A DNA stretch of 64,000 bases. It comes from Eukaryota sp. GEM-RC1. Taxonomy: Eukaryota. Numbering within the stretch: the first letter of the stretch is position 1; every line of letters starts with the position of its first letter. The position numbers were made by a program, and so were the translations under genes. Below are positions 1-64,000 of the stretch, in pieces. The notes under the pieces were generated by a model. It did no database searches, was not told the DNA's origin, and worked only from the letters and a program-made list of their open reading frames with translations. The stretch covers positions 434,001-498,000 of the forward strand of contig JAUFOQ010000006.1 of NCBI GenBank assembly GCA_040285855.1, written 5' to 3'.

Positions 1-217
1 GCAACCCCAGTTGTTGCATTGAAGAAGATTTCACCATTAGCACGCATGAGACGAGATCTGACGTTACTCCACCAGTATTTGAGAGCATGCAAAGATAAGA
101 TTTTCCTGATCCTGCACCACCAGTGACAAAGAAGTTGTGTCTGCTGGTAGTGATTGCGTTAAAGATCTCACGTTGGTCATCTGTGAGAGTGATGTTGTGT
201 ATAGTGGTTGGTGCCAT
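1..217 (-). pseudogene. PIF1: PIF1-family helicase, N-terminal part (runs off the window edge; one frameshift); missing from the ORF track
   Basis: Manual minus-strand translation from ATG at 217 gives MAPTTIHNITLTDDQREIFNAITTSRHNFFVTGGAGSGKSYL/LHALKYWWSNVRSRLMRANGEIFFNATTGVA. It has a Walker A motif and aligns closely with 40643-40927. Confidence 0.85.
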
Positions 218-430
218 TGAGTTGATGGATTGTTTGAGCGCAGGGAAACTTGGTCTTCATCAAATTTCTCTTTCACTTTAAACCATGACTTTATCCAGGG
301 ACTGTATTTCAATGGGAAAATATCAGAAATGCCCACGTTTTTCTTTGGCATTATCAAAAATGTCCACGCACATCTCGTCTATCAAAAATGCCCACATGTA
401 CGATGCTTTATTCGACAGCTACTTGTACTT

Positions 431-790
431 CTATACCTCATCTAAACATCCATTAAGAACCTCGTTTGTAAAATCGATGAATCTTTCCTCATCATCGTAA
501 TCTACAAGATGAACTTCTTCCACTTCGACCTCGTCTCTCTCTTGATCACATACTGCTAACCAACTATCTGCTTTTGTCATTCTTGCTTGTTTAGCTTTCT
601 TGGGGAAGACTCCGTTTCTCTTCTTTTGACGTCTTCCAGGAGTCTTCTGAATAAGAGGAGGATTGATTGTAGGATACTGATTTCTCTTGTTCCACTCTTT
701 TACGGGTGGGATGATAGGTAGTCTGCCTTCGTTGGTTTTTTTGTAGTTAACCAAAGAGTGGACCTCGTCAATAGCTTCCAGAGGTCTCAT
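431..790 (-). pseudogene. MULE/Mutator transposase C-terminal-like fragment
   Basis: INPPLIQKTPGRRQKKR resembles the PP..GRP.K.R motif after the SWIM finger of MULE transposases (compare 56440-57030). An acidic tail follows; no DDE core is visible. Confidence 0.4.
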
Positions 791-805
791 TTTTATCTTT
801 AAATA

Positions 806-953
806 AACAAGATGTGTAACACAAGATCTGTAATACAAGATGTGTTTTACAAGATGTGTAACACAAGATCTGTAATACAAGGTGTGTTTTACAAGATGTG
901 TAACACAAGATGTGTTTTACAAGATCTGTAACACAAGATGTGTTTTACAAGAT
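806..953. repeat. Degenerate minisatellite of ACAAGAT(G/C)TGT(AAC/AAT/GTTTT) units
   Basis: About 10 consecutive ACAAGATGTGT-like units are directly visible. Confidence 0.9.
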
Positions 954-957
954 TTAT

Positions 958-1782
958 TTAGTTACACAGATACTTACAAACATACTTCACTACACTATCA
1001 TTAAACTGCAACAACTCATCACATAAATTATCCACATCAATCTCATCATTTCCTGACATTTTCCAAGTCAAAACATGTTTCAAATCAACAAAATCACTTC
1101 GTTCTAAAATAAAACTAAACAAATTGACAACTCCAGTATAATCATTACAATTACCTTTTGCTAAAACAATGTTAACAAAAATCAAAACAAACTTTGAAAC
1201 AGACAAGCAATAATCATTGTCCTCAAGTAATAGCAACAATTTATCCTCAATCTTTTTAAAATAAACAAGTCTTAAATGACCATCATCATGAAGTGAACTT
1301 TGGAGGAGTGCAGGAATTAATAAAGTTGTAGAAGATCGAGAACTATGACAAAATAATATACCAACTAAACAAGCAAAACTATTGATCAGCAAATGCAAAT
1401 GCTTCAAAAACAAACAAGTATCATCATTGAGACAACAATGAAGAAGAATATCAATTAAACCTGTCCAGTTGAGAAAACTGTTGAGTAGAGGCGTGAACTG
1501 CCAAAGATGAGATACTCTGATTAAGACTTCCTCAACATTAGAAGTTTCTGATGAAGGGTAGAACAGAGTTGACACAAGATCTTTTAAGGAAGTTGATATA
1601 GATGTGGTCACAAAATCATCTCCTAACGAAGTACAATGACAACAATTGCATAAGGTTATCAAACTTCTGTTGCAGTGTTCATGAAACTGTGCTAACAGAC
1701 TTGACATCACTTCAAGAGAAGATTCGTTCAAAGACATTGAGATTCCGATGAAGGAGAATTTGTTTCCCGGCAAAATTTGCAT
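958..1782 (-). CDS. Unknown Leu/Cys-rich protein 'Y' (paralog at 39391-40184)
   Basis: 274-aa ORF. LLAQFHEHCNRSLITLCNCCHCTSLGD parallels CMAKFFETYLIQQIQACGCIKCMAIGE at 39391, and the C-termini are also similar. Confidence 0.6.
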   Translation of the reverse strand: MQILPGNKFSFIGISMSLNESSLEVMSSLLAQFHEHCNRSLITLCNCCHCTSLGDDFVTTSISTSLKDLVSTLFYPSSETSNVEEVLIRVSHLWQFTPLLNSFLNWTGLIDILLHCCLNDDTCLFLKHLHLLINSFACLVGILFCHSSRSSTTLLIPALLQSSLHDDGHLRLVYFKKIEDKLLLLLEDNDYCLSVSKFVLIFVNIVLAKGNCNDYTGVVNLFSFILERSDFVDLKHVLTWKMSGNDEIDVDNLCDELLQFNDSVVKYVCKYLCN

Positions 1783-3212
1783 GAACTCATCAACAAACGT
1801 TCTGTCTCGGAAACGTCGTCTTTCTGCTTATCAGAGGAAGTATGCATCTAAACATCAAGATGTATACAATGTCTTTTCTTTTACTGAGACCAAATCAACT
1901 CCTTCAACTTCACCTTGCAATCTCGGAATCAATGGAGATTATATCTTAATCACCCGAGCTGCTGATAGTACTTCTCATATCGCAGTGTCCACCAACAATA
2001 CAACATGGTTTAAAAATGTTGTTGGTGATAATCTTAAGGAAAACATTGAATTCTTTATTAACAAAGAAACTCATATTCTTGAAGAAAAGAATGGTACCAC
2101 TAATTCCTTGTCATCTCAAAATTTATATAATGTTTTGATTCAAGATCAATCTGACTCAGCAATAGACTTGTCTGATCTTGCAGAACATGAACAACATCAA
2201 AAAGTTTCATGTTCTGTAAGACTTGCTAAGATGAAGAAGTCTAAATCTCCAAAGTCATTTTGTTTTGGTTTTAAGCGAGTCATCCGTAGATCTCATAAGA
2301 ACTGATGGTGAAAGCAATGTTATACATCGTCTTGAATCTGTCTATGATTTTTACCCTACAAGTGAGAAAATTAGTCTGGTAGACTGTATTTTCATTGAAG
2401 CATTTGCATTATTTTTGTGTATCACAAATGATGGAACGTGTATAGGTATAAGTGCAAAACAAAAAGAAATCTCATTTTGTATATCTACGGGCATACAAGA
2501 GCCATGTCAACTATTGTTTTTTCATACTTCAATGACAATTGGAATTGTTGATGTGTCAGGAGAAGTGATGACTTTGTGTCGTTCTGGTGGTAATACAACT
2601 TTGGAACAAATTGATTTCCAATCATATTGTAGAAGTTTGGATAAATCATCAAACCCAAACAAACTATCACCAGCTGAAGGACCTCCTATTCAACTGAAAG
2701 GAAAAAAGTTCAACCTTGTTCATTGCAAATTTGCGGATATCAATTCAATTTTGAAAAGGTTATTACATGGTATCCTCCAAACAAGGAAGTTACCCCATGA
2801 AAAAATTGCTGTATTGTTTAAATCTAGACAAGATGTACTGACGTATCGCAGTTTGTTTAGTGAAGAAACCAAGAACGGTACCATTAATGCCCTCCAATTT
2901 GCCAGTAGCAAAACCAAACCTGTCACTCAAAGTGCTTATAATTTCACAATGAACCAGTTCAACACGAAACCAAACTCCGTATTGTTTGCTAATTGGGGAA
3001 TTTTGGAAAAATTTTCCGAATTTAGGTGTCAGATATCAATTATTATTGATCTTCCAGATACGCCATCAACATTTTTTTTTATTCAACAAAGAACTGAAAA
3101 CGCACTGTTTGTTATCATGGGTAACAAACAACCCCAAAGCAAAAAGTGGAATACTTTCCACGAGTTTTTGAGGCAAAATCTTACAGATGTGGAATACAAA
3201 ATGAGGGAATAG
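1781..3212 (+). CDS. Unknown protein 'X' with a degenerate DEAD-box/SF2 helicase C-terminal-like domain (frameshift near 2265)
   Basis: ORFs 1748-2305 and 2265-3212 overlap. The N-terminal KHQDVYNVFSF...NGDYILI is shared with 38713-39348. The C-terminal KIAVLFKSRQDV...VLFANWG...IIIDLPDTPSTFFFIQQRT resembles a HELICc domain lacking canonical residues. Confidence 0.55.
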
Positions 3213-3630
3213 TCTTTATTCATTTTTTCGTTCTTTATAAATTTTTTTGTTCTTAGTTTTTATGGTTAATTCTACACCTCAGACAGTGACTTACGTGATC
3301 TTATTTATTTGTACATCTATTGTTTTCACTACTCGCAGTACTTAGGTAAATCTTACATGCAGTCGTTATAACTTTTAACATACTGTAGGTTAGTAAATTG
3401 ACATCAATGTTGGTTTGTTTCAATCCATACAGTACAGTACTATGTTTGTGTATACATGATGTCATTAGAATTATTCGTTCATCACATGTCGTTAAAATAA
3501 ATTGAATGTATGTCAGGTGTATTGTCAAATTGAAGATGTCGCAAAAAGTCAACTGTAGTCCAGATCAGTTTACAGATACTCTTCATCATTACTCTCGCAT
3601 GCATGTTTAGCGGGATGAGGTCCTCTCGCT

Positions 3631-3910
3631 CTCCCCCTCCGTGTCAATTCCCCTCCAATGAACTACACACACATACTTAAAAATAAGAGCTATGCCGTGT
3701 GTGGTTCTTCTCTCGCTGACGGTACAGTTTCTCCCCTCCGTGTCAATTCCCCTCCAATGAACTACACACACATACTTAAAAATAAGAGCTATGCCGTGTG
3801 TCGTTCTTCTCTCGCCTGACGGTACAGTTTCTCCCCTCCGTGTCAATTCCCCTCCAATGAACTACACACACATACTTAAAAATAAGAGCTATGCCGTGTG
3901 TGGTTCTTCC
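3631..3910 (+). repeat. About 2.8 tandem copies of a ~100-bp unit at the 5' end of the 2A/Fanzor ORF
   Basis: CTCCCCTCCGTGTCAATTCCCCTCCAATGAACTACACACACATACTTAAAAATAAGAGCTATGCCGTGTG recurs at ~3631, ~3731 and ~3831. Confidence 0.95.
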
Positions 3911-3970
3911 TTGCGAAGTGTTTTAGACCTCTCTTGTACAGTTTTCTCCTCCCGTCCCACATTCAAAGAA

Positions 3971-4012
3971 GATCTCACCATGGATGGTGACGTGGAATCC
4001 AATCCAGGGCCA
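3971..4012 (+). other. 2A-like ribosomal skipping (StopGo) peptide DLTMDGDVESNPG|P
   Basis: Exact match to the D(V/I)ExNPGP consensus, in frame in ORF 3791-4198. Confidence 0.9.
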
Positions 4013-5298
4013 GTTTCTCAAGAAGCTTTAGATTGTTTGCAACCTGATCATTTGGTAGATGATGAAGTCTTTGTTGAGTTTTCTAGATCCATATTTCAAA
4101 CATATTTCGAACTACAAGCATCTAGTGTTGATTTCGATGATCTTTTTATTCAACCTGCTCTTTTAAAAGGATATTATCTTTTCCTGATTTATCGTTAGAT
4201 GTTTTTATCAATGACAAAGTCAATGTCACTAAGGCAAAAGGATACAACTATCTCATAATCCCACTAAATGATTCCATGACAGAACCGGCCAATGATGGAA
4301 CTCACTGGGGGCTAATTATTGTCGATTGTGTGCGTTTGGAAGGTATATTTATTGATCCAAAGTGTGATTCAGATTCTTCAATAGAATCTTCGTCTTTGAA
4401 ACAGATATTCAATATAGTTGAAACAACTTTTGGAACTTATAATCTCAAACCAGTTCCTGTTGCATCCAAGCAAACTTTAAACGATGGTGGAATTTATGTC
4501 CTAAAATATATAGAGAAATTTGTTGAACTTTTGTCACAATTACGAACAATCCCTGGGCTGTATTTGGAATCCAAATTGCTTGAAATAGCCAACATAAACA
4601 CTGTAGAAGTTCGACAAGAGATTCAGAACCGTTTGAGTCGAACAGAGACTAAACCCAAAAAAGTTGTTTCTGATGAGACTTTGACCTCTGTGGAACCGAA
4701 TAACTGGGTCGATGATGAAGTTATACGACTATATTGTAAGAAATTATTTGAAATTTATGGTTAAGATTGGACTTCTTTTATCCCCCCTTCAGTGATGAAG
4801 TATTACATTACTAGTAACAATCTGTTTTCTTTTCTACTTGATAAAACTCTCGAATGTTTAAATCGAGGCAACAGATTTCTTATTGTTCCGTTGAATGATG
4901 GATTTACAGAACCAACACAATCTGGTATTCATTGGGGTTTGATTATCATTGATTGCTAAATCAGGAACTGGATGTTTATTGACCCATATTACGATACTGG
5001 TGATTTTGTACAGGATGGAAATATTATCAAGACTTCTCTGCTGACAAATGTCCTTTCTATAGTTGTATCAGTTCTTAGCATTCTTGAATTCGAACCAATT
5101 GTTTTTCCTGTTACGCGAAAGCAGACGCCCAATGATTGTGGAATCTATGTTATAGAGTATATTCATCAATTTTTGAACAATCTAAGTGAACTTCCAAGCC
5201 TGTCTCATGCTGAATCGTTGTTGCTTAATATGGAAATTGATGCTCTTGCTGTTCGAAACGAAATCTACTCGTATCTTGAATCACTTAATCCACCAGAG

Positions 5299-5352
5299 GA
5301 AGAAGAAGAAGAAGAAGAAGAAGAAGAAGAAGAAGAAGAAGAAGAAGAAGAA
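5299..5352 (+). repeat. (GAA)n microsatellite encoding poly-Glu
   Basis: About 18 GAA repeats. Confidence 0.95.
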
Positions 5353-5431
5353 CAGCTAATGAAGAAGAATTGTCTATTAGGTTAACAGATCTACCACCAA
5401 AATTACAAGCATCTATTTCTTTATATCCACC

Positions 5432-5522
5432 TGATACCGTTTGGCTACAAAGGGTAGGGAAAAGATGTTTATAAATAAAATAATATGATCTTGTAACACT
5501 TCACTAACACCTGTGGCTAACA
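5432..5522 (-). repeat. 3' LTR of family A (91 bp)
   Basis: Identical to 24820-24910; preceded on the minus strand by the polypurine tract GAAAGAAGAGAAGAGG. Confidence 0.95.
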
Positions 5523-6995
5523 TTACCTCTTCTCTTCTTTCGAGCTCCTAGTTCTCTTTGCTACAGGTGTCTTAACTTTGGAAGACGTCTTAGGAGTACT
5601 CTTACTACTGGAGGTACGTTTAAGCTTAGTGTTGTTATTACTAGACCTGTTTCTATTGTTACGAAATAAATCTAAATTGTCTAATTTTACAAAGTCACTA
5701 TACGCTTTGGTGTTCTTGATGTCCTTGATGGGAACTGATGAAGTATCACCACCAAACCAAAGTACAGTGCAGAATTCACCATCGGGTGTATCAAACCTAT
5801 CTAGGATCTTAACCACGATGTGTTCTTCAGAATTCCCAGAAGCAATTGCTCTGTGGAGATCATGATCAGCAGGTAGATCTGATTGAAAGATCTTACATTG
5901 ATGAATGCTAGTCTTACTAACATATCCAGTGATCAGATTCTTTAATGAAACAGAAGATTTTGAATCAACTGAGACAACTAGAAAAGGTCCAGTGTAGTTT
6001 CCATGGAGCTTACTAGTTTTGGCGACCTCTAACACAAGATCTCCAATCTTAAATGATTGACTAGTGTTAAACTTCTTCTTAGGCTTGAGTACTGATTGAC
6101 GATCATCTGCATCTTCTCTTTTTTTTGTTAAACGTTCTAGTTTCATTTTAATGTCGTTAATAAACGGAACATTCTTTGTCGATTTCTCAACAGCATCTAG
6201 TAAACCACTAGGATCTGCACCAGGACTTATGTCACTACCAAACATCAGTTCGTAAGGAGTATGCCCAGTTATTGAACTCTTTGTTGCGTTGATCTGCAAC
6301 TGTACAGTTGGAATGTACGTTGACCAATTGTCATAATCATTGAAGTCCACAAGAAGACGACGTAGGCTTTGCAGAACGTCTCTGTGACGTCGTTCCACCA
6401 GTCCATTACTCTGGGAGAAATGAGGAATCGAACGACTTACTTCAATCGTCAGTAGGTTACATATTGCCTCGAAAATAGCATTGGCAAACTCCGTACCATT
6501 ATCACTATGGATACAAAACGGTATTCCGAAGATAGCAATCACATCCCACACAAGACGATATGCTACTTCTCTACTGTTGAGTTCTTCGAGGGGGCTCAGA
6601 ATGGTGTATCTGGTGAAAGAATCTACAAACACCAATAGGAATTGGTTTCCATTTTGATCTTTTGGAAGTGGACCGATTGTGTCGACATTAAGTCTAGCAA
6701 AAGGTCTATCAGCCCATAGAGAACCCGTCGATTCAATTATCTTTTTTAGGGATAGGTGCCGTTTTCTGACACGCAGGGCATTGCTGAACATGTTTTATCA
6801 TGTCAGCTTTCATACTCTGGCCAAAAGTAACCACTATTGAACAATATTTCCAAACTTCGTTTCTTGTTTGGGTGTCCTGACTGGACTAAGCCATGTAGCA
6901 TGTAAAGAACTTTCTTTATTAAGCTAGATGGAATCAAAATCTTGTTCTTTGAGTTCATGTATACATTACTCATTGTACACAAAATTGAACCATTA
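5523..6995 (-). CDS. Family A integrase (HHCC, DDE, GPF motif, degenerate chromodomain); frameshift near 6800
   Basis: LHGLVQSGHP..FWP, VDTIGP, SDNGTEF, NGLVERRHR, GPFLV, and EEHIVVKILD...CTVLWFG. The stop codon abuts the LTR. Confidence 0.92.
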
Positions 6996-7079
6996 TGTAA
7001 GTATATAATAGCTAATAGCAATCATAAACTATCTTAATTTCACTCCATACTTTCGTATGTCTTCTAACACAAAGCATCA
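6996..7079 (+). repeat. 5' LTR of family B (84 bp)
   Basis: TGTAAGTATATAATAGC...ACAAAGCATCA; copies at 13074 and 19578. Confidence 0.95.
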
Positions 7080-9087
7080 ATATATATTGGCTTCTAATGC
7101 CAAGAAGAAACTCTCCCCAGATGAACTATCTGCTCTGTTTGGTGGAGTACCTTCTTCGGAAGGGTTAGGGAAACTCCCCCTCCCAAAGAGCAAGGGCTCC
7201 TCGAAGAGAACCAAGCGAAAACCCCAGCCTGCCGAGCCGGAAATATCCGACTTTGCCGTTCATCCTCCCCTCGGTGTTTCGGATACCTCCAAATCCTCTC
7301 CTGAAAAGGATGGAGGTACTTCAAAACCCTCTCCTGAAAAGGATGGAGGTACCAAATCCTCTCCTGAAAAGGATGGAGGTACTTCAAAACCCTCTCCTGA
7401 AAAGGATGGAGGTACCAAATCCTCTCCTGAAAAGGATGGAGGTACTCCTAAACCCTCTCCTGAAAAGGATGGAGGTACCAAATCCTCTCCTGAAAAGGAT
7501 GGAGGTACTCCTAAACCCTCTCCTGAAAAGGATGGAGGTACTCCCAACATCTCTCCAGAAATGGATACGAGAACTTCCCACATCAAAACTTCCCCTAACA
7601 AAGGTAAGAAGGTCGGGAAGAAGTTGGGTAGATCAAAGCCTGTCTCAAGGTCCAAATCCAGACCCAAGAAAGACAGAGGCTCCCCCATGTTCCGTAAGCT
7701 AACGAGTACGGCTACTAACAGTCTGATCAGCAAGTATATCCCATCGTATGATGAGGAAGACCTCACTTTGACAGACCTCCATGTGACTAGCCCGGAAAGT
7801 AGTAGCTCATCTCTAGTGGAAGTTAGTCCAGCTTCTCTAGTAGACGTCAGTTCAGACGACGGACTTCCCCCTCCTTCCTCCAAGTCGGTTCCCATTGAAA
7901 CTGGTGACAAAATGATTGAGCGCCTCATTCGAGAAAATCATGAGTTGAAGCTCTCTATGTTAGAACTTATCAGCGAAGTCAGGGCTGATAGGAAGAAACA
8001 ACCCTCACATCCAGTCATTCCTCCAGTGAAGCCCAAGAAAAAGGTCACAGCAGGCAGCATCCAGACTATCGGTACTGATGATCAGTTGCCAAGTATAGCT
8101 CTGCCATCGGCCTTCTCCACCTCCAGAGTCGATTTTTCCTCTGTCGAGGATCCAGCCGGATTCACCGAATCTGCAACCGGCCACATCTCTCCCCAGAACG
8201 CAGCCTTCGCCGAGCTTGAGAAAGAATCTCGCCGGGAAGCTAAGCTCAAACCCCCGTACCTCCAGAAAACGGATCCCCTTTCATGCTACAACTTCGCTCT
8301 TGAATGGAGAAGATACTTTAGAGCTAGAGGACGTGGCATTGATGCTGCTAAGCATCTCCATGACTTAGAAAACCAAGTGCAAGCTTGGCGATCAATCGCT
8401 GATCCTAAAACCATGGATGAACTCCTTTCCCCGTTTGAAGATCAACTCTCAATCAACAAACCAACTCATGGTGAGCCCCTCCATGGATTGGATCTCGCAA
8501 GAGACCTCCTCTTAAATGTGGATATCCGCGGCTTACAACTGCATGTTGATCCCTTAATCCTCACCTCCTGGAAGAATGATGGGACTATCCCCACATTCTT
8601 GAACAATTGGTACATCTGGGAACGTATCATCTTGAACACCCAGGCCGAAAATCCTCGTCAAGGAGAAGCCTTGATTGCTAACTGTATGATGGACTGGTCA
8701 CAGAACAGAAGGTTCAGGTCCAATCGGGAACGGTGGGACGATTATCTACGTCGTTTCACCAGAGTTGCCAACGCCTGCACTCTAATCCCCATCGACGAAA
8801 AGCATTCATACAGCTTTGACGTTCGTCTCATGATGAAACATTTCGCAAGGAACGTTGGAATCCCCATCGTTTTCCATGACGTCGAGTATTTTTTCAAGGA
8901 CAAGGAAATATTCAAAGAATACACCACCAACGAGATCATCAAGAACATCAAGGATCGTTATCTCAACTGGTGTAGTCAACACCCAAACTTGGATCCAGCC
9001 AGTCTTGCCTTAGCTGACCAACGTATCTTGGATGATACAAGAATCTCCACCCCTCCCCCTCACCGACAGTGGAATCGCCGACATTAG
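7057..9087 (+). CDS. Family B Gag-like ORF1
   Basis: 676-aa ORF starting inside the LTR and preceding pol; contains SPEKDGGT repeats. Confidence 0.8.
   Translation: MSSNTKHQYILASNAKKKLSPDELSALFGGVPSSEGLGKLPLPKSKGSSKRTKRKPQPAEPEISDFAVHPPLGVSDTSKSSPEKDGGTSKPSPEKDGGTKSSPEKDGGTSKPSPEKDGGTKSSPEKDGGTPKPSPEKDGGTKSSPEKDGGTPKPSPEKDGGTPNISPEMDTRTSHIKTSPNKGKKVGKKLGRSKPVSRSKSRPKKDRGSPMFRKLTSTATNSLISKYIPSYDEEDLTLTDLHVTSPESSSSSLVEVSPASLVDVSSDDGLPPPSSKSVPIETGDKMIERLIRENHELKLSMLELISEVRADRKKQPSHPVIPPVKPKKKVTAGSIQTIGTDDQLPSIALPSAFSTSRVDFSSVEDPAGFTESATGHISPQNAAFAELEKESRREAKLKPPYLQKTDPLSCYNFALEWRRYFRARGRGIDAAKHLHDLENQVQAWRSIADPKTMDELLSPFEDQLSINKPTHGEPLHGLDLARDLLLNVDIRGLQLHVDPLILTSWKNDGTIPTFLNNWYIWERIILNTQAENPRQGEALIANCMMDWSQNRRFRSNRERWDDYLRRFTRVANACTLIPIDEKHSYSFDVRLMMKHFARNVGIPIVFHDVEYFFKDKEIFKEYTTNEIIKNIKDRYLNWCSQHPNLDPASLALADQRILDDTRISTPPPHRQWNRRH
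7291..7542 (+). repeat. Eight 30/33-bp coding tandem repeats (SPEKDGGT)
   Basis: CCTCTCCTGAAAAGGATGGAGGTAC occurs 8 times. Confidence 0.95.
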
Positions 9088-11242
9088 GCATTCAAGCGTC
9101 CCTCGTCCCCACCTTTCCAAGGTATTGAAATATTCAAGAGGTTTTGCGTCAGACAGTGACGACGATGCTCACCACTCCCACAGACAGAAAAAACGTCGTG
9201 GTCGGAAATCCAGTGGTAAACACCACGCCCAGAGGTCCCAACCTACAACTCCCAGCACCCCTAATTCCAACATATGCAAATATTGTAAAGAACCAGGCCA
9301 CGCTGTAGAAATGTGTCCCAAGCCAGGATGTAAATCCTCCTCACTGTATACTGGTAATACAGACCCCCGCCGCAAGACACGCCGTTCAGGCAATCATGTA
9401 GGTAAACGTAGTAATAAATCTGATAACTATTTGTATTTTTTAGACACCTCTACATCCCCACAACCACTCAACAACCCTATCAGAGATTTAATCAATGATA
9501 CACCCAGGGTCATGAGTATAAACAGCAACCCCCACAATAATTTCATAAATTTGAATTTATTGGTTAACGATGTCCCAGTAACCGGAACCATCGATTCAGG
9601 CGCACAAATCTCAGTCATCACATCCGATTTAGCCGAATCATGCAACATGAAGATTTCACATGATACTTTATCATACATCACTGCAGATGGAAACCGTACA
9701 TCGTCCTTAGGCACAGCCAAAGGTGTTCTTGCGTTCACACTGAATAGCGCAGCTAACCTAGTGTTTGTAGATCACTCATTCCCAATTGTTACAGGTACCC
9801 AAACAATGCTCATCGGGATCGATTTATTAAACAAACTAGGGCTATTAACAGAGGACAGTCTAGTAATAAAACTGGATAAAGAACATAACATCATCATGAA
9901 AGATGAATCAGAATTCGATCACCTAATGAGCACTCCTCCATCAATGAAATCAATCAGAGACACCGATCATTCTACATCATTCAATCCAGTTGAATCAGGT
10001 TGCACAATCACTTTGGACAATCCTCTTCTAAATCAACAACTGTCATCCCTCTTAGAAGAGTTCAGGATCATATTCCAATCAGCACCACACCCCGATGGAA
10101 TTGATTGTCCACCAATGAGAATCCTCTTCCATGACGAATCAACTGTCGTTAAACGGAAACCTCGTTTCTTCAATCCTGAGAAACTAAAGATTGCCAATGG
10201 CATCTTTGATGAACTTATCGAACAAGGATTCGCCGTGTCTTCCCCCCAATCTAAGTTCTCAAGCCCTGTAGTACTCGTCACGTACCCTGATCATAGGAAA
10301 CCACGTCTGACTGGAGATTACAGCGGTACAGGTGGTGTTAATGATCTAACTGTTCCAATAGCATCTGACCTACCCAACATCGCTGATGTGATTACATTCT
10401 TGCCAGCAGCAAACTTCATTGCAACCCTCGATCTCCCAAAAGCCTTCTGGCAACTCAAAGTTGCTCCTCAAGATATGGACAAAACTGCTTTATCAATCCC
10501 TGGTAGAACAATCACATTCACTAGAGCTCCATTCGGCTTGAAAAATGTACCAGCAATTTTCCTAAACCTGATGACAGAGATCTTCGCAATGGACGGAGTC
10601 TTCATCTATCTAGATGATATCATAGTTATAGCTTCAGCGTTCGATGAATTTATAACTCGACTTCGAGCAGTTTTTAATAAAGCACAATCCGCCAGAGTAA
10701 CCCTCGGCATCCACAAGTGCAAGTTTGTAACTCACAAACACCCAATCAAGATATTAGGTAGTATCTTCCACAACAAAACCAGATTAATCGACGATGTCAG
10801 AATCAAAGCTGTTCTTGAAATTCCAACTCCCAAGACAGTGAAAGATGTCAGAAGCCTCGTAGGCTCCATCAACTACATCAGAGACTGGTTACCAGGAATA
10901 TCCAAGTTGATAGCCCCTATCATTGCCCTAACAAAAGGAAAACCAAAAGGCGTGAAATGGGAACCCCAACACCAACAAGCTTTCGACTCAATCAAAAGGT
11001 TGATAGTCAATCAAATCCCCCTCGACCTTCCTGGTCCCAATTGCATTATCCTCATTAGCGCAGACGCTTCTGATCTAGCAGTGGGAGGAGTCATTTGGAA
11101 TGAGACTACACCAAGTCCTCCAGATACTCCGCTGATAGAACGAAAGGTTCAACCTATAAGTTTCTACAGCAAAATACTGACCGAATCTCAGCTCAACTGG
11201 GCAACCATCCAGAAGAGCTTTATGCCATTCTCCCCATCCTAA
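9032..11242 (+). CDS. Family B pol: CCHC knuckle, aspartic protease, RT, start of RNase H
   Basis: CKYCKEPGHAVEMC, IDSGA, LDLPKAFWQ, PFGLKNVP, YLDD, ADASD. Frameshift near 11215. Confidence 0.95.
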   Translation: MIQESPPLPLTDSGIADIRHSSVPRPHLSKVLKYSRGFASDSDDDAHHSHRQKKRRGRKSSGKHHAQRSQPTTPSTPNSNICKYCKEPGHAVEMCPKPGCKSSSLYTGNTDPRRKTRRSGNHVGKRSNKSDNYLYFLDTSTSPQPLNNPIRDLINDTPRVMSINSNPHNNFINLNLLVNDVPVTGTIDSGAQISVITSDLAESCNMKISHDTLSYITADGNRTSSLGTAKGVLAFTLNSAANLVFVDHSFPIVTGTQTMLIGIDLLNKLGLLTEDSLVIKLDKEHNIIMKDESEFDHLMSTPPSMKSIRDTDHSTSFNPVESGCTITLDNPLLNQQLSSLLEEFRIIFQSAPHPDGIDCPPMRILFHDESTVVKRKPRFFNPEKLKIANGIFDELIEQGFAVSSPQSKFSSPVVLVTYPDHRKPRLTGDYSGTGGVNDLTVPIASDLPNIADVITFLPAANFIATLDLPKAFWQLKVAPQDMDKTALSIPGRTITFTRAPFGLKNVPAIFLNLMTEIFAMDGVFIYLDDIIVIASAFDEFITRLRAVFNKAQSARVTLGIHKCKFVTHKHPIKILGSIFHNKTRLIDDVRIKAVLEIPTPKTVKDVRSLVGSINYIRDWLPGISKLIAPIIALTKGKPKGVKWEPQHQQAFDSIKRLIVNQIPLDLPGPNCIILISADASDLAVGGVIWNETTPSPPDTPLIERKVQPISFYSKILTESQLNWATIQKSFMPFSPS

Positions 11243-11343
11243 CAGAATCGAGTCTGGCAAACTTCCTCAAGACTAGACACCTTACAATCTTCACAGATCA
11301 CAAGAACCTAGCATATCTTATCTCGTGTCCCGATAAGAACAGA

Positions 11344-13073
11344 ATGGTCAAAAGATGGCTATTCGTGCTATCAGAATACCAATTCGACATAGTACACACA
11401 TCCGGAGTAGACAACCATTGGGCAGACATGCTCTCACGGTTATGTCCTCACAACAGTTCCCCCTCGCATTCCGATGCTCAGCTCACTGATGATCCAGTAG
11501 CTACTCCAAGAATTGACCACACAAACATCCCATCAATTAACAGTCTCCGTGAAGTTGCACAAAGAGATCTCCCAATTTTCAGCAATTGGTTGAGCAGAAT
11601 CCGTTCCGAACAGCGTAAAGCAGTCGAATCAAACGAACCTCTCTTCATCAACACAACATTCAACGATAGAGTACAGTTATATCTAACTCCCAACAAGAAA
11701 ATCCTGATCCCATTGTCCCTCAGGAAATCCACCTTGCTAAACATCCATGGACTAGTTCAATCCGGTCACCCCAGTTTATCCACGTCTATCAAAACTCTGA
11801 ACGACAGCGACTACTGGTGGCCAAACATGAAAGATGATTTAACCAATCACATCAAGAACTGCCCTTCTTGCCAAAAGATCTCTCCAATCAAAAGAGATCA
11901 AATCCCTCACTCAGGTTCCCTTTGGGCTGATAAGCCCTTCTCCAAAATCAATGTTGACACTATTGGTCCATTATCCCCTGATGCTGACGGTAACCGTTTT
12001 ATTTTAGTATTCGTAGATTCTTTCACTAGATTCACAATACTAGTTCCAATAATCGATCTGAACGCCAAAGAAGCTGCTTATGCACTCGTGTTCAACGTTT
12101 GTGGTATATTTGGTATCCCCTACTCCATCCACAGCGATAACGGTCCTGAATTTGCTAACGCAACATTCAACGCAGTATGTCAACTGCTGGCAATTGAAAA
12201 CTCAACGTCCATTCCGCACTTTTCTCAATCAAACGGGCTAGTCGAGAGACGTCATCGTGATGTCTTAAGAAATCTTCAACGTTTCCTAATCGACTTCGGT
12301 ACATTCGACAACTGGGCTGAATACATTCCCTTCGTCCAACTCCAGCTTAACGCTACCAAGAACCGTTACACCGAACACACTCCCTATGAACTCATGTTTG
12401 GGTCCTCTTTTGGTCCTAAAGCAGATCCCAGTCTCATAATCAAAGCTCTAGAAGCATCCAATTTAAGCATCCCTTTTATTGAAGACCTTCAAAGAAAAAA
12501 CGAGAGAATAAAGGAAAAGCAGGAATCAGTAAGTAGCAATCAATCGTCAAAGAGACCCCCTAAGTCCAATAAATCAAATCCGTTTGGAATTGGCGATCTG
12601 ATCCTCAGATCCTCTAAGACTGCTACAAAGCTTCATGGCAAACACTCTGGCCCATTCCTGGTCATCGAGATCCCTTCACCATCATCCTTGAAAATCAAGA
12701 ACCTCGTATCTGGCGTTGAGTCCCAAGCCAGTGTACATCAATGTAAGCTGTACAACTCCGACCTTCCATCTAACCATGGTATACACCAACAAGTTGCAGC
12801 TGGTGATAAGGAAGAACATGTCATCATCCAAGTGTTGGATCAGTTCCACTCACATGAAGGACCTATGTGTTCTGTTCTGTGGTATGGCGGTGATATCACA
12901 ACAGTTGCTTCTTCTAGCATCAAAAACACTAAAGCCTATGTCGAGTTCATGAAAATAATAATAATCCTCCCTCGAGTCCCAGAAAGAGAACCTCATCCAA
13001 AGCTAAACCCAATAAAACACCTATAGCAAAGAGAACTCGCAGAAGCGTTGGCTCGAAGAAGGAGAAGAAGTAG
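11344..13073 (+). CDS. Family B RNase H end and integrase with degenerate chromodomain
   Basis: HGLVQSGHP..CPSCQ, VDTIG, SDNG, VERRHR, GPF. A frameshift near 12955 relative to the 17847-19577 copy. Confidence 0.93.
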
Positions 13074-13157
13074 TGTAAGTATATAATAGCTAATAGCAAT
13101 CATAAACTATCTTAAATTCACTCCATACTTTCGTATGTCTTCTAACACAAAGCATCA
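13074..13157 (+). repeat. 3' LTR of family B
   Basis: Follows the PPT GAAGAAGGAGAAGAAG and the TAG stop; followed by TSD ATTA. Confidence 0.95.
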
Positions 13158-13290
13158 ATTAAACAGTTGATCTCCTTGTTCTATAGCTTTAGATTGTTCT
13201 GACCTAATGGTGGATAACCAAGAGTCAAATAAAGGAAGTTTATTGTCTGTTGAGAGATTACGAAGACATTTGATAGCTAATACGTTGGAG

Positions 13291-16200
13291 TCACGTGGAA
13301 GCATAGTCTGCATCATCATAAAGTAAGCCTTCATGAGAAAGGGTTAAATCACTTTTGATGGAAAGATTTGAGATCGTTAAAGATTTGATTGTTTCAACTG
13401 GGCGTCGGTCAATAACACGTGACAACATGTCAGCCCATTGATTGTTTGTACCAGCTACATGTACTATCTCAAAATCGAACTCTGAGAAAATTGGAATCCA
13501 TCGTTTGACAATACGATTCTTTTCTGGAGCAGATATTAGATAGGCAAGGTTCCTATGATCAGTAAAGATCGTCAAGTGCCTACTTAACAGAAAACCTTCT
13601 AAACTAGATTCGGTCAGAATCAAAAGAATGGCATACAGATCTTTCTGGATAGCTGCCCAATTCTGTTGACTATCATTGAGTAAACGGCTATAAAAAGATA
13701 CAGGTCTAACTCTACGTTCTTCTAACGGAGTTCCTGGAGGAGCTGGAAGATTTTCTTCCTGCCAGATCACACCACCAACAGCAATGTCGGATGCATCTGT
13801 GGATATGATAATGTTCTTATCAGTATCAGGTAAGTCTAAAGCCATATGGTTTATAATCTCAGACTTTAGTTGAGTTAATAGAGCATCATGGTCTTTTGTC
13901 CAAACAATTTTTTTGGGTTTACCACGAGTCAGTTTATTGATTGATGCAGTCAAGTTCGAATAATTCGGAATCCATTCACGAACATAATTCAAAGCACCAA
14001 GTAAACTTCTAACTTCAGGTAAGGTTGAAGGAGCAGGTAACTCAATCAACGCCGAAACTCTTTTATCATCTATGCAACGGGTTTTATTACAAAAGTTGCT
14101 GCCCAGAATCTTATTAGGATGTCTAGAAGTGGTGAACCTACACTTCTTCAATCCAATCCGTACTCTAAAACGTTCTGCTCGTTCCAGTACTAGATTTATT
14201 CTTGAAATAAACTCTTCAAAGGTATTGCCTACAACAATTATATCATAAATATAAATGAAAACACCTTCGACATTGAAAATTTCCATCATGATGTTTTGAA
14301 AAATTGCTGGTACGTTTTTCAATCCAAAACATGCTCGTTTAAAGCTAATAGACATTCCAGGTATAGACACACTGGTCTTCTCGACATCTTCTTCAGATAC
14401 ATTTAGCTGCCAGAATGCTTTAGGAAGGTCAAGTGTTCCAATGAAATTAGCTTTCGAAAGAAACTCTAGAACATCACAGATCCGTGGTAAATTTGGTTTC
14501 ACCGGTCTGGTATTAGCATTAATTCCATCAAGTCCACTGAAATCTCCAGTTAAACGAGGCTTACGATGATCATTATAAACCACCAAGACTATGGGACTGC
14601 TGAACTCACCAGTTGATGGTACGGCCCATCCTTGTCGTATAAGTTCATTAAAAGTTTCTTCGGCTATACGCTGTTTTTCAGGGTTAAGCCTTCTAGGAGG
14701 ACGAAATACAGTGACACTTTCATCATAGAATGGAATTGTCATGGGTGGACAATCAATACCATCAGGATGTATATCTTCTGAAAAGACTTGTTTGTATTTA
14801 CTGAGTAGGCTCAGAAGCTCCGTTCTTCTTGTAGAATCATCCAATTCTATCGTACAACCAGAGTTGTCAATGGTTTCTTCAAACAGATTTATATCTAATT
14901 GAGTGTTACCGTACTGATCAATAGTAAAATGTGTTGAATTTGGTTTTATTGAACATTTTGATTGAACTCTATTAATCGAAATTGATGGAGACCTCATTCT
15001 CTCATCAAATTCACTCTCTGCATTGAGAATAGTGCTATGTTCTTTATCTAATCTAATGACTAGACCATCATCCGAAAGCAACCCCAGTTCTTCTTGCAAG
15101 TCTCTACCAATGAGGAGAATTTTTGTTCCTGGAACTACTGGTAGAGTATGCTTAACATGAATCTGGTTGGCCAAGCTGCCAACGTTGAACGTCAGAACAC
15201 CTATTGCACTACCTAAGGAAGTAGCACGAATATTATTCGCTGAGATGTATTCAATACAACTATCAGTAGTTGTCATCTCACAGTAGCGTATCAAATCTTG
15301 AGAAATGACTGAACATGATGCTGCTGAGTCAAATTCTCCTACTACTGGTACATTGTTGATTAACAATCGAATACATAAAGGACCCTTACCTTTAGAATCG
15401 AACCCTAGGTTTTGGTTGAGACTACGAATTGTTTCAACAGATGATGTACTTCTACCCTTGCTTGAATGTGTGTTCAAAGCAGCCAATGGGTTCATGTACT
15501 TATGAGGTGTAGTGTGATTATCTCTAGATGTGTTATTTATTGCAAGTCTGAAAATATAGTTATTCTGTTGTTTATTGGAACTAAAACGACGACTAAAAGA
15601 TTGACTACGACTGTCACCTGATCTACGTTTGTTGGACTTCTTATCACTGTCAGATTGAGGTTTTGATCTACAATCAGTGGAGTAATGGCCCATTTTTCCA
15701 CAGTTAAAACATTTAACCGTAGACTTAACATCTCCAGGTGTACCATGAGATTGAGAATGGGGCTTGTTTGCGGTATTTGGTCGATTTCTTCGATTTCTAG
15801 AAGGAAAACGACTGGAAGGAGTGGATAAGGACTTCACAGCTGTGGAACGCTTGTAGGTAGTCCAGATCGATCTAACTTCTTGGAAGAATTGAGGTAGCTT
15901 ATCATCCTCAGTTTTGAGACGATGATCCCATCTAAGAACAAGTTCATTCAAAGCAATAATTCCTTTGTCAGGATTCAGTGTTTCTAACATCAACTCGGCT
16001 ACTGTGGAAGCAGGGACCTTTGTTCGGACAGTTTCATCACTCGACGTAGCTATTATCGCCATGGAACATTTGGGAACGCTAATTACGCCACGTAGGTGTC
16101 GGTCAAAGCACTCAGCAGGGTCTTTGGAGCTACCCAATCTTATTTCTTTAATTGCATCAATGGCTGTTGTAGTTGATGAGTATTGACTCTTGTTAATCAA

Positions 16201-16329
16201 TAAACGCCAGATGTTTTGTTCAAGTACCTGACTACTGTTGTTAGTACCAATCAAATCTAACATTTTCCAATCATTCAAAGTTGTTTGATCTATGAAATGA
16301 CTAATGCCAGCTGGATCAATTTCACACAA
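13291..16329 (-). CDS. Family A gag-pol, duplicated partial copy (gag C-term, CCHC, protease, RT, RNase H)
   Basis: CFNCGKMGHYSTDC, FDSAAS, LDLPKAFWQ, YIYD (YIDD in the other copy), TDASD, FTDHRNL. Confidence 0.92.
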   Translation of the reverse strand: MCEIDPAGISHFIDQTTLNDWKMLDLIGTNNSSQVLEQNIWRLLINKSQYSSTTTAIDAIKEIRLGSSKDPAECFDRHLRGVISVPKCSMAIIATSSDETVRTKVPASTVAELMLETLNPDKGIIALNELVLRWDHRLKTEDDKLPQFFQEVRSIWTTYKRSTAVKSLSTPSSRFPSRNRRNRPNTANKPHSQSHGTPGDVKSTVKCFNCGKMGHYSTDCRSKPQSDSDKKSNKRRSGDSRSQSFSRRFSSNKQQNNYIFRLAINNTSRDNHTTPHKYMNPLAALNTHSSKGRSTSSVETIRSLNQNLGFDSKGKGPLCIRLLINNVPVVGEFDSAASCSVISQDLIRYCEMTTTDSCIEYISANNIRATSLGSAIGVLTFNVGSLANQIHVKHTLPVVPGTKILLIGRDLQEELGLLSDDGLVIRLDKEHSTILNAESEFDERMRSPSISINRVQSKCSIKPNSTHFTIDQYGNTQLDINLFEETIDNSGCTIELDDSTRRTELLSLLSKYKQVFSEDIHPDGIDCPPMTIPFYDESVTVFRPPRRLNPEKQRIAEETFNELIRQGWAVPSTGEFSSPIVLVVYNDHRKPRLTGDFSGLDGINANTRPVKPNLPRICDVLEFLSKANFIGTLDLPKAFWQLNVSEEDVEKTSVSIPGMSISFKRACFGLKNVPAIFQNIMMEIFNVEGVFIYIYDIIVVGNTFEEFISRINLVLERAERFRVRIGLKKCRFTTSRHPNKILGSNFCNKTRCIDDKRVSALIELPAPSTLPEVRSLLGALNYVREWIPNYSNLTASINKLTRGKPKKIVWTKDHDALLTQLKSEIINHMALDLPDTDKNIIISTDASDIAVGGVIWQEENLPAPPGTPLEERRVRPVSFYSRLLNDSQQNWAAIQKDLYAILLILTESSLEGFLLSRHLTIFTDHRNLAYLISAPEKNRIVKRWIPIFSEFDFEIVHVAGTNNQWADMLSRVIDRRPVETIKSLTISNLSIKSDLTLSHEGLLYDDADYAST

Positions 16330-16345
16330 TGCTGTCCTAGCATAA

Positions 16346-19300
16346 TATTAACAGAGGACAGTCTAGTAATAAAACTGGATAAAGAACATAACATCATCAT
16401 GAAAGATGAATCAGAATTCGATCACCTAATGAGCACTCCTCCATCAATGAAATCAATCAGAGACACCGATCATTCTACATCATTCAATCCAGTTGAATCA
16501 GGTTGCACAATCACTTTGGACAATCCTCTTCTAAATCAACAACTGTCATCCCTCTTAGAAGAGTTCAGGATCATATTCCAATCAGCACCACACCCTGATG
16601 GAATTGATTGTCCACCAATGAGAATCCCCTTCCATGACGAATCAACTGTCGTTAAACGGAAACCTCGTTTCTTCAATCCTGAGAAACTAAAGATTGCCAA
16701 TGGCATCTTTGATGAACTTATCGAACAAGGATTCGCCGTGTCTTCCCCCCAATCTAAGTTCTCAAGCCCTTTAGTACTCGTCACGTACCCTGATCATAGG
16801 AAACCACGTCTGACTGGAGATTACAGCGGTACAGGTGGTGTTAATGATCTAACTGTTCCAATAGCATCTGACCTACCCAACATCGCTGATGTGATTACAT
16901 TCTTGCCAGCAGCAAACTTCATTGCAACCCTCGATCTCCCAAAAGCCTTCTGGCAACTCAAAGTTGCTCCTCAAGATATGGACAAAACTGCTTTATCAAT
17001 CCCTGGTAGAACAATCACATTCACTAGAGCTCCATTCGGCTTGAAAAATGTACCAGCAATTTTCCTAAACCTGATGACAGAGATCTTCGCAATGGACGGA
17101 GTCTTCATCTATCTAGATGATATCATAGTTATAGCTTCAGCGTTCGATGAATTTATAACTCGACTTCGAGCAGTTTTTAATAAAGCACAATCCGCCAGAG
17201 TAACCCTCGGCATCCACAAGTGCAAGTTTGTAACTCACAAACACCCAATCAAGATATTAGGTAGTATCTTCCACAACAAAACCAGATTAATCGACGATGT
17301 CAGAATCAAAGCTGTTCTTGAAATTCCAACTCCCAAGACAGTGAAAGATGTCAGAAGCCTCGTAGGCTCCATCAACTACATCAGAGACTGGTTACCAGGA
17401 ATATCCAAGTTGATAGCCCCTATCATTGCCCTAACAAAAGGAAAACCAAAAGGCGTGAAATGGGAACCCCAACACCAACAAGCTTTCGACTCAATCAAAA
17501 GGTTGATAGTCAATCAAATCCCCCTCGACCTTCCTGGTCCCAATTGCATTATCCTCATTAGCGCAGACGCTTCTGATCTAGCAGTGGGAGGAGTCATTTG
17601 GAATGAGACTACACCAAGTCCTCCAGGTACTCCGCTGATAGAACGAAAGGTTCAACCTATAAGTTTCTACAGCAAAATACTGACCGAATCTCAGCTCAAC
17701 TGGGCAACCATCCAGAAGAGCTTTATGCCATTCTCCCCATCCTAACAGAATCGAGTCTGGCAAACTTCCTCAAGACTAGACACCTTACAATCTTCACAGA
17801 TCACAAGAACCTAGCATATCTTATCTCGTGTCCCGATAAGAACAGAATGGTCAAAAGATGGCTATTCGTGCTATCAGAATACCAATTCGACATAGTACAC
17901 ACATCCGGAGTAGACAACCATTGGGCAGACATGCTCTCACGGTTATGTCCTCACAACAGTTCCCCCTCGCATTCCGATGCTCAGCTCACTGATGATCCAG
18001 TAGCTACTCCAAGAATTGACCACACAAACATCCCATCAATTAACAGTCTCCGTGAAGTTGCACAAAGAGATCTCCCAATTTTCAGCAATTGGTTGAGCAG
18101 AATCCGTTCCGAACAGCGTAAAGCAGTCGAATCAAACGAACCTCTCTTCATCAACACAACATTCAACGATAGAGTACAGTTATATCTAACTCCCAACAAG
18201 AAAATCCTGATCCCATTGTCCCTCAGGAAATCCACCTTGCTAAACATCCATGGACTAGTTCAATCCGGTCACCCCAGTTTATCCACGTCTATCAAAACTC
18301 TGAACGACAGCGACTACTGGTGGCCAAACATGAAAGATGATTTAACCAATCACATCAAGAACTGCCCTTCTTGCCAAAAGATCTCTCCAATCAAAAGAGA
18401 TCAAATCCCTCACTCAGGTTCCCTTTGGGCTGATAAGCCCTTCTCCAAAATCAATGTTGACACTATTGGTCCATTATCCCCTGATGCTGACGGTAACCGT
18501 TTTATTTTAGTATTCGTAGATTCTTTCACTAGATTCACAATACTAGTTCCAATAATCGATCTGAACGCCAAAGAAGCTGCTTATGCACTCGTGTTCAACG
18601 TTTGTGGTATATTTGGTATCCCCTACTCCATCCACAGCGATAACGGTCCTGAATTTGCTAACGCAACATTCAACGCAGTATGTCAACTGCTGGCAATTGA
18701 AAACTCAACGTCCATTCCGCACTTTTCTCAATCAAACGGGCTAGTCGAGAGACGTCATCGTGATGTCTTAAGAAATCTTCAACGTTTCCTAATCGACTTC
18801 GGTACATTCGACAACTGGGCTGAATACATTCCCTTCGTCCAACTCCAGCTTAACGCTACCAAGAACCGTTACACCGAACACACTCCCTATGAACTCATGT
18901 TTGGGTCCTCTTTTGGTCCTAAAGCAGATCCCAGTCTCATAATCAAAGCTCTAGAAGCATCCAATTTAAGCATCCCTTTTATTGAAGACCTTCAAAGAAA
19001 AAACGAGAGAATAAAGGAAAAGCAGGAATCAGTAAGTAGCAATCAATCGTCAAAGAGACCCCCTAAGTCCAATAAATCAAATCCGTTTGTAATTGGCGAT
19101 CTGATCCTCAGATCCTCTAAGACTGCTACAAAGCTTCATGGCAAACACTCTGGTCCATTCCTGGTCATCGAGATCCCTTCACCATCATCCTTGAAAATCA
19201 AGAACCTTGTATCTGGCGTTGAGTCCCAAGCCAGTGTACATCAATGTAAGCTGTACAACTCCGACCTTCCATCTAACCATGGTATACACCAACAAGTTGC

Positions 19301-19577
19301 AGCTGGTGATAAGGAAGAACATGTCATCATCCAAGTGTTGGATCAGTTCCACTCACATGAAGGACCTATGTGTTCTGTTCTGTGGTATGGCGGTGATATC
19401 ACAACAGTTGCTTCTTCTAGCATCAAAAACACTAAAGCCTATGTCGAGTTCATGAAAAATAATAATAATCCTCCCTCGAGTCCCAGAAAGAGAACCTCAT
19501 CCAAAGCTAAACCCAATAAAACACCTATAGCAAAGAGAACTCGCAGAAGCGTTGGCTCGAAGAAGGAGAAGAAGTAG
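16346..19577 (+). CDS. Family B pol (RT, RNase H, integrase), duplicated 5'-truncated copy
   Basis: ORFs 16285-17745 and 17847-19577 are nearly identical to 9032-13073. Confidence 0.92.
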
Positions 19578-19661
19578 TGTAAGTATATAATAGCTAATAG
19601 CAATCATAAACTATCTTAAATTCACTCCATACTTTCGTATGTCTTCTAAGACAAAGCATCA
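19578..19661 (+). repeat. Duplicated 3' LTR of family B
   Basis: Same 84-bp LTR followed by ATTA. Confidence 0.95.
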
Positions 19662-22600
19662 ATTAAACAGTTGATCTCCTTGTTCTATCGCTTTAGATTG
19701 TTCTGACCTAATGGTGGATAACCAAGAGTCAAATAAAGGAAGTTTATTGTGTGTTGAGAGATTACGAAGACATTTGATAGCTAATACGTTGGAGTCACGT
19801 GGAAGCATCTCAACATAGTCTGCATCATCATAAAGTAAGCCTTCATGAGAAAGGGTTAAATCACTTTTGATGGAAAGATTTGAGATCGTTAAAGATTTGA
19901 TTGTTTCAACTGGGCGTCGGTCAATAACACGTGACAACATGTCAGCCCATTGATTGTTTGTACCAGCTACATGTACTATCTCAAAATCGAACTCTGAGAA
20001 AATTGGAATCCATCGTTTGACAATACGATTCTTTTCTGGAGCAGATATTAGATAGGCAAGGTTCCTATGATCAGTAAAGATCGTCAAGTGCCTACTTAAC
20101 AGAAAACCTTCTAAACTAGATTCGGTCAGAATCAAAAGAATGGCATACAGATCTTTCTGGATAGCTGCCCAATTCTGTTGACTATCATTGAGTAAACGGC
20201 TATAAAAAGATACAGGTCTAACTCTACGTTCTTCTAACGGAGTTCCTGGAGGAGCTGGAGGATTTTCTTCCTGCCAGATCACACCACCAACAGCAATGTC
20301 GGATGCATCTGTGGATATGATAATGTTCTTATCAGTATCAGGTAAGTCTAAAGCCATATGGTTTATAATCTCAGACTTTAGTTGAGTTAATAGAGCATCA
20401 TGGTCTTTTGTCCAAACAATTTTTTGGGTTTACCACGAGTCAGTTTATTGATTGATGCAGTCAAGTTCGAATAATTCGGAATCCATTCACGAACATAATT
20501 CAAAGCACCAAGTAAACTTCTAACTTCAGGTAAGGTTGAAGGAGCAGGTAACTCAATCAACGCCGAAACTCTTTTATCATCTATGCAACGGGTTTTATTA
20601 CAAAAGTTGCTGCCCAGAATCTTATTAGGATGTCTAGAAGTGGTGAACCTACACTTCTTCAATCCAATCCGTACTCTAAAACGTTCTGCTCGTTCCAGTA
20701 CTAGATTTATTCTTGAAATAAACTCTTCAAAGGTATTGCCTACAACAATTATATCATCAATATAAATGAAAACACCTTCGACATTGAAAATTTCCATCAT
20801 GATTTGAAAAATTGCTGGTACGTTTTTCAATCCAAAACATGCTCGTTTAAAGCTAATAGACATTCCAGGTATAGACACACTGGTCTTCTCGACATCTTCT
20901 TCAGCTACATTTAGCTGCCAGAATGCTTTAGGAAGGTCAAGTGTTCCAATGAAATTAGCTTTCGAAAGAAACTCTAGAACATCACAGATCCGTGGTAAAT
21001 TTGGTTTCACCGGTCTGGTATTAGCATTAATCCCATCAAGTCCACTGAAATCTCCAGTTAAACGAGGCTTACGATGATCATTATAAACCACCAAGACTAT
21101 GGGACTGCTGAACTCACCAGTTGATGGTACGGCCCATCCTTGTCGTATAAGTTCATTAAAAGTTTCTTCGGCTATACGCTGTTTTTCAGGGTTAAGCCTT
21201 CTAGGAGGACGAAATACAGTGACACTTTCATCATAGAATGGAATTGTCATGGGTGGACAATCAATACCATCAGGATGTATATCTTCTGAAAAGACTTGTT
21301 TGTATTTACTGAGTAGGCTCAGAAGCTCCGTTCTTCTTGTAGAATCATCCAATTCTATCGTACAACCAGAGTTGTCAATGGTTTCTTCAAACAGATTTAT
21401 ATCTAATTGAGTGTTACCGTACTGATCAATAGTAAAATGTGTTGAATTTGGTTTTATTGAACATTTTGATTGAACTCTATTAATCGAAATTGATGGAGAC
21501 CTCATTCTCTCATCAAATTCACTCTCTGCATTGAGAATAGTGCTATGTTCTTTATCTAATCTAATGACTAGACCATCATCCGAAAGCAACCCCAGTTCTT
21601 CTTGCAAGTCTCTACCAATGAGGAGAATTTTTGTTCCTGGAACTACTGGTAGAGTATGCTTAACATGAATCTGGTTGGCCAAGCTGCCAACGTTGAACGT
21701 CAGAACACCTATTGCACTACCTAAGGAAGTAGCACGAATATTATTCGCTGAGATGTATTCAATACAACTATCAGTAGTTGTCATCTCACAGTAGCGTATC
21801 AAATCTTGAGAAATGACTGAACATGATGCTGCTGAGTCAAATTCTCCTACTACTGGTACATTGTTGATTAACAATCGAATACATAAAGGACCCTTACCTT
21901 TAGAATCGAACCCTAGGTTTTGGTTGAGACTACGAATTGTTTCAACAGATGATGTACTTCTACCCTTGCTTGAATGTGTGTTCAAAGCAGCCAATGGGTT
22001 CATGTACTTATGAGGTGTAGTGTGATTATCTCTAGATGTGTTATTTATTGCAAGTCTGAAAATATAGTTATTCTGTTGTTTATTGGAACTAAAACGACGA
22101 CTAAAAGATTGACTACGACTGTCACCTGATCTACGTTTGTTGGACTTCTTATCACTGTCAGATTGAGGTTTTGATCTACAATCAGTGGAGTAATGGCCCA
22201 TTTTTCCACAGTTAAAACATTTAACCGTAGACTTAACATCTCCAGGTGTACCATGAGATTGAGAATGGGGCTTGTTTGCGGTATTTGGTCGATTTCTTCG
22301 ATTTCTAGAAGGAAAACGACTGGAAGGAGTGGATAAGGACTTCACAGCTGTGGAACGCTTGTAGGTAGTCCAGATCGATCTAACTTCTTGGAAGAATTGA
22401 GGTAGCTTATCATCCTCAGTTTTGAGACGATGATCCCATCTAAGAACAAGTTCATTCAAAGCAATAATTCCTTTGTCAGGATTCAGTGTTTCTAACATCA
22501 ACTCGGCTACTGTGGAAGCAGGGACCTTTGTTCGGACAGTTTCATCACTCGACGTAGCTATTATCGCCATGGAACATTTGGGAACGCTAATTACGCCACG

Positions 22601-22867
22601 GAGGTGTCGGTCAAAGCACTCAGCAGGGTCTTTGGAGCTACCCAATCTTATTTCTTTAATTGCATCAATGGCTGTTGTAGTTGATGAGTATTGACTCTTG
22701 TTAATCAATAAACGCCAGATGTTTTGTTCAAGTACCTGACTACTGTTGTTAGTACCAATCAAATCTAACATTTTCCAATCATTCAAAGTTGTTTGATCTA
22801 TGAAATGACTAATGCCAGCTGGATCAATTTCACACAATGCTGTCCTAGCAAGGTCGAATTTGTTCAA
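19659..22867 (-). CDS. Family A gag-pol (CCHC, protease, RT, RNase H); frameshift near 20420
   Basis: ORFs 20387-22867 and 19659-20357; RT motif YIDD. Confidence 0.93.
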
Positions 22868-24812
22868 AGGAGTACCAATCCAGAGGTCATAATCGAAACG
22901 TTCAGTTTGTTTTCTGACATGACATGAATAAACTTGACAACCTCATAACGAGTGTCGTTTTTCAAGAACGGCTCTCTGTCTTTTTTCTTCTTGATCTTCT
23001 TGGGAGGAGTCACACCAGATGAGAGAATAACAGAATCATGAAGGACATTGTCAGGACGTTCATCTTCAGAGGATTGACTAAGATCGATGTGATTTTCAAT
23101 CGATGGAGACAAATCAGGAAACTTGTTTGATTGTCTATCTCTTTCTGCTTTGGTTTTGTTGGCTTCAGCAATCAACTCGTTTCTATGTCGAATTTTCGGT
23201 TCTTCGAGTTCTTTTTTCGACATGACTGTTGATTCTTGGTTCAAATCACGAGTGAAGTTCTCGGTTACACGGTAAACGTTTTCATGTTCTTCACTGGCAA
23301 CAAACCGATCAACGTCTCCAAATTCTCCATCAAACTTTCTAGTTGAGAGAATATCACGTGAACCATTAGTGAAGCGGTCAACAGATTCTGGACGGAAAGG
23401 TTCACCAGGAACGTGAGCAGAAAGGCGAGCAGTTTGACGTAGCTCTTCAGGCTTGGGAAGAAGTGTACCAACTTCTCGTAAAGCACCATGAGCAACAGGA
23501 AGGACCTTTTGAGATCCACCAATGCCACTACTGTTGGACAACCACAGAACCTTCATCAGGAACAGCTAAGGTCGTGTTTGATGCTTCAAAGGTTGACTGT
23601 GGAAGGTTTTCATATCTATGACCAACGGGAAGGTGTCTAGAACTAACAGCGACGTTGTGATACGTCTTGACTTGATTGCTCAAGCTTTGACAATACCACG
23701 CTGAGTAAGCATACGTAACGTATCTACCATCGGCATCGAAACTAGGTTCCAATGGTTCAATCAAGATACCATGACGAGGATCCCATGAGTAATCCGAGGG
23801 ATAACGATACGTATCCCCAGCATCTCCATCATACAAATCACCCAGAAAGCGTTCAATAACTTGAGGGGAAATACCTGGAGGAACGTTCCTCAACAGATAG
23901 TGCCGTCTTTTAGGCATACGGTTGCGGATGACAGGATGCCAAGGAGCGAACTTCGCCAAGTGCCACATGTCGTAATCAGAGATACCAACGCTGTTGTCTT
24001 GTGGACTTACCCAGGGTATGAGTCTATTTGGGATAGCATCCTTATGGAAGTGCTGTTCCTCAATAGACCCAACTAGCTCTTCGACTTTGTTGCCTCGATC
24101 TTCTGGAGAGAGACTCATCTTACGAGCTAGAAGTTCCTTTTCAACAAGAAGCTTCTGTTCTGCTTCGAGTCTTCTAGACTGCTCTTTGGCGAGAGATTCC
24201 TGTAACTTGCGAATCTCTTCAACCACTTCAGTTGACCTCTTTTGAGGAACTGGAACAACATCGGGAATGCTTTCTTTATTAAAACTATTTCTACGAGGGA
24301 AGAATAGGGAGAGGAGACGCTATTACAACAACATCATGACTCTCGGAATGCGGAGTACTGCTACTGTCAGCATCGCTTACTCTATACTTCTCTAACAAGC
24401 TTGGGATACGGTCTGAAATTACAGAGTGAGTATCCAAACCCACTTCGCCATCCTTGTGGGAAGACGAAGTCCTTCCATCCTCAGATGGGCATCCACCTTA
24501 AGGTTGAACATCTACAACTCTACGAGAAGTAGATTCACCAACCTCAGGTGAGATTTCCGTCACCTCCTTGTGGGAAGTGGGGCTTCTATCCTCAGATAGG
24601 CATCCGTCCTCAGACAGGCATCCATCCTCAGATGGGTCACTTTCAAATTCCGACGAGTCAACTGACTCTTCTGTCTCAGGAACCAATGGCTCCTTTCGAC
24701 GGGAAGACACTTTGGAGCTAGACTTAGATCTAGTCAAAGGTTTGTTTCTACGATTAGTTTTGTTTCCCGCTTTTGGGGGGTTAGTAGTCCTTTTCTTCAC
24801 CATCTTGGACAA
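22864..24812 (-). CDS. Family A 5' ORF / Gag N-terminal region, broken into several frames
   Basis: ORFs 24498-24812, 23528-24226 and 22864-23556 lie collinear between the 5' LTR and gag-pol. Confidence 0.6.
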
Positions 24813-24819
24813 TAATTAT

Positions 24820-24910
24820 TGATACCGTTTGGCTACAAAGGGTAGGGAAAAGATGTTTATAAATAAAATAATATGATCTTGTAACACTTCACTAACACCT
24901 GTGGCTAACA
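24820..24910 (-). repeat. 5' LTR of family A (91 bp)
   Basis: Identical to 5432-5522; followed by TSD CACC on the + strand. Confidence 0.95.
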
Positions 24911-26010
24911 CACCGTCAATGCAAAAGGATATACTTATCATGGAAGAAAGTCTACACACTGAACCTGTAAAAGAAGTTGTTTCTGTAGACACCTTAGTCT
25001 CCTTATCTAAAAAAGAACTACATAAACCTCAAAAGAGTGGAATTACTCCTCCATTTAAGAAATCGAATCTATCAGAATTAACAGAAACAGAAGAAATCCC
25101 AACATTTTGTTTAATTGATTTTAAAACCATGATTACTGATGCAAAACGACTCAATCCAAGAATTCTCAAATCACCTAAAACTGTATTGCCTAAAAAAAGT
25201 GTCGACTCTGATGATATTGAAGATGACTCTGAGGAACCAGAGGATGCTGATGTACCTAAAATCAAAGAAGAAGTTGAAGCATCGAGAGCAGAACTGTTTG
25301 CAAATCCTTTGGATAAAGAAGACAAAATAATCTTTATCAGTCTCAAATTTATCTATGCTAATTTCACTTCAACTGTTATTTTTAGTAAAAAGAACATAAA
25401 CAATACTTTTGAAAATGTCGAAATAATTGTTTGTGCTTCAGAAGAAGCCATGATTGGGGAACTTATCCAAGTTTTATGCCAAACAAAACCCAGATTGTTT
25501 ATTGGATATAACACTGATGAACTTTTGTTTCCTTTTTTGATTAAACGGTGTGAACTGTATAAGATTCAGACCAATTTTCATTTAGATAATCCATACAGAC
25601 CCTACGTACCCAACTGGTTTCATAGATGGTGTAAGCTTTGCAATTTTGGACCCTTTGTTTCTCTAGACTTGGCAAATGTTACAAAGTCTACTTATGTGTT
25701 CAAAGGTGGTAGAAGTTTGGAAAATGTTTGTTCAAAATTGTTTCGGAAACATGTACCCAATTTAATTTTGTCGTCATTAGAATTAACTACGTACTTCACA
25801 GAATTTCGAAAAGTACCAGGCATAACCGTTAATAAGGAAATAGAGAAAGAGTTTAACCTACTCGCACACAACAAGCAAACCTTCAAATTGTGGACTGATA
25901 ACGTAAAAGTAATTACTCTGGTTGATGATTTACTTCAACGAATTAACTGTCTAACTGAATTACATGAATATTTCTTTGATGAAGAAACTCAACATGTTCT
26001 AGAGCGCCAT
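24911..26010 (+). pseudogene. Middle part of the Fanzor polyprotein: inactive family-B DNA polymerase 3'-5' exonuclease-like domain
   Basis: FCLIDFKT (ExoI-like), SEEAMIGELIQVLCQTKPRLFIGYNTDELLFPFLIKRC (ExoII-like) and SLDLANVTKSTYVFKGGRSLENVCSKLF. No polymerase palm motifs. Confidence 0.75.
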
Positions 26011-28773
26011 CCAATTAAAGTGGTGAAAAAGGGATTGGAGAAAGTTATTAAAGATCAGGATAATATTGTCTTAATTAAAGGCTGTGTTATCCGAAATCAA
26101 AGAGCAACAGTAAGGGGTTCTAATTTTTGAAACATCTCCATATTTGTGAGTTTGAAACACGTGGATGTGAATTAAATTTGATGAATCCTCATTTTTTCGT
26201 CCATATCTCTTAGAATCTTCTGTTTCGGAATCAAAAGAACGAGATTTAATGTACGAACATGATTTTTTTGAGAAACGACTTCGTGAAATGGAGTTAATGT
26301 ACGAACATGATTTTTTTGAGAAACGACTTCGTGAAATGGAGTTAATGTATGAACATGATTTTGATTCGTATCCATCAGAACTTTCTGATTTGTTGGCATT
26401 AAATGAACGTAAATTAATGAAGAGTCATGATACAATGCCTGATTCTGATGATGCATTTGTTTTCCCCTACACTAAGTTTTCAGTAGTCTTACCAGATTTG
26501 GAAAAAACTGCTTAAACACGATTCTATTAGACAAGTATTGAGACGGATGTATGTGAAGAAATCAACTGGTTCTTCAATTACAGAGTCAGAACTAGAAATG
26601 TCAAGAGCAGAGGCTCAAAAGTGATTGACGATTTCCAAAAATCTTCAAGACTGGAAATGATCGAAAAGAAAAAATTGCATTTCAGTACTTGAACAATTTT
26701 TCTCCACTGTTACAGCAGTTATCTACTGAAATTGGAACAAATCAAATTTCATTTCCTGATTCTACGTCAATGTCTCCCATATTTCATTACACTGCCAAAC
26801 AAATTTCTACAAATTATGCCAACAATATGGTCAAAAATTTTCATGATTATGTTTTCAGATTCTTTAATCTGGTGACAAGAAAAAAGGTCAGACTTGAACA
26901 AATCAATGATCAAGTTGATAAGAAAGAATTGATTTCGAAATTGAATTCAGTCAGAGATTCGATTATTAATGGAAATTTTGATAACATTCCAATTGCAGAT
27001 CACGAGATTTTCCCTTATCCACGTGAAGAACTAACGTTGAGGTTTTTTGCGTATTTAAAATTTTCTTTGTTTCCAATGTTTTCAAAAAGAACATTTACTA
27101 TTTACAGAAAGCAAAGCCGACAGAGTTAATTTCTCATGCTCTGTACATCAACCGAACAATACAATCTTTGTGTTTGGTTGATGGAAAACCAATCAGTGTA
27201 AACAACCCTTTTCCAATGACGAAGACATTGATTCCTCAGCATATTCGTTCAGCAGATGAAATAAGAAAAAAGGTCTTTGATCAGGTCCTTACTGACAAAG
27301 CTGTGGCACCAACAAAATCATTTGTCTTTAGATATTCTTCAATTCTGACAGATGGAATTTCTTGTTGTTTGGTTTTAATGAGAAAAGATTTGGTTGATGA
27401 AGATGGAAATACCTTCAAAGATTTTACTGCTAAATCTCTTGGAACTTCGGAAAGATACATTCACTCTTTATCAAATGAGAATATTCACGAATTACAATTG
27501 AAAGAAAAACGAATTGTCGGTATTGATCCCAATGAATATGATTTAATGTATTGTGTTTCAGAAAAGACAGTCGATGAGCTTAAAGAAGAAGATATTTCTG
27601 AAAATAATCCACTCAAAAAACGATTACCCTCAGAAATCAGGAGTAAGAAAAGAGGAGGAATTAAGAAAAGAAAGAAACAATTGCAAGATTGGAAAAATTC
27701 GAATAATGATGTAAAATCAAAGAAAAAGGCTAAGCACAAATGGAAGAAGTTTAACTACACAGCTGGAGAAAGAGCTTACGATAGAAAATCTAAAAAATAT
27801 CGTAATTCCGAAAATAAGAAACTGAAAGAATTATCTATCGAATCACCAGATGAAACTGTCACTGAAAGACAACTTAAAGATTTTTTGGTTCTTCGTCCTG
27901 ATAATATTCTTGTAACAGGAAGAGATGTCGTTAACCAATTTTCCAATGCTGTATCAAACGGGGAAAGAAAGTCGTGTTTCAGCGACACATTTGAAACATA
28001 TATTAAAGAAGCTGAACGATATAATGTATATTTGAATTCTTTTTACGAAGATGACTGGTTTAGAAAAAGGAAATTCCAAATTTATTCAAATAACCAACGT
28101 TCGGAAAAAAATATGCTGGAACGCTTCAATTTAACATATGGACCTCCAGAAGACGTTGTCATTGGCTATGGGGATTGGAGCTCAAAAGGTAAAACAAGAA
28201 AGGGCAAAACCTCTACTGTTAGAGGAGTGGAAATCCGTAAAATGTTAAGAAGATATGGATACCAAATATTTCTTGTTGATGAATACAGAACAAGCAAGTG
28301 TTGTTCCAAATGTGCTGAGGAAAAATCAACTTTCGTAGAATGTGAAAATGTTTCAGAACTAAAGGTTCTTGGTCCAAAAGGTAAGAGACAGCTAAGAAGG
28401 AAGAAGAGAAAGTTAAGAAGAGAAATTTTGCTTAAAAACAAACAAGATCCTCTAAACCAACGGGATTTTGGAAGCAGAGTGGGAGGTGAAGCAGAAGTCA
28501 TTGGAAGAAGAAGCTAAATCCACACCCTGGGGACTGGTAAGGTGCTCAGATGCTGAGTGTGGTACTTATTGGAATAGAGACCTAAATTCTGCCATTAATA
28601 TCTATTCCATCATTGAAGCAACGATCAATGGTCAAGGTAGGCCATCCGCTCTCGAGAGATCTAAAACTCAAACAACAGATCTCGAGAGTGGTAAGGATAC
28701 TTTGGCGAGAGACCAGAAGAAGAAGAAGACTGCGACCAAAAAGAAGAAAAACTTCAACAGGAAAGACTCGTAA
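26011..28773 (+). pseudogene. Fanzor1 (eukaryotic TnpB-like RNA-guided RuvC nuclease), frameshifted
   Basis: KVVKKGLEKVI..IKGCVIRNQRA..NF; YTAKQISTNYANNMVKNF..RFFN; PFPMTKTLIPQHI; SILTDGISCCL; VGIDPN (D at 27525); FRKRKF..NQRSE; IGYGDWS; LVDEYRTSKCCSKC (E at 28281); LVRCSDAECGTYWNRDLNSAINI (D at 28579); GRPSAL. Confidence 0.92.
26246..26363 (+). repeat. 48-bp coding tandem repeat (LMYEHDFFEKRLREME, about 2.4 copies)
   Basis: Directly visible duplication. Confidence 0.9.
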
Positions 28774-28912
28774 GAAACCAACATGTGGAAATTGTGGCCA
28801 AGAAGGTCATAACAAAACGTCATGCAAGAATCCACCAAAAGAAATGAGTTCGCCTAAAAGAAGAAGCGTAAAGTCAGTCAAGAAGAAGAAGGTCTCTCGT
28901 AAAGAACTTTAG
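28770..28912 (+). CDS. C-terminal CCHC zinc knuckle and basic tail of the Fanzor ORF (frameshifted)
   Basis: RKKPTCGNCGQEGHNKTSCKNP in ORF 28613-28912. Confidence 0.7.
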
Positions 28913-29060
28913 TGTACTTTTAACGGTACACAGCGAAGTGGGCTGAGCTCACTGAGTGTCTGTGGTTTCGATACTCTAATCAAAATGAAAATTAACAAAG
29001 TTGTGTACTTTGGGAATATCCATTTGAGTTGAGAACCACAGTGTTGGAAGCCATGAGAGA
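28912..29060 (+). ncRNA. Candidate Fanzor omegaRNA scaffold
   Basis: Directly after the stop codon: hairpins GTGTAC/GTACAC (28912-28931) and AGTGGGC/GCTCACT (28937-28953), then a long stem CTGTGGTT (28960-28967)/AACCACAG (29034-29041) enclosing CAAAGT/ACTTTG. The position matches known Fanzor/TnpB omegaRNAs. Confidence 0.6.
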
Positions 29061-29089
29061 ATTTAAATCACTGTTTTGTTTTTCAGAAC

Positions 29090-29368
29090 TTTTTTTTTGA
29101 ATTTTTGTCACTTTTATTATAAATGTAATAAATCAAACAACTAAAATTTGATGTCATTAAAACAACACCCGTCGCTATCAAACCTTACAACAGCTTTGTC
29201 CTCGTAAAAGGCACTCATTGCTAATAAAGCTTTGGAGATGATTAGGGGAACTGTTTTAAAAACAGTAAAAACGATCCGATTCAACCATAACATATGATCA
29301 AAACGTTTGTTCATCCTATTTTTTACGATTTTTCCGAAATCGTTTAAAAAATTCATTGCACTTTTCCT
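29090..29368 (-). mobile_element. 3' end fragment of an RLE-type (CRE-like) non-LTR retrotransposon, family R1
   Basis: NFLNDFGKIVKNRMNKRFDHMLWLNRIVFTVFK. Near-identical sequence at ~58545-58800 (+) and a diverged copy at ~54900-55190. T-run at 29090-29098. Confidence 0.7.
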
Positions 29369-29543
29369 AGAGTCAAATTCGCTTTTTTGTTTTTAAGAAC
29401 TCTTAAATTGTGATGTACAGGATTATGTTCTACATCAATGTGCGCTTTCCACACATTGAATCAATATGTATGATTAAATCGGTTGGTTTAGTTAGAGATA
29501 TTTTCGTAAAGAAGAACAAGAATTCAACAACTTCCATCTTGAT

Positions 29544-31494
29544 ATGTTCAGCCTTAATGATATTGTTGGAGCCAATGGCACTATTTCATCTTCTATACTG
29601 AGCATTCCTGAGACAGATCACTATCTTTTTGCTGTTGGTTCGGTGATCGTTGTTCGATCTTACTCCGATCCTTCATACAAACAGTTCCTTCATGGACACG
29701 ATGGTCCTGTTACCTGCTTCTCCATCTCACCTAGTGGCAGATTCCTCGTTTCCGGTCAAGAAGCATCCCCTGGTTTTGTTGCCGATGCCATTGTCTGGAA
29801 TCTTTGCGACTTCTCTCTACTGGAACGTCTTTCTCTACATAAAGTCAAAGTCGAATCAGTCACCTTCTCTACCAACGAACAGTACATTGCAACTATGGGT
29901 GGTCTTGATGACAACTACATTGCTCTCTGGGAGGTCTCCTCTGCCGCTATCACCGCTGTAGCCAGCTCTGCTATCGGTCGTTTCCCTCAGTCTATTGTAA
30001 AGGCCCTGGCATCCTCCGATAACATTACATTCTTGACTGCCGGGAAAGAACAAATGTTGGTATGGAAGTTTGATAGCAAACTACGAAGATTCTCCAACGA
30101 GCCTATTGCCATGGGACACGTACGAAGGAACATAATCTCGCTTGACATTTCAGCTGATGGAGAAACTTGCTTTGCCGGCACATCCACTGGAGATATTCTC
30201 GAAATCTCTATCCCCACAATGAGATTCAAAGGTAAGGGTCCCACAACTCCATTGTCAGGGAGGAGTTAAGAGCATTTGTACACTAAGATTTGATGAGAAG
30301 GCGCTAGTTCTAACAGGAACTGGAGATGGGATTGTAAGTCTGCAACAACGTGTAGCACGAAAGATCACCAAGAAAATTCCCGGCAAACCCGTACCTCCTT
30401 CAATTAGTTTTGCATCGACTGCAGAAGCCACCGTCATTGGTTCTGTCAATGGTATGAGCATTCTCAAGCAAAATGGCGATGTCTCGCAGGTTCTCTTACT
30501 TACAGATAAGAGCAACTGTTATCTTGCCACCATCTCTTATGGCAAGGATCATAAGATTGACACCAAGCTTCTGTTTACTGCCCACCCCACTGCTGTTGTT
30601 GACGGATGCTTTCCCTCAGTCCTCCCTGAGTACGGTATCATCTTTCTAACAGCCGGTGGTGAAGACCTTAGACTGTGGACTAACTTGGAAGAGAAGTCAT
30701 CTTATGGATGTATGTTCAAGGAACGCCTACGTGTTTGTTGCCCTGGTGTCAACGTGTTGGCTTGTTGTCTTTCTCCCAATGGTGATGCTATTCTCTCTGG
30801 TTGGGATGATGGAAACGTGCGTGTGTTTGGTCCTGAGAGTGGTAAACTGATGTTCTCTATCCAGAATGCTCATAAGGCTAGTATCCCTGCTGGTAAACAA
30901 CTTCGTACTGCTGGAGTTTCCAGTATCTGCTGTAACCATGAGTATATTGTTACTGGTGGTATTGATTCTCTAGTAAGAGTTTGGTCCTTCTCATCGAATC
31001 CTGAGCTCGTGATTTCCTTTAAAGAACATCGTTCAGGAATTCAACACTTGAGCATCCATGATTCCTTTGTATTATCCGCCTCAAGCGATGGGTCAATTTC
31101 TGTGTTTGACTTGGATGAAATGAAGAAAGTTGGATCTCTTTCTGCCCCTACATTCTTCCACGCAACTACCATTAATGAAGACTCAACGCAAGGAGTATCT
31201 GTTTCTAGTGACGGTGAAGTCCGTTACTGGGACTTGGTGGCCTTTGAGGAGCTTCGTTCTGTCTCTTTAGGACAGGAAACCACTTCTATTGCATTGAGTG
31301 GAGGTGATATTCTTCTTGCTGTTGGTCATTCGTCAGGCAAGATTACTATTTTGAATTATGAAACAGCAGAAGTTGTTGAGGAGTTGAGTTTGTTGTCTGG
31401 ACAAGTTTCTGCTTTGCATTTCAGTCCTGATTCAAGTAAACTGATGGCGACTTCGACTGATTGTGGAGTTGTTATTTTTAATATTGATTTTTAA
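29544..31494 (+). CDS. CFAP52: Cilia- and flagella-associated protein 52 (WDR16), WD40 repeats; frameshift near 30260
   Basis: QFLHGH..SPSGRFLVSGQ..GFVADAIVW..RLSLHKVKVESVTFS..MGGLDD, ILSGWDDGNVRVFGPESGKLMFSIQNAH and FKEHRS are characteristic of CFAP52. Confidence 0.85.
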
Positions 31495-31617
31495 ATATTG
31501 TACTTTAATAAATTAAATGATTTAAATTGTTATTGTAAACCTGTGTTTATGGATCACTAAAATTGTCTGACAAGTCATTAGCATTGAACTAGATTAATGA
31601 CCTTCCTCGATGTGATC

Positions 31618-31791
31618 CAGTGTTGTGTAATAATAGTAGACGTAAATACGGTACATTTTCAACTTTGCCGTTAATAATTTCCGTATTTTTACTGTTGCCG
31701 TAATTTACGAAAACCGAGTATAGTGCCGTACCGTAATTTACGGTAGTGTGCGGCAAATAGTGTACGGTACGCTATTTTTCGTACATCACTG
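31618..31791. mobile_element. Degenerate hAT-type MITE
   Basis: Termini CAGTGTTGT / ACATCACTG, internal CCGTA/TACGG repeats, imperfect 8-bp TSD ATGTGATC/ATGCGATG. Confidence 0.55.
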
Positions 31792-32655
31792 ATGCGATGT
31801 ACTCTTTGTATTGTCATTTACTAGTAGATGCAGTAGGTTTATCGTTTTTCAGGTTAGTTTTTTAAAATTAAACAATCTTAATAATGATTACTGTTGAAAT
31901 CTTCAAACATAAAACAAGGGGCCGTGTAAACCCCTCATGTATACCCAGAAGAGATGGGAAAGTGCAGAATACAGAATCAATTGATTGGTCTTCCTCTATC
32001 TGACCTTCTATCTGCTTGGCATCAGTACAAGACTAGAGGGTCTCCAAGTTTCAACAAATGCAAGAAGTGGGAAAACGAGTAAACAGTCAACAGCATGTAC
32101 ATGTAGTCATAGTCCGATGATCATGTGATCAGCAACGAGTTCAACACCCCTTTCTGGAGTTTGTTCATCTCAAAAACCCCATTGAGGTAACATCACAAAC
32201 TTGAAAAGGAGAGGGAGATAATTGATGTTCAATTAAAGAACAACAATATAGTGAATCAAAGCACGAAAGGATTGGATCATTGTCAGCGAGACAGTCTTTA
32301 TGAGGGGCTCATAGGATAAGAGTTCTCCTTAGAACCCAACAAGAAGCATCTACAATGTACAATGTAGACGCTTAGATAAGAAGATTCTACTTTTGACTCC
32401 AAACTCTTCGTTAATCATTTCCATCGGCAACTAATGTCCTCGAACAATGGTTCAATTCAATCGACTAGTCTAACCTCCAACATCAATCAGGGATTTCATT
32501 CCTTCTTCGACTTGGTTGTCCGTTCTTCAAAGCCTCACAACACCTTGTCCCAAATAGTGTTGTTTCTGGAGTTCCTACGTATGTCCTGATTCCTCCTGAT
32601 CCCAGAGCTTATAGCCCTAGTCATTAACACCAGTTTTCCCTTCATCCATAAAGAT

Positions 32656-35600
32656 TTGGATCTCCGCCCTTTCCTACAGTTCATCTCCTTCTCTGGCTAC
32701 AATCCTTCCTCATGGTCTCTCTTTAACTACAACGTTCTCTCTATTCTCCTTCTCTCATCGTCTCTCTTGATTCTCGTTTTAATTGGATTTGGTTTTTGGA
32801 TCTCAAAAACCACCACTAAACTCGATATTCTTGTTTCCGCTCACTAGATTCTTTTTGAACTCATTTCATCTGTCCTCTTCCTTCCCTTTACCATCACTGC
32901 CTTTTCTCATCTCAGTTGCTCTGATGATTCTTCTTTCTACGCTATTCCAACTGATCAGTGTTGGTCTACTCAAAACGTGTTTCTTAAAGCCCTGTTTCTG
33001 TTTGCATGGTCTGTTATCTTTATTATTTCTTTAATTAGAACTTCCATGTTTACTGACATCCTTCCTACCTCGAAAAGATTGTTCGCCTCACTTGATCGAA
33101 GATTTTTGATTAATTTACTCTTGGTCAAGGTGTTTCTTGCTATCTCGTTGACTTTGTTTGACCATTTGCCCATTGCTTTTACCGTTTCGTATCCTCTTTC
33201 TGGTGTTTTTTCTTCTTTTTACTCTCGTTAAACATTCTCCTTTTTTTAGAATACGAGCTAATACATTAATGGCTTTTATTTGTACAAGTTATTTGAGTAT
33301 TTCATGTATTTGGTTTATATTTGAAATATTTGGATTTAGTGTTGATCCTTGGACTGGAACTGTTATTGTTTATGTTGTTCCACTTCTTGCTGGATATGTC
33401 GTGGCTAAAATATTTCGTAAATATTTAAAATTCAAGTTGTTTGTTTTACCTAGAAGTTTGGGTCTTTTGCCTAGTTCTTCATCTTTTTGGAATTTTGGTC
33501 CAACGACTGACATGAATTCCACTCAAACAGATGAGGAAAGTGGCGATGATGTCACGTCATTTGAAGAACGTAAACTTGCCGTTTTTGATAGATTACTCTA
33601 TGACCCTTATCAATCTGAGCTCTATATTCGACCAATTTATCTGAAAAGATCTATTTTGGAAAAAGATATTTTGTTTTATCGATCATTTGTTGATTTTGCC
33701 ATCGAAAAGTTTCCAACTTCAGTTCATGTTTATCTGTGTAAATCTATTTTTGAGCTCTGTTATGGAAAAGATCCCATCGCAACACTTTCTATTGTCAATC
33801 AAGTCACTCAATTGGAAATTGATCTTCGATTTGATTATGATTTTTTCCTCGTCCAATCAAAAAGATGGCAGACAATCTAAGAAGAGAACAATCAACTGGT
33901 CAATCTCTTGATTCTAGCTCTTTCCTTGTTCTACAACGACAGTTAAAAATTGCCATTGATCTCCACAAAGATTGTCTTGATTATTTGAGTGTTTTTTGGA
34001 AACAATTACTAGTTGAAGATCAATCTCAAATTACTTTGGCCAATTTGCCAGTAATTGCTGAACGAATTTATCAAAGTAAAACTGAAGCAGAATCTTGTTT
34101 CACAAAGCTAATTCGTCAACATCCTGGCAATAAAGAAGTTCTTGAGACTTATTCCAAATTTGTAAGGGAAATTAACCTTGATGAGGAATTTGCAGACTCT
34201 TTACTTACTCAAATGGAACTTGCCGATTCTGACCGTCAATCATCAGCTGGGGATCAATCAAGCGTTGATCAGTCAGTGACGGGGAAATCATTCACGAGTG
34301 CCAGAAACAAGAAAAGAAAGTCTAAAAGACGAAGAAAAGGCCAATCAATTCTTCTTCATTTAGGCGGGGACAAGTCCAGTGAAAATGCTTCCAGTGCTGA
34401 GAAACTGCGAGTTAGTGTTCATATTGCTTTGATTATTCTTATTGTAATTTGTATTTTCTCATTTGTTCAGTTAGTAACTGATGTTCAATCAATTTCAGAA
34501 CAATTTTCCTATTTATTTGAAGCTGATCACTATGGAGGAGCTCTACAAGACGTCACAGTTCAATCATTCCTTTTATCAAATTCCATTATGGGACATAATT
34601 TCAATATTTCCATTGACGATTTAAGATTCAGATTAATTTCTGAAGCAGAACATGCATTATTTCATCTTAGAAGATTATTGATTGGTAGTTCTATTTCTCC
34701 GACTGTTACCGATCTTTTTGATTGCATTGGTGACGTTGATAACATCCCTGCTTTGACTTCTCATGAAGTTTTAAATCAACTAACTTCACCTTCCATTTTC
34801 AGAGAATCACTTTCCGTTTCTTTTCCTCACGTCACCCAATCAGAAATAGTTTCCTTATGGGAGCTATCATTTGATTACTGTAGAAGAGCTTTCCTATTTG
34901 GCAGAAATGAAACAGAAAGGGTCGTTCCTGACCTTGATTCTTACCGTTCTAATGTCTTCTTTCTAGTTCAAAATAGAGAACAAATCTATGATGGAGTCTT
35001 GGGATTTCTTGCCGCTCTAAAAGATGACGTTCTTGATCAATTAAATTTGATTGTCATAATCAATGTTGTTTCAATTGTTGCATCTCTTGCTATTGTTGTT
35101 GTTATTGGAGTTTTCCTGTTTGGACGAGCTCTACAGGAAATTATTCAAAATAAGAATGAAATTTTTAATTTATTCCTATATGTTCCACCAGACTCTGTTT
35201 CTGAAATTCTTGATCAAGAAAAGTTCTCTGGAAGTCGTATCACCTCTCAAAGTATAATTGACGAACATGCTAATACGCCTTTACGAAGGCGATTTTCATC
35301 AACCATATCCATTGATTCTCCAAGATCTCAGACAAATTTTGATGAGTCAATAGATTTAGAAATTATTCCCAATTTGGATCTTAAAACTGAAAAAACTGTC
35401 GTAAAGGAACAACGAACGTCTAATGGTTGGAAGTTTTGGGCAATTCTATGTTCCCTTTTTTCGTATTATTTGCGATTGCTTCTATTTCTACATTAATGTT
35501 TCAATTAACAGAACAGGTTCAACATTTAACGGATCGATCAGCTGAAGTTACTTTAGTTTCAGAAAATGTCGAGTCTTTGCTTGTTAATACTCTAGAAATG

Positions 35601-37785
35601 TCTAAAAGCGTTGTTGCGTTTGCTAGTACTGGTAACTTGAGATATTATCATCGCTATTTTTCTTATTTTCATTCTTTGGAACAAACAAATTCATTTTCGG
35701 CTTTACGAAGAGTCGATATTGACCCTGGATCTCTAGAATATTTAGGAAATTTTAAATTTTATCAGGAAACAATGGAGTACAAAGACTTAATTGCAATTAA
35801 AATAGCTCAATTAGCTTTTAATTATTCTGATTTCGATATGCCCAATGTTGTTTCAATCACTTATGACGTCACCAGGGAAACTGATTGGGAATTGATTGAT
35901 CTGGAATATTCTGATATTGATTATTGGTATTCTTCTTTAGAGAGTGACTCTCAACTTGATTCAGAAGAATTACGAACTCTTTCTAGATCCATTGTTACTA
36001 ATCGACGACACATGGATTTGGATGCTGATCGGATTTCAAATATTTTAAATTTTGTCAATGAAGTGTTTTCTCGTTTTTTAGTGCGAGTTGAGACTGTAAA
36101 TGAATCAGTACAAATTTATGTCATTTCTGTTCTTACTGTCTTAGTTGCTACTTTGTTGTTCGTAATATTTTTAATTTTCTCCAGTTTTAAATTCTTCTCA
36201 TTTTTTACTCTCAGAATCCCATCTCTTGTGTTCTTATTTTTGATGGCTGTTTCTTTAATTGGGTCTATTATTTTTGTTATTTCGACTTATAATTCATTTA
36301 CGTCATTTTATTCAAATATTTCATCAAAATTAGAAATTGACTCTTCTTATTCTTTAGTTGATTTCAATGAAATGATTAGTGAGTATTATGCCAATGTTTT
36401 TGTTCAATTTGAAACGCTAACGCTTACAATGAAGTTACTACAAGAAGGCATTTTTTGATGATTTTTTGAAAATTTCTGATCAAGTTTTGAACTCTGACAT
36501 CACCTCAGAATTTAGTGAAATTTTGTCAATTTTTTATAATTCTATTAAAGAGTTTGCTTTCGCGGATTCTAGATTTATTGAAGATGTTGCAATTACTCTT
36601 GCTGCCAGTGGATTTAACATCCCGGAAATGATTATTGATCGATCATTGGAATGGAATTTTTCAAATGAGCCAGATTATTGGCGTTTTAAAACTAGCTTTC
36701 ATTATATTAATTGGAATTTGTTTTACTCAAACAATACCCACGATATGTCGTTGCCGATTGACAATCAAATTAAATTGGCACAATCTATTATTGTTTCTGA
36801 TATCTATTATCATGTTTTGGCTCGTGATTATGAGTTCTTAACCAACATTTCAGACAATTTTGAATCTGATTCTACCCAAATTATTGAACACTCGGAATTT
36901 GTCTTCAATTCTAATTTCTTCTCGTTGGTGGTGTTTCTTTTCATTACCTGTTTTTTAATTACTCTCTCTATTATTTTGTTTTACTTCTCTCTTTCTAAAC
37001 AGTCAAATAAGAAACGTCATGTGAGAGAAAAACTTGTTTTTTCTGCGATGAAAATTTTAAAAATTAAGTATATTTCGGCTCTTACTTTCCTGGCTATTTT
37101 AATTTCCCTCTTCTATTATCTTGCAATCTTTATGTCTCTTGAGTCTATTCCTAGGGTTAATTCCATGTGGTTAGCTGGAGAACGGTTTATCATGACCAAA
37201 AGAGTAACTGGAGGATCGTTACTTCTACTTGACAATGATTCTCCATTACAATCAAGTGTTGTTTCATTTATTGCCGAACAATTAAGAGAAAAACATTTAC
37301 AATTGTTGTTTGGTGATGATGATCTTTTAGGTTCAATTGGAGTTGATGGAAATCAAGACTCAATGTTGTTTGATAGTGGTTTCTCATTAAATGGCTCGAT
37401 CTCAAACAGTGGCATTCATGCTTTATTTGAAAATTTTATTCAAATTTCGACACAACTTGCTTCTTTTGGTACAGTAATTGATGGTAACAATCCTCTTTTA
37501 CATGATTTAATTTCGCAGTCAAGAACTTTGTCAACTTTGTTATATGAATCTTTAGCAGTGTATCGTGATGATTCTCAATCATTTTTAAATAGATTTAGAA
37601 ATTTGGTAGTCATTGTGTTCTTTTCTATTCTTGTTGTCATTTTGTTGGAATATTTCTTTATCTTTAGAACAATGATTAATCAGCTATCCGAAGAAGAACA
37701 AACTGTAATGTTATTACTCCAAATGTTACCACAAAAAGCCATTGATTCCGTAGAAGTTATTCGAGATTTCATTGAAAATTGTTAG
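32656..37785 (+). CDS. TmcB/TmcC-like multi-pass membrane protein (several frameshifts)
   Basis: Collinear hydrophobic ORFs. TPR-like block HKDCLDYLSVFWKQLL..AESCFTKLIRQHPGNKEVLETYSKFVREI and C-terminal LSEEEQTVMLLLQMLP..IRDFI. Confidence 0.7.
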
Positions 37786-38712
37786 TTTGTTTAGTTTAGT
37801 GCATTTTGTAAAATACATGAACTCTTATTTTAAAAATTGAAAATCTATTCAATATCAATTATTGAATTAAGTAACAAAAATATTGAACTTGTGTTTACAT
37901 GTAAGTCCTGATTAGTGTATTGCAAATTGAATTCTCAATGTTAAAGTTCTGCTAAATACAAGAGTAGACATGGTAAATGACGTGACGGGTCTTGACAAGT
38001 CTATACGTCGACGCCAATTTTTTTTGAATGCGTCACAGTAGTGCGTCGTGAATTGTCATGATTTTGTGACAGAATTACTAGTAAATGTTGTAACAGAAAG
38101 AACTGGTTGCAACATTGCAACATACTGCCCAGACACTGGATCCTGTTTTGTAGTGCAGGAAATACGAGATGAAAATGGAGTTATAAATCATTCTAGTTCA
38201 ATAAATTGTTGCAACATTGTAGAATTCCCACTTCGACTATTTCAGAGTTACTGGATACTGTTTACACTATGTTGACGCGGTTTTGTAATGTAATATCGAC
38301 AAACAGGTCAATTGTAGTAAAATCAACCACCACTTGAGATGAATCCAGGAAAGGAGCAATTAGGTCGACGGGTAGTATAGTACTACTCGTCCTAAAACCT
38401 TGAACTAACCCCCCCCCAAAGAGTTTACTAAAGCAATAGAGCCGTCTACAACTACTGTAAATCGAAATGTTTTCGAACCGAAGCTTAGTCTCAAGAACAA
38501 AATTCTTCTAACCACCAATAAAAGCAAAACGTTGATATCAAACTGATATTATCAATTTATTAAACAATTTAATACAGTACATTGTATGTATGTAACTGAC
38601 ATTCACCGCGAGTATGTTGGACTTGACAGTGAGCGCAAACACAATGAAAAATGATCTCTCATACGGCTGTTGCTTTCCACACTGCTGTCCCAAAGTCTTG
38701 AAACAAGTGATC

Positions 38713-39348
38713 CTAGGGAGGATTGAATTTCATTGTTTTCAGTAGGAGTAGAAGGAATGGATTCGGTGGGAGAGTTTCGAGAGGACTTTGTGAGAGGTTC
38801 TGGAGTTGTGGCTTCTTTGCTAACAACATTAGCTTGTTTAAGGTTCTTCTTCTTTTCTTAACAATATGAGTTCTTTCATGAATAACATTAGGAGCAATTG
38901 AATAAAACTCAGAAAGATCTTCGTTTTCTTCAGCATTCATACCATACACTTTCTTAAAACGTGAAGAAATGTCTGGTACTTTTGCGCCTTGGGAAGCTAA
39001 ATACTGAGTTCTAGAATTAATAAAGTGAACAATATTCTCAAAAAAGTCTTCCTTAGATTGTACCAAGTCTGAGAGGAATTCATCATTGTTGGTACTTATA
39101 AAAAGTCCATCGGTTGAATTATCACGAGGTCGTGAAATTAGAATATAATCCCCATTGGGACCGAGCTGAACACTGTTACCATCCACCTTTTTGGATGTAT
39201 AACTAAAGACGTTATAGACATCCTGGTGCTTGTTCATTTTCTTTCTTCGGAAAGCATTAGAGCGTAGTTTCTTGTTGTAGGTGACAGACATAGACGTAGC
39301 ATCATCTGAAGACTGAAATGAGAGTGAATAAAAACATACAACTGACAT
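38713..39348 (-). CDS. Unknown protein 'X', second copy (apparently truncated)
   Basis: NKHQDVYNVFSY..LGPNGDYILISR..STNN..ENIVHFIN aligns with 1781-2305. Confidence 0.65.
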   Translation of the reverse strand: MSVVCFYSLSFQSSDDATSMSVTYNKKLRSNAFRRKKMNKHQDVYNVFSYTSKKVDGNSVQLGPNGDYILISRPRDNSTDGLFISTNNDEFLSDLVQSKEDFFENIVHFINSRTQYLASQGAKVPDISSRFKKVYGMNAEENEDLSEFYSIAPNVIHERTHIVKKRRRTLNKLMLLAKKPQLQNLSQSPLETLPPNPFLLLLLKTMKFNPP

Positions 39349-39390
39349 TGGATTTTTGCCGGAAAAATATTTTCCTTCACTATCAATTCA

Positions 39391-40184
39391 ATGACCAACA
39401 ATATCTTACAAGATTGTATGGCAAAATTCTTTGAAACATATCTCATCCAACAGATACAAGCATGTGGATGTATCAAATGCATGGCCATAGGAGAACTTAA
39501 CTCTCTTGACAAATTGACATCACTTTTGTCTCACATACATCTTATGAGCTTTCATCCAAATCCTGAAGATGACTTAACTTCTTTATCTCCTTTACTTTCA
39601 ATCTGCTCACATATACTAGCGAAATGTAAGACAATGCCGTCGATTCCATTGTGGAACGTGGTATTCAAAATTGTTTGTTGTTGTTGTAGTAGTGTAGATG
39701 TTGAGGGAATGCTAAATTGTTTTTCTGTCCTGTTATTTGTACTTGCAAATTCTTTACAAGCAATGTATAACACGTTGTTGATCACAAAGTGTGAAAGAAT
39801 ATTGTATCTCAATGATATTTCCGAATTTCTTTGGAGTATTAGTGATCGGCAGTGTCTAGTTAAAGTATTGACAGTTTTGCTATTGTCTTTGAATGGTGAT
39901 GAATGTAGGGAATTGTTACTTACTGAATTATTCCAAGATGCTCTGAATCATTGACAGAATTAATTCTTATGTGTGAGAACAGTCAAGATGAGGAGTTTAT
40001 TGAAATGTCCGTTGTTGTTAAAAGGGTGTGTTCATTGTTCAACTTGTTTGATGTGAATGAGATTTATGGATGTGATGCAGATTGTGACAAGGAGTTTGTG
40101 AGTTTCATTGATTCGTTGTTTAAGTATAAAGAACAGTTTTATTTTTTAACAAATAGCAATGAGGAGATTACATTTGACATATAG
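39391..40184 (+). CDS. Unknown protein 'Y', second copy (frameshift near 39950)
   Basis: Similar to 958-1782 and in the same position relative to X and PIF1. Confidence 0.55.
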
Positions 40185-40642
40185 AGAACACAAATCGGGG
40201 TGTTCTACTTCTACGAGGAACATTAGCTATACAGGGAGGAGGAGGAATTACCTTGGATTTAGAAGTGAAACAGAAGCAGAAGGTACCTTGTCTTCAGATA
40301 GAATGGCATCAACGAGGGCTAGGAGAGAGATCTCATGTTTGATTTGTAAGATCAAGGGGGTGACTTTAAAAGACTCGGATATGTGTTGAAGTGCTCGAAA
40401 GTAGTCCAAGGACAAGAAACATTGCTTGTCATCAAGCTCAATCCCAGCACCAACATCACGTTTTACAAAGACATATAATTTGACATATGAGACGATAGAA
40501 AGCTGATGATGGTAGAATAAGCTGCTAAGAATCAGCTAAGAACCAGCATTTTCCATACAGTTGAGGTAGATATATAGAGTATAATGAAAGGAAAGTTTCC
40601 CTGCACAATCTGCATCTTAAACATCACCACTTCACACACTCA

Positions 40643-43600
40643 ATGTCCATTATCAACACACTTACAGACGAACAGGCTCACGTCTTCCAAGCTATTACTC
40701 ATGCAAGACCTTCTAAGCGTCGAAATTTCTTCATTACTGGTGGTGCCGGATCGGGCAAGTCTTACCTACTGTACTGTCTTAAACAGTGGTGGTCTAATGC
40801 GGGTTCCAAGCTAATGAGACCCAATGGCCATGTCTTTTTTACTGCTAGTACTGGTGTTGCTTCCACTGTCTTTGGTGGTCAAACCCTACACTCTCTCTTT
40901 GGTTATAATTTTATCCGTAATGAATAACCAATATCTGATGTCATTCGCTCTATGCCTTCAAGTGTTAAATCTGTTTTAAGAACAATTAGTGCTCGAAATT
41001 CAATGCTTGTTATTGATGAAATTTCAATGTTGACTGCTGAACTATTCAACAGAGCCTCGGATATATTTAAAGATTTACTGAAGTCTCAGTTACCATTTCG
41101 TGGACTTCAAGTTGTTATTTTTGGAGATTTTTTGCAACTTGCACCAATTGTAAAGTCTGACTCAAACACACGTAATGTCCTTCAACTTTCAGACTTTACG
41201 TTTTCATCACAGTCTTGGAAGGACTTGAATTTAAATTTTATTGAATTATCTGGAAGTATCCGACAACAAAATGATGTCAATTTTTATAATTTTTTGAATG
41301 AACTACGTCTCGGTCTTTTTGATGACTATATGAAACAAATTTTATTGAAACACAAGTCATTAGCCAAAAATATTGAAAGTCCAACCAAATTATTTGCTAG
41401 ATACAAGGATGTCGTCGACGAAAATTTAAAGCAATTTGAATTATTATGTGAACAAGGGAATGAAAATGTTGAATTTCATTCCCTCGATAAGTTCAATGAA
41501 ACCTTAATTAAATCAGAAATTGGTAAAAGTTGGGCATTTGGTAAGCCTAATGAGGAACAAATGGAAAAGGCTGTTGGTTTAAATTTAAAAAAATTATCAA
41601 GTAGGCTAAACGATTTTGCCGAACAAAAATTTCACTGTGTTGTCGGGGGTTTGGTAATGTTTACCCAAAACAAACCAGATCTGGGCCTAGTAAATGGGTC
41701 AAAAGGCAAAATTATTGATTTCTCTGAAAGTTCACATTTTATTAATGTAAGATTCGGGAGGGACGAAGAACCAATCAAAATTATTCCGACTAAATTTGAA
41801 ATTGAGGTGTTGAATGAGAAGAAAAAAGCCTGTAATTATAGCATCCCGATTGCAATATCCTCTTCGTCCTTGTTGGGCAATAACAGTCCATAGATCTCAG
41901 GGTCTAACAATTGAAGGAATTGAAGTTTCATTAAATTTTTGGGAATATGCCCAATTGTACGTTACATTGAGTAGGGTGAAGAACTGGAACTCAATTATAA
42001 TTTTAGATATTTCTTCTAGATTTCCAAAACCAAGAATTGATCTTTATCAGTGGTATTATTCCACTTTTCACCCAACTCGACCAGTTACTAAACCTCTTTA
42101 TCCTTTGCCATTAGAAGATGAAAAAATTGTTAGAAATTGGCATTCTGTGTTGAAGACTTTTGATGACTTTTCGTCAAATATTATTTCTATTGTTGGTGAA
42201 AGTATGGAAACTGTTGATGTTCTAGATCCAGTCAGTGAAGAAATTAAGGAAGATTTAGTGGAAAAAGATGTTCCAAGTATTGAAAATTTTAATACCACTT
42301 CTGATTCAGTTTTAGAACTGTTCGATAATGAAGTTGTTGTCTCTGGAAGTGATGGTGGAGATGATGAAACTGATGATGATGACGATGCGTCGTCTAGTAT
42401 GAATGATTTTGTTGTGAATGATGATGACGATGAGTGTCTCAATGATCGAAGTGTAAGTGCCATCAATTCTGATTTAATTTTTAACAAACCTGTGCCAAAA
42501 CTGAAAACAACAACAGTTACTACTTTGCCTAAATTGAGACCAAATCTATTGTCTCGCAATATTCTCAAACCTAATTTAAGTTTACCTAGTTTGAAATTAT
42601 CAAAAATGTTACATATCATGAGGACATTGAATCTGTCAACAGAATACAGTCTACCCTCTAATTAGTGACACCCCAGCGGCAGTCACTATATAGAGGGTGT
42701 CACTATATCGAGGGAAATAGATCGTGCGTCTACTACACGAACGTATGGGCTTTATTGCTGATAAACTATACTATTGAATCAACTGTGCACCTTTTGATCT
42801 TATCAGTGGTATCACAACTGGAAAGGAGGATGAGAAAAGATGATGAGAATAATGGAGGCAGGCAAAGTGAGAGAAAATAGACTGTTTGTCAACATCCATC
42901 AAACATAGGAAGATCTTAGACACTCGATCCGTCAAAGGGAATGATAATGAGTCATTTGGAGAGAGAAATGAGGAGATAGATACGGATTTGTTATGTTGGT
43001 CAACTTCGGATGTGTAAGTGAAATTTGAAGAGAAGATGTGTGAAAACACCATCAGACCGTAAATGAAGTGTCGCAAGAACCAATTCCACCACCACTTTCC
43101 TCTTTTTTGCATGTTGTAAGGGGAAACTGATGTGATGAGCATCCTAGTTTCTCCCAGCAACATGCATGTATCCCCAAATGACATATTCAGTGTTGGCAAG
43201 GAGGAAGTATTCCTCTCAGACAACTTTCTTGCTCTTAGAAGTCACCATCAAGGTGTATATCCAAAGGTCTTAGTCATCGTTCTAACGGAGACCGTTTGAC
43301 TTATAGTGGTATATATGATATAAAAGTGACATCAGAGTGAAACGGTTAGAATCTTGCCAAATTCTGGTAGCAATAGGATGCACGTGAAGAATGTGGGTGT
43401 TGTGTATGTGCAGAGAAAGACAAACATGTGGTTTATTTGATCATGAAGAAGTTGGTGGAGTCAACAAAAAGTCGGGCAGATGAAAAGTGTCACTATATCG
43501 AGGGTGTCACTATTCAGAAATGTCACTATTCAGAGGTTAGACTGTACCAAATTCTCTTGGTCTTCAGACAGACTTTGAAAACAACTTGAACAATGCTCAT

Positions 43601-43996
43601 AGTATTGCAATGCAGACAAAAACAAATGTTCTCACAATTGTCCACAATATTGTACCACTGCACTGGAACCAAAATGATACAACATCAGACTGTCAATCAC
43701 ATATGAGTTTGAAACTTCAGTTGTTAAAAGATTTAAATTTAATAATGGCCAAAATTTTGAGTTTTCATTTGAATGATAGGGACAAGTACTTTAATGTATT
43801 GTCGTTGACCAATACTTTTGTTGTGTCGATATTAGATTTAAATGATGAAGTGATGTGTGATGAACAGTGTTTAAGAATATTGGATGAATTTCGTGAAGTG
43901 ATGTGTGAGTATTGTTGCGGGATTGGATATAAGGAGTCGTTTTTGTTGGCTGTGATGTTTGCGAGGGTGATGGGGGGATATAGTAGTGTTAGTTAA
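40643..43996 (+). pseudogene. PIF1: PIF1-family 5'-3' DNA helicase (in-frame TAA at 40925, frameshifts, interrupted by a pogo-like element)
   Basis: GGAGSGKS, TASTGVA, TLHSLFG, IDEISML, FGDFLQLAPI, RQQND, LVNGSKG, QYPLRPCWAITVHRSQGLT, YVTLSRV. An open frame resumes at 43547 and runs into ORF 43586-43996. Confidence 0.92.
42647..43544 (-). mobile_element. Tc1/mariner (pogo/Tigger-like) deletion derivative
   Basis: TIRs CAGTCTACCCTCTAATTAGTGACA / TGTCACTATTCAGAGGTTAGACTG and TA TSD. Minus-strand relics GKWWWNWFLRH and LRPLD resemble pogo HTH and DDE motifs. Confidence 0.8.
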
Positions 43997-44097
43997 GTTT
44001 GATAAACTGGGGTTGTATATTTTAGTGTGTGGGTTTAACGACATTATATATAGAAGAAAAAAATATCAATGTCAACAATTCATTACACATACGACAC

Positions 44098-44180
44098 TGT
44101 TGTCATTACAAATGTTGTAGTTACAAATGTTGTATCACCAAATGTTGTAGTTACAAATGTTGTATGACCAAATGTTGTAC
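44098..44180. repeat. 15-bp minisatellite (ACAAATGTTGTAGTT-like)
   Basis: Five or more CAAATGTTGTA units. Confidence 0.85.
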
Positions 44181-44866
44181 ATGTAGTTATAACTTGGTGT
44201 CTTCTGATGCATGAAGCTTCATGGACTTGATGTCGTTGACCTTAGTCTCATTCCAGATAGCATCCTGACGAAGTTGTTGAAATTCTTCGCCATCTTGAAG
44301 AAGGTCCCAGTTTGTTAAAGTAAAGGGCATGTATTGAGGTGCAATTATTTGTGTACAGGCAATTCAGAATTTGATCTGACTCCTATAAATACAACTGCAA
44401 TTGGTCAGTTTGGTACATTGTACTGTCTACAAACACATCATTAGCTTCTTGTAGATGATAATGAGTTACCTCAGTCTGATTTCATTATCATGTTTTGTGT
44501 TGCTATGCAAAAATGCAGTCAAAAATGACTGAAGACACAGCAGTGTATTACATGATCAGAGTTGTAGCAAACCAGCAGAGTTGTAGCACACCTTAGTGTT
44601 TTCCTTTGGAGGATAAGATGTCAATGTGATGTATGTGTAGTAGGATGGTTGTACAACGTAGAGTTTATTCATGACATGGTCGAACACGGTTCACAAGTCT
44701 AAGAACGAATACCTGCAAACACGTCTCTATCTTGAAAGAAGCTCAACACTGGATATCAAACGATGTATGGAATCCATCAAAGAAGGTATAAGTGAATCAG
44801 TTTGGGGATATGTGGTTATAGGGTGAAGAGTTTTTGGGGTAAAATGATTTTGGGGAGTATCTACAG

Positions 44867-46463
44867 TAGGAATGTTAAATAGTTCAGTTCAGTTCAGTTC
44901 AGTTCAAAAAAAGCGTGAACTGAACTGAACTAGTTCATTGACTACCATGAACTGAACTGAACTGAACTATATGAACTGAAGCACATATATTATTGTTTCC
45001 ACAATAATGTGCCTAAGATCAAGTCAACAGGTCGTCAACAAGTACATGTAGTACTCAATAGTTGTAAAATTTAGTAAAACTTTTTGAAAAGCATATTCTA
45101 ATTAGTGCTGGTCTTACACTTCAGGAAACATTTAGTCTCACTGCAGAATTAGTCTCAGTACAAAATCAGTCTCATTGAGACTAATTTTGTCTTACTTATA
45201 TTGAAAAGTGCTCTAGTGAGACTATATTTGTCCTGCAATTTCCAAATACAACAACTATTTTTTGAATTAAACTGTTCGTTACAGTCCATAGACATACAGC
45301 ACTGATAACAAACAGCTGGAATGAATTACCTCTGTATGTTTAAATTGTATACAATTGAATCTAGATCTCATATTATTCTATTTGTGATCAGGAATACACG
45401 TTTTCAGTAGCATTGACTTCCCACACAATTCCAAAGTCTTTAAAACGAGTTCTAATCCATGTTTAATCTGCTGTTCATCAAGAAAAAAGAGTGCTATCAT
45501 AATTTGAGAGTGACTAATTGATTGGAGCCTAGATGATGACGATCATTTGTATGTTCGTGAGCAAATCTGAGTAATGAAGTCTAATTTAACACTTCAACAA
45601 TTGTGCAAAATTAATCTCAGTACATAATTAGTCTCAGTACAAAAATAGTCTCAGTACAAAATTAGTCTCACTGAGATTTGGTGAGACTAATTTTGGGATG
45701 GCTAATAAAAATCTCGAGTACAGAATTAGTCTCAGTGAGACTAAATGTTTCCTGAAGTGTAGGTACCATGATGTGGAGATAAGTGAATCTATAAATGATA
45801 CAAATGAGGCTAATACGCCATTACACTAACATTAGACATCAGTAATTAACCACGAGTGCAAGCTAAACTGAATCATCACTTAATTGGGGTCTTTTTTTAC
45901 ATTCAATCAGTCCTGCAAGTGAAAACAAACGCTCAGACGCAACACTACTGGCTCGAATTGTTTCATCTCTCCAAATGAGTGTTAACAATCTAGGGTAGGC
46001 GGTGTGATTTAGGGTCCAATAGTGTAAAGAACTGGATGAAACGTCACAAGTAGCTTCTGTGATATACTTGTTAAACTCCACAAACACTTGCTTTCGACGA
46101 CCTTCTTCTTCCGCTTCTTCTTCCGCTTTCGGTTCTTTGCTGTAAATTTACCATTAAGAAAGATAAATTTACCTAAGAAAAAGGTAAATTTGATCTTTAA
46201 ACACTTGCGTTCTTACGATGCTTTAAGTTGACCATTTCATAACACTACTTGGATACTTCATTCTGCGTTCCTTATATGTGGTGGAAAAGTACATTTATGT
46301 AGTAATAAAAATGGAATATGATGTAAGTTCATTTAGTTCAGTTCAGTTCATGGAGGTGTGAACTGAACTGAACTAGTTCACAGAGATGAGTGAACTGAAC
46401 TAGTTCATGAACTGAACTGAACTAGTTCACGGCTGAACTGAACTGAACTAATTAACATTCCTA
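44867..46463 (-). mobile_element. Non-autonomous hAT element with a dimerization-domain relic
   Basis: TIRs TAGGAATGTTAA.TAGTTCAGTTCAG / CTGAACTGAACTAATTAACATTCCTA, 8-bp TSD ATCTACAG, subterminal (GAACT)n. ORF 45863-46087 has YW..YPRL..ASSVASERLFS. Confidence 0.93.
45117..45759. mobile_element. CAC-terminal MITE (EnSpm/CMC-like or Tc1/mariner) nested in the hAT element
   Basis: Perfect 27-bp TIR CACTTCAGGAAACATTTAGTCTCACTG, flanking TA on both sides, many subterminal TAGTCTCA/TGAGACTA repeats. Confidence 0.85.
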
Positions 46464-46569
46464 ATCTACAGTGTAGATGCACCCCAAATGAATTCAACAC
46501 TGGTGTTCTGCGATGTGTCTCTTTTTGACCTATAACCCCAACTTTCTTATCTAATAGTTTCCTTCCATC

Positions 46570-46896
46570 ATGCGTCTTCTTATTGGTCTTCTGTGCCTTA
46601 TTCTACTCTCCCATTGTTCTGTGTATCAAGTGCAGGTACACAATCGTTCCATGTTTCCCTTGAATTACAAGCAATACACAACTACAGGAAGTTGGGAGAA
46701 TCGTCCTGCTAAAACGATCTATCCCATGACGTGGTCCAACGCAGCCAGTACAGGAACCTTTTCTTCCCTAACATATATCGGAAATTTAAAGACAGCATCT
46801 GTCCAGTTTGGTCGCGATGGCGTCAAGTGTGATGGATGTGGATGCTCGGTTACCACGGTTTCTTCTACCTTTTGGAAGGTATATTTCTCTTGTTAG
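46570..46896 (+). CDS. Small secreted Cys-containing protein, family copy 1
   Basis: Signal-peptide-like MRLLIGLLCLILLSHC, then VYQVQVHNRS..GSWENRPAKTIYPMTWSNAASTG..QFGRDGVKCDGCGC. Confidence 0.85.
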   Translation: MRLLIGLLCLILLSHCSVYQVQVHNRSMFPLNYKQYTTTGSWENRPAKTIYPMTWSNAASTGTFSSLTYIGNLKTASVQFGRDGVKCDGCGCSVTTVSSTFWKVYFSC

Positions 46897-47276
46897 TTTA
46901 GTTTCATACAATTTGTCTTTCCTTGTTTCCAATCTTGGGTGTGTTTCCAGTCTTGTTTCCAGTCTTGAGTGTAAGACTGGAGACTAAGTATGCTGACGTG
47001 TGCATAGTTGCTCTTTACTGAAGACTTCTAGCCTTCTGTAGTGATGGCATACGATGCATTTAAGGATTTAGGAGCATTCTACATCAATCTAGAATAGTGA
47101 ATTTCCATTAGATCTGAATTACTCAGAATTCGTTTAATAATATTATCCAGTATAAACTGACAGTTATCGATATGTTTAACCCATTTTCTAGTCTGAATTT
47201 CAGACAAAGTTTTGAGACAAAGTTGTATTTTACAAAAATACAAAAATACACAAAAGTGTATATTTTGCAGCTATGG

Positions 47277-48521
47277 CAGCAACGACAAACAATATATTGT
47301 ATTGTTACAATACAATATATTGTGATATTGTTATTTTATTGTATTGTGTTTTTGCAACAATAAATTAATTGTTCGAGTCCACAATAAACAATATATATAA
47401 GAGTTTATTTGCAACAATAAATTAATACATACTAATTCAGAAAATGAAAGAAGTTAAATTCTCCACATCAACACGAGAATTGTCCCTATACAACTTCGAA
47501 TAAATGGAACATAGATATTTGGGAATGCTTCTATAAAGAGCGAACATAATTCGATTGATCCATACAGCGCTATTAAACACCTTGCCATTAGAACGACATA
47601 AAAGACTAAAATCACTGAAAAACTTTAAACCGGCTGGACCAATATTACCAAAAATTGAAATGGCAAATGGAACAAATGAAAACTTAGAATATAGATTTTC
47701 ATTAAGCTTCTGCAAAGCATCCGCATAATTTGAACACTTTCGCTGTTCAGCTTTTTCCAGATGACCATTCGAATCATTCAATATGGAGTCTTGGTAGACC
47801 TTTGCAAACGGGTCAACTGTAGTAAAATCAACCACAACTTGAGATGAATCCAGGAAAGGAGCAATTAAGTCACCACGCCGAGAATCAAACACGTTAAATA
47901 TACAATATATTGTACAATAACACAATACAATATTTGTCATTTTGTGCAACTATAACAAGAATCACAAATCTGACAACGTCACTGTTCTTCACATTACAAC
48001 CAAACTATTGGAAGATGTGCAACCCCCTGTTCATTAGGAATCCTCTGATGAACGAACCTGTAGAAATTTCTATTACCCAAAATTCTGATGATATGTCTTC
48101 TGAGCAAGAATTAAAGGAAATTTACAGAGCTCAGACTCTTTAGAACCAGACAGCACAAATGATCTATTATTCACACTCTCGTCCAGTTAAGACATTGACA
48201 ACTTTTTCAGTAGAACATAGAACACGCTCACTGATCGTCCGAAACGAATTTAATGTCGCGAAGTCAATTGTACACTACTACCAGAAATCAGCATACAGTG
48301 TCGTTTGCTAGGACTCGGGAAGCAGAAAGTGAAGTTGTAGGTGTAAAAAGCAATTATTCAGATTGATGATAGCTGTCAATAAAGCAGAAATATTGTATTG
48401 TTATTTTCTGTTTTTTCTCACAATATACCTACAATACAATACAATATTTGATTGAACAATATATTTATTGTTCGATCAAACAATAAACAATACAATAAAT
48501 ATATATTTTTTGTCGTTGCTG
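47277..48521. mobile_element. hAT-type MITE containing a non-LTR RLE fragment
   Basis: TIRs CAGCAACGACAAA / TTTGTCGTTGCTG, 8-bp TSD AGCTATGG, subterminal ACAATA/TATTGT repeats. Confidence 0.9.
47400..47895 (-). mobile_element. 3' end (RLE endonuclease domain) of a CRE-like non-LTR retrotransposon, family R2
   Basis: RRGDLIAPF..VVVDFTTVDP..AEQRKCSNY..FVPFAISIFGNIG. Related pieces at ~38313-38367 and ~58187-58308. Confidence 0.8.
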
Positions 48522-48925
48522 AGCTATGGTCTGAAATCATCACTGACCAAACTCCAAGTCGTTGTCTTCTTAATTTGTTTTCATGAACAGTATTTGGTCC
48601 AACTTGTATTGTCATCTGGGAATATCTTAACAGAGTTGAACCCAGATAAGTGATGGGCAAAACCATAATAGACTATCATTAATAGCAAATGTGGCTTCTT
48701 ATTTGGTTTTGCGTAGATTCGTGTATTTCGGATTGCCAATCTAATTGAAGCACGATCAAATATCTCAAATTGTACGTCAATTTTGCACCTGTTACTATAG
48801 ATGGAAGTACAGGTTAACGGTATAATAAATCACAGCAACTGAAACTCAGTTAATGTATTTCGTAGGTAATGACAATCATTGTGTTCCAAAAGATCAAGAG
48901 TGAGTTTCACGTATTTTCTTCCATC

Positions 48926-49255
48926 ATGAGTCTTCTTCTGTGTCTATTGTGCCTTCTTGTACTCTCCCAATGTACTGTGTATCAAGTGCAGCTACACAAC
49001 CGGTCAATTTATCCCCTGAACTACAAAAATTTCGAGACGATAGATGGCAGCTGGGAAACACGCCCACCAAAACAAATTCCATCTATGACGTGGTCCAATG
49101 CAGCCAGCACAGGAACTTATTCTTCCCTAACGTATGTCGGAAATCAGAGGACAGCAGTTGTCCAGTTTGGAGATCATGGCGTTGCTTGTGATGGATGTGG
49201 TTGTACCATTGTGCCTGTTTCAACAACCTCTTGGAAGTTTTACTTATCTTGTTAA
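48926..49255 (+). CDS. Small secreted protein, family copy 2
   Basis: MSLLLCLLCLLVLSQCTVYQVQLHNRS..GSWETRPPKQIPSMTWSNAASTG..CDGCGC. Confidence 0.85.
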   Translation: MSLLLCLLCLLVLSQCTVYQVQLHNRSIYPLNYKNFETIDGSWETRPPKQIPSMTWSNAASTGTYSSLTYVGNQRTAVVQFGDHGVACDGCGCTIVPVSTTSWKFYLSC

Positions 49256-49275
49256 TTTAGTGTTACATAAACATA

Positions 49276-49333
49276 CAGTCTACCCTCCCAATAAGACCGG
49301 TACGATACGTGGTCATATTGGGAGGGTAGACTG
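49276..49333. mobile_element. 58-bp TIR-only mini element related to 42647-43544
   Basis: CAGTCTACCCTCCCAATAAGACC ... GGTCATATTGGGAGGGTAGACTG (22/23 inverted match), preceded by TA. Confidence 0.75.
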
Positions 49334-49575
49334 CAGTATTTCATTCTCTATTTTTTTCTTCATTTGAACAAACGTGGTCCAAGATGATTGGCAATGATTA
49401 TGAACTTCTGGAATCAACTTAGCTTTACATTGACTTAAGATAACGATTCGATAAAAATGGTTTTGTTCGAGGGTTGACAACAAATGTTCATCGATCTACG
49501 TACTTCAACTAATCTGGTAAACACTGGTCACTCACACTATTCAAATAAAACATACGTTTTTTATTACTATCTAAT

Positions 49576-50417
49576 TTAATTAAAACTTAGTCCAATTGCT
49601 CCCCTTTTAGCTCCAACGACGATCAACAAGTAATGAAGGAAAGCTGCTAATAGTACAAATACATGGAAAACTTCATGTGACATAAAGAATCCGTAAACGA
49701 TACAAAACTGTCGTTCCAGAAAGGTATCAATGATCCCCCCAGTTAAATAAACAATACCTCCTCCCATTAAAAGAAGTAGTGGTAGAATCGGTCTTGTTCC
49801 AGACATTATCATCATTCCAGAGAGAAGACCAGTACCTCCAACACCTATGGTTAACAACAACTAGAACAACATACCTACATAGAAACCTAACACATGTGAA
49901 GCAGACATGGACTTGAAATAGAAGGTTTTCAACAATATACTAGCTAAACCAATGGCCCATAAGATAATTATAGGAATCCATCGTGAAAAGAAGTGAAAAA
50001 TACACCGTGAATTCCAGTGATGGTACCAGCAATTTGACAGAATATAGCTGCATGATCTACTTGTTTGAGAAACAATCTGGTAGCTGTGAAGGGTTTTGCC
50101 ATGTGATATAGACCTGAACAAACCAAGCAAAAGATCAAACAGGTAGAATAAACAGCCACACAGATATGTGCTTGATTAAAAGGTAGAGGTATACAATTGA
50201 ACAATTGCCAAGAAAGCGGAATGAATACTAAGGCACCTAATAGATGTGACCAGGACGAAAAGGGTTCAGCAAAGAATGACAGAGGTTTTATTGGAAAAGT
50301 CAAATTGGACGGTGTTGCATGAAGAATTGTAGACTGTAGATTAGAGGTGTGGTCTTCAAGCTTGGGAGAATTACGAGGAGCTGATGCTGGTGAAACAGAC
50401 TCGGACCGAGTACACAT
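49576..50417 (-). CDS. Hemolysin III / PAQR-family membrane protein (frameshifts)
   Basis: EPFSSWSHLLGA, SGLYH, DHAAIFCQIAGT, GGIVYLTG, HEVFHVFVLLAAFLHY. Confidence 0.88.
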
Positions 50418-50675
50418 CAGTGATGCGGAGGCAAAAAGATACCCGGAAAATCCTTCTAATACGTGACGATACCGATGCTGCATTGATAGAATGGACTGAC
50501 ATTTGAACCATCAAAAGGTAATAGAGAGATGTGGAGACGGCGCTAAATGATTAGGAGTGGTTGGTAGATACTTGTACACTTGAATATCGCAACCATGATC
50601 TAAGACGGGGCTCTGTACGAAGGAACATGAATCAATTTCTTAATGAAAGTGATTTCTTTTGAGTCAACATTGAAG

Positions 50676-53018
50676 TAGAGTGAGCAAACACGCGGTGTTA
50701 AGAATTTTGACAGCGTGTCAACACGCACTAACACGTGTCAACACGTGTTGACACGCTCAACACGTACATTTTCTTCTTTCTACCACTCTTTTCTCATTAC
50801 ACCATGACCCTCCCTAAAGAATGGGATGACCTTCTTTATATCGATACAAACAATCCACCAGCAACTGCTTCCAATTACCGTTTCGTTTGTCGAAGTTGCC
50901 GAAATTCTTGGTCAGGTAACTTTTATCGATCAGCAGGTCATTATCTACAAGAGTGTTCTGGTCGTGGAGTAGGCCTGTGTCCTCATACAGAACGCAATGC
51001 TGCTTTAATTGTGAATCTCCGATCCTACGTACGTACCAAGACTCCTAAACGTCTTCGCCGAAGCTCCTCTGACGCACCAGTCAAACAAGCTGCTCCTTCT
51101 GACAATGTTTCTATTGTAGAGGCGTTCCAGTCCAACAAGAGAACACTTGCTGATGAAACTTTAACCAAGTTCTTCTGTTGCAGTAATGTTGCTTTTAATA
51201 CTGTAGATTCTAGTCTGTTCGCGGAATTTGTATCACTTGTTGGACAAATTGGCACAAGTTACTCCGTTCCAGCTTCCTCCACTATGAGAAACACGCTTAT
51301 GCCTAATGTATATTCAGAAGAAAAGGAAAATGTTGACTACGACATCAAAAAAAATTTAAATGGTTGGACTCTTACCACTGACGGTTGGAGTGATGGTGAT
51401 CGATCACTCATCAATTTCATTTTGGTTTCTCCTAATGTAACTACTTTTTTTAGAGCTCTCGATGTATCTGACAAACCAAAGACTGGGGAATACATCGCAT
51501 TGTTAATTCAAGATGTCATTGCAGATATTGGAAAGGAAAAAATCATTCAAGTGGTAACTGATAGTGGATCCAATTTTGTGTCTGCTATGTCTAAAGTACA
51601 AGAAGTTTATCCCAAAATTTTTCATACACGATGTTTGTGTCATAGTCTTGATTTGGTTTTGGAATCAATGCACAAATATTTCAATCAATCATCGTATCCA
51701 GAAGTTTCAACATTTTTCGAACAAGTTCGTACAATTGTTACGTTTTTTACTGCCCACTCTAAGCCAAGAGCATTACTCAAAAATCATTCTCATCTGAAGA
51801 TTAGAAAATACCCAGAAACGAGATTTTACTACCGATTTTTAACATTGAAAAGAATAGTGCGAATTCGTGATGCTCTTGATAGTTTGATGGGTGATTTAAG
51901 TTATATCACATGGTGGAGAGCAATTGAAAGAGCTCAACAAAACGTCAATTTGAAACAGCAGGGCCGAACGATCAAGTTATTACTCGCAACTCCGGACTTT
52001 TGGGAGCTCGTTGATGAAGTCCTGTCAATTATGAATCCGATAGTAAAACTCCTTCAGCTCGCAGATTCAGATCTACCCATACTAGGAAAGGTCATAAGCT
52101 ATTTGGCAATAATTGATAGCAAATTGAACAATTTAGATCTCGTTCATATTGACGGAGTAACACATGGACGAACTATCATTTGTTTCCGATCAAAGATGTT
52201 GCGAAGTATTAATGAATTGCACAGGGCAGCATCCGTTCTAGAGCCAGAATTTCTGTTTCAGGGAATTTCACAGTCAGATCAAAATGTGCAAGCTCTTTTA
52301 GATGTGTCAAAGATGTACTTGGGTGCAGAAAACTCAAATGCCTCAGATGAATTAGGGAAGGTAGTAGGTAAAGCTGGATTGTTTGGAAGAACAGATGTTC
52401 AACAATCTGCGAGAAACATGCCTGCTCATCTTTGGTGGAGGACTTATGGCAATTCATGTCCAAGTCTTCAGAAAGTAGCAGTCAAAATTCTTGGGATGGT
52501 TTCGTCCAGTTCAAGCGCAGAAAGAAACTGGTCTGCTTATGGAAATGTCTTGACGGATAAGAGAAAAAACTTCACCAGTGCAAACTTGGAAAAGATCATC
52601 TTTATAAGATCCAATCAAAAGGATCGACATAGAGATGAGGCAAAGGCGTTTATTAGATGGGATATGTTCAATGAAAATTTGTCAGAAAACGAAGTAGAGC
52701 CTCTTGACGAAGATGAGATTGAGAACTCAGGTGTACAGAACATCGGTGAAGAACATGTTATAAATGTAGATTAGTAAGCTTACCACCATTGTTTTGGTCA
52801 CTTTTCTCTGGTGGTGTACATTAATGTGACAATAAAGAATTTTATATTATTGTGTTTACACGACAATGACACTCTGAGACTTATCAAAAGAAAAAGAGGA
52901 ACACTCAAGCACAACGTGTTGAAAATGTCCTTAACGGTGTTAAGGATTTTGACAGCGTGTCAACACGCACTAACACGTGTTGACACGTGTTAGTGTTAAC
53001 ACGTGTTTGCTCACTCTG
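50676..53018 (+). mobile_element. Apparently intact autonomous hAT DNA transposon
   Basis: TIRs TAGAGTGAGCAAACACG / CGTGTTTGCTCACTCTG, 8-bp TSD CATTGAAG, subterminal ACACGTGT repeats, one long ORF. Confidence 0.96.
50804..52774 (+). CDS. hAT transposase (BED-like finger, DUF659-type core, dimerization domain)
   Basis: CRSC..HY, TTDGWSD, VVTDSGSN, CLCHSLDL, ETRF, WW..YG..LQKVA..SSSSAERNWS. Confidence 0.95.
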   Translation: MTLPKEWDDLLYIDTNNPPATASNYRFVCRSCRNSWSGNFYRSAGHYLQECSGRGVGLCPHTERNAALIVNLRSYVRTKTPKRLRRSSSDAPVKQAAPSDNVSIVEAFQSNKRTLADETLTKFFCCSNVAFNTVDSSLFAEFVSLVGQIGTSYSVPASSTMRNTLMPNVYSEEKENVDYDIKKNLNGWTLTTDGWSDGDRSLINFILVSPNVTTFFRALDVSDKPKTGEYIALLIQDVIADIGKEKIIQVVTDSGSNFVSAMSKVQEVYPKIFHTRCLCHSLDLVLESMHKYFNQSSYPEVSTFFEQVRTIVTFFTAHSKPRALLKNHSHLKIRKYPETRFYYRFLTLKRIVRIRDALDSLMGDLSYITWWRAIERAQQNVNLKQQGRTIKLLLATPDFWELVDEVLSIMNPIVKLLQLADSDLPILGKVISYLAIIDSKLNNLDLVHIDGVTHGRTIICFRSKMLRSINELHRAASVLEPEFLFQGISQSDQNVQALLDVSKMYLGAENSNASDELGKVVGKAGLFGRTDVQQSARNMPAHLWWRTYGNSCPSLQKVAVKILGMVSSSSSAERNWSAYGNVLTDKRKNFTSANLEKIIFIRSNQKDRHRDEAKAFIRWDMFNENLSENEVEPLDEDEIENSGVQNIGEEHVINVD

Positions 53019-53035
53019 CATTGAAGTCATTGGTC

Positions 53036-53319
53036 ATGCGTCTCCTTCTTGTTCTTTCTTTCTTGTTGGTTCTATCACATTGTACTCTGTATCAAGTTCA
53101 GGTTCATAATCGTTCTATGTATGTGATGAATTACAAAATGTACTCAACTGTTGGAAGGTGGGACAATCCACCAGCTCGAAAACTGTATCCAATGACATGG
53201 TCTAATGCTGCCAGTACTGGTGATTGGTCATCTGTGACGTATCGGGCCAATCGAAACTCCGCATCGGTTCAGTTTGGACGTGACGGAATCAAGTGTGAAG
53301 TGTGTATTTCTCTTGTTAA
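53036..53319 (+). pseudogene. Small secreted protein, family copy 3 (internal deletion near the C-terminus)
   Basis: MRLLLVLSFLLVLSHCTLYQVQVHNRS..WDNPPARKLYPMTWSNAASTG..GIKCE, then an out-of-frame VYFSC* with the GCGC..WK segment missing. Confidence 0.75.
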
Positions 53320-54899
53320 TATACGATGTTTATGCATGTGTGCTTTGTGGTATTTAAAGACTGATGAAGACACTGTGTGTGGTACATTTAATTCAATTGT
53401 GTTGCTGAAGCACAGAGACCGGCATAAATATATTTCAATATGTTTTTCGTTCTCAAAAGCACAAAATACATAATTGTAATACATGTATATCAGTATTTAT
53501 TGTGGATGTATACAGTATTCTAGAATCCACTTTTGTTCTACGATACTGCAACGTGATTTACACTATATTCAAACGCAAACTTGCAGCGCACTTGTGAATC
53601 ACAAACACATGTGATCAAACTGTCCTGTTTTCTGTCACCACACCCCTTGTCATTCAAATGTGATTGTAACTTAAGTGAATTCCTCAATAAAGCACCAATC
53701 TAAACCAGTAGTAGATTCTTTAACTCTCTGACTGATATTAGAAAAATTGATTCGTCTTTTGACAATGTCCTCATCATTTTCTTTTGTGTTCTATGACCAT
53801 TTTATATAAAGAATGGACTGAAGTACCACCCGTTGTATCTTTTTGATTGCTGTATTATACCGGAAAAACTTAAAATAGAATTCGTACAATAATTCTGAAA
53901 TACTAAAGTGTGACTGATCTCTTTGCAAATCTTGTAGGGTTTGAACAGCTGCTTAATGATTCAGTGGGAACATTTTAGCACGATACTTAATTCAACTAAA
54001 GCAATTGCTTTGGCAGTCCCCATCACTGATATGCCGTTAGTAAAGATCTATATCCACAGTTGAATCAAATAGCTCACTGTAGAGCTATAATAATCAAAAA
54101 CAATTATAATGATTATTAAAAAAATAATGATTCAGTCATACTGAATTACCATCTACAACCGAAAGAAACCCGTCATCATTTGTTTTCAGTCGCCAACGGA
54201 CGGGTAAGCCATCACGAACGACCCGAAGCAAATATGGCAGAACACAATAATATGGTCTCAGTACAGTTAAATGGATCGTGCCCGGTAAAAAAGAACTATT
54301 GTTATCAAAGCTACAAAAATTGTAGATTCTAAAAGTACATAAACATTGTACAATGTACTTACTTCGTTTCAGTTTTGTGATAACAAATTGTGGTTGCGAG
54401 CATACGATCACACTGACAAAAGTAGTGTGATCCGCAAGAATGGTTCATACCTCAAAAAATTGGAACTACTATTATTGAATCTTAAAAACCAGTACATGTA
54501 CTGCTATTACGATAAATATTATAAGGAACGTTGGTATTTTACAGTGTTGTTTGGCATGAAGAGATTGACCGCTTGTATTTCTCTTGTATGTTCAATTTCG
54601 CTCATTGAGCCCATAACAGCATACTTCAAGTAAAAATGGATAGAAACCAAATACTGCTGTTGTAGTACCAATATTGTTGTTGACAGTATAACGTTGAAAG
54701 TATTGTAAATTTTCTATCTAAACTTCTGGTACTTGCATAGATGTTTTTGTTCATTTTATTGGTCTACTACACAGCAATAAATTGGACCAATTTCAATTTC
54801 AATTGTTGATTGGGGTTCAAAATTTTGTCGCAATAGTATTGCAATCTCAATTGTTCCCAGTGTTTGACTCCAGAGATAATAACAAAAAACCATTGATGT

Positions 54900-55190
54900 C
54901 CAAAACAAGTAAAACACGTTGAATATGAATTACTCCCTTTTGATCTATCAATTTACGGCCGCATAGAAAAGGTGCATTGAATTTTCTAAAGGCTTTCGGG
55001 AAAAATCGTAAAAAACAGAATTAACAATCGCTTTGATAATCTAGCATGGTCGTATCGCATTTACTGTTTCTAAACAAATCTCGTTATAATCTCTAAAGTT
55101 GTACTAGTTGTGAGTTCCTTGTTTGAGGATATTGTTGTTGAAATATTTGACAATGATGGATGTTGTTTTAGTGATATCAAAATATAGTTT
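54900..55190 (+). mobile_element. Diverged 3' fragment of RLE-type non-LTR family R1
   Basis: YELLPFDLSIYGRI..GALNF; nucleotide similarity to 58480-58770. Confidence 0.6.
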
Positions 55191-56132
55191 TTCTTCTGAA
55201 AAGAACTTTGTTTATAAATAATATGTGAAAAAACATAAATTTAACAAATTTCTAACAATCTTATTGTCTCTAAAACCCAATGTTAATACGTGTATTTCAG
55301 ACACTCGTCTTATAGATTGAGGATTTGTCCCGAGGGGAGGGATCTTTTTTTAAACAATCTGAAATGACCTCTTTTCCTTGAATATTATACTCAGAACAGT
55401 CTAACGTGATTTAATATCTGCCACTATGTCGATACCTAATGCAGAATGGACAATATCCTAGTAACCTGTCGCGTAGCTACTCCTATGTCTGCTTTCTCTT
55501 GGCGGATCTACTTTTCTTGCTAAGTTTTCTATGTACATTCCAAGGTCATAAACATGGGCAGTATTTCATTGCCACGTCTTTGTTTTATGAGTGTTTAGTT
55601 TTACACCTTCAACGGTATTTTCGGATAGTTGTGTTTTTGCACTTGTTTTTCGATCGATCAGTTCCAACCATTCGTCTTTCAGCAAACATTAGCAATTCCT
55701 CAGCAAACGATAAGCAATGTTAATGTCACGGTAATCAATAAGACATTGTTATTGTGAACAATAAATGTGTTTATATATGTATCTATTGTACTAGTACGTG
55801 TTCCAGTTATAAAAGTGTTTGTCGGTATTTATCTCAAAAAAACTGGACTGTACTTCAATAATGAGTATACTTGAAACTTTTCCACATTTAGGAAATGTGT
55901 TGTTGGCGTAGTCTATTCCCATACGTTCTCTTGGTCACATATGTTATCATTGTTTAAAAATTAAAAAAAAGAGCTCTGTGATTACTTACTGATAGTCATT
56001 AATAATTCCGATGAGAAAGTGATTGTTATACAAGATGATACTCAGTTGTTGGCATCTGTTTTAGCTCCTAATGGGCACAAAAAGATCTAAATGTCAAATG
56101 AAAGCTTTGTGACCACGGACTATTAAATATTG

Positions 56133-57122
56133 GGGTCAAGGACTCATATACCCCCATGATCACCCAAGTGGTACTGACCTACCCCCAGTCACCAAAATGG
56201 TATTGACCTACCCCTGTTCTCTTTCCTTCACTCCAAAAATGAACTTACATAGCCTTAAACCACCTATAACCAGTATTTTATAAAGATCTACAATAAACAC
56301 TGTTCTTCATCGCTGTCTTCCTCTGAAGAAGAACCACTATCTCCACTCCACTCAGTGTCTTCACTATCTACATCACATTCTTCTATTTCGACTCGAACAA
56401 CGTTGAAATCGTCCAAATCTGTTTGTCCCATATTCTGACTCAACTTGACTCTTTTCTTTTCTGGCTTTCACCTGGTTTGTAACGGCGGATTCGCGGTCTA
56501 CCTCTCCCTGTTTTGACTTCTGGTGGAAGAATCGTAACACTTGCCAGAGTAATTGAAAGGTCTATCGGAAGTATTCCTTCTCCATACGTACGTTTGTAGT
56601 TTTCGCTGTAGTAGTAGCTATCAACTCCTGATGCGATGTTGCGTTTCAACTTCAAAAGAGCGGCAATTCCGTGACTACATGGATAACCTGTCAGTTGAAT
56701 ATAGGAAAGAGAGGCCAAGTACTTAGAAGAAGGAGGTGGTGGAGTATATGTTGTCTCGTCTTCAAGCTGACAATTGTGATCTTTTAGAGCTGTCACTTTA
56801 TACAGGGTTTCTGGTGGGGATTTCGCAGGTCGAGATGCACGACAAACATATTCACATTGCTTGTTTGTACAAACTGCTTTGATCTGTTTGTGTTCAGACT
56901 TTTTAAAGATGTAGTATCGGCAGCTTGCAATGTTATGTTGTCGAATAAGTTCTTTCAACACTAAGGGAGATAAGCGATTGCCGATCATGAGACCATGTTC
57001 ACTGCTGTTGTATGTAATGCTCACCGTCATTCTTTGTTGAAGGGGTAGATCAATACCAATTTTTATTCGAGGGGTATGTCAGTTCTAAATTTTTGTTGTG
57101 GGGGTATTTCAGTACTTTTCCC
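56133..57122 (-). mobile_element. Mutator-like element (MULE), internal deletion derivative
   Basis: 9-bp TSD TAAATATTG; GGG.../...CCC termini with TACCCC/GGGGTA repeats. ORF 56440-57030 has the MuDR DNA-binding motif (C..C..RAS..HNC), a partial SWIM (GYPCSH) and LPP..GRPR, but no DDE core. Confidence 0.88.
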
Positions 57123-57588
57123 TAAATATTGTTTAATTATGCTGTTCTAATAGCCATTACAGAAGAATTGGTTTCAAGATGCTAGTCGAATATACTTAAT
57201 TAGATCGGTTGGAGCAGCGAAAGGTATACGACAATACTAACTTCACAAAATTTGACTACTGTAGTATTTAATCGCTTAAGATCTCAGATGAGATTGTTAC
57301 AATTCAGTTACTTTTATATTATTAAACCAGAATCAAACAGACAATGTGGTAGAAATGAGTCACTCAGATGCTGTCCAATTTCCCCTTACGGAATGCCCAA
57401 AAGTGTTCACTAATTGGAGGGTCGACTTTTCTTTGTTTTTGTTTGACCTTACGTCGTAGATTGTGTTGTGGTGATGGTATTAGTAAGAATAGCATGTACC
57501 CTCGACAGGTTAGGAGCAATTGGATTGACAAGGTATCAAAAATAGCGATAAGCAGGGGTCAAACAATCCTTTTACACTTACCTCAGCT

Positions 57589-57860
57589 ATGCGTCAGATT
57601 CTTGTTCTGTTCATTCTTCTTGCGCTGTCTGACTGTGCCGTGTATCAAGTCCTCGATCGTTCAATTCGTACTATGAAATACAAGAAAATTACATGCTACA
57701 AAAGAATTTTTTCTGACATGGATTGATGTCTGTGGTACATGCCATTGGTCTACTTTAACATATAGAGCTAACAAAAACATCGGATACATCCAGTTTGGTC
57801 GTGATGGAAGTGGTTGCTCGGTTACCACTGTTTATTCTATCTTTTGGAAGGTGTACTGGT
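57589..57860 (+). pseudogene. Small secreted protein, family copy 4 (degenerate)
   Basis: MRQILVLFILLALSDCAVYQV... and later QFGRDG.GCSVTTV..FWKVY, with deletions and stops. Confidence 0.7.
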
Positions 57861-57955
57861 ATCAGTGGTAAATGGATATGATTCCATCACGGTTTAGCTA
57901 AATTATAACACATCACAAAAAAACATAGTTTACATAACCGAACACCTGATGTGTT

Positions 57956-59358
57956 TAGTGTTGCACCTGGGCTCAGCCCTTTACAATTTAGCCCGCCTGG
58001 GCTAAGGCCTTTTGTTTCAGCCCGCCCAATCAAATAACTAGCCAGCCCAATCAATTAAACATTGATATAGTAGTGTCTAACTTTTTAGCTTATGGTTATT
58101 AAGTTCTTTACATTTGCTATCAGAATAATCAATTTGTTCATAATGACTGGTTGCAATATCAACTATAAATACATGTAAATGTATTTTCGCAAGTATTTAA
58201 GTTCCATTTATTCGAAGCTGTATAGGGGTCATTCTCGTGTTGATGTGGAGAATTTAACTACTTTCATTTTGTGAATTAGTATGTATTGATTTATTGTTGC
58301 AAATAGACTGTATCTCTTTAAATGTATAAACTATATTATTCTACTTCACTTTCTTCATCATCAAGTTCTATTTTGTAAAAAGACATCTCTAAAGAATGTT
58401 TACTCTGAAACTTCCCCTTTAGACATTTCTGAACAAACCAAGCAGGATAAGTACAAGAAACCATTGATGGCTTTAAAACATGTAAAACATGTTCAATACG
58501 AATTATACCCTTTGCTGTTTCCAATTTATGGACGTTTAGGAAAAAGTGCATTGAATTTGTAAAACGATTTCGGAAAAATCGTTAAAATAGGATGAACAAA
58601 CGTTTTGATCATATATTATGGTTGAATCGGATCGTTTTTACTGTTTTTAAAACAATTCCCCTAATCATCTCCAAAGCTTAATTAGTAGTGAGTGAGTTCC
58701 TTTTATGATGACAAAGCTGTTGTAAGGTTTGATAGCGACGGGCGTTGTTTTAATGATATCAAATTTTAGTTGTTTGATCTATTACATCTATAATGAAATA
58801 AAAAGTTCTATTTTAGAGACCTCATTTCTTGTAAAACTTGTTCAAACTCCACTTTCATCCAGGATCTCAATCTCAATACAGCTCTCAAAGACTCAGTGGA
58901 GAGCTGTTTTCGACTTTGGTGAAGTAACAGAAGCAGGAGGTGGTGTGTCATGTGTTATTGTAACGATTTCTTGGCGAGAGGGAATTACAAAGAAAAAAAG
59001 CAAGATTGGGATTTTACTGAAAGAAGATGAATTAGAGTTCATGCAATCTACACTAAGGTACATACACAACAAACAAATTGAATTATGTAATTAGTAGTTG
59101 ATACACAATAGTATCTTTTAACTAATGTAATGACTTTTGGTCAATGGCATAACGATACTTACAAAATTGATACATATATCTACTGTTGATAAATGTTGCA
59201 AAAAAAATTAGAGTTGTATATGGGCTGAAGGGCTGAGCCCAGTGAATTGTCAAGCCGCCCGGGCTTAAGCCATAAACTCTCAAGCCCAGCTCAATTGTAT
59301 TGCAGCCCGCCAGGCTGGGCGGCTGGGCTTGGCTGGGGCTGACATTGGTGCAACACTA
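57956..59358. mobile_element. hAT-type MITE containing non-LTR 3' fragments
   Basis: TIRs TAGTGTTGCACC / GGTGCAACACTA, 8-bp TSD GATGTGTT, subterminal AGCCC/GGGCT repeats. Confidence 0.92.
58187..58805 (+). mobile_element. Two consecutive RLE non-LTR 3' fragments (R2 at ~58187-58308, R1 at ~58370-58805)
   Basis: Match the reverse complements of 47400-47525 and 29100-29368. Translation includes SEQTKQDKYK..YELYPFAVS. Confidence 0.75.
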
Positions 59359-59417
59359 GATGTGTTAGTATCAGAACTGAATTGACAAAGCCCTTTTTCA
59401 AAATAGAAATTAAATCA

Positions 59418-61069
59418 CTACAAAAGTAATAGAGCAATCATTAAAATACCAGCTGTCGCAAAATCAAAAGCTACCATATCATCTCGCTGTTGTCTAACTC
59501 TATCTGGTTGAACTGGAGGTTGTTGGAGATACAAAAGATAAGGAAACAGCTGCTGTGCATGAGATTCATCTAATTGGCTGTACGAAGTTCCAGTAAACTC
59601 AAGCCCTGTCAGGTGTTTGTTCACAAAGGAAACATGTCTGTATATCGGTAGATCTGTGTTTGGATAAGTTTCTAAAGGAATCTGCAGTTCCAAAAGGTAA
59701 GGACAACTTCTCAGCAATGAATCAACAGAGTCCCATTTACAAGAACTAAGTAAAACAGCATTGGAAATGACGAACAGCCTCATTATTGAGGGATGAATAG
59801 CAACAGGACGGGCATTCTTTCCAAAGACAACATTGACTAGATACAGACTCTCCACATGAAACCACTGTTGAGTGAATGCATCAGCAAACTTTTTATAGTA
59901 GAAACAAGGTGAACCATGGACATACAAATACCTCAGTTGTGGCGTTCGCAATCCCAACTCATTGAACACTGAGCGACTCATCGTATGAGGGATCATGATG
60001 TACAACTTTCGAACAGAGTGCGGGATTGCAGATGCAAGACTACGAGCATACTCTTTAGACATACTCAGATTAAGAGAAAGAGAATGGAGGTTGCATTGAT
60101 ACATAAATGCAGCCAATGTTGGGACCAAAGCTGCTCGTTTGACTTCTACCAACTCTAGATGTTTTAATCGTTTGTAGACCTGCATGTCAGTGATTCCCAT
60201 AAGTGGTGTTGTCAAGCAGCTAGTAATTCTAACTTCGCTTTTGAATGGAGGATGCATGATGGCCACGGAAGCATCGCAGAGAGCATTTTGAAGGTCTCTT
60301 GCTAAGAAGCTGCAGCAAAACTTGAAACTATCAGGATCATTAGTTCTAAGATTATCCACATTGTTCGGAATTAACCCCAATCCATAATCCACAGCAACCC
60401 TGGATGAAGTAGGGAGAAATGACGTGTTACGGTGGAGACGGAGTAAGGACACGGATGATGGCAGAGCACGTTGGAGCTCAACTGTTCCATGAACATTGAA
60501 ATCCTTGTCACAGATTTCTAAACAAGTCAAGTGGGGAAATAACTTGTGTTGAAAAAGCAGAAGTAGAACTGGTATTGAGTTTGATCCTGTTACTCGAAGA
60601 GTACGAAGTTCACATTGAAAGTTTCCAAAATGGGTATGTGCCAAGTCATTACACCAAAAGCAAGCAGGAACTCCAGTGAGAGCGTATACATGGTGTAGAC
60701 GTGAAAAGAATTCAATGTTATCGTTGAGAAGCAGCCATTTAGGTTGAATTCCAGGTGGCAAAAGATCACCCGCAAGTGTTGTAGATTTAAACTTCTACAA
60801 ACATGGGAGAAATCTTCAATTGCAGAACCTTCTCTCTTGTAAACGAGGAGAATCGAAGTTAAATATGGGAAAAATTTAATTATTTCATCTATTTCTGATG
60901 GTTTGATACGGAAATACTGGAGATGTAGAGTTCTAGTAGTTTTTAAGGTCTCAGCCAGGGTATAACGGAAGTATGAAGATACTCTTGCAAATTTAATCCT
61001 TGAAGCAGGTGCGCTGTTGTAGAAAATCGATGAAAGGAGAGAAGCTTGAAGCCTAATACGAGGAGACAT
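59418..61069 (-). CDS. Leucine-rich-repeat-like hypothetical protein (frameshift near 60760)
   Basis: Repeated LxxLxL motifs (LRTLRV, FPHLTCLEI, LKHLEL, LHSLSL, PQLRYLYV, CPYLLELQI). Confidence 0.55.
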
Positions 61070-61444
61070 GATGTGAAGATGTGGAGAGATACTCTCTTAA
61101 GAACGATTTAAGAAACCCTTGGATTGTGTTTATAGCATACGATCAATGTTAAATAGCTTTCATGACATTGATTAGATGTAAGTAAACATGTTAAAATTGA
61201 TGTTGTCAAAACAGGGGAGAAAAGATATTTTGGCAGCAGTAAAATAATTCAATTAAAACTTCAATTCTTTTCGTAGATTTACACATGACATTAGTAGAGG
61301 AACAAGACTATGTAATGACTTGAGTTATTGACAATAAATATCTTACAGCAAAAAAAAAGAACCTGACAAAGAATAAATAGAAAGTACAGACTACATTATA
61401 TACACATAAGTGGAAAAAACCATTAATGATGTGATAAACAACCC

Positions 61445-63328
61445 TTAAGGAGACGGTCGGTACTGCTTCAACGCAGAAAGGACAGAAGACAGCGAACTAG
61501 AAGCATCCGAAGGTATAGAGTCAACTAACTCATCTCCAACCAAGGAATCGCCTATATCCAAAGATGACAGAACATCATGAGAAGAAGACGAAGAGGCTTG
61601 GCTGGAAAAGGGAATATCAAAAGATGAAAGAGAATCATCAACGTCAACACTGTCGGTAACCTCTGCAAACTTGGATTTCCACTCATTAGCTAGATCCATC
61701 ACTCGTCTATTCTCCTTAATTAAATTAGAGATATTATCTTGCTGTAGTTTCTTCTCAGATTGCAATCCATTAATTTGGTTCTTCAACTGTTCTACCTCTG
61801 AGACGTGTTTAGATTTCAAAACACTCATTGCATTGGAGAATTCATTCTGGCTCTTTTCAAAGTCTTTTCTCATGGTAGTAACGATAGATTTAAGTCCAGA
61901 GAGGCGATTTAAAAGTTCTTTTTCTCGGCTTCAAGTCTTTTGACAACAGTGTTGGCAGATTTGATTTTGGAAGTTTCCGTTTTCAAATGATCTGTAGTTG
62001 ATTTGAGTTCTTCTATTTCTGAGTGTTGTTGATTGATGACATGTTGAAGGGCTCTACTTTCTTTTCCATTGATTTGTGTTTTGATTTAAAGAGTGCAATC
62101 AATTCTGATTGTGATCTTTCTTGATTGACGTATGCCTTGAGTGTGGATTTTAACTGCTTCAATTGTTCATTTAATTCCACATTGGACTCCATCATCTCCT
62201 TGATTTGACCTTCAGCTTCCGTTTTCAACTTGATTGCTGAATACATTTCTGACTGACACGTAGACAATTCCGATTGACACGAGTTCAATGATTGTTGCAC
62301 CTGCTGAAGTTCTTTGAGGGTCGTCGTGGTAGTCGAAAATTGATCAGACAGTGATTGCTTAGATTCATTTCGTTCTAATCTCAACAAATCATTTTCTTCT
62401 TTTAACTCTTGATTTGACTGTTCTAGATCGAGTAATCCTTGTCGTAAAGAGTCAATTTCCTTTTGAACCGATCACGAATCTTTTCGAGCGAGTTGATTTT
62501 GGACTGATTATCAGAAAGTTGATCGGAGAGGCTACTGATTTCAGCTTTACATTTGTTACATTCTGTTTCAATAGCAAATTTCTCTCTCTTTGCTTCTGAA
62601 ACTTCATCACGAAGCTTGTCACACTCACTATCAATTGATAGCTTTTGTTTGTTAATTTGAGAAAATTCATCGTTTAACTGTGAGATTTGATCTTCTAATT
62701 TTGAATTTTGATTCAAAAGCTCACAATTGGTTTCCTTCTCCTTCAGCAACAAGTCATTCACCTCGTCATTTTGAGCTAAACTAACATCACGTTCCCGAGC
62801 AACACGTGTGAGCTCTTCTTTGGTTTCACTCAACTGATGGATGACGTCATCAATCCTAGTCATCAAATCATGACATTCATTAGTTTTAGCAGAGGTCTCT
62901 GCTTTAGACATTTCAACAACTTTCTTGTGTCCTTCATTTTCGAGCTCAAGGTTGTCAATGACACGGCGTTGTTCCTTTAGTTGGGTGGTTAGCTTTGAGT
63001 TTTCCCTTGATAGATGAGCAATGGTGCGTTCATTTTCAAGGAGGAAGCGTTGTTGGCTATTGATAGAGTCAGACTTAGCTAAGACAGCAGCATCGCGTTC
63101 AGATTTGGAGGTTGCAAGTGAGGCTTTGAGATCGCTGATGTCTGATTCTTTTTGAGATAGGTGATGTTGGAGAGTAGAGAGAGAATCTTCTAGTTTAGTG
63201 ATTTCTTTGTCTCGAGCTTCGATGACACTGATGTTGTGAACAAAATCTGATTCTAGTTGAGATAGTTTTTCTTGTAGAGTAAGAAGATCTTCATTAAGCC
63301 GAACAGCTTCTCGGCATCCACAACTCAT
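61445..63328 (-). CDS. Long coiled-coil protein (split by frameshifts)
   Basis: Collinear heptad-rich ORFs 62423-63328, 62013-62387 and 61445-61873. Confidence 0.7.
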
Positions 63329-63432
63329 TCATAAGAAGATGTATGAGGATGGAAATTCTTTGAATTCTGTCCATCACTGTTGTGTATAACTAGTCTCGTC
63401 TGTATTTCTTCTGTCTATATAAACAAGTAAAT

Positions 63433-63879
63433 ATGTATGACCATAATGATAGTCATGATTGTGAAGCAATGGATAATAGCTTTCTTGATTCTGATGACAG
63501 TCTTGCCTTTGACGAGTCAATAATGGCTCCTTCATCTAAGAACGAATACATCCTTTGGGAAGGGCGTCCCAATGTTGGCATATTTGGTTGGGTTTGTTTT
63601 GGTTTCTTCTTACTGTAGCCACTTCTGACCTATCGTTACATGTTAACAAACAAAATGTTCATAGCCAAAACTGGATGGCTCACACGATCTTACTCTGTTT
63701 TCCCCATTTCTCACATTGCTGGTGTTGAGATGGAATTACGATGTTGTTGTAATGGATCAGCCAACATCATTGTTTTCACAGTATCTCGTCGAAAACAGTA
63801 TCTCGTTATCCGTCGGGTTCGGAATCCATTACATGTTTTTAAATTATTCGAGAAAGCGATTTCAACGCGTACTGTATAG
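63433..63879 (+). CDS. Small membrane protein with a bacterial-PH (bPH_2)-like domain; in-frame TAG at 63616
   Basis: ILWEGRP, a hydrophobic segment, then YMLTNKMFIAKTGWLTR..ISHIAGVE..IRRVRNP. The two ORFs share one frame. Confidence 0.5.
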
Positions 63880-64000
63880 TCGAAAATATTAATGGATCTT
63901 TAAACCATGTAGGACAAGCTGAGTTGTTTAAGATTGCAACAATGTTCACTAATTTGAAAACTGGTTCAACCCCTTTACTTTTCTTTTAAGACTTTCTTTT

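Follow-up and report, generated by a model that had tools for sequence, protein, structure and literature searches.

A dead Fanzor1 gene, split by a retrotransposon, from a multi-copy metamonad family that carries a PolB-type exonuclease

The locus described here lies in a window of 64,000 nucleotides (the whole stretch of DNA analysed) and belongs to a multi-copy Fanzor1 family; this copy is dead and has been split by a retrotransposon. The constant core of the family appears from the aligned sequences to be a family-B DNA polymerase (PolB) exonuclease domain joined to Fanzor1. We are highly confident of the domain order, the multi-copy dispersal, the single tree branch and the catalytic residues. 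By analogy, the Fanzor-type DNA cutter of this family is likely to be RNA-guided, and the exonuclease-Fanzor pairing would likely favour copying of the element back into the sites that are cut.

Results

A gene split by a retrotransposon

A sequence-only reading of the window had proposed that removal of 5432-24914 restores one continuous peptide in a polyprotein of ~1,900 aa. When the insertion is skipped, the two halves indeed read SIRLTDLPPKLQASISLYP/PSMQKDILIMEES, and the gene comprises about 1,880 codons counted from ATG 3791. The join in the window is not due to chance, because the junction peptide is intact in two separate gene models, P0050 (95% identical to the window) and P0051 (92%), each of which has protease 2, the poly-Glu run and the junction in a single frame. 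The single slip placed at the end of the GAA run exists but lies just after the run, where the paralogues read EQL(L/M)SKE and not TANEE. To the right of the insertion lie the rest of the linker and a GITPPxKKS motif common to all four subfamilies aligned, and the window DNA runs from the exonuclease-like domain into the Fanzor N-terminus in a single frame, as had been claimed.

Table 1 Features of the locus, with positions in the window.
Feature	Position	Strand	Remarks
100-bp tandem repeat, 2.8 copies	3634..3909	+	directly precedes coding region; probably the 5' end region
2A-like ribosome-skipping motif, DLTMDGDVESNPG/P	3971..4012	+	
C48 protease domain 1, SENP8-like	4013..4650	+	His kept, Cys to Gly; frameshift near 4200
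C48 protease domain 2	4663..5283	+	His, Asp, Gln, Cys kept; TAA at 4762 and 4957
Poly-Glu run and linker	5284..5431	+	one-base slip near 5365; ends in left CACC duplicate
Outer Ty3/Gypsy-type LTR retrotransposon	5432..24910	-	gag-like, protease, RT, RNase H, integrase
Inner Ty3/Gypsy-type element	6996..19663	+	86-bp LTR-like repeats at 6996, 13074, 19578
Right CACC duplicate (24911-24914), remaining linker, GITPPxKKS motif	24911..25070	+	
Family-B DNA polymerase 3'-5' exonuclease domain	25100..26010	+	ExoI Glu, ExoII Asp, ExoIII Tyr/Asp lost
Fanzor1 (WED/REC, RuvC, C4 zinc finger)	26011..28680	+	six frameshifts; deletion near 27250
Basic C-terminal tail with CCHC zinc knuckle (28784-28825)	28681..28912	+	frameshift near 28745; TAG 28910-28912
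Three adjacent hairpins directly after stop	28912..28976	+	candidate omega-RNA scaffold
Fragment of another repeat	29112..29369	-	right bound of Fanzor element

The outer LTR retrotransposon is not part of the Fanzor element. As expected of a Ty3/Gypsy element, it has identical TG...CA LTRs (5432-5522 and 24820-24910, 91 bp each, 100% identity), a short target-site duplication (CACC at 5428-5431 and 24911-24914) and the order protease-RT-RNase H-integrase. Within it, 9843-16342 is repeated at 16346-22850 with 99.6% identity, and this tandem duplicate, which accounts for 6.5 kb of the 19.5 kb inserted, may have arisen in assembly as an artefact. Apart from the insertion, the window copy has nine frameshifts, six of which adjoin homopolymer runs, two in-frame stops and a 15-codon deletion, and is dead.

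Domains encoded by the element

The unit of the 5' tandem repeat folds at z -3.2. The true start of the gene is uncertain because ATG 3791, which is in the 2A frame, sits inside this repeat, as does the out-of-frame ATG 3891. Close to the N-terminus (3986-4012) is the motif GD(V/I)ExNPGP, the single match (at 3989) in a scan of all six frames of the 64 kb. P0006, P0007 and P0053 bear the same motif at the same place, and among 199 fetched proteins it occurred in three, all of them in the Fanzor-exonuclease family. The 2A peptide of the earlier reading is thus supported as a putative one; the motif pattern is as published, and motif-bearing sequences can be inactive (PMC3708506).

Twin C48 proteases follow in the window, an arrangement seen in this copy only; P0006 and P0007 have one and P0053 has none, a predicted range of 0-2 across the family, in which intact relatives usually include a protease. 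Domain 1 reads NDGGIY instead of NDCGIY at the catalytic Cys. Domain 2 retains His and Cys and is broken by the stops, the second of which occupies the position of a Gln in both P0050 and P0051. Both window pieces score under the Pfam cut-off of 20.7 bits, whereas these paralogues exceed it (27.5 and 23.4 bits, respectively). In Atlas the protease gave 0.95, with 28 of 30 matches being C48. The P0006 protease matched SENP8 at E 4.6e-7 versus Ulp1 at E 0.58; judged by sequence, the closest solved protease appears to be SENP8/NEDP1, favouring NEDD8 over SUMO, and profile comparison places the bacterial effector NopD as near as SENP8.

The exonuclease domain of the window matched PF03104 above the cut-off (E 1.4e-9), as did those of P0038, P0053 and P0006; Atlas gave 0.94 for this type of domain. 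The catalytic motifs of such domains are ExoI (DxE), ExoII (FD) and ExoIII (YxxxD). At these sites the window has IDFKT, YNTDELLF and DLLQR, the catalytic motifs being lost there and likewise in the subfamily B models covering the sites. All three motifs are intact in P0053, P0006, P0007 and P0044, while P0001 has E in place of the ExoIII D and P0005 has K in place of the ExoI E. The description of a dead PolB exonuclease is therefore right for the subfamily of the window and its sister but not for two subfamilies with intact motifs, and the term "replisome-like domain" overstated what is an exonuclease domain only, as no polymerase domain is present in the family. Between subfamilies A and B, the dead exonucleases are 55% identical and the Fanzor parts 60-63%. 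In a predicted model the last exonuclease helix ends at residue 347 and the first Fanzor strand begins at 351; the exonuclease is modelled with pLDDT under 50, and its position in the model is of low confidence.

With the element and its mobility unchanged from what we propose below, the exonuclease could instead trim the 3' end of the guide RNA or serve as a non-catalytic nucleic-acid clamp or spacer. In A and B the domain stays in frame and shows almost the same conservation as Fanzor despite catalytic loss, the guides of Fanzors end in a defined 3' extension of 14-15 nt that requires trimming, and some DEDD-fold enzymes are RNases. We nevertheless consider this role unlikely, since the exonuclease matches are all DNA polymerase exonuclease domains and none is an RNase, and since stand-alone Fanzor1s make mature guides without such a domain.

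The Fanzor1 assignment was confirmed by phmmer, in which the matches of the window at E<0.001 were three Fanzor1s (SpuFz1, E 2.8e-11; PpFz1, 1.8e-9; GtFz1, 5.7e-4), and by Foldseek with the model of P0038, in which all seven hits at E<=0.001 were Fanzor1 and Fanzor2 appeared at E 0.95. The three RuvC acidic residues noticed earlier (D 27525, E 28281, D 28579) and the four zinc-finger Cys are present. Bao and Jurka 2013 (PMC3627910) give the Fanzor1 signature as D-X(125-275)-[TS][TS]xx-C4 zinc finger-X(5-50)-RD. In the window, 254 residues separate D167 from T422 of ORF 27027, and CxxC...C-x4-C and, across one frameshift, WNRD follow; P0006, P0007 and P0053 show the same signature. The RuvC-II Glu lies six residues before the zinc finger (VDEYRTSKCCSKC in the window), with equal spacing in the relatives. 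The Fanzor1 part also contains a 48-bp tandem repeat (26246-26362), and the zinc knuckle named in the earlier reading is found in the tail as a CCHC motif (Table 1).

The 3' hairpins, which fold at z -3.15 in sense and -1.0 in antisense, are only modestly unusual, as 3 of 40 random stretches of the window fold equally well; an Rfam search gave no match. The right end of the element would lie before 29112, where a fragment begins that resembles the end of an RLE-type non-LTR element. RLE-like fragments occur at scattered points in the window. To the left, a PIF1-helicase gene cluster (1-3212) ends ~400 bp from the tandem repeats, and a second, diverged cluster lies at 38713-42665; no Rep domain was found in the PIF1 genes of the window.

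Relatives in three assemblies

The family includes 34 named gene models on 17 contigs of three related metamonad assemblies (GEM-RC1, 22 models on 10 contigs; TZLM3-RCL, 11 on 6; TZLM1-RC, 1), the hosts being anaerobic flagellates. Dozens of dispersed copies in the three assemblies, many of them 85-98% identical, support the view that the family is mobile, as is likely. The relatives are gene models compared at the protein level, in which predicted introns could bridge breaks. P0006 and P0007 (1,732 and 1,755 aa) are uninterrupted, each carrying 2A, one SENP8-like C48, PolB exonuclease and Fanzor1 in one long frame colinear with the window from 2A through RuvC-III. P0053 (1,473 aa) has 2A, exonuclease and Fanzor1 without a protease, and P0038 (1,182 aa) joins exonuclease and Fanzor in one model. 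When we looked for parts unlinked elsewhere and for failing profiles, the architecture stood.

Noisy assembly or gene prediction might in principle create such a fusion, given the frameshifts of the window and the gaps resembling invented introns in some models (P0044). This reading is largely refuted and scarcely credible, because four subfamilies with 20-60% identity share the domain order, P0006 and P0007 align gaplessly across 1,633 aa at 93% identity, and the window itself holds exonuclease and Fanzor in one frame. In trees built without named reference Fanzors, five longer representatives form one side of a branch (39 rows, support 100/99) and 13 family rows group together (88 rows, SH-aLRT 97); the full-length representatives are one branch among stand-alone Fanzor1s. 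Related stand-alone Fanzor1s were found on giant-virus contigs.

No transposase domain was found in any long member, and P0006, P0007, P0053 and P0038 contain no RT or endonuclease, in agreement with the earlier statement that none is visible; the element is not an autonomous non-LTR retrotransposon. It might still be an RNA-borne parasite of one, with its 5' part (tandem repeats, 2A and Ulp1-type protease) and zinc knuckle derived from it and Fanzor replacing the RT. N-terminal 2A motifs are known in non-LTR elements (PMC3708506), as are N-terminal Ulp1-like proteases in NeSL and Utopia (PMC4640811), RLE-like fragments are spread over the window, and many models lack the N-terminus yet reach the same C-terminus. 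We regard this origin as rather unlikely: beyond the hairpins there is neither a poly(A) nor a repeat tail, RT and RLE are absent from every long member, frameshift errors explain the short models equally well, and a 2026 review sees no evidence for Fanzor-encoding retrotransposons and points out that elements that never excise gain nothing from restorative homing.

Alternatively, the gene could travel as cargo within something larger and mobile, for instance the left PIF1 cluster or a virus-derived element. The proximity of that cluster and its second copy, and the giant-virus Fanzor1s, fit this idea, and clan-CE proteases and PolB are common in giant viruses. It seems very unlikely to us, however, as no Fanzor adjoins the second PIF1 cluster, no capsid, polymerase or Rep domain was found near the locus, and none of 50 metagenome and viral loci has the exonuclease, protease or 2A.

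Comparison of 3201-4000 with 28781-29500, in this decayed copy with undefined ends, revealed neither an inverted repeat of at least 10 bp nor a convincing target duplication; terminal inverted repeats and target-site duplications mark TIR DNA transposons such as Mariner, hAT, MuDR and Sola. Hairpins lie on both sides of the gene, and the inverted matches are only 8-9 bp, which is chance-level; non-autonomous Helitron2 elements are marked by terminal hairpins, asymmetric inverted repeats of 8-15 bp and a RepHel partner.

Discussion

The reading that we prefer, to which we give about an even chance, is a DNA transposon that has no transposase of its own and is mobilised in trans. Its Fanzor would cut vacated sites again, its exonuclease would trim the cut end, and the element would then be copied back. 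These nucleases are proposed to serve restorative homing, which has been demonstrated for prokaryotic TnpB and IscB, not for Fanzor. By analogy with characterised Fanzor1s, the 3' transcript would very probably be the guide, and in the element-free site the enzyme would cut within the right flank, at a depth of 16-21 nt (for SpuFz1, the cut follows NTS base 16-17). We lean slightly towards a transposase encoded elsewhere, which would probably act through the 5' module common to divergent subfamilies: between P0053 and P0006 the leader and 2A are 60% identical and the bodies only 21-31%, a pattern resembling the Fanzor families with common 5' ends in Bao and Jurka (PMC3627910). The 2A would probably free a leader of about 36-46 aa, so that the protein always starts at the same Pro. 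After the cut, the TAM-side 3' end would bear ~16 nt of right flank, which is non-contiguous in the donor and, within this proposal, must be removed before synthesis; tentatively, the exonuclease may chew this tail back while dead forms only bind the end. Joined directly to the first WED strand, it would act as Pol delta proofreading does in yeast, which trims invading 3' ends up to about 40 nt. At about even odds, the protease would strip NEDD8 or another ubiquitin-like tag, protecting the protein or tuning repair, and would be dispensable.

Several points count against a catalytic role of the exonuclease. Both dead-exonuclease subfamilies (8 and 13 models) spread all the same, and spread therefore does not depend on catalysis. 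In the host, Pol delta or Rad1-Rad10 can already trim tails, and man-made fusions of Fanzor2 with TREX1, TREX2 or T5 lowered editing (PMC12923547).

It is distinctly unlikely that no transposase is needed at all, with Fanzor cutting, the exonuclease trimming and host synthesis copying the element into homologous empty sites and, through guide mismatch or microhomology, new ones. The dispersed copies and the long members without a transposase domain agree with this, and TnpB is able to spread an IS among plasmids of a population in the absence of TnpA, but homing reaches the homologous site only, with no known route to unrelated loci, and Fanzor families without transposase are common, trans-mobilisation being their usual explanation. 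Equally doubtful is the fuller version, in which one protein cuts the target, trims the end and disarms NEDD8-dependent control while host synthesis copies the 5.5-kb element, at new sites too, without transposase or RT; if true, this transposase- and RT-free eukaryotic RNA-guided element would be a natural all-in-one cut-and-write editor.

The Fanzor part resembles SpuFz1 of Spizellomyces punctatus (8gkh, PMC10432273), PpFz1 (9cf0) and GtFz1 (9cer) in the WED/REC/RuvC/zinc-finger fold, a D-E-D triad whose Glu stands six residues ahead of the zinc finger, and the multi-copy element with no transposase inside and, as a candidate feature here, a structured 3' end. SpuFz1, however, is a stand-alone protein of 633 aa in a 2.1-kb element with terminal inverted repeats (PMC10432273), whereas the present proteins span 1,470-1,880 aa, their N-terminal part containing the 2A, protease(s) and exonuclease, and inverted repeats were not found. 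CRe-1/2/3 (Helitron2), the Sola2 chimeras and MCi-2, as far as the available text of PMC3627910 goes, likewise have a common 5' module before divergent Fanzor bodies and unclear ends, with trans mobilisation as proposed here, but there the extra proteins are separate transposase genes, none fused to Fanzor, and 2A, C48 and PolB exonuclease are absent.

Optional deconjugating Cys proteases fused to the main protein, sometimes doubled or inactive, are known as Ulp1 proteases in Ginger1 and Mutator (PMC2836005) and in NeSL and Utopia (PMC4640811), and as OTU and VTD proteases in Helitrons (PMC9741609). Their partner is a transposase, RT or RepHel and not, as here, an RNA-guided-type nuclease, and the closest solved structure to the present protease is SENP8/NEDP1. 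L1Tc, Ingi, CR1, L2 and Crack (PMC3708506, the main text of which nowhere contains "DNA transposon") also have GD(V/I)ExNPGP in the N-terminal part of one long ORF, but unlike them this family lacks APE and RT. ExoI/II/III are intact in two subfamilies as in Pol delta (3iay) and archaeal KOD-type PolB, although here the domain is attached to Fanzor without a polymerase domain and is dead in the window's subfamily and its sister. Like the TREX1, TREX2 and T5 constructs, it tethers an exonuclease to Fanzor; unlike them, the fusion is natural and kept across the divergent subfamilies. As the earlier reading had supposed, our literature searches found no published description of this architecture, nor of any pairing of Fanzor with a DNA-proofreading exonuclease.

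The family extends the range of Fanzor1 to metamonads and places a 2A and a SENP8-like domain on an element without RT or transposase. The role of Fanzor for eukaryotic elements is still inferred from bacterial TnpB, and the intact and dead exonuclease forms are natural controls with which to ask if homing is where Fanzor cuts are directed; models of 1,473-1,755 aa that look intact are publicly deposited and available for expression. The family also offers nuclease-exonuclease editing a design found in nature, engineered fusions having failed there.

Results

The window copy joins a 2A motif, two C48-like protease domains, a PolB exonuclease domain and a Fanzor, all as the sequence-only reading had named them. 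The 2A motif is the only one in the whole window, the two C48-like domains are each weak alone, the exonuclease domain was matched at E 1.4e-9, and the three best solved relatives of the nuclease are all Fanzor1. That a 19.5-kb insertion hides a continuous gene was borne out: the terminal repeats are identical and each is flanked by CACC, excision in silico returned the junction peptide as it had been written, and in P0050 and P0051, two paralogues (gene models at other loci), this peptide lies in one frame with protease 2 and the poly-Glu run. Between the repeats lies a Ty3-type element on the minus strand with a plus-strand Ty3-type element nested inside. The LTRs of both are unusually short, 86-91 bp. 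A tandem duplicate covering parts of both elements reflects either misassembly or a recent unequal crossover. The nest was ruled out as the mobilising part of the Fanzor element, being absent from P0050 and P0051.

The window copy is dead: the LTR nest interrupts it, and it carries nine frameshifts, two stops and a 15-codon deletion that takes out a conserved WED motif. Six of the nine frameshifts lie beside homopolymer runs and are perhaps sequencing noise. Two host genes 3' of the element are each broken by single-base slips, which show the indel noise of the assembly. An altered genetic code as the explanation of the TAA stops was ruled out, since under the standard code the host and LTR ORFs stay open for 400-1,000 codons, and Gln stands at 4957 in the paralogues.

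Neighbouring features are collected in the table. The PIF1 helicase gene cluster, the first copy of which adjoins the Fanzor element, is possibly another repeat family. Five sites look like 3' fragments of what we take to be RLE-type non-LTR retrotransposons; none of them had a Pfam match.

Features of the window (positions are those of the window)
Feature	Position (strand)	Remarks
2A motif	3989	
Terminal repeats of LTR nest	5432-5522, 24820-24910	91 bp, 100% match, TG...CA ends
Tandem block within nest	9843-22850	6.5 kb, present twice, 99.6%
PIF1 cluster	1-3212, 38713-42665	copies inverted and diverged; also unknown ORFs, back to back (identity 42% across 107 aa, E 4e-18)
PIF1 Walker A	about 200 (minus), 40780 (plus)	
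Tandem repeat	807-953	14 bp, 10.5 copies, between two ORFs of PIF1 cluster
Host genes	29496-37785	WD40 protein; TmcB-like multi-pass membrane protein
RLE-like fragments	29112-29369, 38300-38366, 47437-47949, 54875-55192, 58419-58798	
MITE-like nested short elements	44862-46468	TIRs of 36 bp (44862/46433) and 29 bp (45115/45733); internal repeats of 5 and 17 bp
hAT-like transposase ORF	50693-52991	DUF659, dimerisation domain; flanked by two 57-bp partly palindromic direct repeats
MuDR remnant	56440-57078	weak DBD_Tnp_Mut and SWIM matches; stretch between appears deleted

A search of proteins of 869-2,480 aa (7,986 candidates scored) gave a sole match, the protein model P0001 (29% identical), which has exonuclease and Fanzor together and whose cluster has nine members. 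Two of these, P0006 (1,732 aa) and P0007 (1,755 aa), are uninterrupted gene models of the kind that had been sought: they run in the order 2A, one C48 protease, exonuclease and Fanzor, are colinear with the window, and align with each other without gaps over 1,633 aa. The family comprises 34 named models in total: 22 carry the label Eukaryota sp. GEM-RC1 and lie on 10 contigs (8 are 85-98% identical to the window, 13 about 57% and 1 about 43%), 11 with the label TZLM3-RCL lie on 6 contigs, and one has the label TZLM1-RC. The host is likely a metamonad of the Skoliomonas kind, because these strain names match those of the nanopore-based Skoliomonas assemblies in PMC11316075, a paper whose covered part does not mention Fanzor.

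Searched with a profile, 1.84 billion representatives yielded 3,328 matches; among the best 150 we found P0053 (1,473 aa), which has 2A, exonuclease and Fanzor and no protease, the remainder being stand-alone Fanzors, mostly of 580-1,030 aa. The proposed long Fanzor fusion in a multi-copy family stands in its order, copy number and relatedness, but its protease is not constant. Of 199 proteins, 14 matched an exonuclease profile built from the family, and every one of these belongs to it; among 50 metagenome and viral loci the profile had no match. Pattern scans brought up distant stand-alone Fanzors only, at 34 metagenome and 16 viral loci; exonuclease patterns had no match in the viral or prokaryote contigs scanned, nor Fanzor patterns in the prokaryote genomes scanned.

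For the phylogenetic placement that had been suggested, two trees were built with no named references among their rows: in both, the family members all lie on one side of one branch. The first tree omits 85 of the 145 non-family representative matches that are numbered from P0055 on, and the second uses a random 34 non-family rows, short fragments left out; fragments without a species label were grouped by hand, and many outside rows deviate in composition. At one locus (P0032 and P0017; locus tags 007297, 007298), an exonuclease model of the sister subfamily B adjoins a Fanzor of another subfamily, which shares about 35-43% identity with the others; the pair is either a recombinant element or nested insertions.

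The constant core of the family is the exonuclease and Fanzor1. In the AlphaFold model of the relative P0038, confidence is good from around residue 350 onward and poor in the exonuclease part, and all seven Foldseek matches of the model at E<=0.001 are Fanzor1 structures. By the tests run, the family protein is a Fanzor1 and would work like one. An exonuclease-only model was poor (pLDDT 37), and its Foldseek matches to archaeal PolB were discounted as resting largely on sequence. ExoI, II and III, defined from general knowledge, are lost in the window copy and in the subfamily B models covering them, in keeping with the dead exonuclease proposed before, but they are intact in P0053, P0006, P0007 and the relative P0044. 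The dead domain is likely still under selection, because its identity between B and the window's own subfamily A (55%) is near that of the Fanzor (60-63%). The name "replisome-like domain" says too much: the family proteins have the exonuclease domain but no polymerase domain.

The closest solved relative of the protease is human SENP8 (E 4.6e-7; Ulp1 0.58), and NopD ranked equal to SENP8 by profile. Twin SENP-like proteases hold for the window, though domain 1 has no catalytic Cys there; P0006 and P0007 have one domain and P0053 none. Two were seen in the window copy alone because P0050 and P0051 start inside domain 2. A polyprotein-processing role was rejected, since the boundary between exonuclease and Fanzor lacks a conserved Gly-Gly and the fusion persists in P0053, which has no protease. 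Four models of subfamily A and two other relatives also have the zinc knuckle, which is absent from the TZLM3-RCL set. Between P0053 and P0006 the identity is 60% in leader and 2A but 21-31% in the bodies.

Three hairpins directly 3' of the stop, in a stretch picked by eye, gave z -3.15 sense and -1.0 antisense, and an equally good fold was seen in 3 of 40 random stretches. Rfam gave no match at gathering score, and none at 3200-4100; a single sub-threshold snoRNA match was taken as chance. A TIR/TSD search between 3201-4000 and 28781-29500 found no inverted match of at least 10 bp, no convincing TSD and no element ends.

Discussion

Each single part has precedent, and the combination is new as far as the literature searched: natural fusions of a Fanzor with a PolB exonuclease, C48 protease or 2A did not turn up there, Repbase and subscription journals lying outside it, which agrees with the earlier statement that no such architecture was known. 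The fusion is absent from the covered parts of PMC10530073, PMC10432273, PMC10711439, PMC10691335, PMC13565253 and PMC6338049. Two supplementary files of PMC10530073 hold none of the relevant Pfam names; its domain figure (S1B), outside our coverage, may bear on novelty.

Domain order, copy number, relatedness and residues were observed, and all else on mechanism we infer. In the covered parts of the sources, the guide of characterised Fanzor1s is a 3' transcript and the cut falls 16-21 nt past the TAM (PMC10432273), and a 2026 review argues for nucleases of this kind re-cutting the site vacated by a transposon, which is then copied back from the sister chromatid, as shown for TnpB and IscB (PMC13565253). 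A Fanzor guided by its 3' transcript would likewise cut the site that the element has left. The TAM-side 3' end would then bear about 16 nt of right flank, located beyond the element in the donor, and this tail would have to go before copying could start. The fused proofreading domain, joined straight to the first WED strand, could trim it on the spot, by analogy with yeast Pol delta, whose proofreading trims invading 3' ends by up to about 40 nt (PMC9477423, in part). Against such a role, a dead exonuclease has not kept subfamilies from spreading well, the host is able to trim tails on its own, and Fanzor2 editing was reduced by engineered exonuclease fusions in the covered part of PMC12923547.

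Spread to new loci may most simply be due to a transposase acting in trans. The shared 5' module of the family resembles the Fanzor cases of Bao and Jurka (PMC3627910, in part). The earlier statement was that no transposase or RT of its own is visible; among the sequences covered no mobilising partner was found either. Movement as a retro-parasite is a less likely reading, kept up by the N-terminal 2A motifs known in non-LTR elements (PMC3708506, in part). Deconjugating proteases are frequent optional passengers of transposon proteins in the covered parts of PMC2836005, PMC4640811 and PMC9741609.

Overall, the observation is confirmed and its interpretation supported with amendments. Specialists would be surprised that a proofreading exonuclease, live in some versions and dead in others, sits on a Fanzor of over twice the usual length. 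With the intact-looking members of the family, what Fanzors do in eukaryotic elements can be tested directly.

Follow-up and report, generated by a model that had tools for sequence, protein, structure and literature searches.

Primer Sites of LTR Retrotransposons

LTR retrotransposons begin reverse transcription either from a whole or half tRNA or, among Tf1/sushi elements, from the 5′ end of their own transcript. RNase H is said to act in Tf1 self-priming by cleaving an RNA duplex, a role attributed to work by Levin in 1996. The primer-binding site (PBS) of Tf1-type elements pairs with the transcript 5′ end (PMC4600332 and bioRxiv 10.1101/2022.12.06.519325). Fungal GalEa elements of the Copia group have no PBS according to PMC5445492 (2017); their palindrome of 10 bp takes in the last A of the LTR and is accompanied by a downstream partner. 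The palindrome variants CTGATCAGT and CTAATTAGT keep the symmetry, and the authors report no fitting model.

Two Ty3/gypsy elements, A and B, lie in the 64-kb window, which is the whole stretch of DNA analyzed here. The first-pass annotation of the window suggested checking the literature for a palindromic replacement of the PBS, and fungal GalEa elements provide that precedent (PMC5445492). As described there, GalEa resembles A and B in lacking a tRNA PBS and in having, where the PBS would be, a short palindrome that begins at the very end of the 5′ LTR. Unlike GalEa, a Copia element with 10 bp that take in only the final A, A and B are Ty3/gypsy elements of a probable metamonad, with 12 bp that take in the whole CA. 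They also lack the CHSeq2 hairpin partner found 12–41 bp downstream in GalEa, and in most of their sampled relatives the site appears to be within the gag frame. The Gypsy setting, the 12-bp length, the missing hairpin partner, and the frequent position inside gag are what is new with respect to this precedent.

Other described systems share single features with A and B. Tf1/sushi, Tcn1, and TAR are tRNA-independent; their primer is cut from the element RNA while it is engaged in an RNA-RNA duplex at the PBS position (PMC4600332, PMC6317226, bioRxiv 10.1101/2022.12.06.519325), and the same is proposed for A and B. A and B are Ty3/gypsy elements like Tf1/sushi, and the integrase tail of B may be chromodomain-like. 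The Tf1 PBS, however, forms a three-duplex structure with the element’s own 5′ end and is not palindromic, whereas A and B have no complement in the LTR. The retroviral DIS is a palindrome that pairs two genomic RNAs, as proposed for A and B, but its place is a hairpin loop at a distance from the LTR end, and it exists in addition to a tRNA PBS, whereas the palindromes of A and B lie at the LTR end with no PBS (PMC5445492). Skipper chromoviruses of dictyostelids (PMC5006619) and SM-Tcn1 (PMC2864245) are Ty3/gypsy elements that, like A and B, lack both a tRNA PBS and a complement in the LTR; what they have is a T-rich or polypyrimidine stretch, in contrast to the palindrome of A and B. Bivalve biv-TRIM elements (PMC6934838) have no canonical PBS, like A and B, and contain inverted repeats or palindromes in the inner domain, but they are non-autonomous with GalEa-like hairpins, whereas A and B each have a single perfect palindrome aligned with the CA.

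The literature searched, which covered few subscription journals and to which the PBS lists in the supplements of PMC5445492 and PMC6317226 may add, yielded no description of a palindrome that replaces the PBS of Gypsy elements. A palindromic site in the algal Chlamyvir or REM1 elements was considered and received no support in the same literature.

Architecture of Elements A and B

Element B is a Ty3/gypsy retrotransposon with a 4-bp target duplication (Table 1). Its domains follow the Ty3/gypsy order of protease, reverse transcriptase, RNase H, and integrase in Pfam, and its pol is split over frames in the present sequence. The best solved-structure matches of the reverse transcriptase are 4ol8 and the Ty3-G polyprotein 7q5b, and the acidic motifs of both reverse transcriptase and RNase H are present. 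The gag-like ORF has no Pfam match. The integrase C-terminus has no Pfam Chromo match at E<=10; it has an ESM Atlas feature score of 0.90 with 168 shared features, and Chromo clusters make up 20 of 30 matches.

Element A is a divergent Ty3/gypsy element on the minus strand with a target duplication of GGTG, and B is inserted in its pol gene. The pol proteins of A and B are 52% identical. The gag frame of A has a stop codon within the palindrome, and its gag ATG follows the palindrome by 6 nt. The 6.5-kb tandem copy in the window contains no further 5′ junction.

Table 1. Features of elements A and B in the 64-kb window
Feature	Position	Strand	Description
5′ LTR of B	6996..7079	+	84 bp, TG...CA
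TATA-like TATATAA	B LTR positions 7-13	+	within 5′ LTR
Target-site duplication ATTA of B	left 6992..6995, right 13158-13161	+	
gag-like ORF of B	7057..9087	+	ATG 7057 inside LTR; frame crosses palindrome
Palindrome of B	7078..7089		CAATATATATTG, perfect 12 bp; LTR’s CA, 8 A/T bases, TG
pol ORF part 1 of B	9014..11242	+	aspartyl protease (DSG), reverse transcriptase (YLDD), start of RNase H
pol ORF part 2 of B	11104..13026	+	other frame; remainder of RNase H, integrase (H2C2 and core), possible chromodomain-like segment at C-terminus
Polypurine tract of B	13055..13073	+	16 purines, then TAG, adjoining 3′ LTR
3′ LTR of B	13074..13157	+	1 mismatch to 5′ LTR
Tandem copy of 9843-16342	16346..22850		99.6% identical; 3′ half of B with LTR 19578-19661, and part of A
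Third B-type LTR	19578-19661		in tandem copy; 2 bases differ from 5′ LTR
3′ LTR of A	5432..5522	-	identical to 5′ LTR of A; polypurine tract and integrase stop codon precede (minus strand)
Palindrome of A	24810..24821		CAATAATTATTG, perfect 12 bp; LTR’s CA, 8 A/T bases, TG
5′ LTR of A	24820..24910	-	91 bp, TG...CA

The Palindrome at the LTR Junction

The palindrome of B equals its own reverse complement, and its symmetry stops at 12 bp. It was reported as perfect in the first-pass annotation, together with an LTR that ends in CA and no TGG adjoining it, and all three observations hold. The match between the LTRs of B overruns CA by two bases because ATTA begins with AT, and the ATTA on both sides of the element sets the LTR end at CA. 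In the gag frame of B the palindrome translates as Q-Y-I-L. Two things were overlooked in the first-pass annotation, namely the palindrome of A and the place of B’s palindrome inside the gag frame.

The palindromes of A and B stand in identical register relative to the CA of the LTR, at the primer-binding-site position. They share 10 of 12 bases, compared with 11 of 30 in the upstream flanks and 10 of 30 in the downstream flanks. The only differences are in the central pair, which is TA in B and AT in A; since the differences are confined to this pair, the symmetry is kept. A two-LTR circle junction was ruled out, as the bases after TG differ from the LTR start.

A 12-bp palindrome by itself is ordinary in the window, where 30 palindromes of at least 12 bp are observed against 18.6 expected in 20 Markov-2 simulations; its position is what counts. 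Given CA, the chance of a perfect 12-mer palindrome at that place is about 3e-4 per element, a value that is not to be squared for A and B together because their palindromes are probably homologous.

Relatives in Skoliomonads

The closest named proteins are from Eukaryota sp. GEM-RC1, TZLM1-RC, and TZLM3-RCL, which fill the best 67 rows at 39–95% identity. The TZLM strain names presumably denote skoliomonads, which are free-living anaerobic metamonads. Proteins of other organisms rank below the skoliomonad ones, mostly at ~25–35% identity. GEMRC is named in a skoliomonad genome preprint, the main text of which makes no mention of retrotransposons, LTR, Gypsy, or tRNA. Searches for related DNA returned none in viral contigs with single-protein and alignment queries and none in genome contigs, while metagenome contigs gave 13 distant loci at 24–31% identity, none with a definable LTR junction. 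The 5′ junctions of A and B are thus the ones read as DNA, and those of all other families are taken from gene-prediction proteins.

Skoliomonad gag N-termini carry a translation of the junction because many gag ORFs are annotated from an ATG inside the LTR. Seven family-B proteins begin M...HQYILA[SE]NA, and a sister family (P0136) begins M...HQYVLAENA. Y-I and Y-V are the sole stop-free readings of palindromic CAATA-NN-TATTG in the B gag frame. ATG 7097 was considered as the gag start of B and rejected; it is out of frame, and the frame starting within the LTR is the one preserved in the seven relatives and the sister family. From these predicted proteins, the site appears to be inside the gag frame in most sampled relatives.

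Symmetry at the Protein Level

With its center left free, CAATA-NN-TATTG matches within the first 40 residues of 21 out of 251 proteins named for skoliomonads; a palindromic center fits all 21. In the internal windows that serve as a control, 21 of 3905 match and a single one of these 21 takes a palindromic center; in other N-termini there are no matches (0 of 261). A general test for CA..TG 12-bp palindromes over all 168 N-terminal types (373 proteins) yields 21 against 8–28 in 30 controls, which does not discriminate because most types are pol fragments.

A set of gag starts was chosen blind to the motif, by requiring 300 or more residues ahead of the protease region and an N-terminus that is not internal to another protein. 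This set, designed after the 168-type result, comprises 75 proteins in 24 types. Seventeen of the 24 types back-translate to a CA..TG 12-bp palindrome, a count that includes the probable chance fit LNLNC (P0428) and that is not one of independent cases, because the types are related. Random half-pairing of the 24 types, repeated 300 times, gives a mean of 3.0 (sd 1.9, max 12), and none of the 300 reaches 17. Among the other controls on these gag starts, complement-only and mirror pairings score 2 each, direct repeats score 7, and downstream windows score 1–2. Two of the seven types that do not have the motif begin MVK[KR]R like A, past the site, and five are unexplained.

One 12-mer is read in three frames, as QY[IV]L, [ST][IVL][IR][ITN][GVD], or N[NT]YC, and the DNA of A and B gives matching frames. 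The junction motif occurs 82 times over all frames among the 373 proteins. Frame 0 contributes QYIL (7) and QYVL (1); frame +1 contributes SIRIG/D (29), TIIIG/D (4), TVITG (18), TVITV (9), TVRTG/V (2), and SLING (4); and frame +2 contributes NNNYC (7) and NNTYC (1). Two single copies break a pair (SIRSG and SSING). Further loose matches comprise three SVITE, which are protease fragments, one QFLL, which is an integrase fragment, and two that are untraced.

Bases 3, 4, 9, and 10 are set by the residues irrespective of codon in frame +1. At pair 3:10 in this frame, I..I (A-T) is found in 33 proteins and V..T (G-C) in 29, with three more V..T in a protease fragment; the combinations I..T and V..I are absent from the 373 proteins, though the pattern permitted both. 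A quick pol tree of 18 labeled rows requires at least four changes at pair 3:10 and at least five at pair 6:7, with states taken among the cluster members listed, the palindromic codon partly chosen for ambiguous R, L, and Y, and the probable chance fits LNLNC, LISRW, FKRAC, SVITE, and QRAL excluded. Another quick pol tree gave similar groups, and these trees include no named chromovirus reference. Symmetry is likely kept across many skoliomonad families while the letters change, as judged from their protein sequences. Compensatory conservation in other families, which the first-pass annotation proposed as a check, is seen in the swapped central pair of A at the DNA level and, as read from proteins, in the paired changes at 3:10 and 6:7.

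It is barely tenable that this pattern arose by chance in A/T-rich DNA or because a peptide of gag is conserved. Palindromes of 12 bp are common in the window and that of B lies in the gag frame, as such an origin would have it, but A has its palindrome in the same register despite a stop in the gag frame, the motif is read in three frames, and the observed count is beyond every one of the 300 half-pairing controls. This origin is largely refuted.

A role for the symmetry in DNA is also improbable, though to a lesser degree. The palindrome is symmetric in double-stranded DNA as well and overlaps the CA end used by integrase, so that it might serve in fold-back or annealing of cDNA ends at the second strand transfer or as the site of a dimeric protein of the element. 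However, both 3′ LTRs have an ordinary polypurine tract in front of them, so plus-strand priming does not need a fold-back, and a hairpin would leave the central pair unconstrained. A fixed protein site is not expected to change letters at least nine times on the tree, and a DNA-level role leaves the minus-strand primer unexplained.

tRNA Priming

A tRNA-type PBS, with TGG some 1–3 nt from the 5′ LTR, is absent from both elements. The first TGG is at +9 in B (position 7088, 9 nt after the LTR) and at +18 in A, where it overlaps the gag ATG. Counted from the TGG of B, position 16 is A and positions 19–23 are AGAAA, whereas the T-arm of a tRNA would give G at position 16 and TYGAA at 19–23; these positions misfit a tRNA 3′ end in A as well as in B. 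The residues after TGG also differ among near-identical copies, being ASN or AEN in family B and PQG or LHG in two families with near-identical pol. There are no tRNA genes in the 64-kb window.

A host tRNA or tRNA fragment might still bind away from the usual position or internally, for example at the TGG of position 7088, as a relic or a cryptic site. A TGG at palindrome bases 11–13 is present in B and recurs, as a Gly codon, in many related families, and half-tRNA and internal-tRNA primers exist (PMC6317226 and, for FunCo1, PMC5445492). Weighing against this, A has no TGG before +18, that of B does not suit a T-arm, the bases after it vary between close copies, and several different palindromes occur among proteins named for one host. 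Priming by a displaced tRNA is accordingly given little credence. The claim of the first-pass annotation that a palindrome stands in place of the tRNA PBS is backed by element A, by covariation in relatives at the protein level, and by the failure of both the tRNA 3′-end geometry and the Tf1-type tests described below.

Pairing of Two RNAs or Fold-Back

The predicted 12-mer homodimer has a free energy of -10.2 kcal/mol for B and -9.6 kcal/mol for A, while the 12-mer hairpin is at 0.0 kcal/mol, with none formed. The 12-mers of A and B are mostly unpaired in the predicted monomers, and the first nine bases of the B palindrome are unpaired at ~0.9 or more. Local folding does not outperform that of shuffled sequences (z -0.43 and -0.17), and no conserved stem encloses the palindrome in A or B. 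The two central bases are unable to pair in a hairpin yet change together, and the selected pairing is therefore most simply intermolecular. From these predictions and the covariation of the central pair, a 12-bp RNA duplex between two molecules is favored over fold-back. The first-pass annotation offered both modes; annealing of two RNAs gains from the homodimer energy and the covarying center, and fold-back loses by the hairpin energy.

Intramolecular fold-back at the palindrome and Tf1-type self-priming on the transcript 5′ end are together highly improbable. Some predicted folds of A do show a 4-bp stem with a 4-nt loop, but the 12-mer forms no stable hairpin, the local folds equal shuffles, and the would-be loop bases covary. 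As to a Tf1-type complement, Watson-Crick pairing of the first 25 internal bases with the LTR extends over 6 nt at most, in A as in B; it takes G-U pairs to reach 8–9 nt, and these longer matches lie at different places in the two elements. A GalEa-type partner (CHSeq2) is likewise missing, the best 9-mer within 100 nt having four mismatches in B and three, at 48 nt, in A.

Proposed Mechanism

The preferred reading is that the palindrome replaces the tRNA site across the skoliomonad clade, and that two element RNAs pair there and one is cut to become the primer; confidence in it is about evenly balanced. Because the site takes the place of the PBS in a fixed register, a priming role is favored. 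Two genomic RNAs would anneal through the 12-bp palindrome at the LTR edge, and a nuclease, by analogy to Tf1 most likely the RNase H domain of the element, would cut one strand inside the duplex. The 5′ piece of the cut RNA would then prime minus-strand strong-stop DNA on the partner RNA. The cut would have to fall before the final TG, because the primer would otherwise cover the CA of the LTR and leave it uncopied; if it fell after base 8, the primer duplex would measure 8 bp and the extension beyond CA would be the usual two bases. Plus-strand copying of the primer would restore the right arm with the left arm of the partner as template, and this restoration could explain the frequent paired changes. 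An all-A/U duplex of 8–12 bp is a weak primer, and this counts against dimer priming.

The strongest competing reading, itself unlikely, is that the palindrome is a dimerization or packaging signal of the retroviral DIS kind and that the primer comes from an unrecognized RNA or from elsewhere in the transcript. Perfect symmetry and a covarying center are what an intermolecular signal needs and are expected of pure dimerization too. Palindromic dimer signals are known from retroviruses (PMC5445492) and from the tRNA-mediated dimer of Ty3 (PMC5371799). Dimerization alone, however, does not account for a palindrome placed exactly where the primer site belongs and at a constant offset from the LTR’s CA in both A and B, and no other primer site was found adjoining the palindrome. 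The retroviral DIS, moreover, sits in a hairpin loop and is additional to a PBS, as described in PMC5445492.

Priming from a pair of RNAs may extend beyond this clade. That RNAs annealed at a palindrome, one of them cut and priming on the other in trans, constitute a third general route of LTR priming is a tentative proposal, held with somewhat less than even confidence.

Significance

A palindromic replacement of the PBS would account for the failure of PBS-based annotation with elements of this kind. To the puzzle posed by GalEa, the skoliomonad clade adds a covarying central pair and a site that has no hairpin partner, two features that point to the pairing of two RNAs. Priming of reverse transcription from an RNA-RNA dimer, if true, would be of biochemical interest. 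If priming in trans from such a dimer is correct, dimerization and priming would be one tRNA-free step in which symmetry is rebuilt each cycle. If the fungal GalEa site works in the same way as well, the mechanism could be widespread and overlooked.

Duplication, Repeats and Other Mobile-Element Genes

Mobile-element debris is abundant in the window, and its genes and repeats are collected in the table below. The two copies of the tandem duplication are 99.6% identical and cover the 3′ half of B, a Ty3/gypsy element, together with part of A, the divergent minus-strand Ty3/gypsy element into which B is inserted; the duplication arose through unequal recombination or is an assembly artefact. The three-copy interspersed repeat occurs in both orientations and is possibly a non-autonomous DNA transposon. 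The ORF with a weak Cas12f1-like match may be a Fanzor/TnpB-like gene.

Genes and repeats in the window
Feature	Positions	Remarks
Tandem arrays	793-988; 3617-3909	Units of 14 bp and about 100 bp
6.5-kb tandem duplication	9843-16342; 16346-22850	
Family-B polymerase exonuclease domain	24877-26130	
ORF, Cas12f1-like TNB match	27027-28517	E 0.0012, under curated cut-off
Interspersed repeat	29112-29369; 54875-55192; 58446-58798	About 260-330 bp
Pif1-like helicase	40928-41893	
HlyIII-family membrane protein	49968-50510	
hAT-type transposase ORF	50732-52774	DUF659 and hAT dimerisation
22-bp perfect palindrome	50734-50755	At start of hAT-type ORF, amid short ACACG repeats (region 50693-50755)
57-bp direct repeat	52935-52991	hAT-type ORF region, on opposite side from palindrome
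MuDR/SWIM transposase fragment	56440-57078	

Distant Relatives, Element Proteins and Element Ends

Eight metagenome contig loci (L003-L005, L007, L009-L012) encode distant RT-RNase H sequences with 24-29% identity, and in two of them, L005 and L007, the termini overlap at about 6 kb, the pattern expected of circular elements. Chromodomain-like integrase tails are located at 19257-19500 and, on the minus strand, at about 5700-5850. The integrase tail has no Chromo match in Pfam, and ESM Atlas features group it with Chromo clusters. The gag N-terminal region contains, at 7226-7573, repeats alternating between 30 and 33 nt that encode SPEKDGGT units, whose copy number differs between family-B proteins.

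In B, gag apparently starts within the 84-bp LTR, whose last bases from the gag ATG onward are 7057-7079. An in-LTR gag start, 4-12 codons upstream of the 12-bp palindrome at the primer-binding position, is apparent in most sampled families, with P0136 (the sister family of B), P0021, P0339, P0361, P0560, and P0617 as relatives. At the other end, the 3′ LTR directly adjoins the integrase stop codon, at 5523 in A and, for B, at 19577 in its duplicated copy. These elements are nearly devoid of untranslated ends, and their strong-stop DNA must be very short.

What the first reader, a model, noticed from the sequence alone, without database searches (positions are those of the whole stretch)
24810..24821. 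Gypsy family A has a different 12-bp palindrome at the same position
CAATAATTATTG spans the terminal CA of the 5' LTR on the minus strand. The two families have dissimilar LTR sequences and diverged proteins, yet both show CAATA-xx-TATTG with a different self-complementary centre (AT versus TA). That pattern suggests selection for palindromy rather than for sequence.
Basis: partly seen in the sequence, partly recalled or inferred. Interest (0 to 1): 0.7.

Follow-up and report, generated by a model that had tools for sequence, protein, structure and literature searches.

The report
Palindrome replaces retrotransposon primer site
A gypsy-type jumping gene carries a perfect 12-letter palindrome exactly where such elements normally bind a host tRNA to start copying themselves, and distant relatives keep that site palindromic while its letters change, so these elements likely start DNA synthesis by pairing two copies of their own RNA instead of using a tRNA.

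Summary
Confirmed. CAATAATTATTG (24810-24821) starts at the terminal CA of the 91-bp 5' LTR of a minus-strand Ty3/Gypsy element (A), where a tRNA primer-binding site belongs; nested family B has CAATATATATTG there. The closest proteins carry NCBI labels of Skoliomonas-type metamonads. Two sequences sharing 10 of 12 letters prove little, so I surveyed relatives. Gag N-termini of 12 of 18 hand-picked related families back-translate to CA-N8-TG palindromes with coupled changes (shuffle mean 0.57; protein only). In metagenome DNA, an RT tree separates 13 loci with mostly TGG-type sites and no palindrome from 15 loci plus A and B; 14 of those 15 carry a 10-16 bp palindrome reaching the LTR-end A, one more is uncertain (background 0.23%). 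The centre stays self-complementary and the hairpin is unstable, which points to pairing between two molecules. Likely mechanism (untested): RNA dimer, RNase H nick, partner fragment as primer. Closest precedent: the Conserved Hairpin Site of fungal GalEa Copia elements, whose second arm is absent here. This scan noted the same feature before in at least six other genomes.

The parts
24810..24821 (.). 12-bp perfect palindrome of family A; first two bases on the minus strand are the terminal CA of the 5' LTR, the other ten occupy the primer-binding-site position
24820..24910 (-). 5' LTR of family A element, 91 bp, TG...CA
5432..5522 (-). 3' LTR of family A element, 100% identical to the 5' LTR; not followed by the palindrome
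24911..24914 (+). target-site duplication CACC of A (other copy 5428-5431)
5526..5541 (-). polypurine tract of A, followed by the pol stop codon and then the 3' LTR
24801..24803 (-). likely Gag start codon of A, 6 nt downstream of the palindrome; an in-frame TAA lies inside the palindrome, so it is non-coding in the Gag frame
   Evidence: sister family begins with the same MVKKR start
19659..24803 (-). gag-protease-RT-RNase H region of A, broken into several frames by a stop and frameshifts
5523..6995 (-). integrase region of A (core domain, then a weak chromodomain-like tail), cut off from the rest by the B insertion
6996..7079 (+). 5' LTR of family B element, 84 bp, inserted in the integrase region of A; target duplication ATTA (6992-6995, 13158-13161)
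7078..7089 (.). 12-bp perfect palindrome of family B at the same position; read as QYIL in the B Gag frame
7057..13026 (+). gag (ATG inside the 5' LTR) and pol of B in three overlapping frames; order protease, RT, RNase H, integrase
13074..13157 (+). 3' LTR of B (second copy 19578-19661 in the duplicated segment)
16346..22850 (+). tandem copy (99.6%) of 9843-16342, holding parts of B and A

Best explanation
The palindrome stands in place of the tRNA primer-binding site of a Ty3/Gypsy retrotransposon and likely lets two copies of the element's RNA pair with each other and prime reverse transcription without a tRNA. Shown: position at the LTR end, no TGG-type site in A, perfect symmetry kept through changing letters in relatives. 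Inferred: the two RNAs packaged in one particle form a 12-bp antiparallel duplex that ends on the LTR's terminal CA. Inferred by analogy with Tf1: the RNase H of the element's RT nicks one strand near the end of that duplex, and the short 5' fragment (R-U5 plus about 8 bases) gives the 3'-OH that is extended on the partner RNA into minus-strand strong-stop DNA. One RNA has only one copy of the site (it lies outside the repeated LTR), so full pairing needs two molecules. If plus-strand synthesis then copies this primer, the site is regenerated only if it equals its own reverse complement, which would explain perfect symmetry and paired turnover of letters.
For: Geometry in A and B. The 12-mers do not fold as hairpins (0 kcal/mol) but form intermolecular duplexes of -9.6 (A) and -10.2 (B) kcal/mol; central bases of a hairpin would be loop and free to vary, yet the centre is AT, TA or CG in 17 of 17 DNA junctions. 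The symmetry reaches the LTR-terminal A in 17 of 17 and the C in 6 of 17, with 3-6 bases between that A and the centre, as a primer duplex abutting the LTR end would. RT tree: one branch (SH-aLRT 100, quick tree, unrooted) separates 13 loci without an LTR-end palindrome from 15 loci plus A and B with 14 clear cases; 63 of 27210 CA dinucleotides in all 79 loci start such a palindrome. Near clade: 12 of 18 family N-termini compatible, background 4-5% per 15-residue window, shuffle maximum 5; I..I and V..T occur, the uncoupled forms are incompatible and were not seen among the 12; the site is read in two different frames and is non-coding in A. No Tf1-type complement in the LTR (longest 5 nt in A, 6 nt in B) and no downstream second arm (best 6 of 9, 5 of 9). 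Tf1 shows that an RT RNase H can cut an RNA duplex to make the primer (PMC7175516, passages); Ty1 RNA is dimeric in particles (PMC3592414, passages).
Against: No step of the mechanism was observed; no reads, RNA ends or cDNA were available. The duplex is AU-rich and weak, and in a 70-nt context the dimer gain is not beyond shuffles (12-13% of 500 shuffles reach it). The 12 peptide hits are back-translations: the DNA of those families was not seen, Arg and Tyr-Val also have non-palindromic codons, the families were picked by hand after seeing the N-termini, they are related, and one is family B itself. Only A, B, L010, L013 and L016 have the LTR end fixed by two LTR copies; the others rest on polypurine tract, contig-end repeats or nearness to the gag start. 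B and most near families have TGG 8 nt after the LTR end, which I cannot test against host tRNAs. Dimerisation alone does not prove priming.
Confidence: 0.55

Rival explanations
1. The palindrome is a dimerisation or packaging signal (like a retroviral dimer initiation site or the Ty1 PAL motifs), or serves the plus-strand transfer, and priming uses some other, unidentified primer.
For: Intermolecular duplex is favoured over a hairpin. Palindromes are known dimer signals in HIV-1 and candidates in Ty1 (PMC3592414, passages).
Against: Those signals come in addition to a tRNA site and lie away from the LTR edge (PMC5445492, passage). Here the symmetry reaches the terminal A in 17 of 17 junctions and no other primer site was found.
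Confidence: 0.22
2. The site acts as double-stranded DNA: a symmetric CA...TG site cut or bound by an integrase dimer or a host factor to trim the cDNA end or to control transcription.
For: A and B read CA-N8-TG, and the near clade keeps CA[AG]TA-NN-TA[TC]TG, which looks like a protein-recognised site.
Against: Only 6 of 17 junctions have the full CA...TG; length (10-16 bp) and letters vary widely, which symmetric protein binding would not allow; the primer problem stays unsolved.
Confidence: 0.08
3. A tRNA or tRNA fragment still primes: either an internal tRNA segment pairs with the palindrome, or a TGG site lies 8 nt behind the LTR end.
For: B has TGG right after the N8 block, and Gly or Ala codons follow in most near families. 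Priming from an internal tRNA site is known for Drosophila copia (PMC3592414, passage).
Against: A has TGT there, as must the two families ending in Val; the residues after the site differ between the close subfamilies B1 and B2; T is followed by A, C, G or T in the metagenome loci; a tRNA complement has no reason to stay symmetric. Host tRNA genes were not available to test.
Confidence: 0.08
4. Intramolecular fold-back: the palindrome forms a small hairpin, alone or inside a larger U5-leader stem, and is cut to self-prime.
For: B can form a U5-leader stem leaving the site mostly unpaired (z -2.5 for one 70-nt window).
Against: The 12-mer hairpin has 0 kcal/mol; A shows no significant fold (z -0.11, B -1.41 in 91-nt windows); a hairpin cannot select for a self-complementary centre.
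Confidence: 0.05
5. Chance or inherited AT-rich sequence without function.
For: 12-bp palindromes are common in this AT-rich window (30 against 22 expected); A and B share 10 of 12 letters.
Against: 14 of 15 distant loci have it against a 0.23% background, with different letters.
Confidence: 0.02

Closest known systems
[quoted passage not shown] 2017, PMC5445492; passages and section 10 read, supplements not opened)
   Same: No tRNA site; a palindrome that begins at the last A of the 5' LTR; two common variants that differ by a paired change; proposed to replace the primer site; mechanism unknown.
   Different: Other superfamily (Gypsy domain order here). GalEa has a 10-bp palindrome plus a conserved complementary second arm 12-41 bp downstream; here 12 bp from the C, and no second arm (best 6 of 9 in A, B and ten loci), which removes the hairpin reading.
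Self-priming of Tf1/Tf2 and Tj1 (PMC7175516 and PMC4600332, passages; the Levin 1995 and 1996 papers were not held)
   Same: Ty3/Gypsy, no tRNA primer, primer supplied by the element's RNA after an RNase H cut (shown for Tf1, inferred here); nearest relatives carry chromodomains.
   Different: [quoted passage not shown]
Skipper elements of dictyostelids (PMC5006619, passages)
   Same: Chromodomain-bearing protist Ty3/Gypsy without TGG site and without an LTR complement; a novel priming mode was suggested.
   Different: They have a polypyrimidine stretch, not a palindrome.
Retroviral dimer initiation site and Ty1 PAL motifs (PMC3592414, passages)
   Same: Self-complementary RNA that can join two genomes.
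   Different: Present besides a tRNA site, typically in a hairpin loop, not fixed to the LTR end.

Membership tests
Ty3/Gypsy LTR retrotransposon | pol order protease, RT, RNase H, integrase | tested here: met
Ty3/Gypsy LTR retrotransposon | direct LTRs TG...CA, short target duplication, polypurine tract | tested here: met
tRNA-primed LTR element | TGG-starting site within a few bases of the 5' LTR | tested here: not met
   A has none; B has TGG only 8 nt after the LTR end
tRNA-primed LTR element | complementarity to a host tRNA or tRNA fragment | not testable with these tools
   no host genome held; no tRNA gene in the window
Tf1/sushi self-priming group | site complementary to about 11 bases upstream in the 5' LTR | tested here: not met
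   longest exact complement 5 nt (A), 6 nt (B)
Tf1/sushi self-priming group | RNase H cut of an RNA duplex makes the primer | not testable with these tools
   needs particles or purified RT
chromoviruses | chromodomain after the integrase core | tested here: inconclusive
   no Pfam Chromo hit in A or B; own profile scores the A tail at E 0.012, B at 0.1, best relative 3e-5, in a 10-protein search; nearest outside relatives P0236 and P0376 pass Pfam Chromo
fungal GalEa CHS | palindrome including the last base of the 5' LTR, no tRNA site | tested here: met
fungal GalEa CHS | complementary second arm 12-41 bp downstream | tested here: not met
   best 6 of 9 (A), 5 of 9 (B)
fungal GalEa CHS | Ty1/copia domain order | tested here: not met
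Skipper | polypyrimidine stretch after the 5' LTR | tested here: not met
retroviral dimer initiation site | palindrome in a stable hairpin loop, in addition to a tRNA site | tested here: not met
   no tRNA site; local fold not above shuffles

The most novel reading that the evidence does not exclude
A broad, undescribed branch of Ty3/Gypsy elements in protists primes reverse transcription in trans: one genomic RNA of the packaged dimer is cut inside a palindromic duplex and serves as primer for the other, a third priming mode beside tRNA priming and Tf1-type cis self-priming, reached independently by some Copia lineages.
Probability: 0.5. Interest if true: 0.8.

Novelty: new variant of a known kind. 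Interest (0 to 1): 0.62.

Why it matters
How LTR elements without a tRNA site start reverse transcription is open for GalEa, Skipper and Tcn2-5 (PMC5445492, PMC5006619, PMC7175516; passages). This case strips the signal to one short palindrome with natural paired variants, which makes a clean test: break symmetry, restore it, or mix two non-symmetric but mutually complementary RNAs. If priming in trans holds, it ties genome dimerisation directly to priming and frees the element from host tRNA supply. It also matters for annotation, since tools that require a tRNA site would miss or downgrade this group.

Tried and rejected
No whole genome is held for the window. No Rfam match at 24600-25000. 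No tRNA gene in the window. Palindromes of 8, 10 or 14 bp do not explain the six N-termini without a hit, bar two weak 8-bp fits. A conserved U5-leader stem was considered: plausible in B, not supported in A. TAA read as glutamine was considered because of a stop early in A gag and rejected, as neighbouring frames of 600-1000 codons are open under the standard code. Literature: nine searches on palindromes, primer sites and self-priming listed no paper describing a palindromic primer site in Ty3/Gypsy elements; most listed papers were seen only as listing, subscription journals and Repbase reports are not searched, and supplements were not opened. Look-ups of earlier scan notes by place and by sequence were empty.

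Full report
Observation. The 12-mer at 24810-24821 is a perfect palindrome. It overlaps by two bases a 91-bp repeat (24820-24910) whose identical partner lies at 5432-5522; on the minus strand both read TG...CA, the pair is flanked by CACC, and a purine tract precedes the 5522 end. Between them lie gag, protease, RT, RNase H and integrase in Ty3/Gypsy order, in broken frames. So the palindrome starts at the terminal CA of the 5' LTR and its other ten bases sit where the tRNA primer-binding site normally is. A second element (B) is inserted in A's integrase region with an ATTA duplication and has CAATATATATTG in the same place (7078-7089). A and B proteins are 44-57% identical; their LTRs do not match. 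Twelve-base palindromes are not rare in this window (30 seen, 22 expected), but 4 of 4575 plus-strand CA dinucleotides start one, and two of the four are these sites.

Host. Of 111 proteins related to B's RT region, those above about 40% identity carry NCBI labels Eukaryota sp. GEM-RC1, TZLM1-RC or TZLM3-RCL, free-living soda-lake metamonads (Skoliomonas) assembled from Nanopore reads (bioRxiv 10.1101/2023.05.03.539051, passages). The window is likely from such an organism. No genome, run or close DNA relative could be fetched.

Near relatives, through protein. B's Gag frame begins inside the LTR and reads the palindrome as QYIL, so predicted Gag N-termini of other families report on the same DNA. 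From 57 models with at least 350 residues upstream of the protease I picked 18 family representatives by hand, using the tree and the longest upstream stretch. Twelve hold, at residues 6-11, a peptide that back-translates to a CA-N8-TG palindrome: QYIL (2), QYVL, TIIIG, SIRIG (3), TVITG (2), TVRTG, TVRTV, TVITV. Background is 18 of 342 and 73 of 1726 windows; shuffling the N-termini gives a mean of 0.57 and a maximum of 5 in 20000. All twelve fit CA[AG]TA-NN-TA[TC]TG. The second and fourth residues change together (I..I or V..T); the mixed forms are not palindrome-compatible. On the RT tree the implied centre differs within four separate groups and the arm state differs in at least two places (quick tree). 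The site is read in two frames and is non-coding in A, so the constraint is on nucleotides. Limits: these are back-translations, the families are related, and one is B itself. Of the six misses one is A's sister family, whose ATG lies behind the site as in A; some others probably start at internal methionines.

Distant relatives, through DNA. An alignment of compact, mostly chromodomain-bearing Gypsy polyproteins that scored next in a profile search fetched 79 metagenome loci. Twenty-eight were placed on an RT tree with A and B. One branch (SH-aLRT 100; tree unrooted, quick method) separates 13 loci from the rest. Eleven of those 13 show a TGG-type site at the LTR end, two are undefined, and none has a palindrome there. 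Of the 15 loci on the side of A and B, 14 carry a 10-16 bp perfect palindrome starting at or just before a CA upstream of gag, and L003 is uncertain. Only 63 of 27210 CA dinucleotides in all loci start such a palindrome, true sites included. The LTR end is fixed by two copies in L010, L013 and L016, and inferred in the others. Aligned on the centre, the five inner pairs each occur as three or four different Watson-Crick types; symmetry reaches the LTR-terminal A in 17 of 17 junctions and the C in 6.

Mechanism. Shown: no tRNA-type site in A, no Tf1-type complement in the LTR (5-6 nt), no GalEa-type second arm, no polypyrimidine stretch. Computed: the 12-mers do not fold alone (0 kcal/mol) but pair with a second copy at -9.6 and -10.2 kcal/mol; the surrounding leader has no significant fold in A and at most a weak one in B, and the dimer gain in context is not beyond shuffles. 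A self-complementary centre cannot be selected in a hairpin loop, and one RNA holds the site once, so pairing between two molecules is the simplest reading. Inferred: since the duplex ends on the LTR boundary and no other primer site is seen, it most likely makes the primer. Tf1 gives the chemistry, an RNase H cut in an RNA duplex between bases 11 and 12 (PMC7175516, passage); Ty1 particles hold dimeric RNA (PMC3592414, passage). I put 0.55 on priming in trans, 0.22 on dimerisation or strand transfer with another primer, 0.08 each on a DNA-level site and on tRNA-derived priming, 0.05 on fold-back and 0.02 on chance.

Comparison and novelty. The element is a member of Ty3/Gypsy; chromovirus membership is inconclusive. 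It is not a member of the Tf1 self-priming type, the GalEa CHS type or the Skipper type by the tested features, though it likely works like Tf1 in chemistry and resembles CHSeq1 of GalEa in position (PMC5445492, section 10). Nine literature searches listed no description of a palindromic primer site in Gypsy elements; the library lacks most subscription journals and Repbase, and I opened no supplements. This scan's own notes record the same feature in 23 findings from at least six other genomes, Gypsy and Copia; they are unchecked AI notes, read after my near-clade test, and they prompted the wider DNA survey but are not counted as evidence. Verdict: real, selected for symmetry, a new variant of tRNA-independent priming signal with one partial published precedent and an untested mechanism; interest 0.62.

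Noticed in passing
window 9843-16342 and 16346-22850: 6.5-kb tandem repeat at 99.6% identity covering B pol, the B 3' LTR and part of A gag-pol; a real duplication or a long-read assembly artefact.
   Followed up: no
window 7057-7089: B Gag appears to start at an ATG inside the 5' LTR and reads through the palindrome; 12 related families start 5-10 codons upstream of the site, so R-U5 is partly coding.
   Followed up: partly
window 5432-5522, 6996-7079: Very short LTRs (91 and 84 bp); metagenome relatives estimated at 64-222 bp. In A the pol stop codon abuts the 3' LTR.
   Followed up: partly
window 5526-5900 (minus): Degenerate chromodomain-like tail after the integrase core, conserved between A and B.
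   Followed up: partly
window 24877-26130: ORF with a family B DNA polymerase exonuclease domain directly beside the A 5' LTR; next ORFs 26629-28517 have no Pfam hit in the part scanned and may belong to another mobile element.
   Followed up: no
window 50732-52774 and 40928-41893: hAT-type transposase ORF with palindromic subterminal repeats near 50693-50752 and 52935-53007, and a PIF1-like helicase fragment.
   Followed up: no
window 47289-47324, 47901-47919: Several ACAATATATTGT-type palindromes in AT-rich repeated DNA, with no sign of an LTR in the stretch read.
   Followed up: partly
proteins P0157, P0161, P0162: One related family (start MSVSP) has a long Gag model with no palindrome-compatible peptide; it may start downstream of the site like A, or be an exception.
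   Followed up: no
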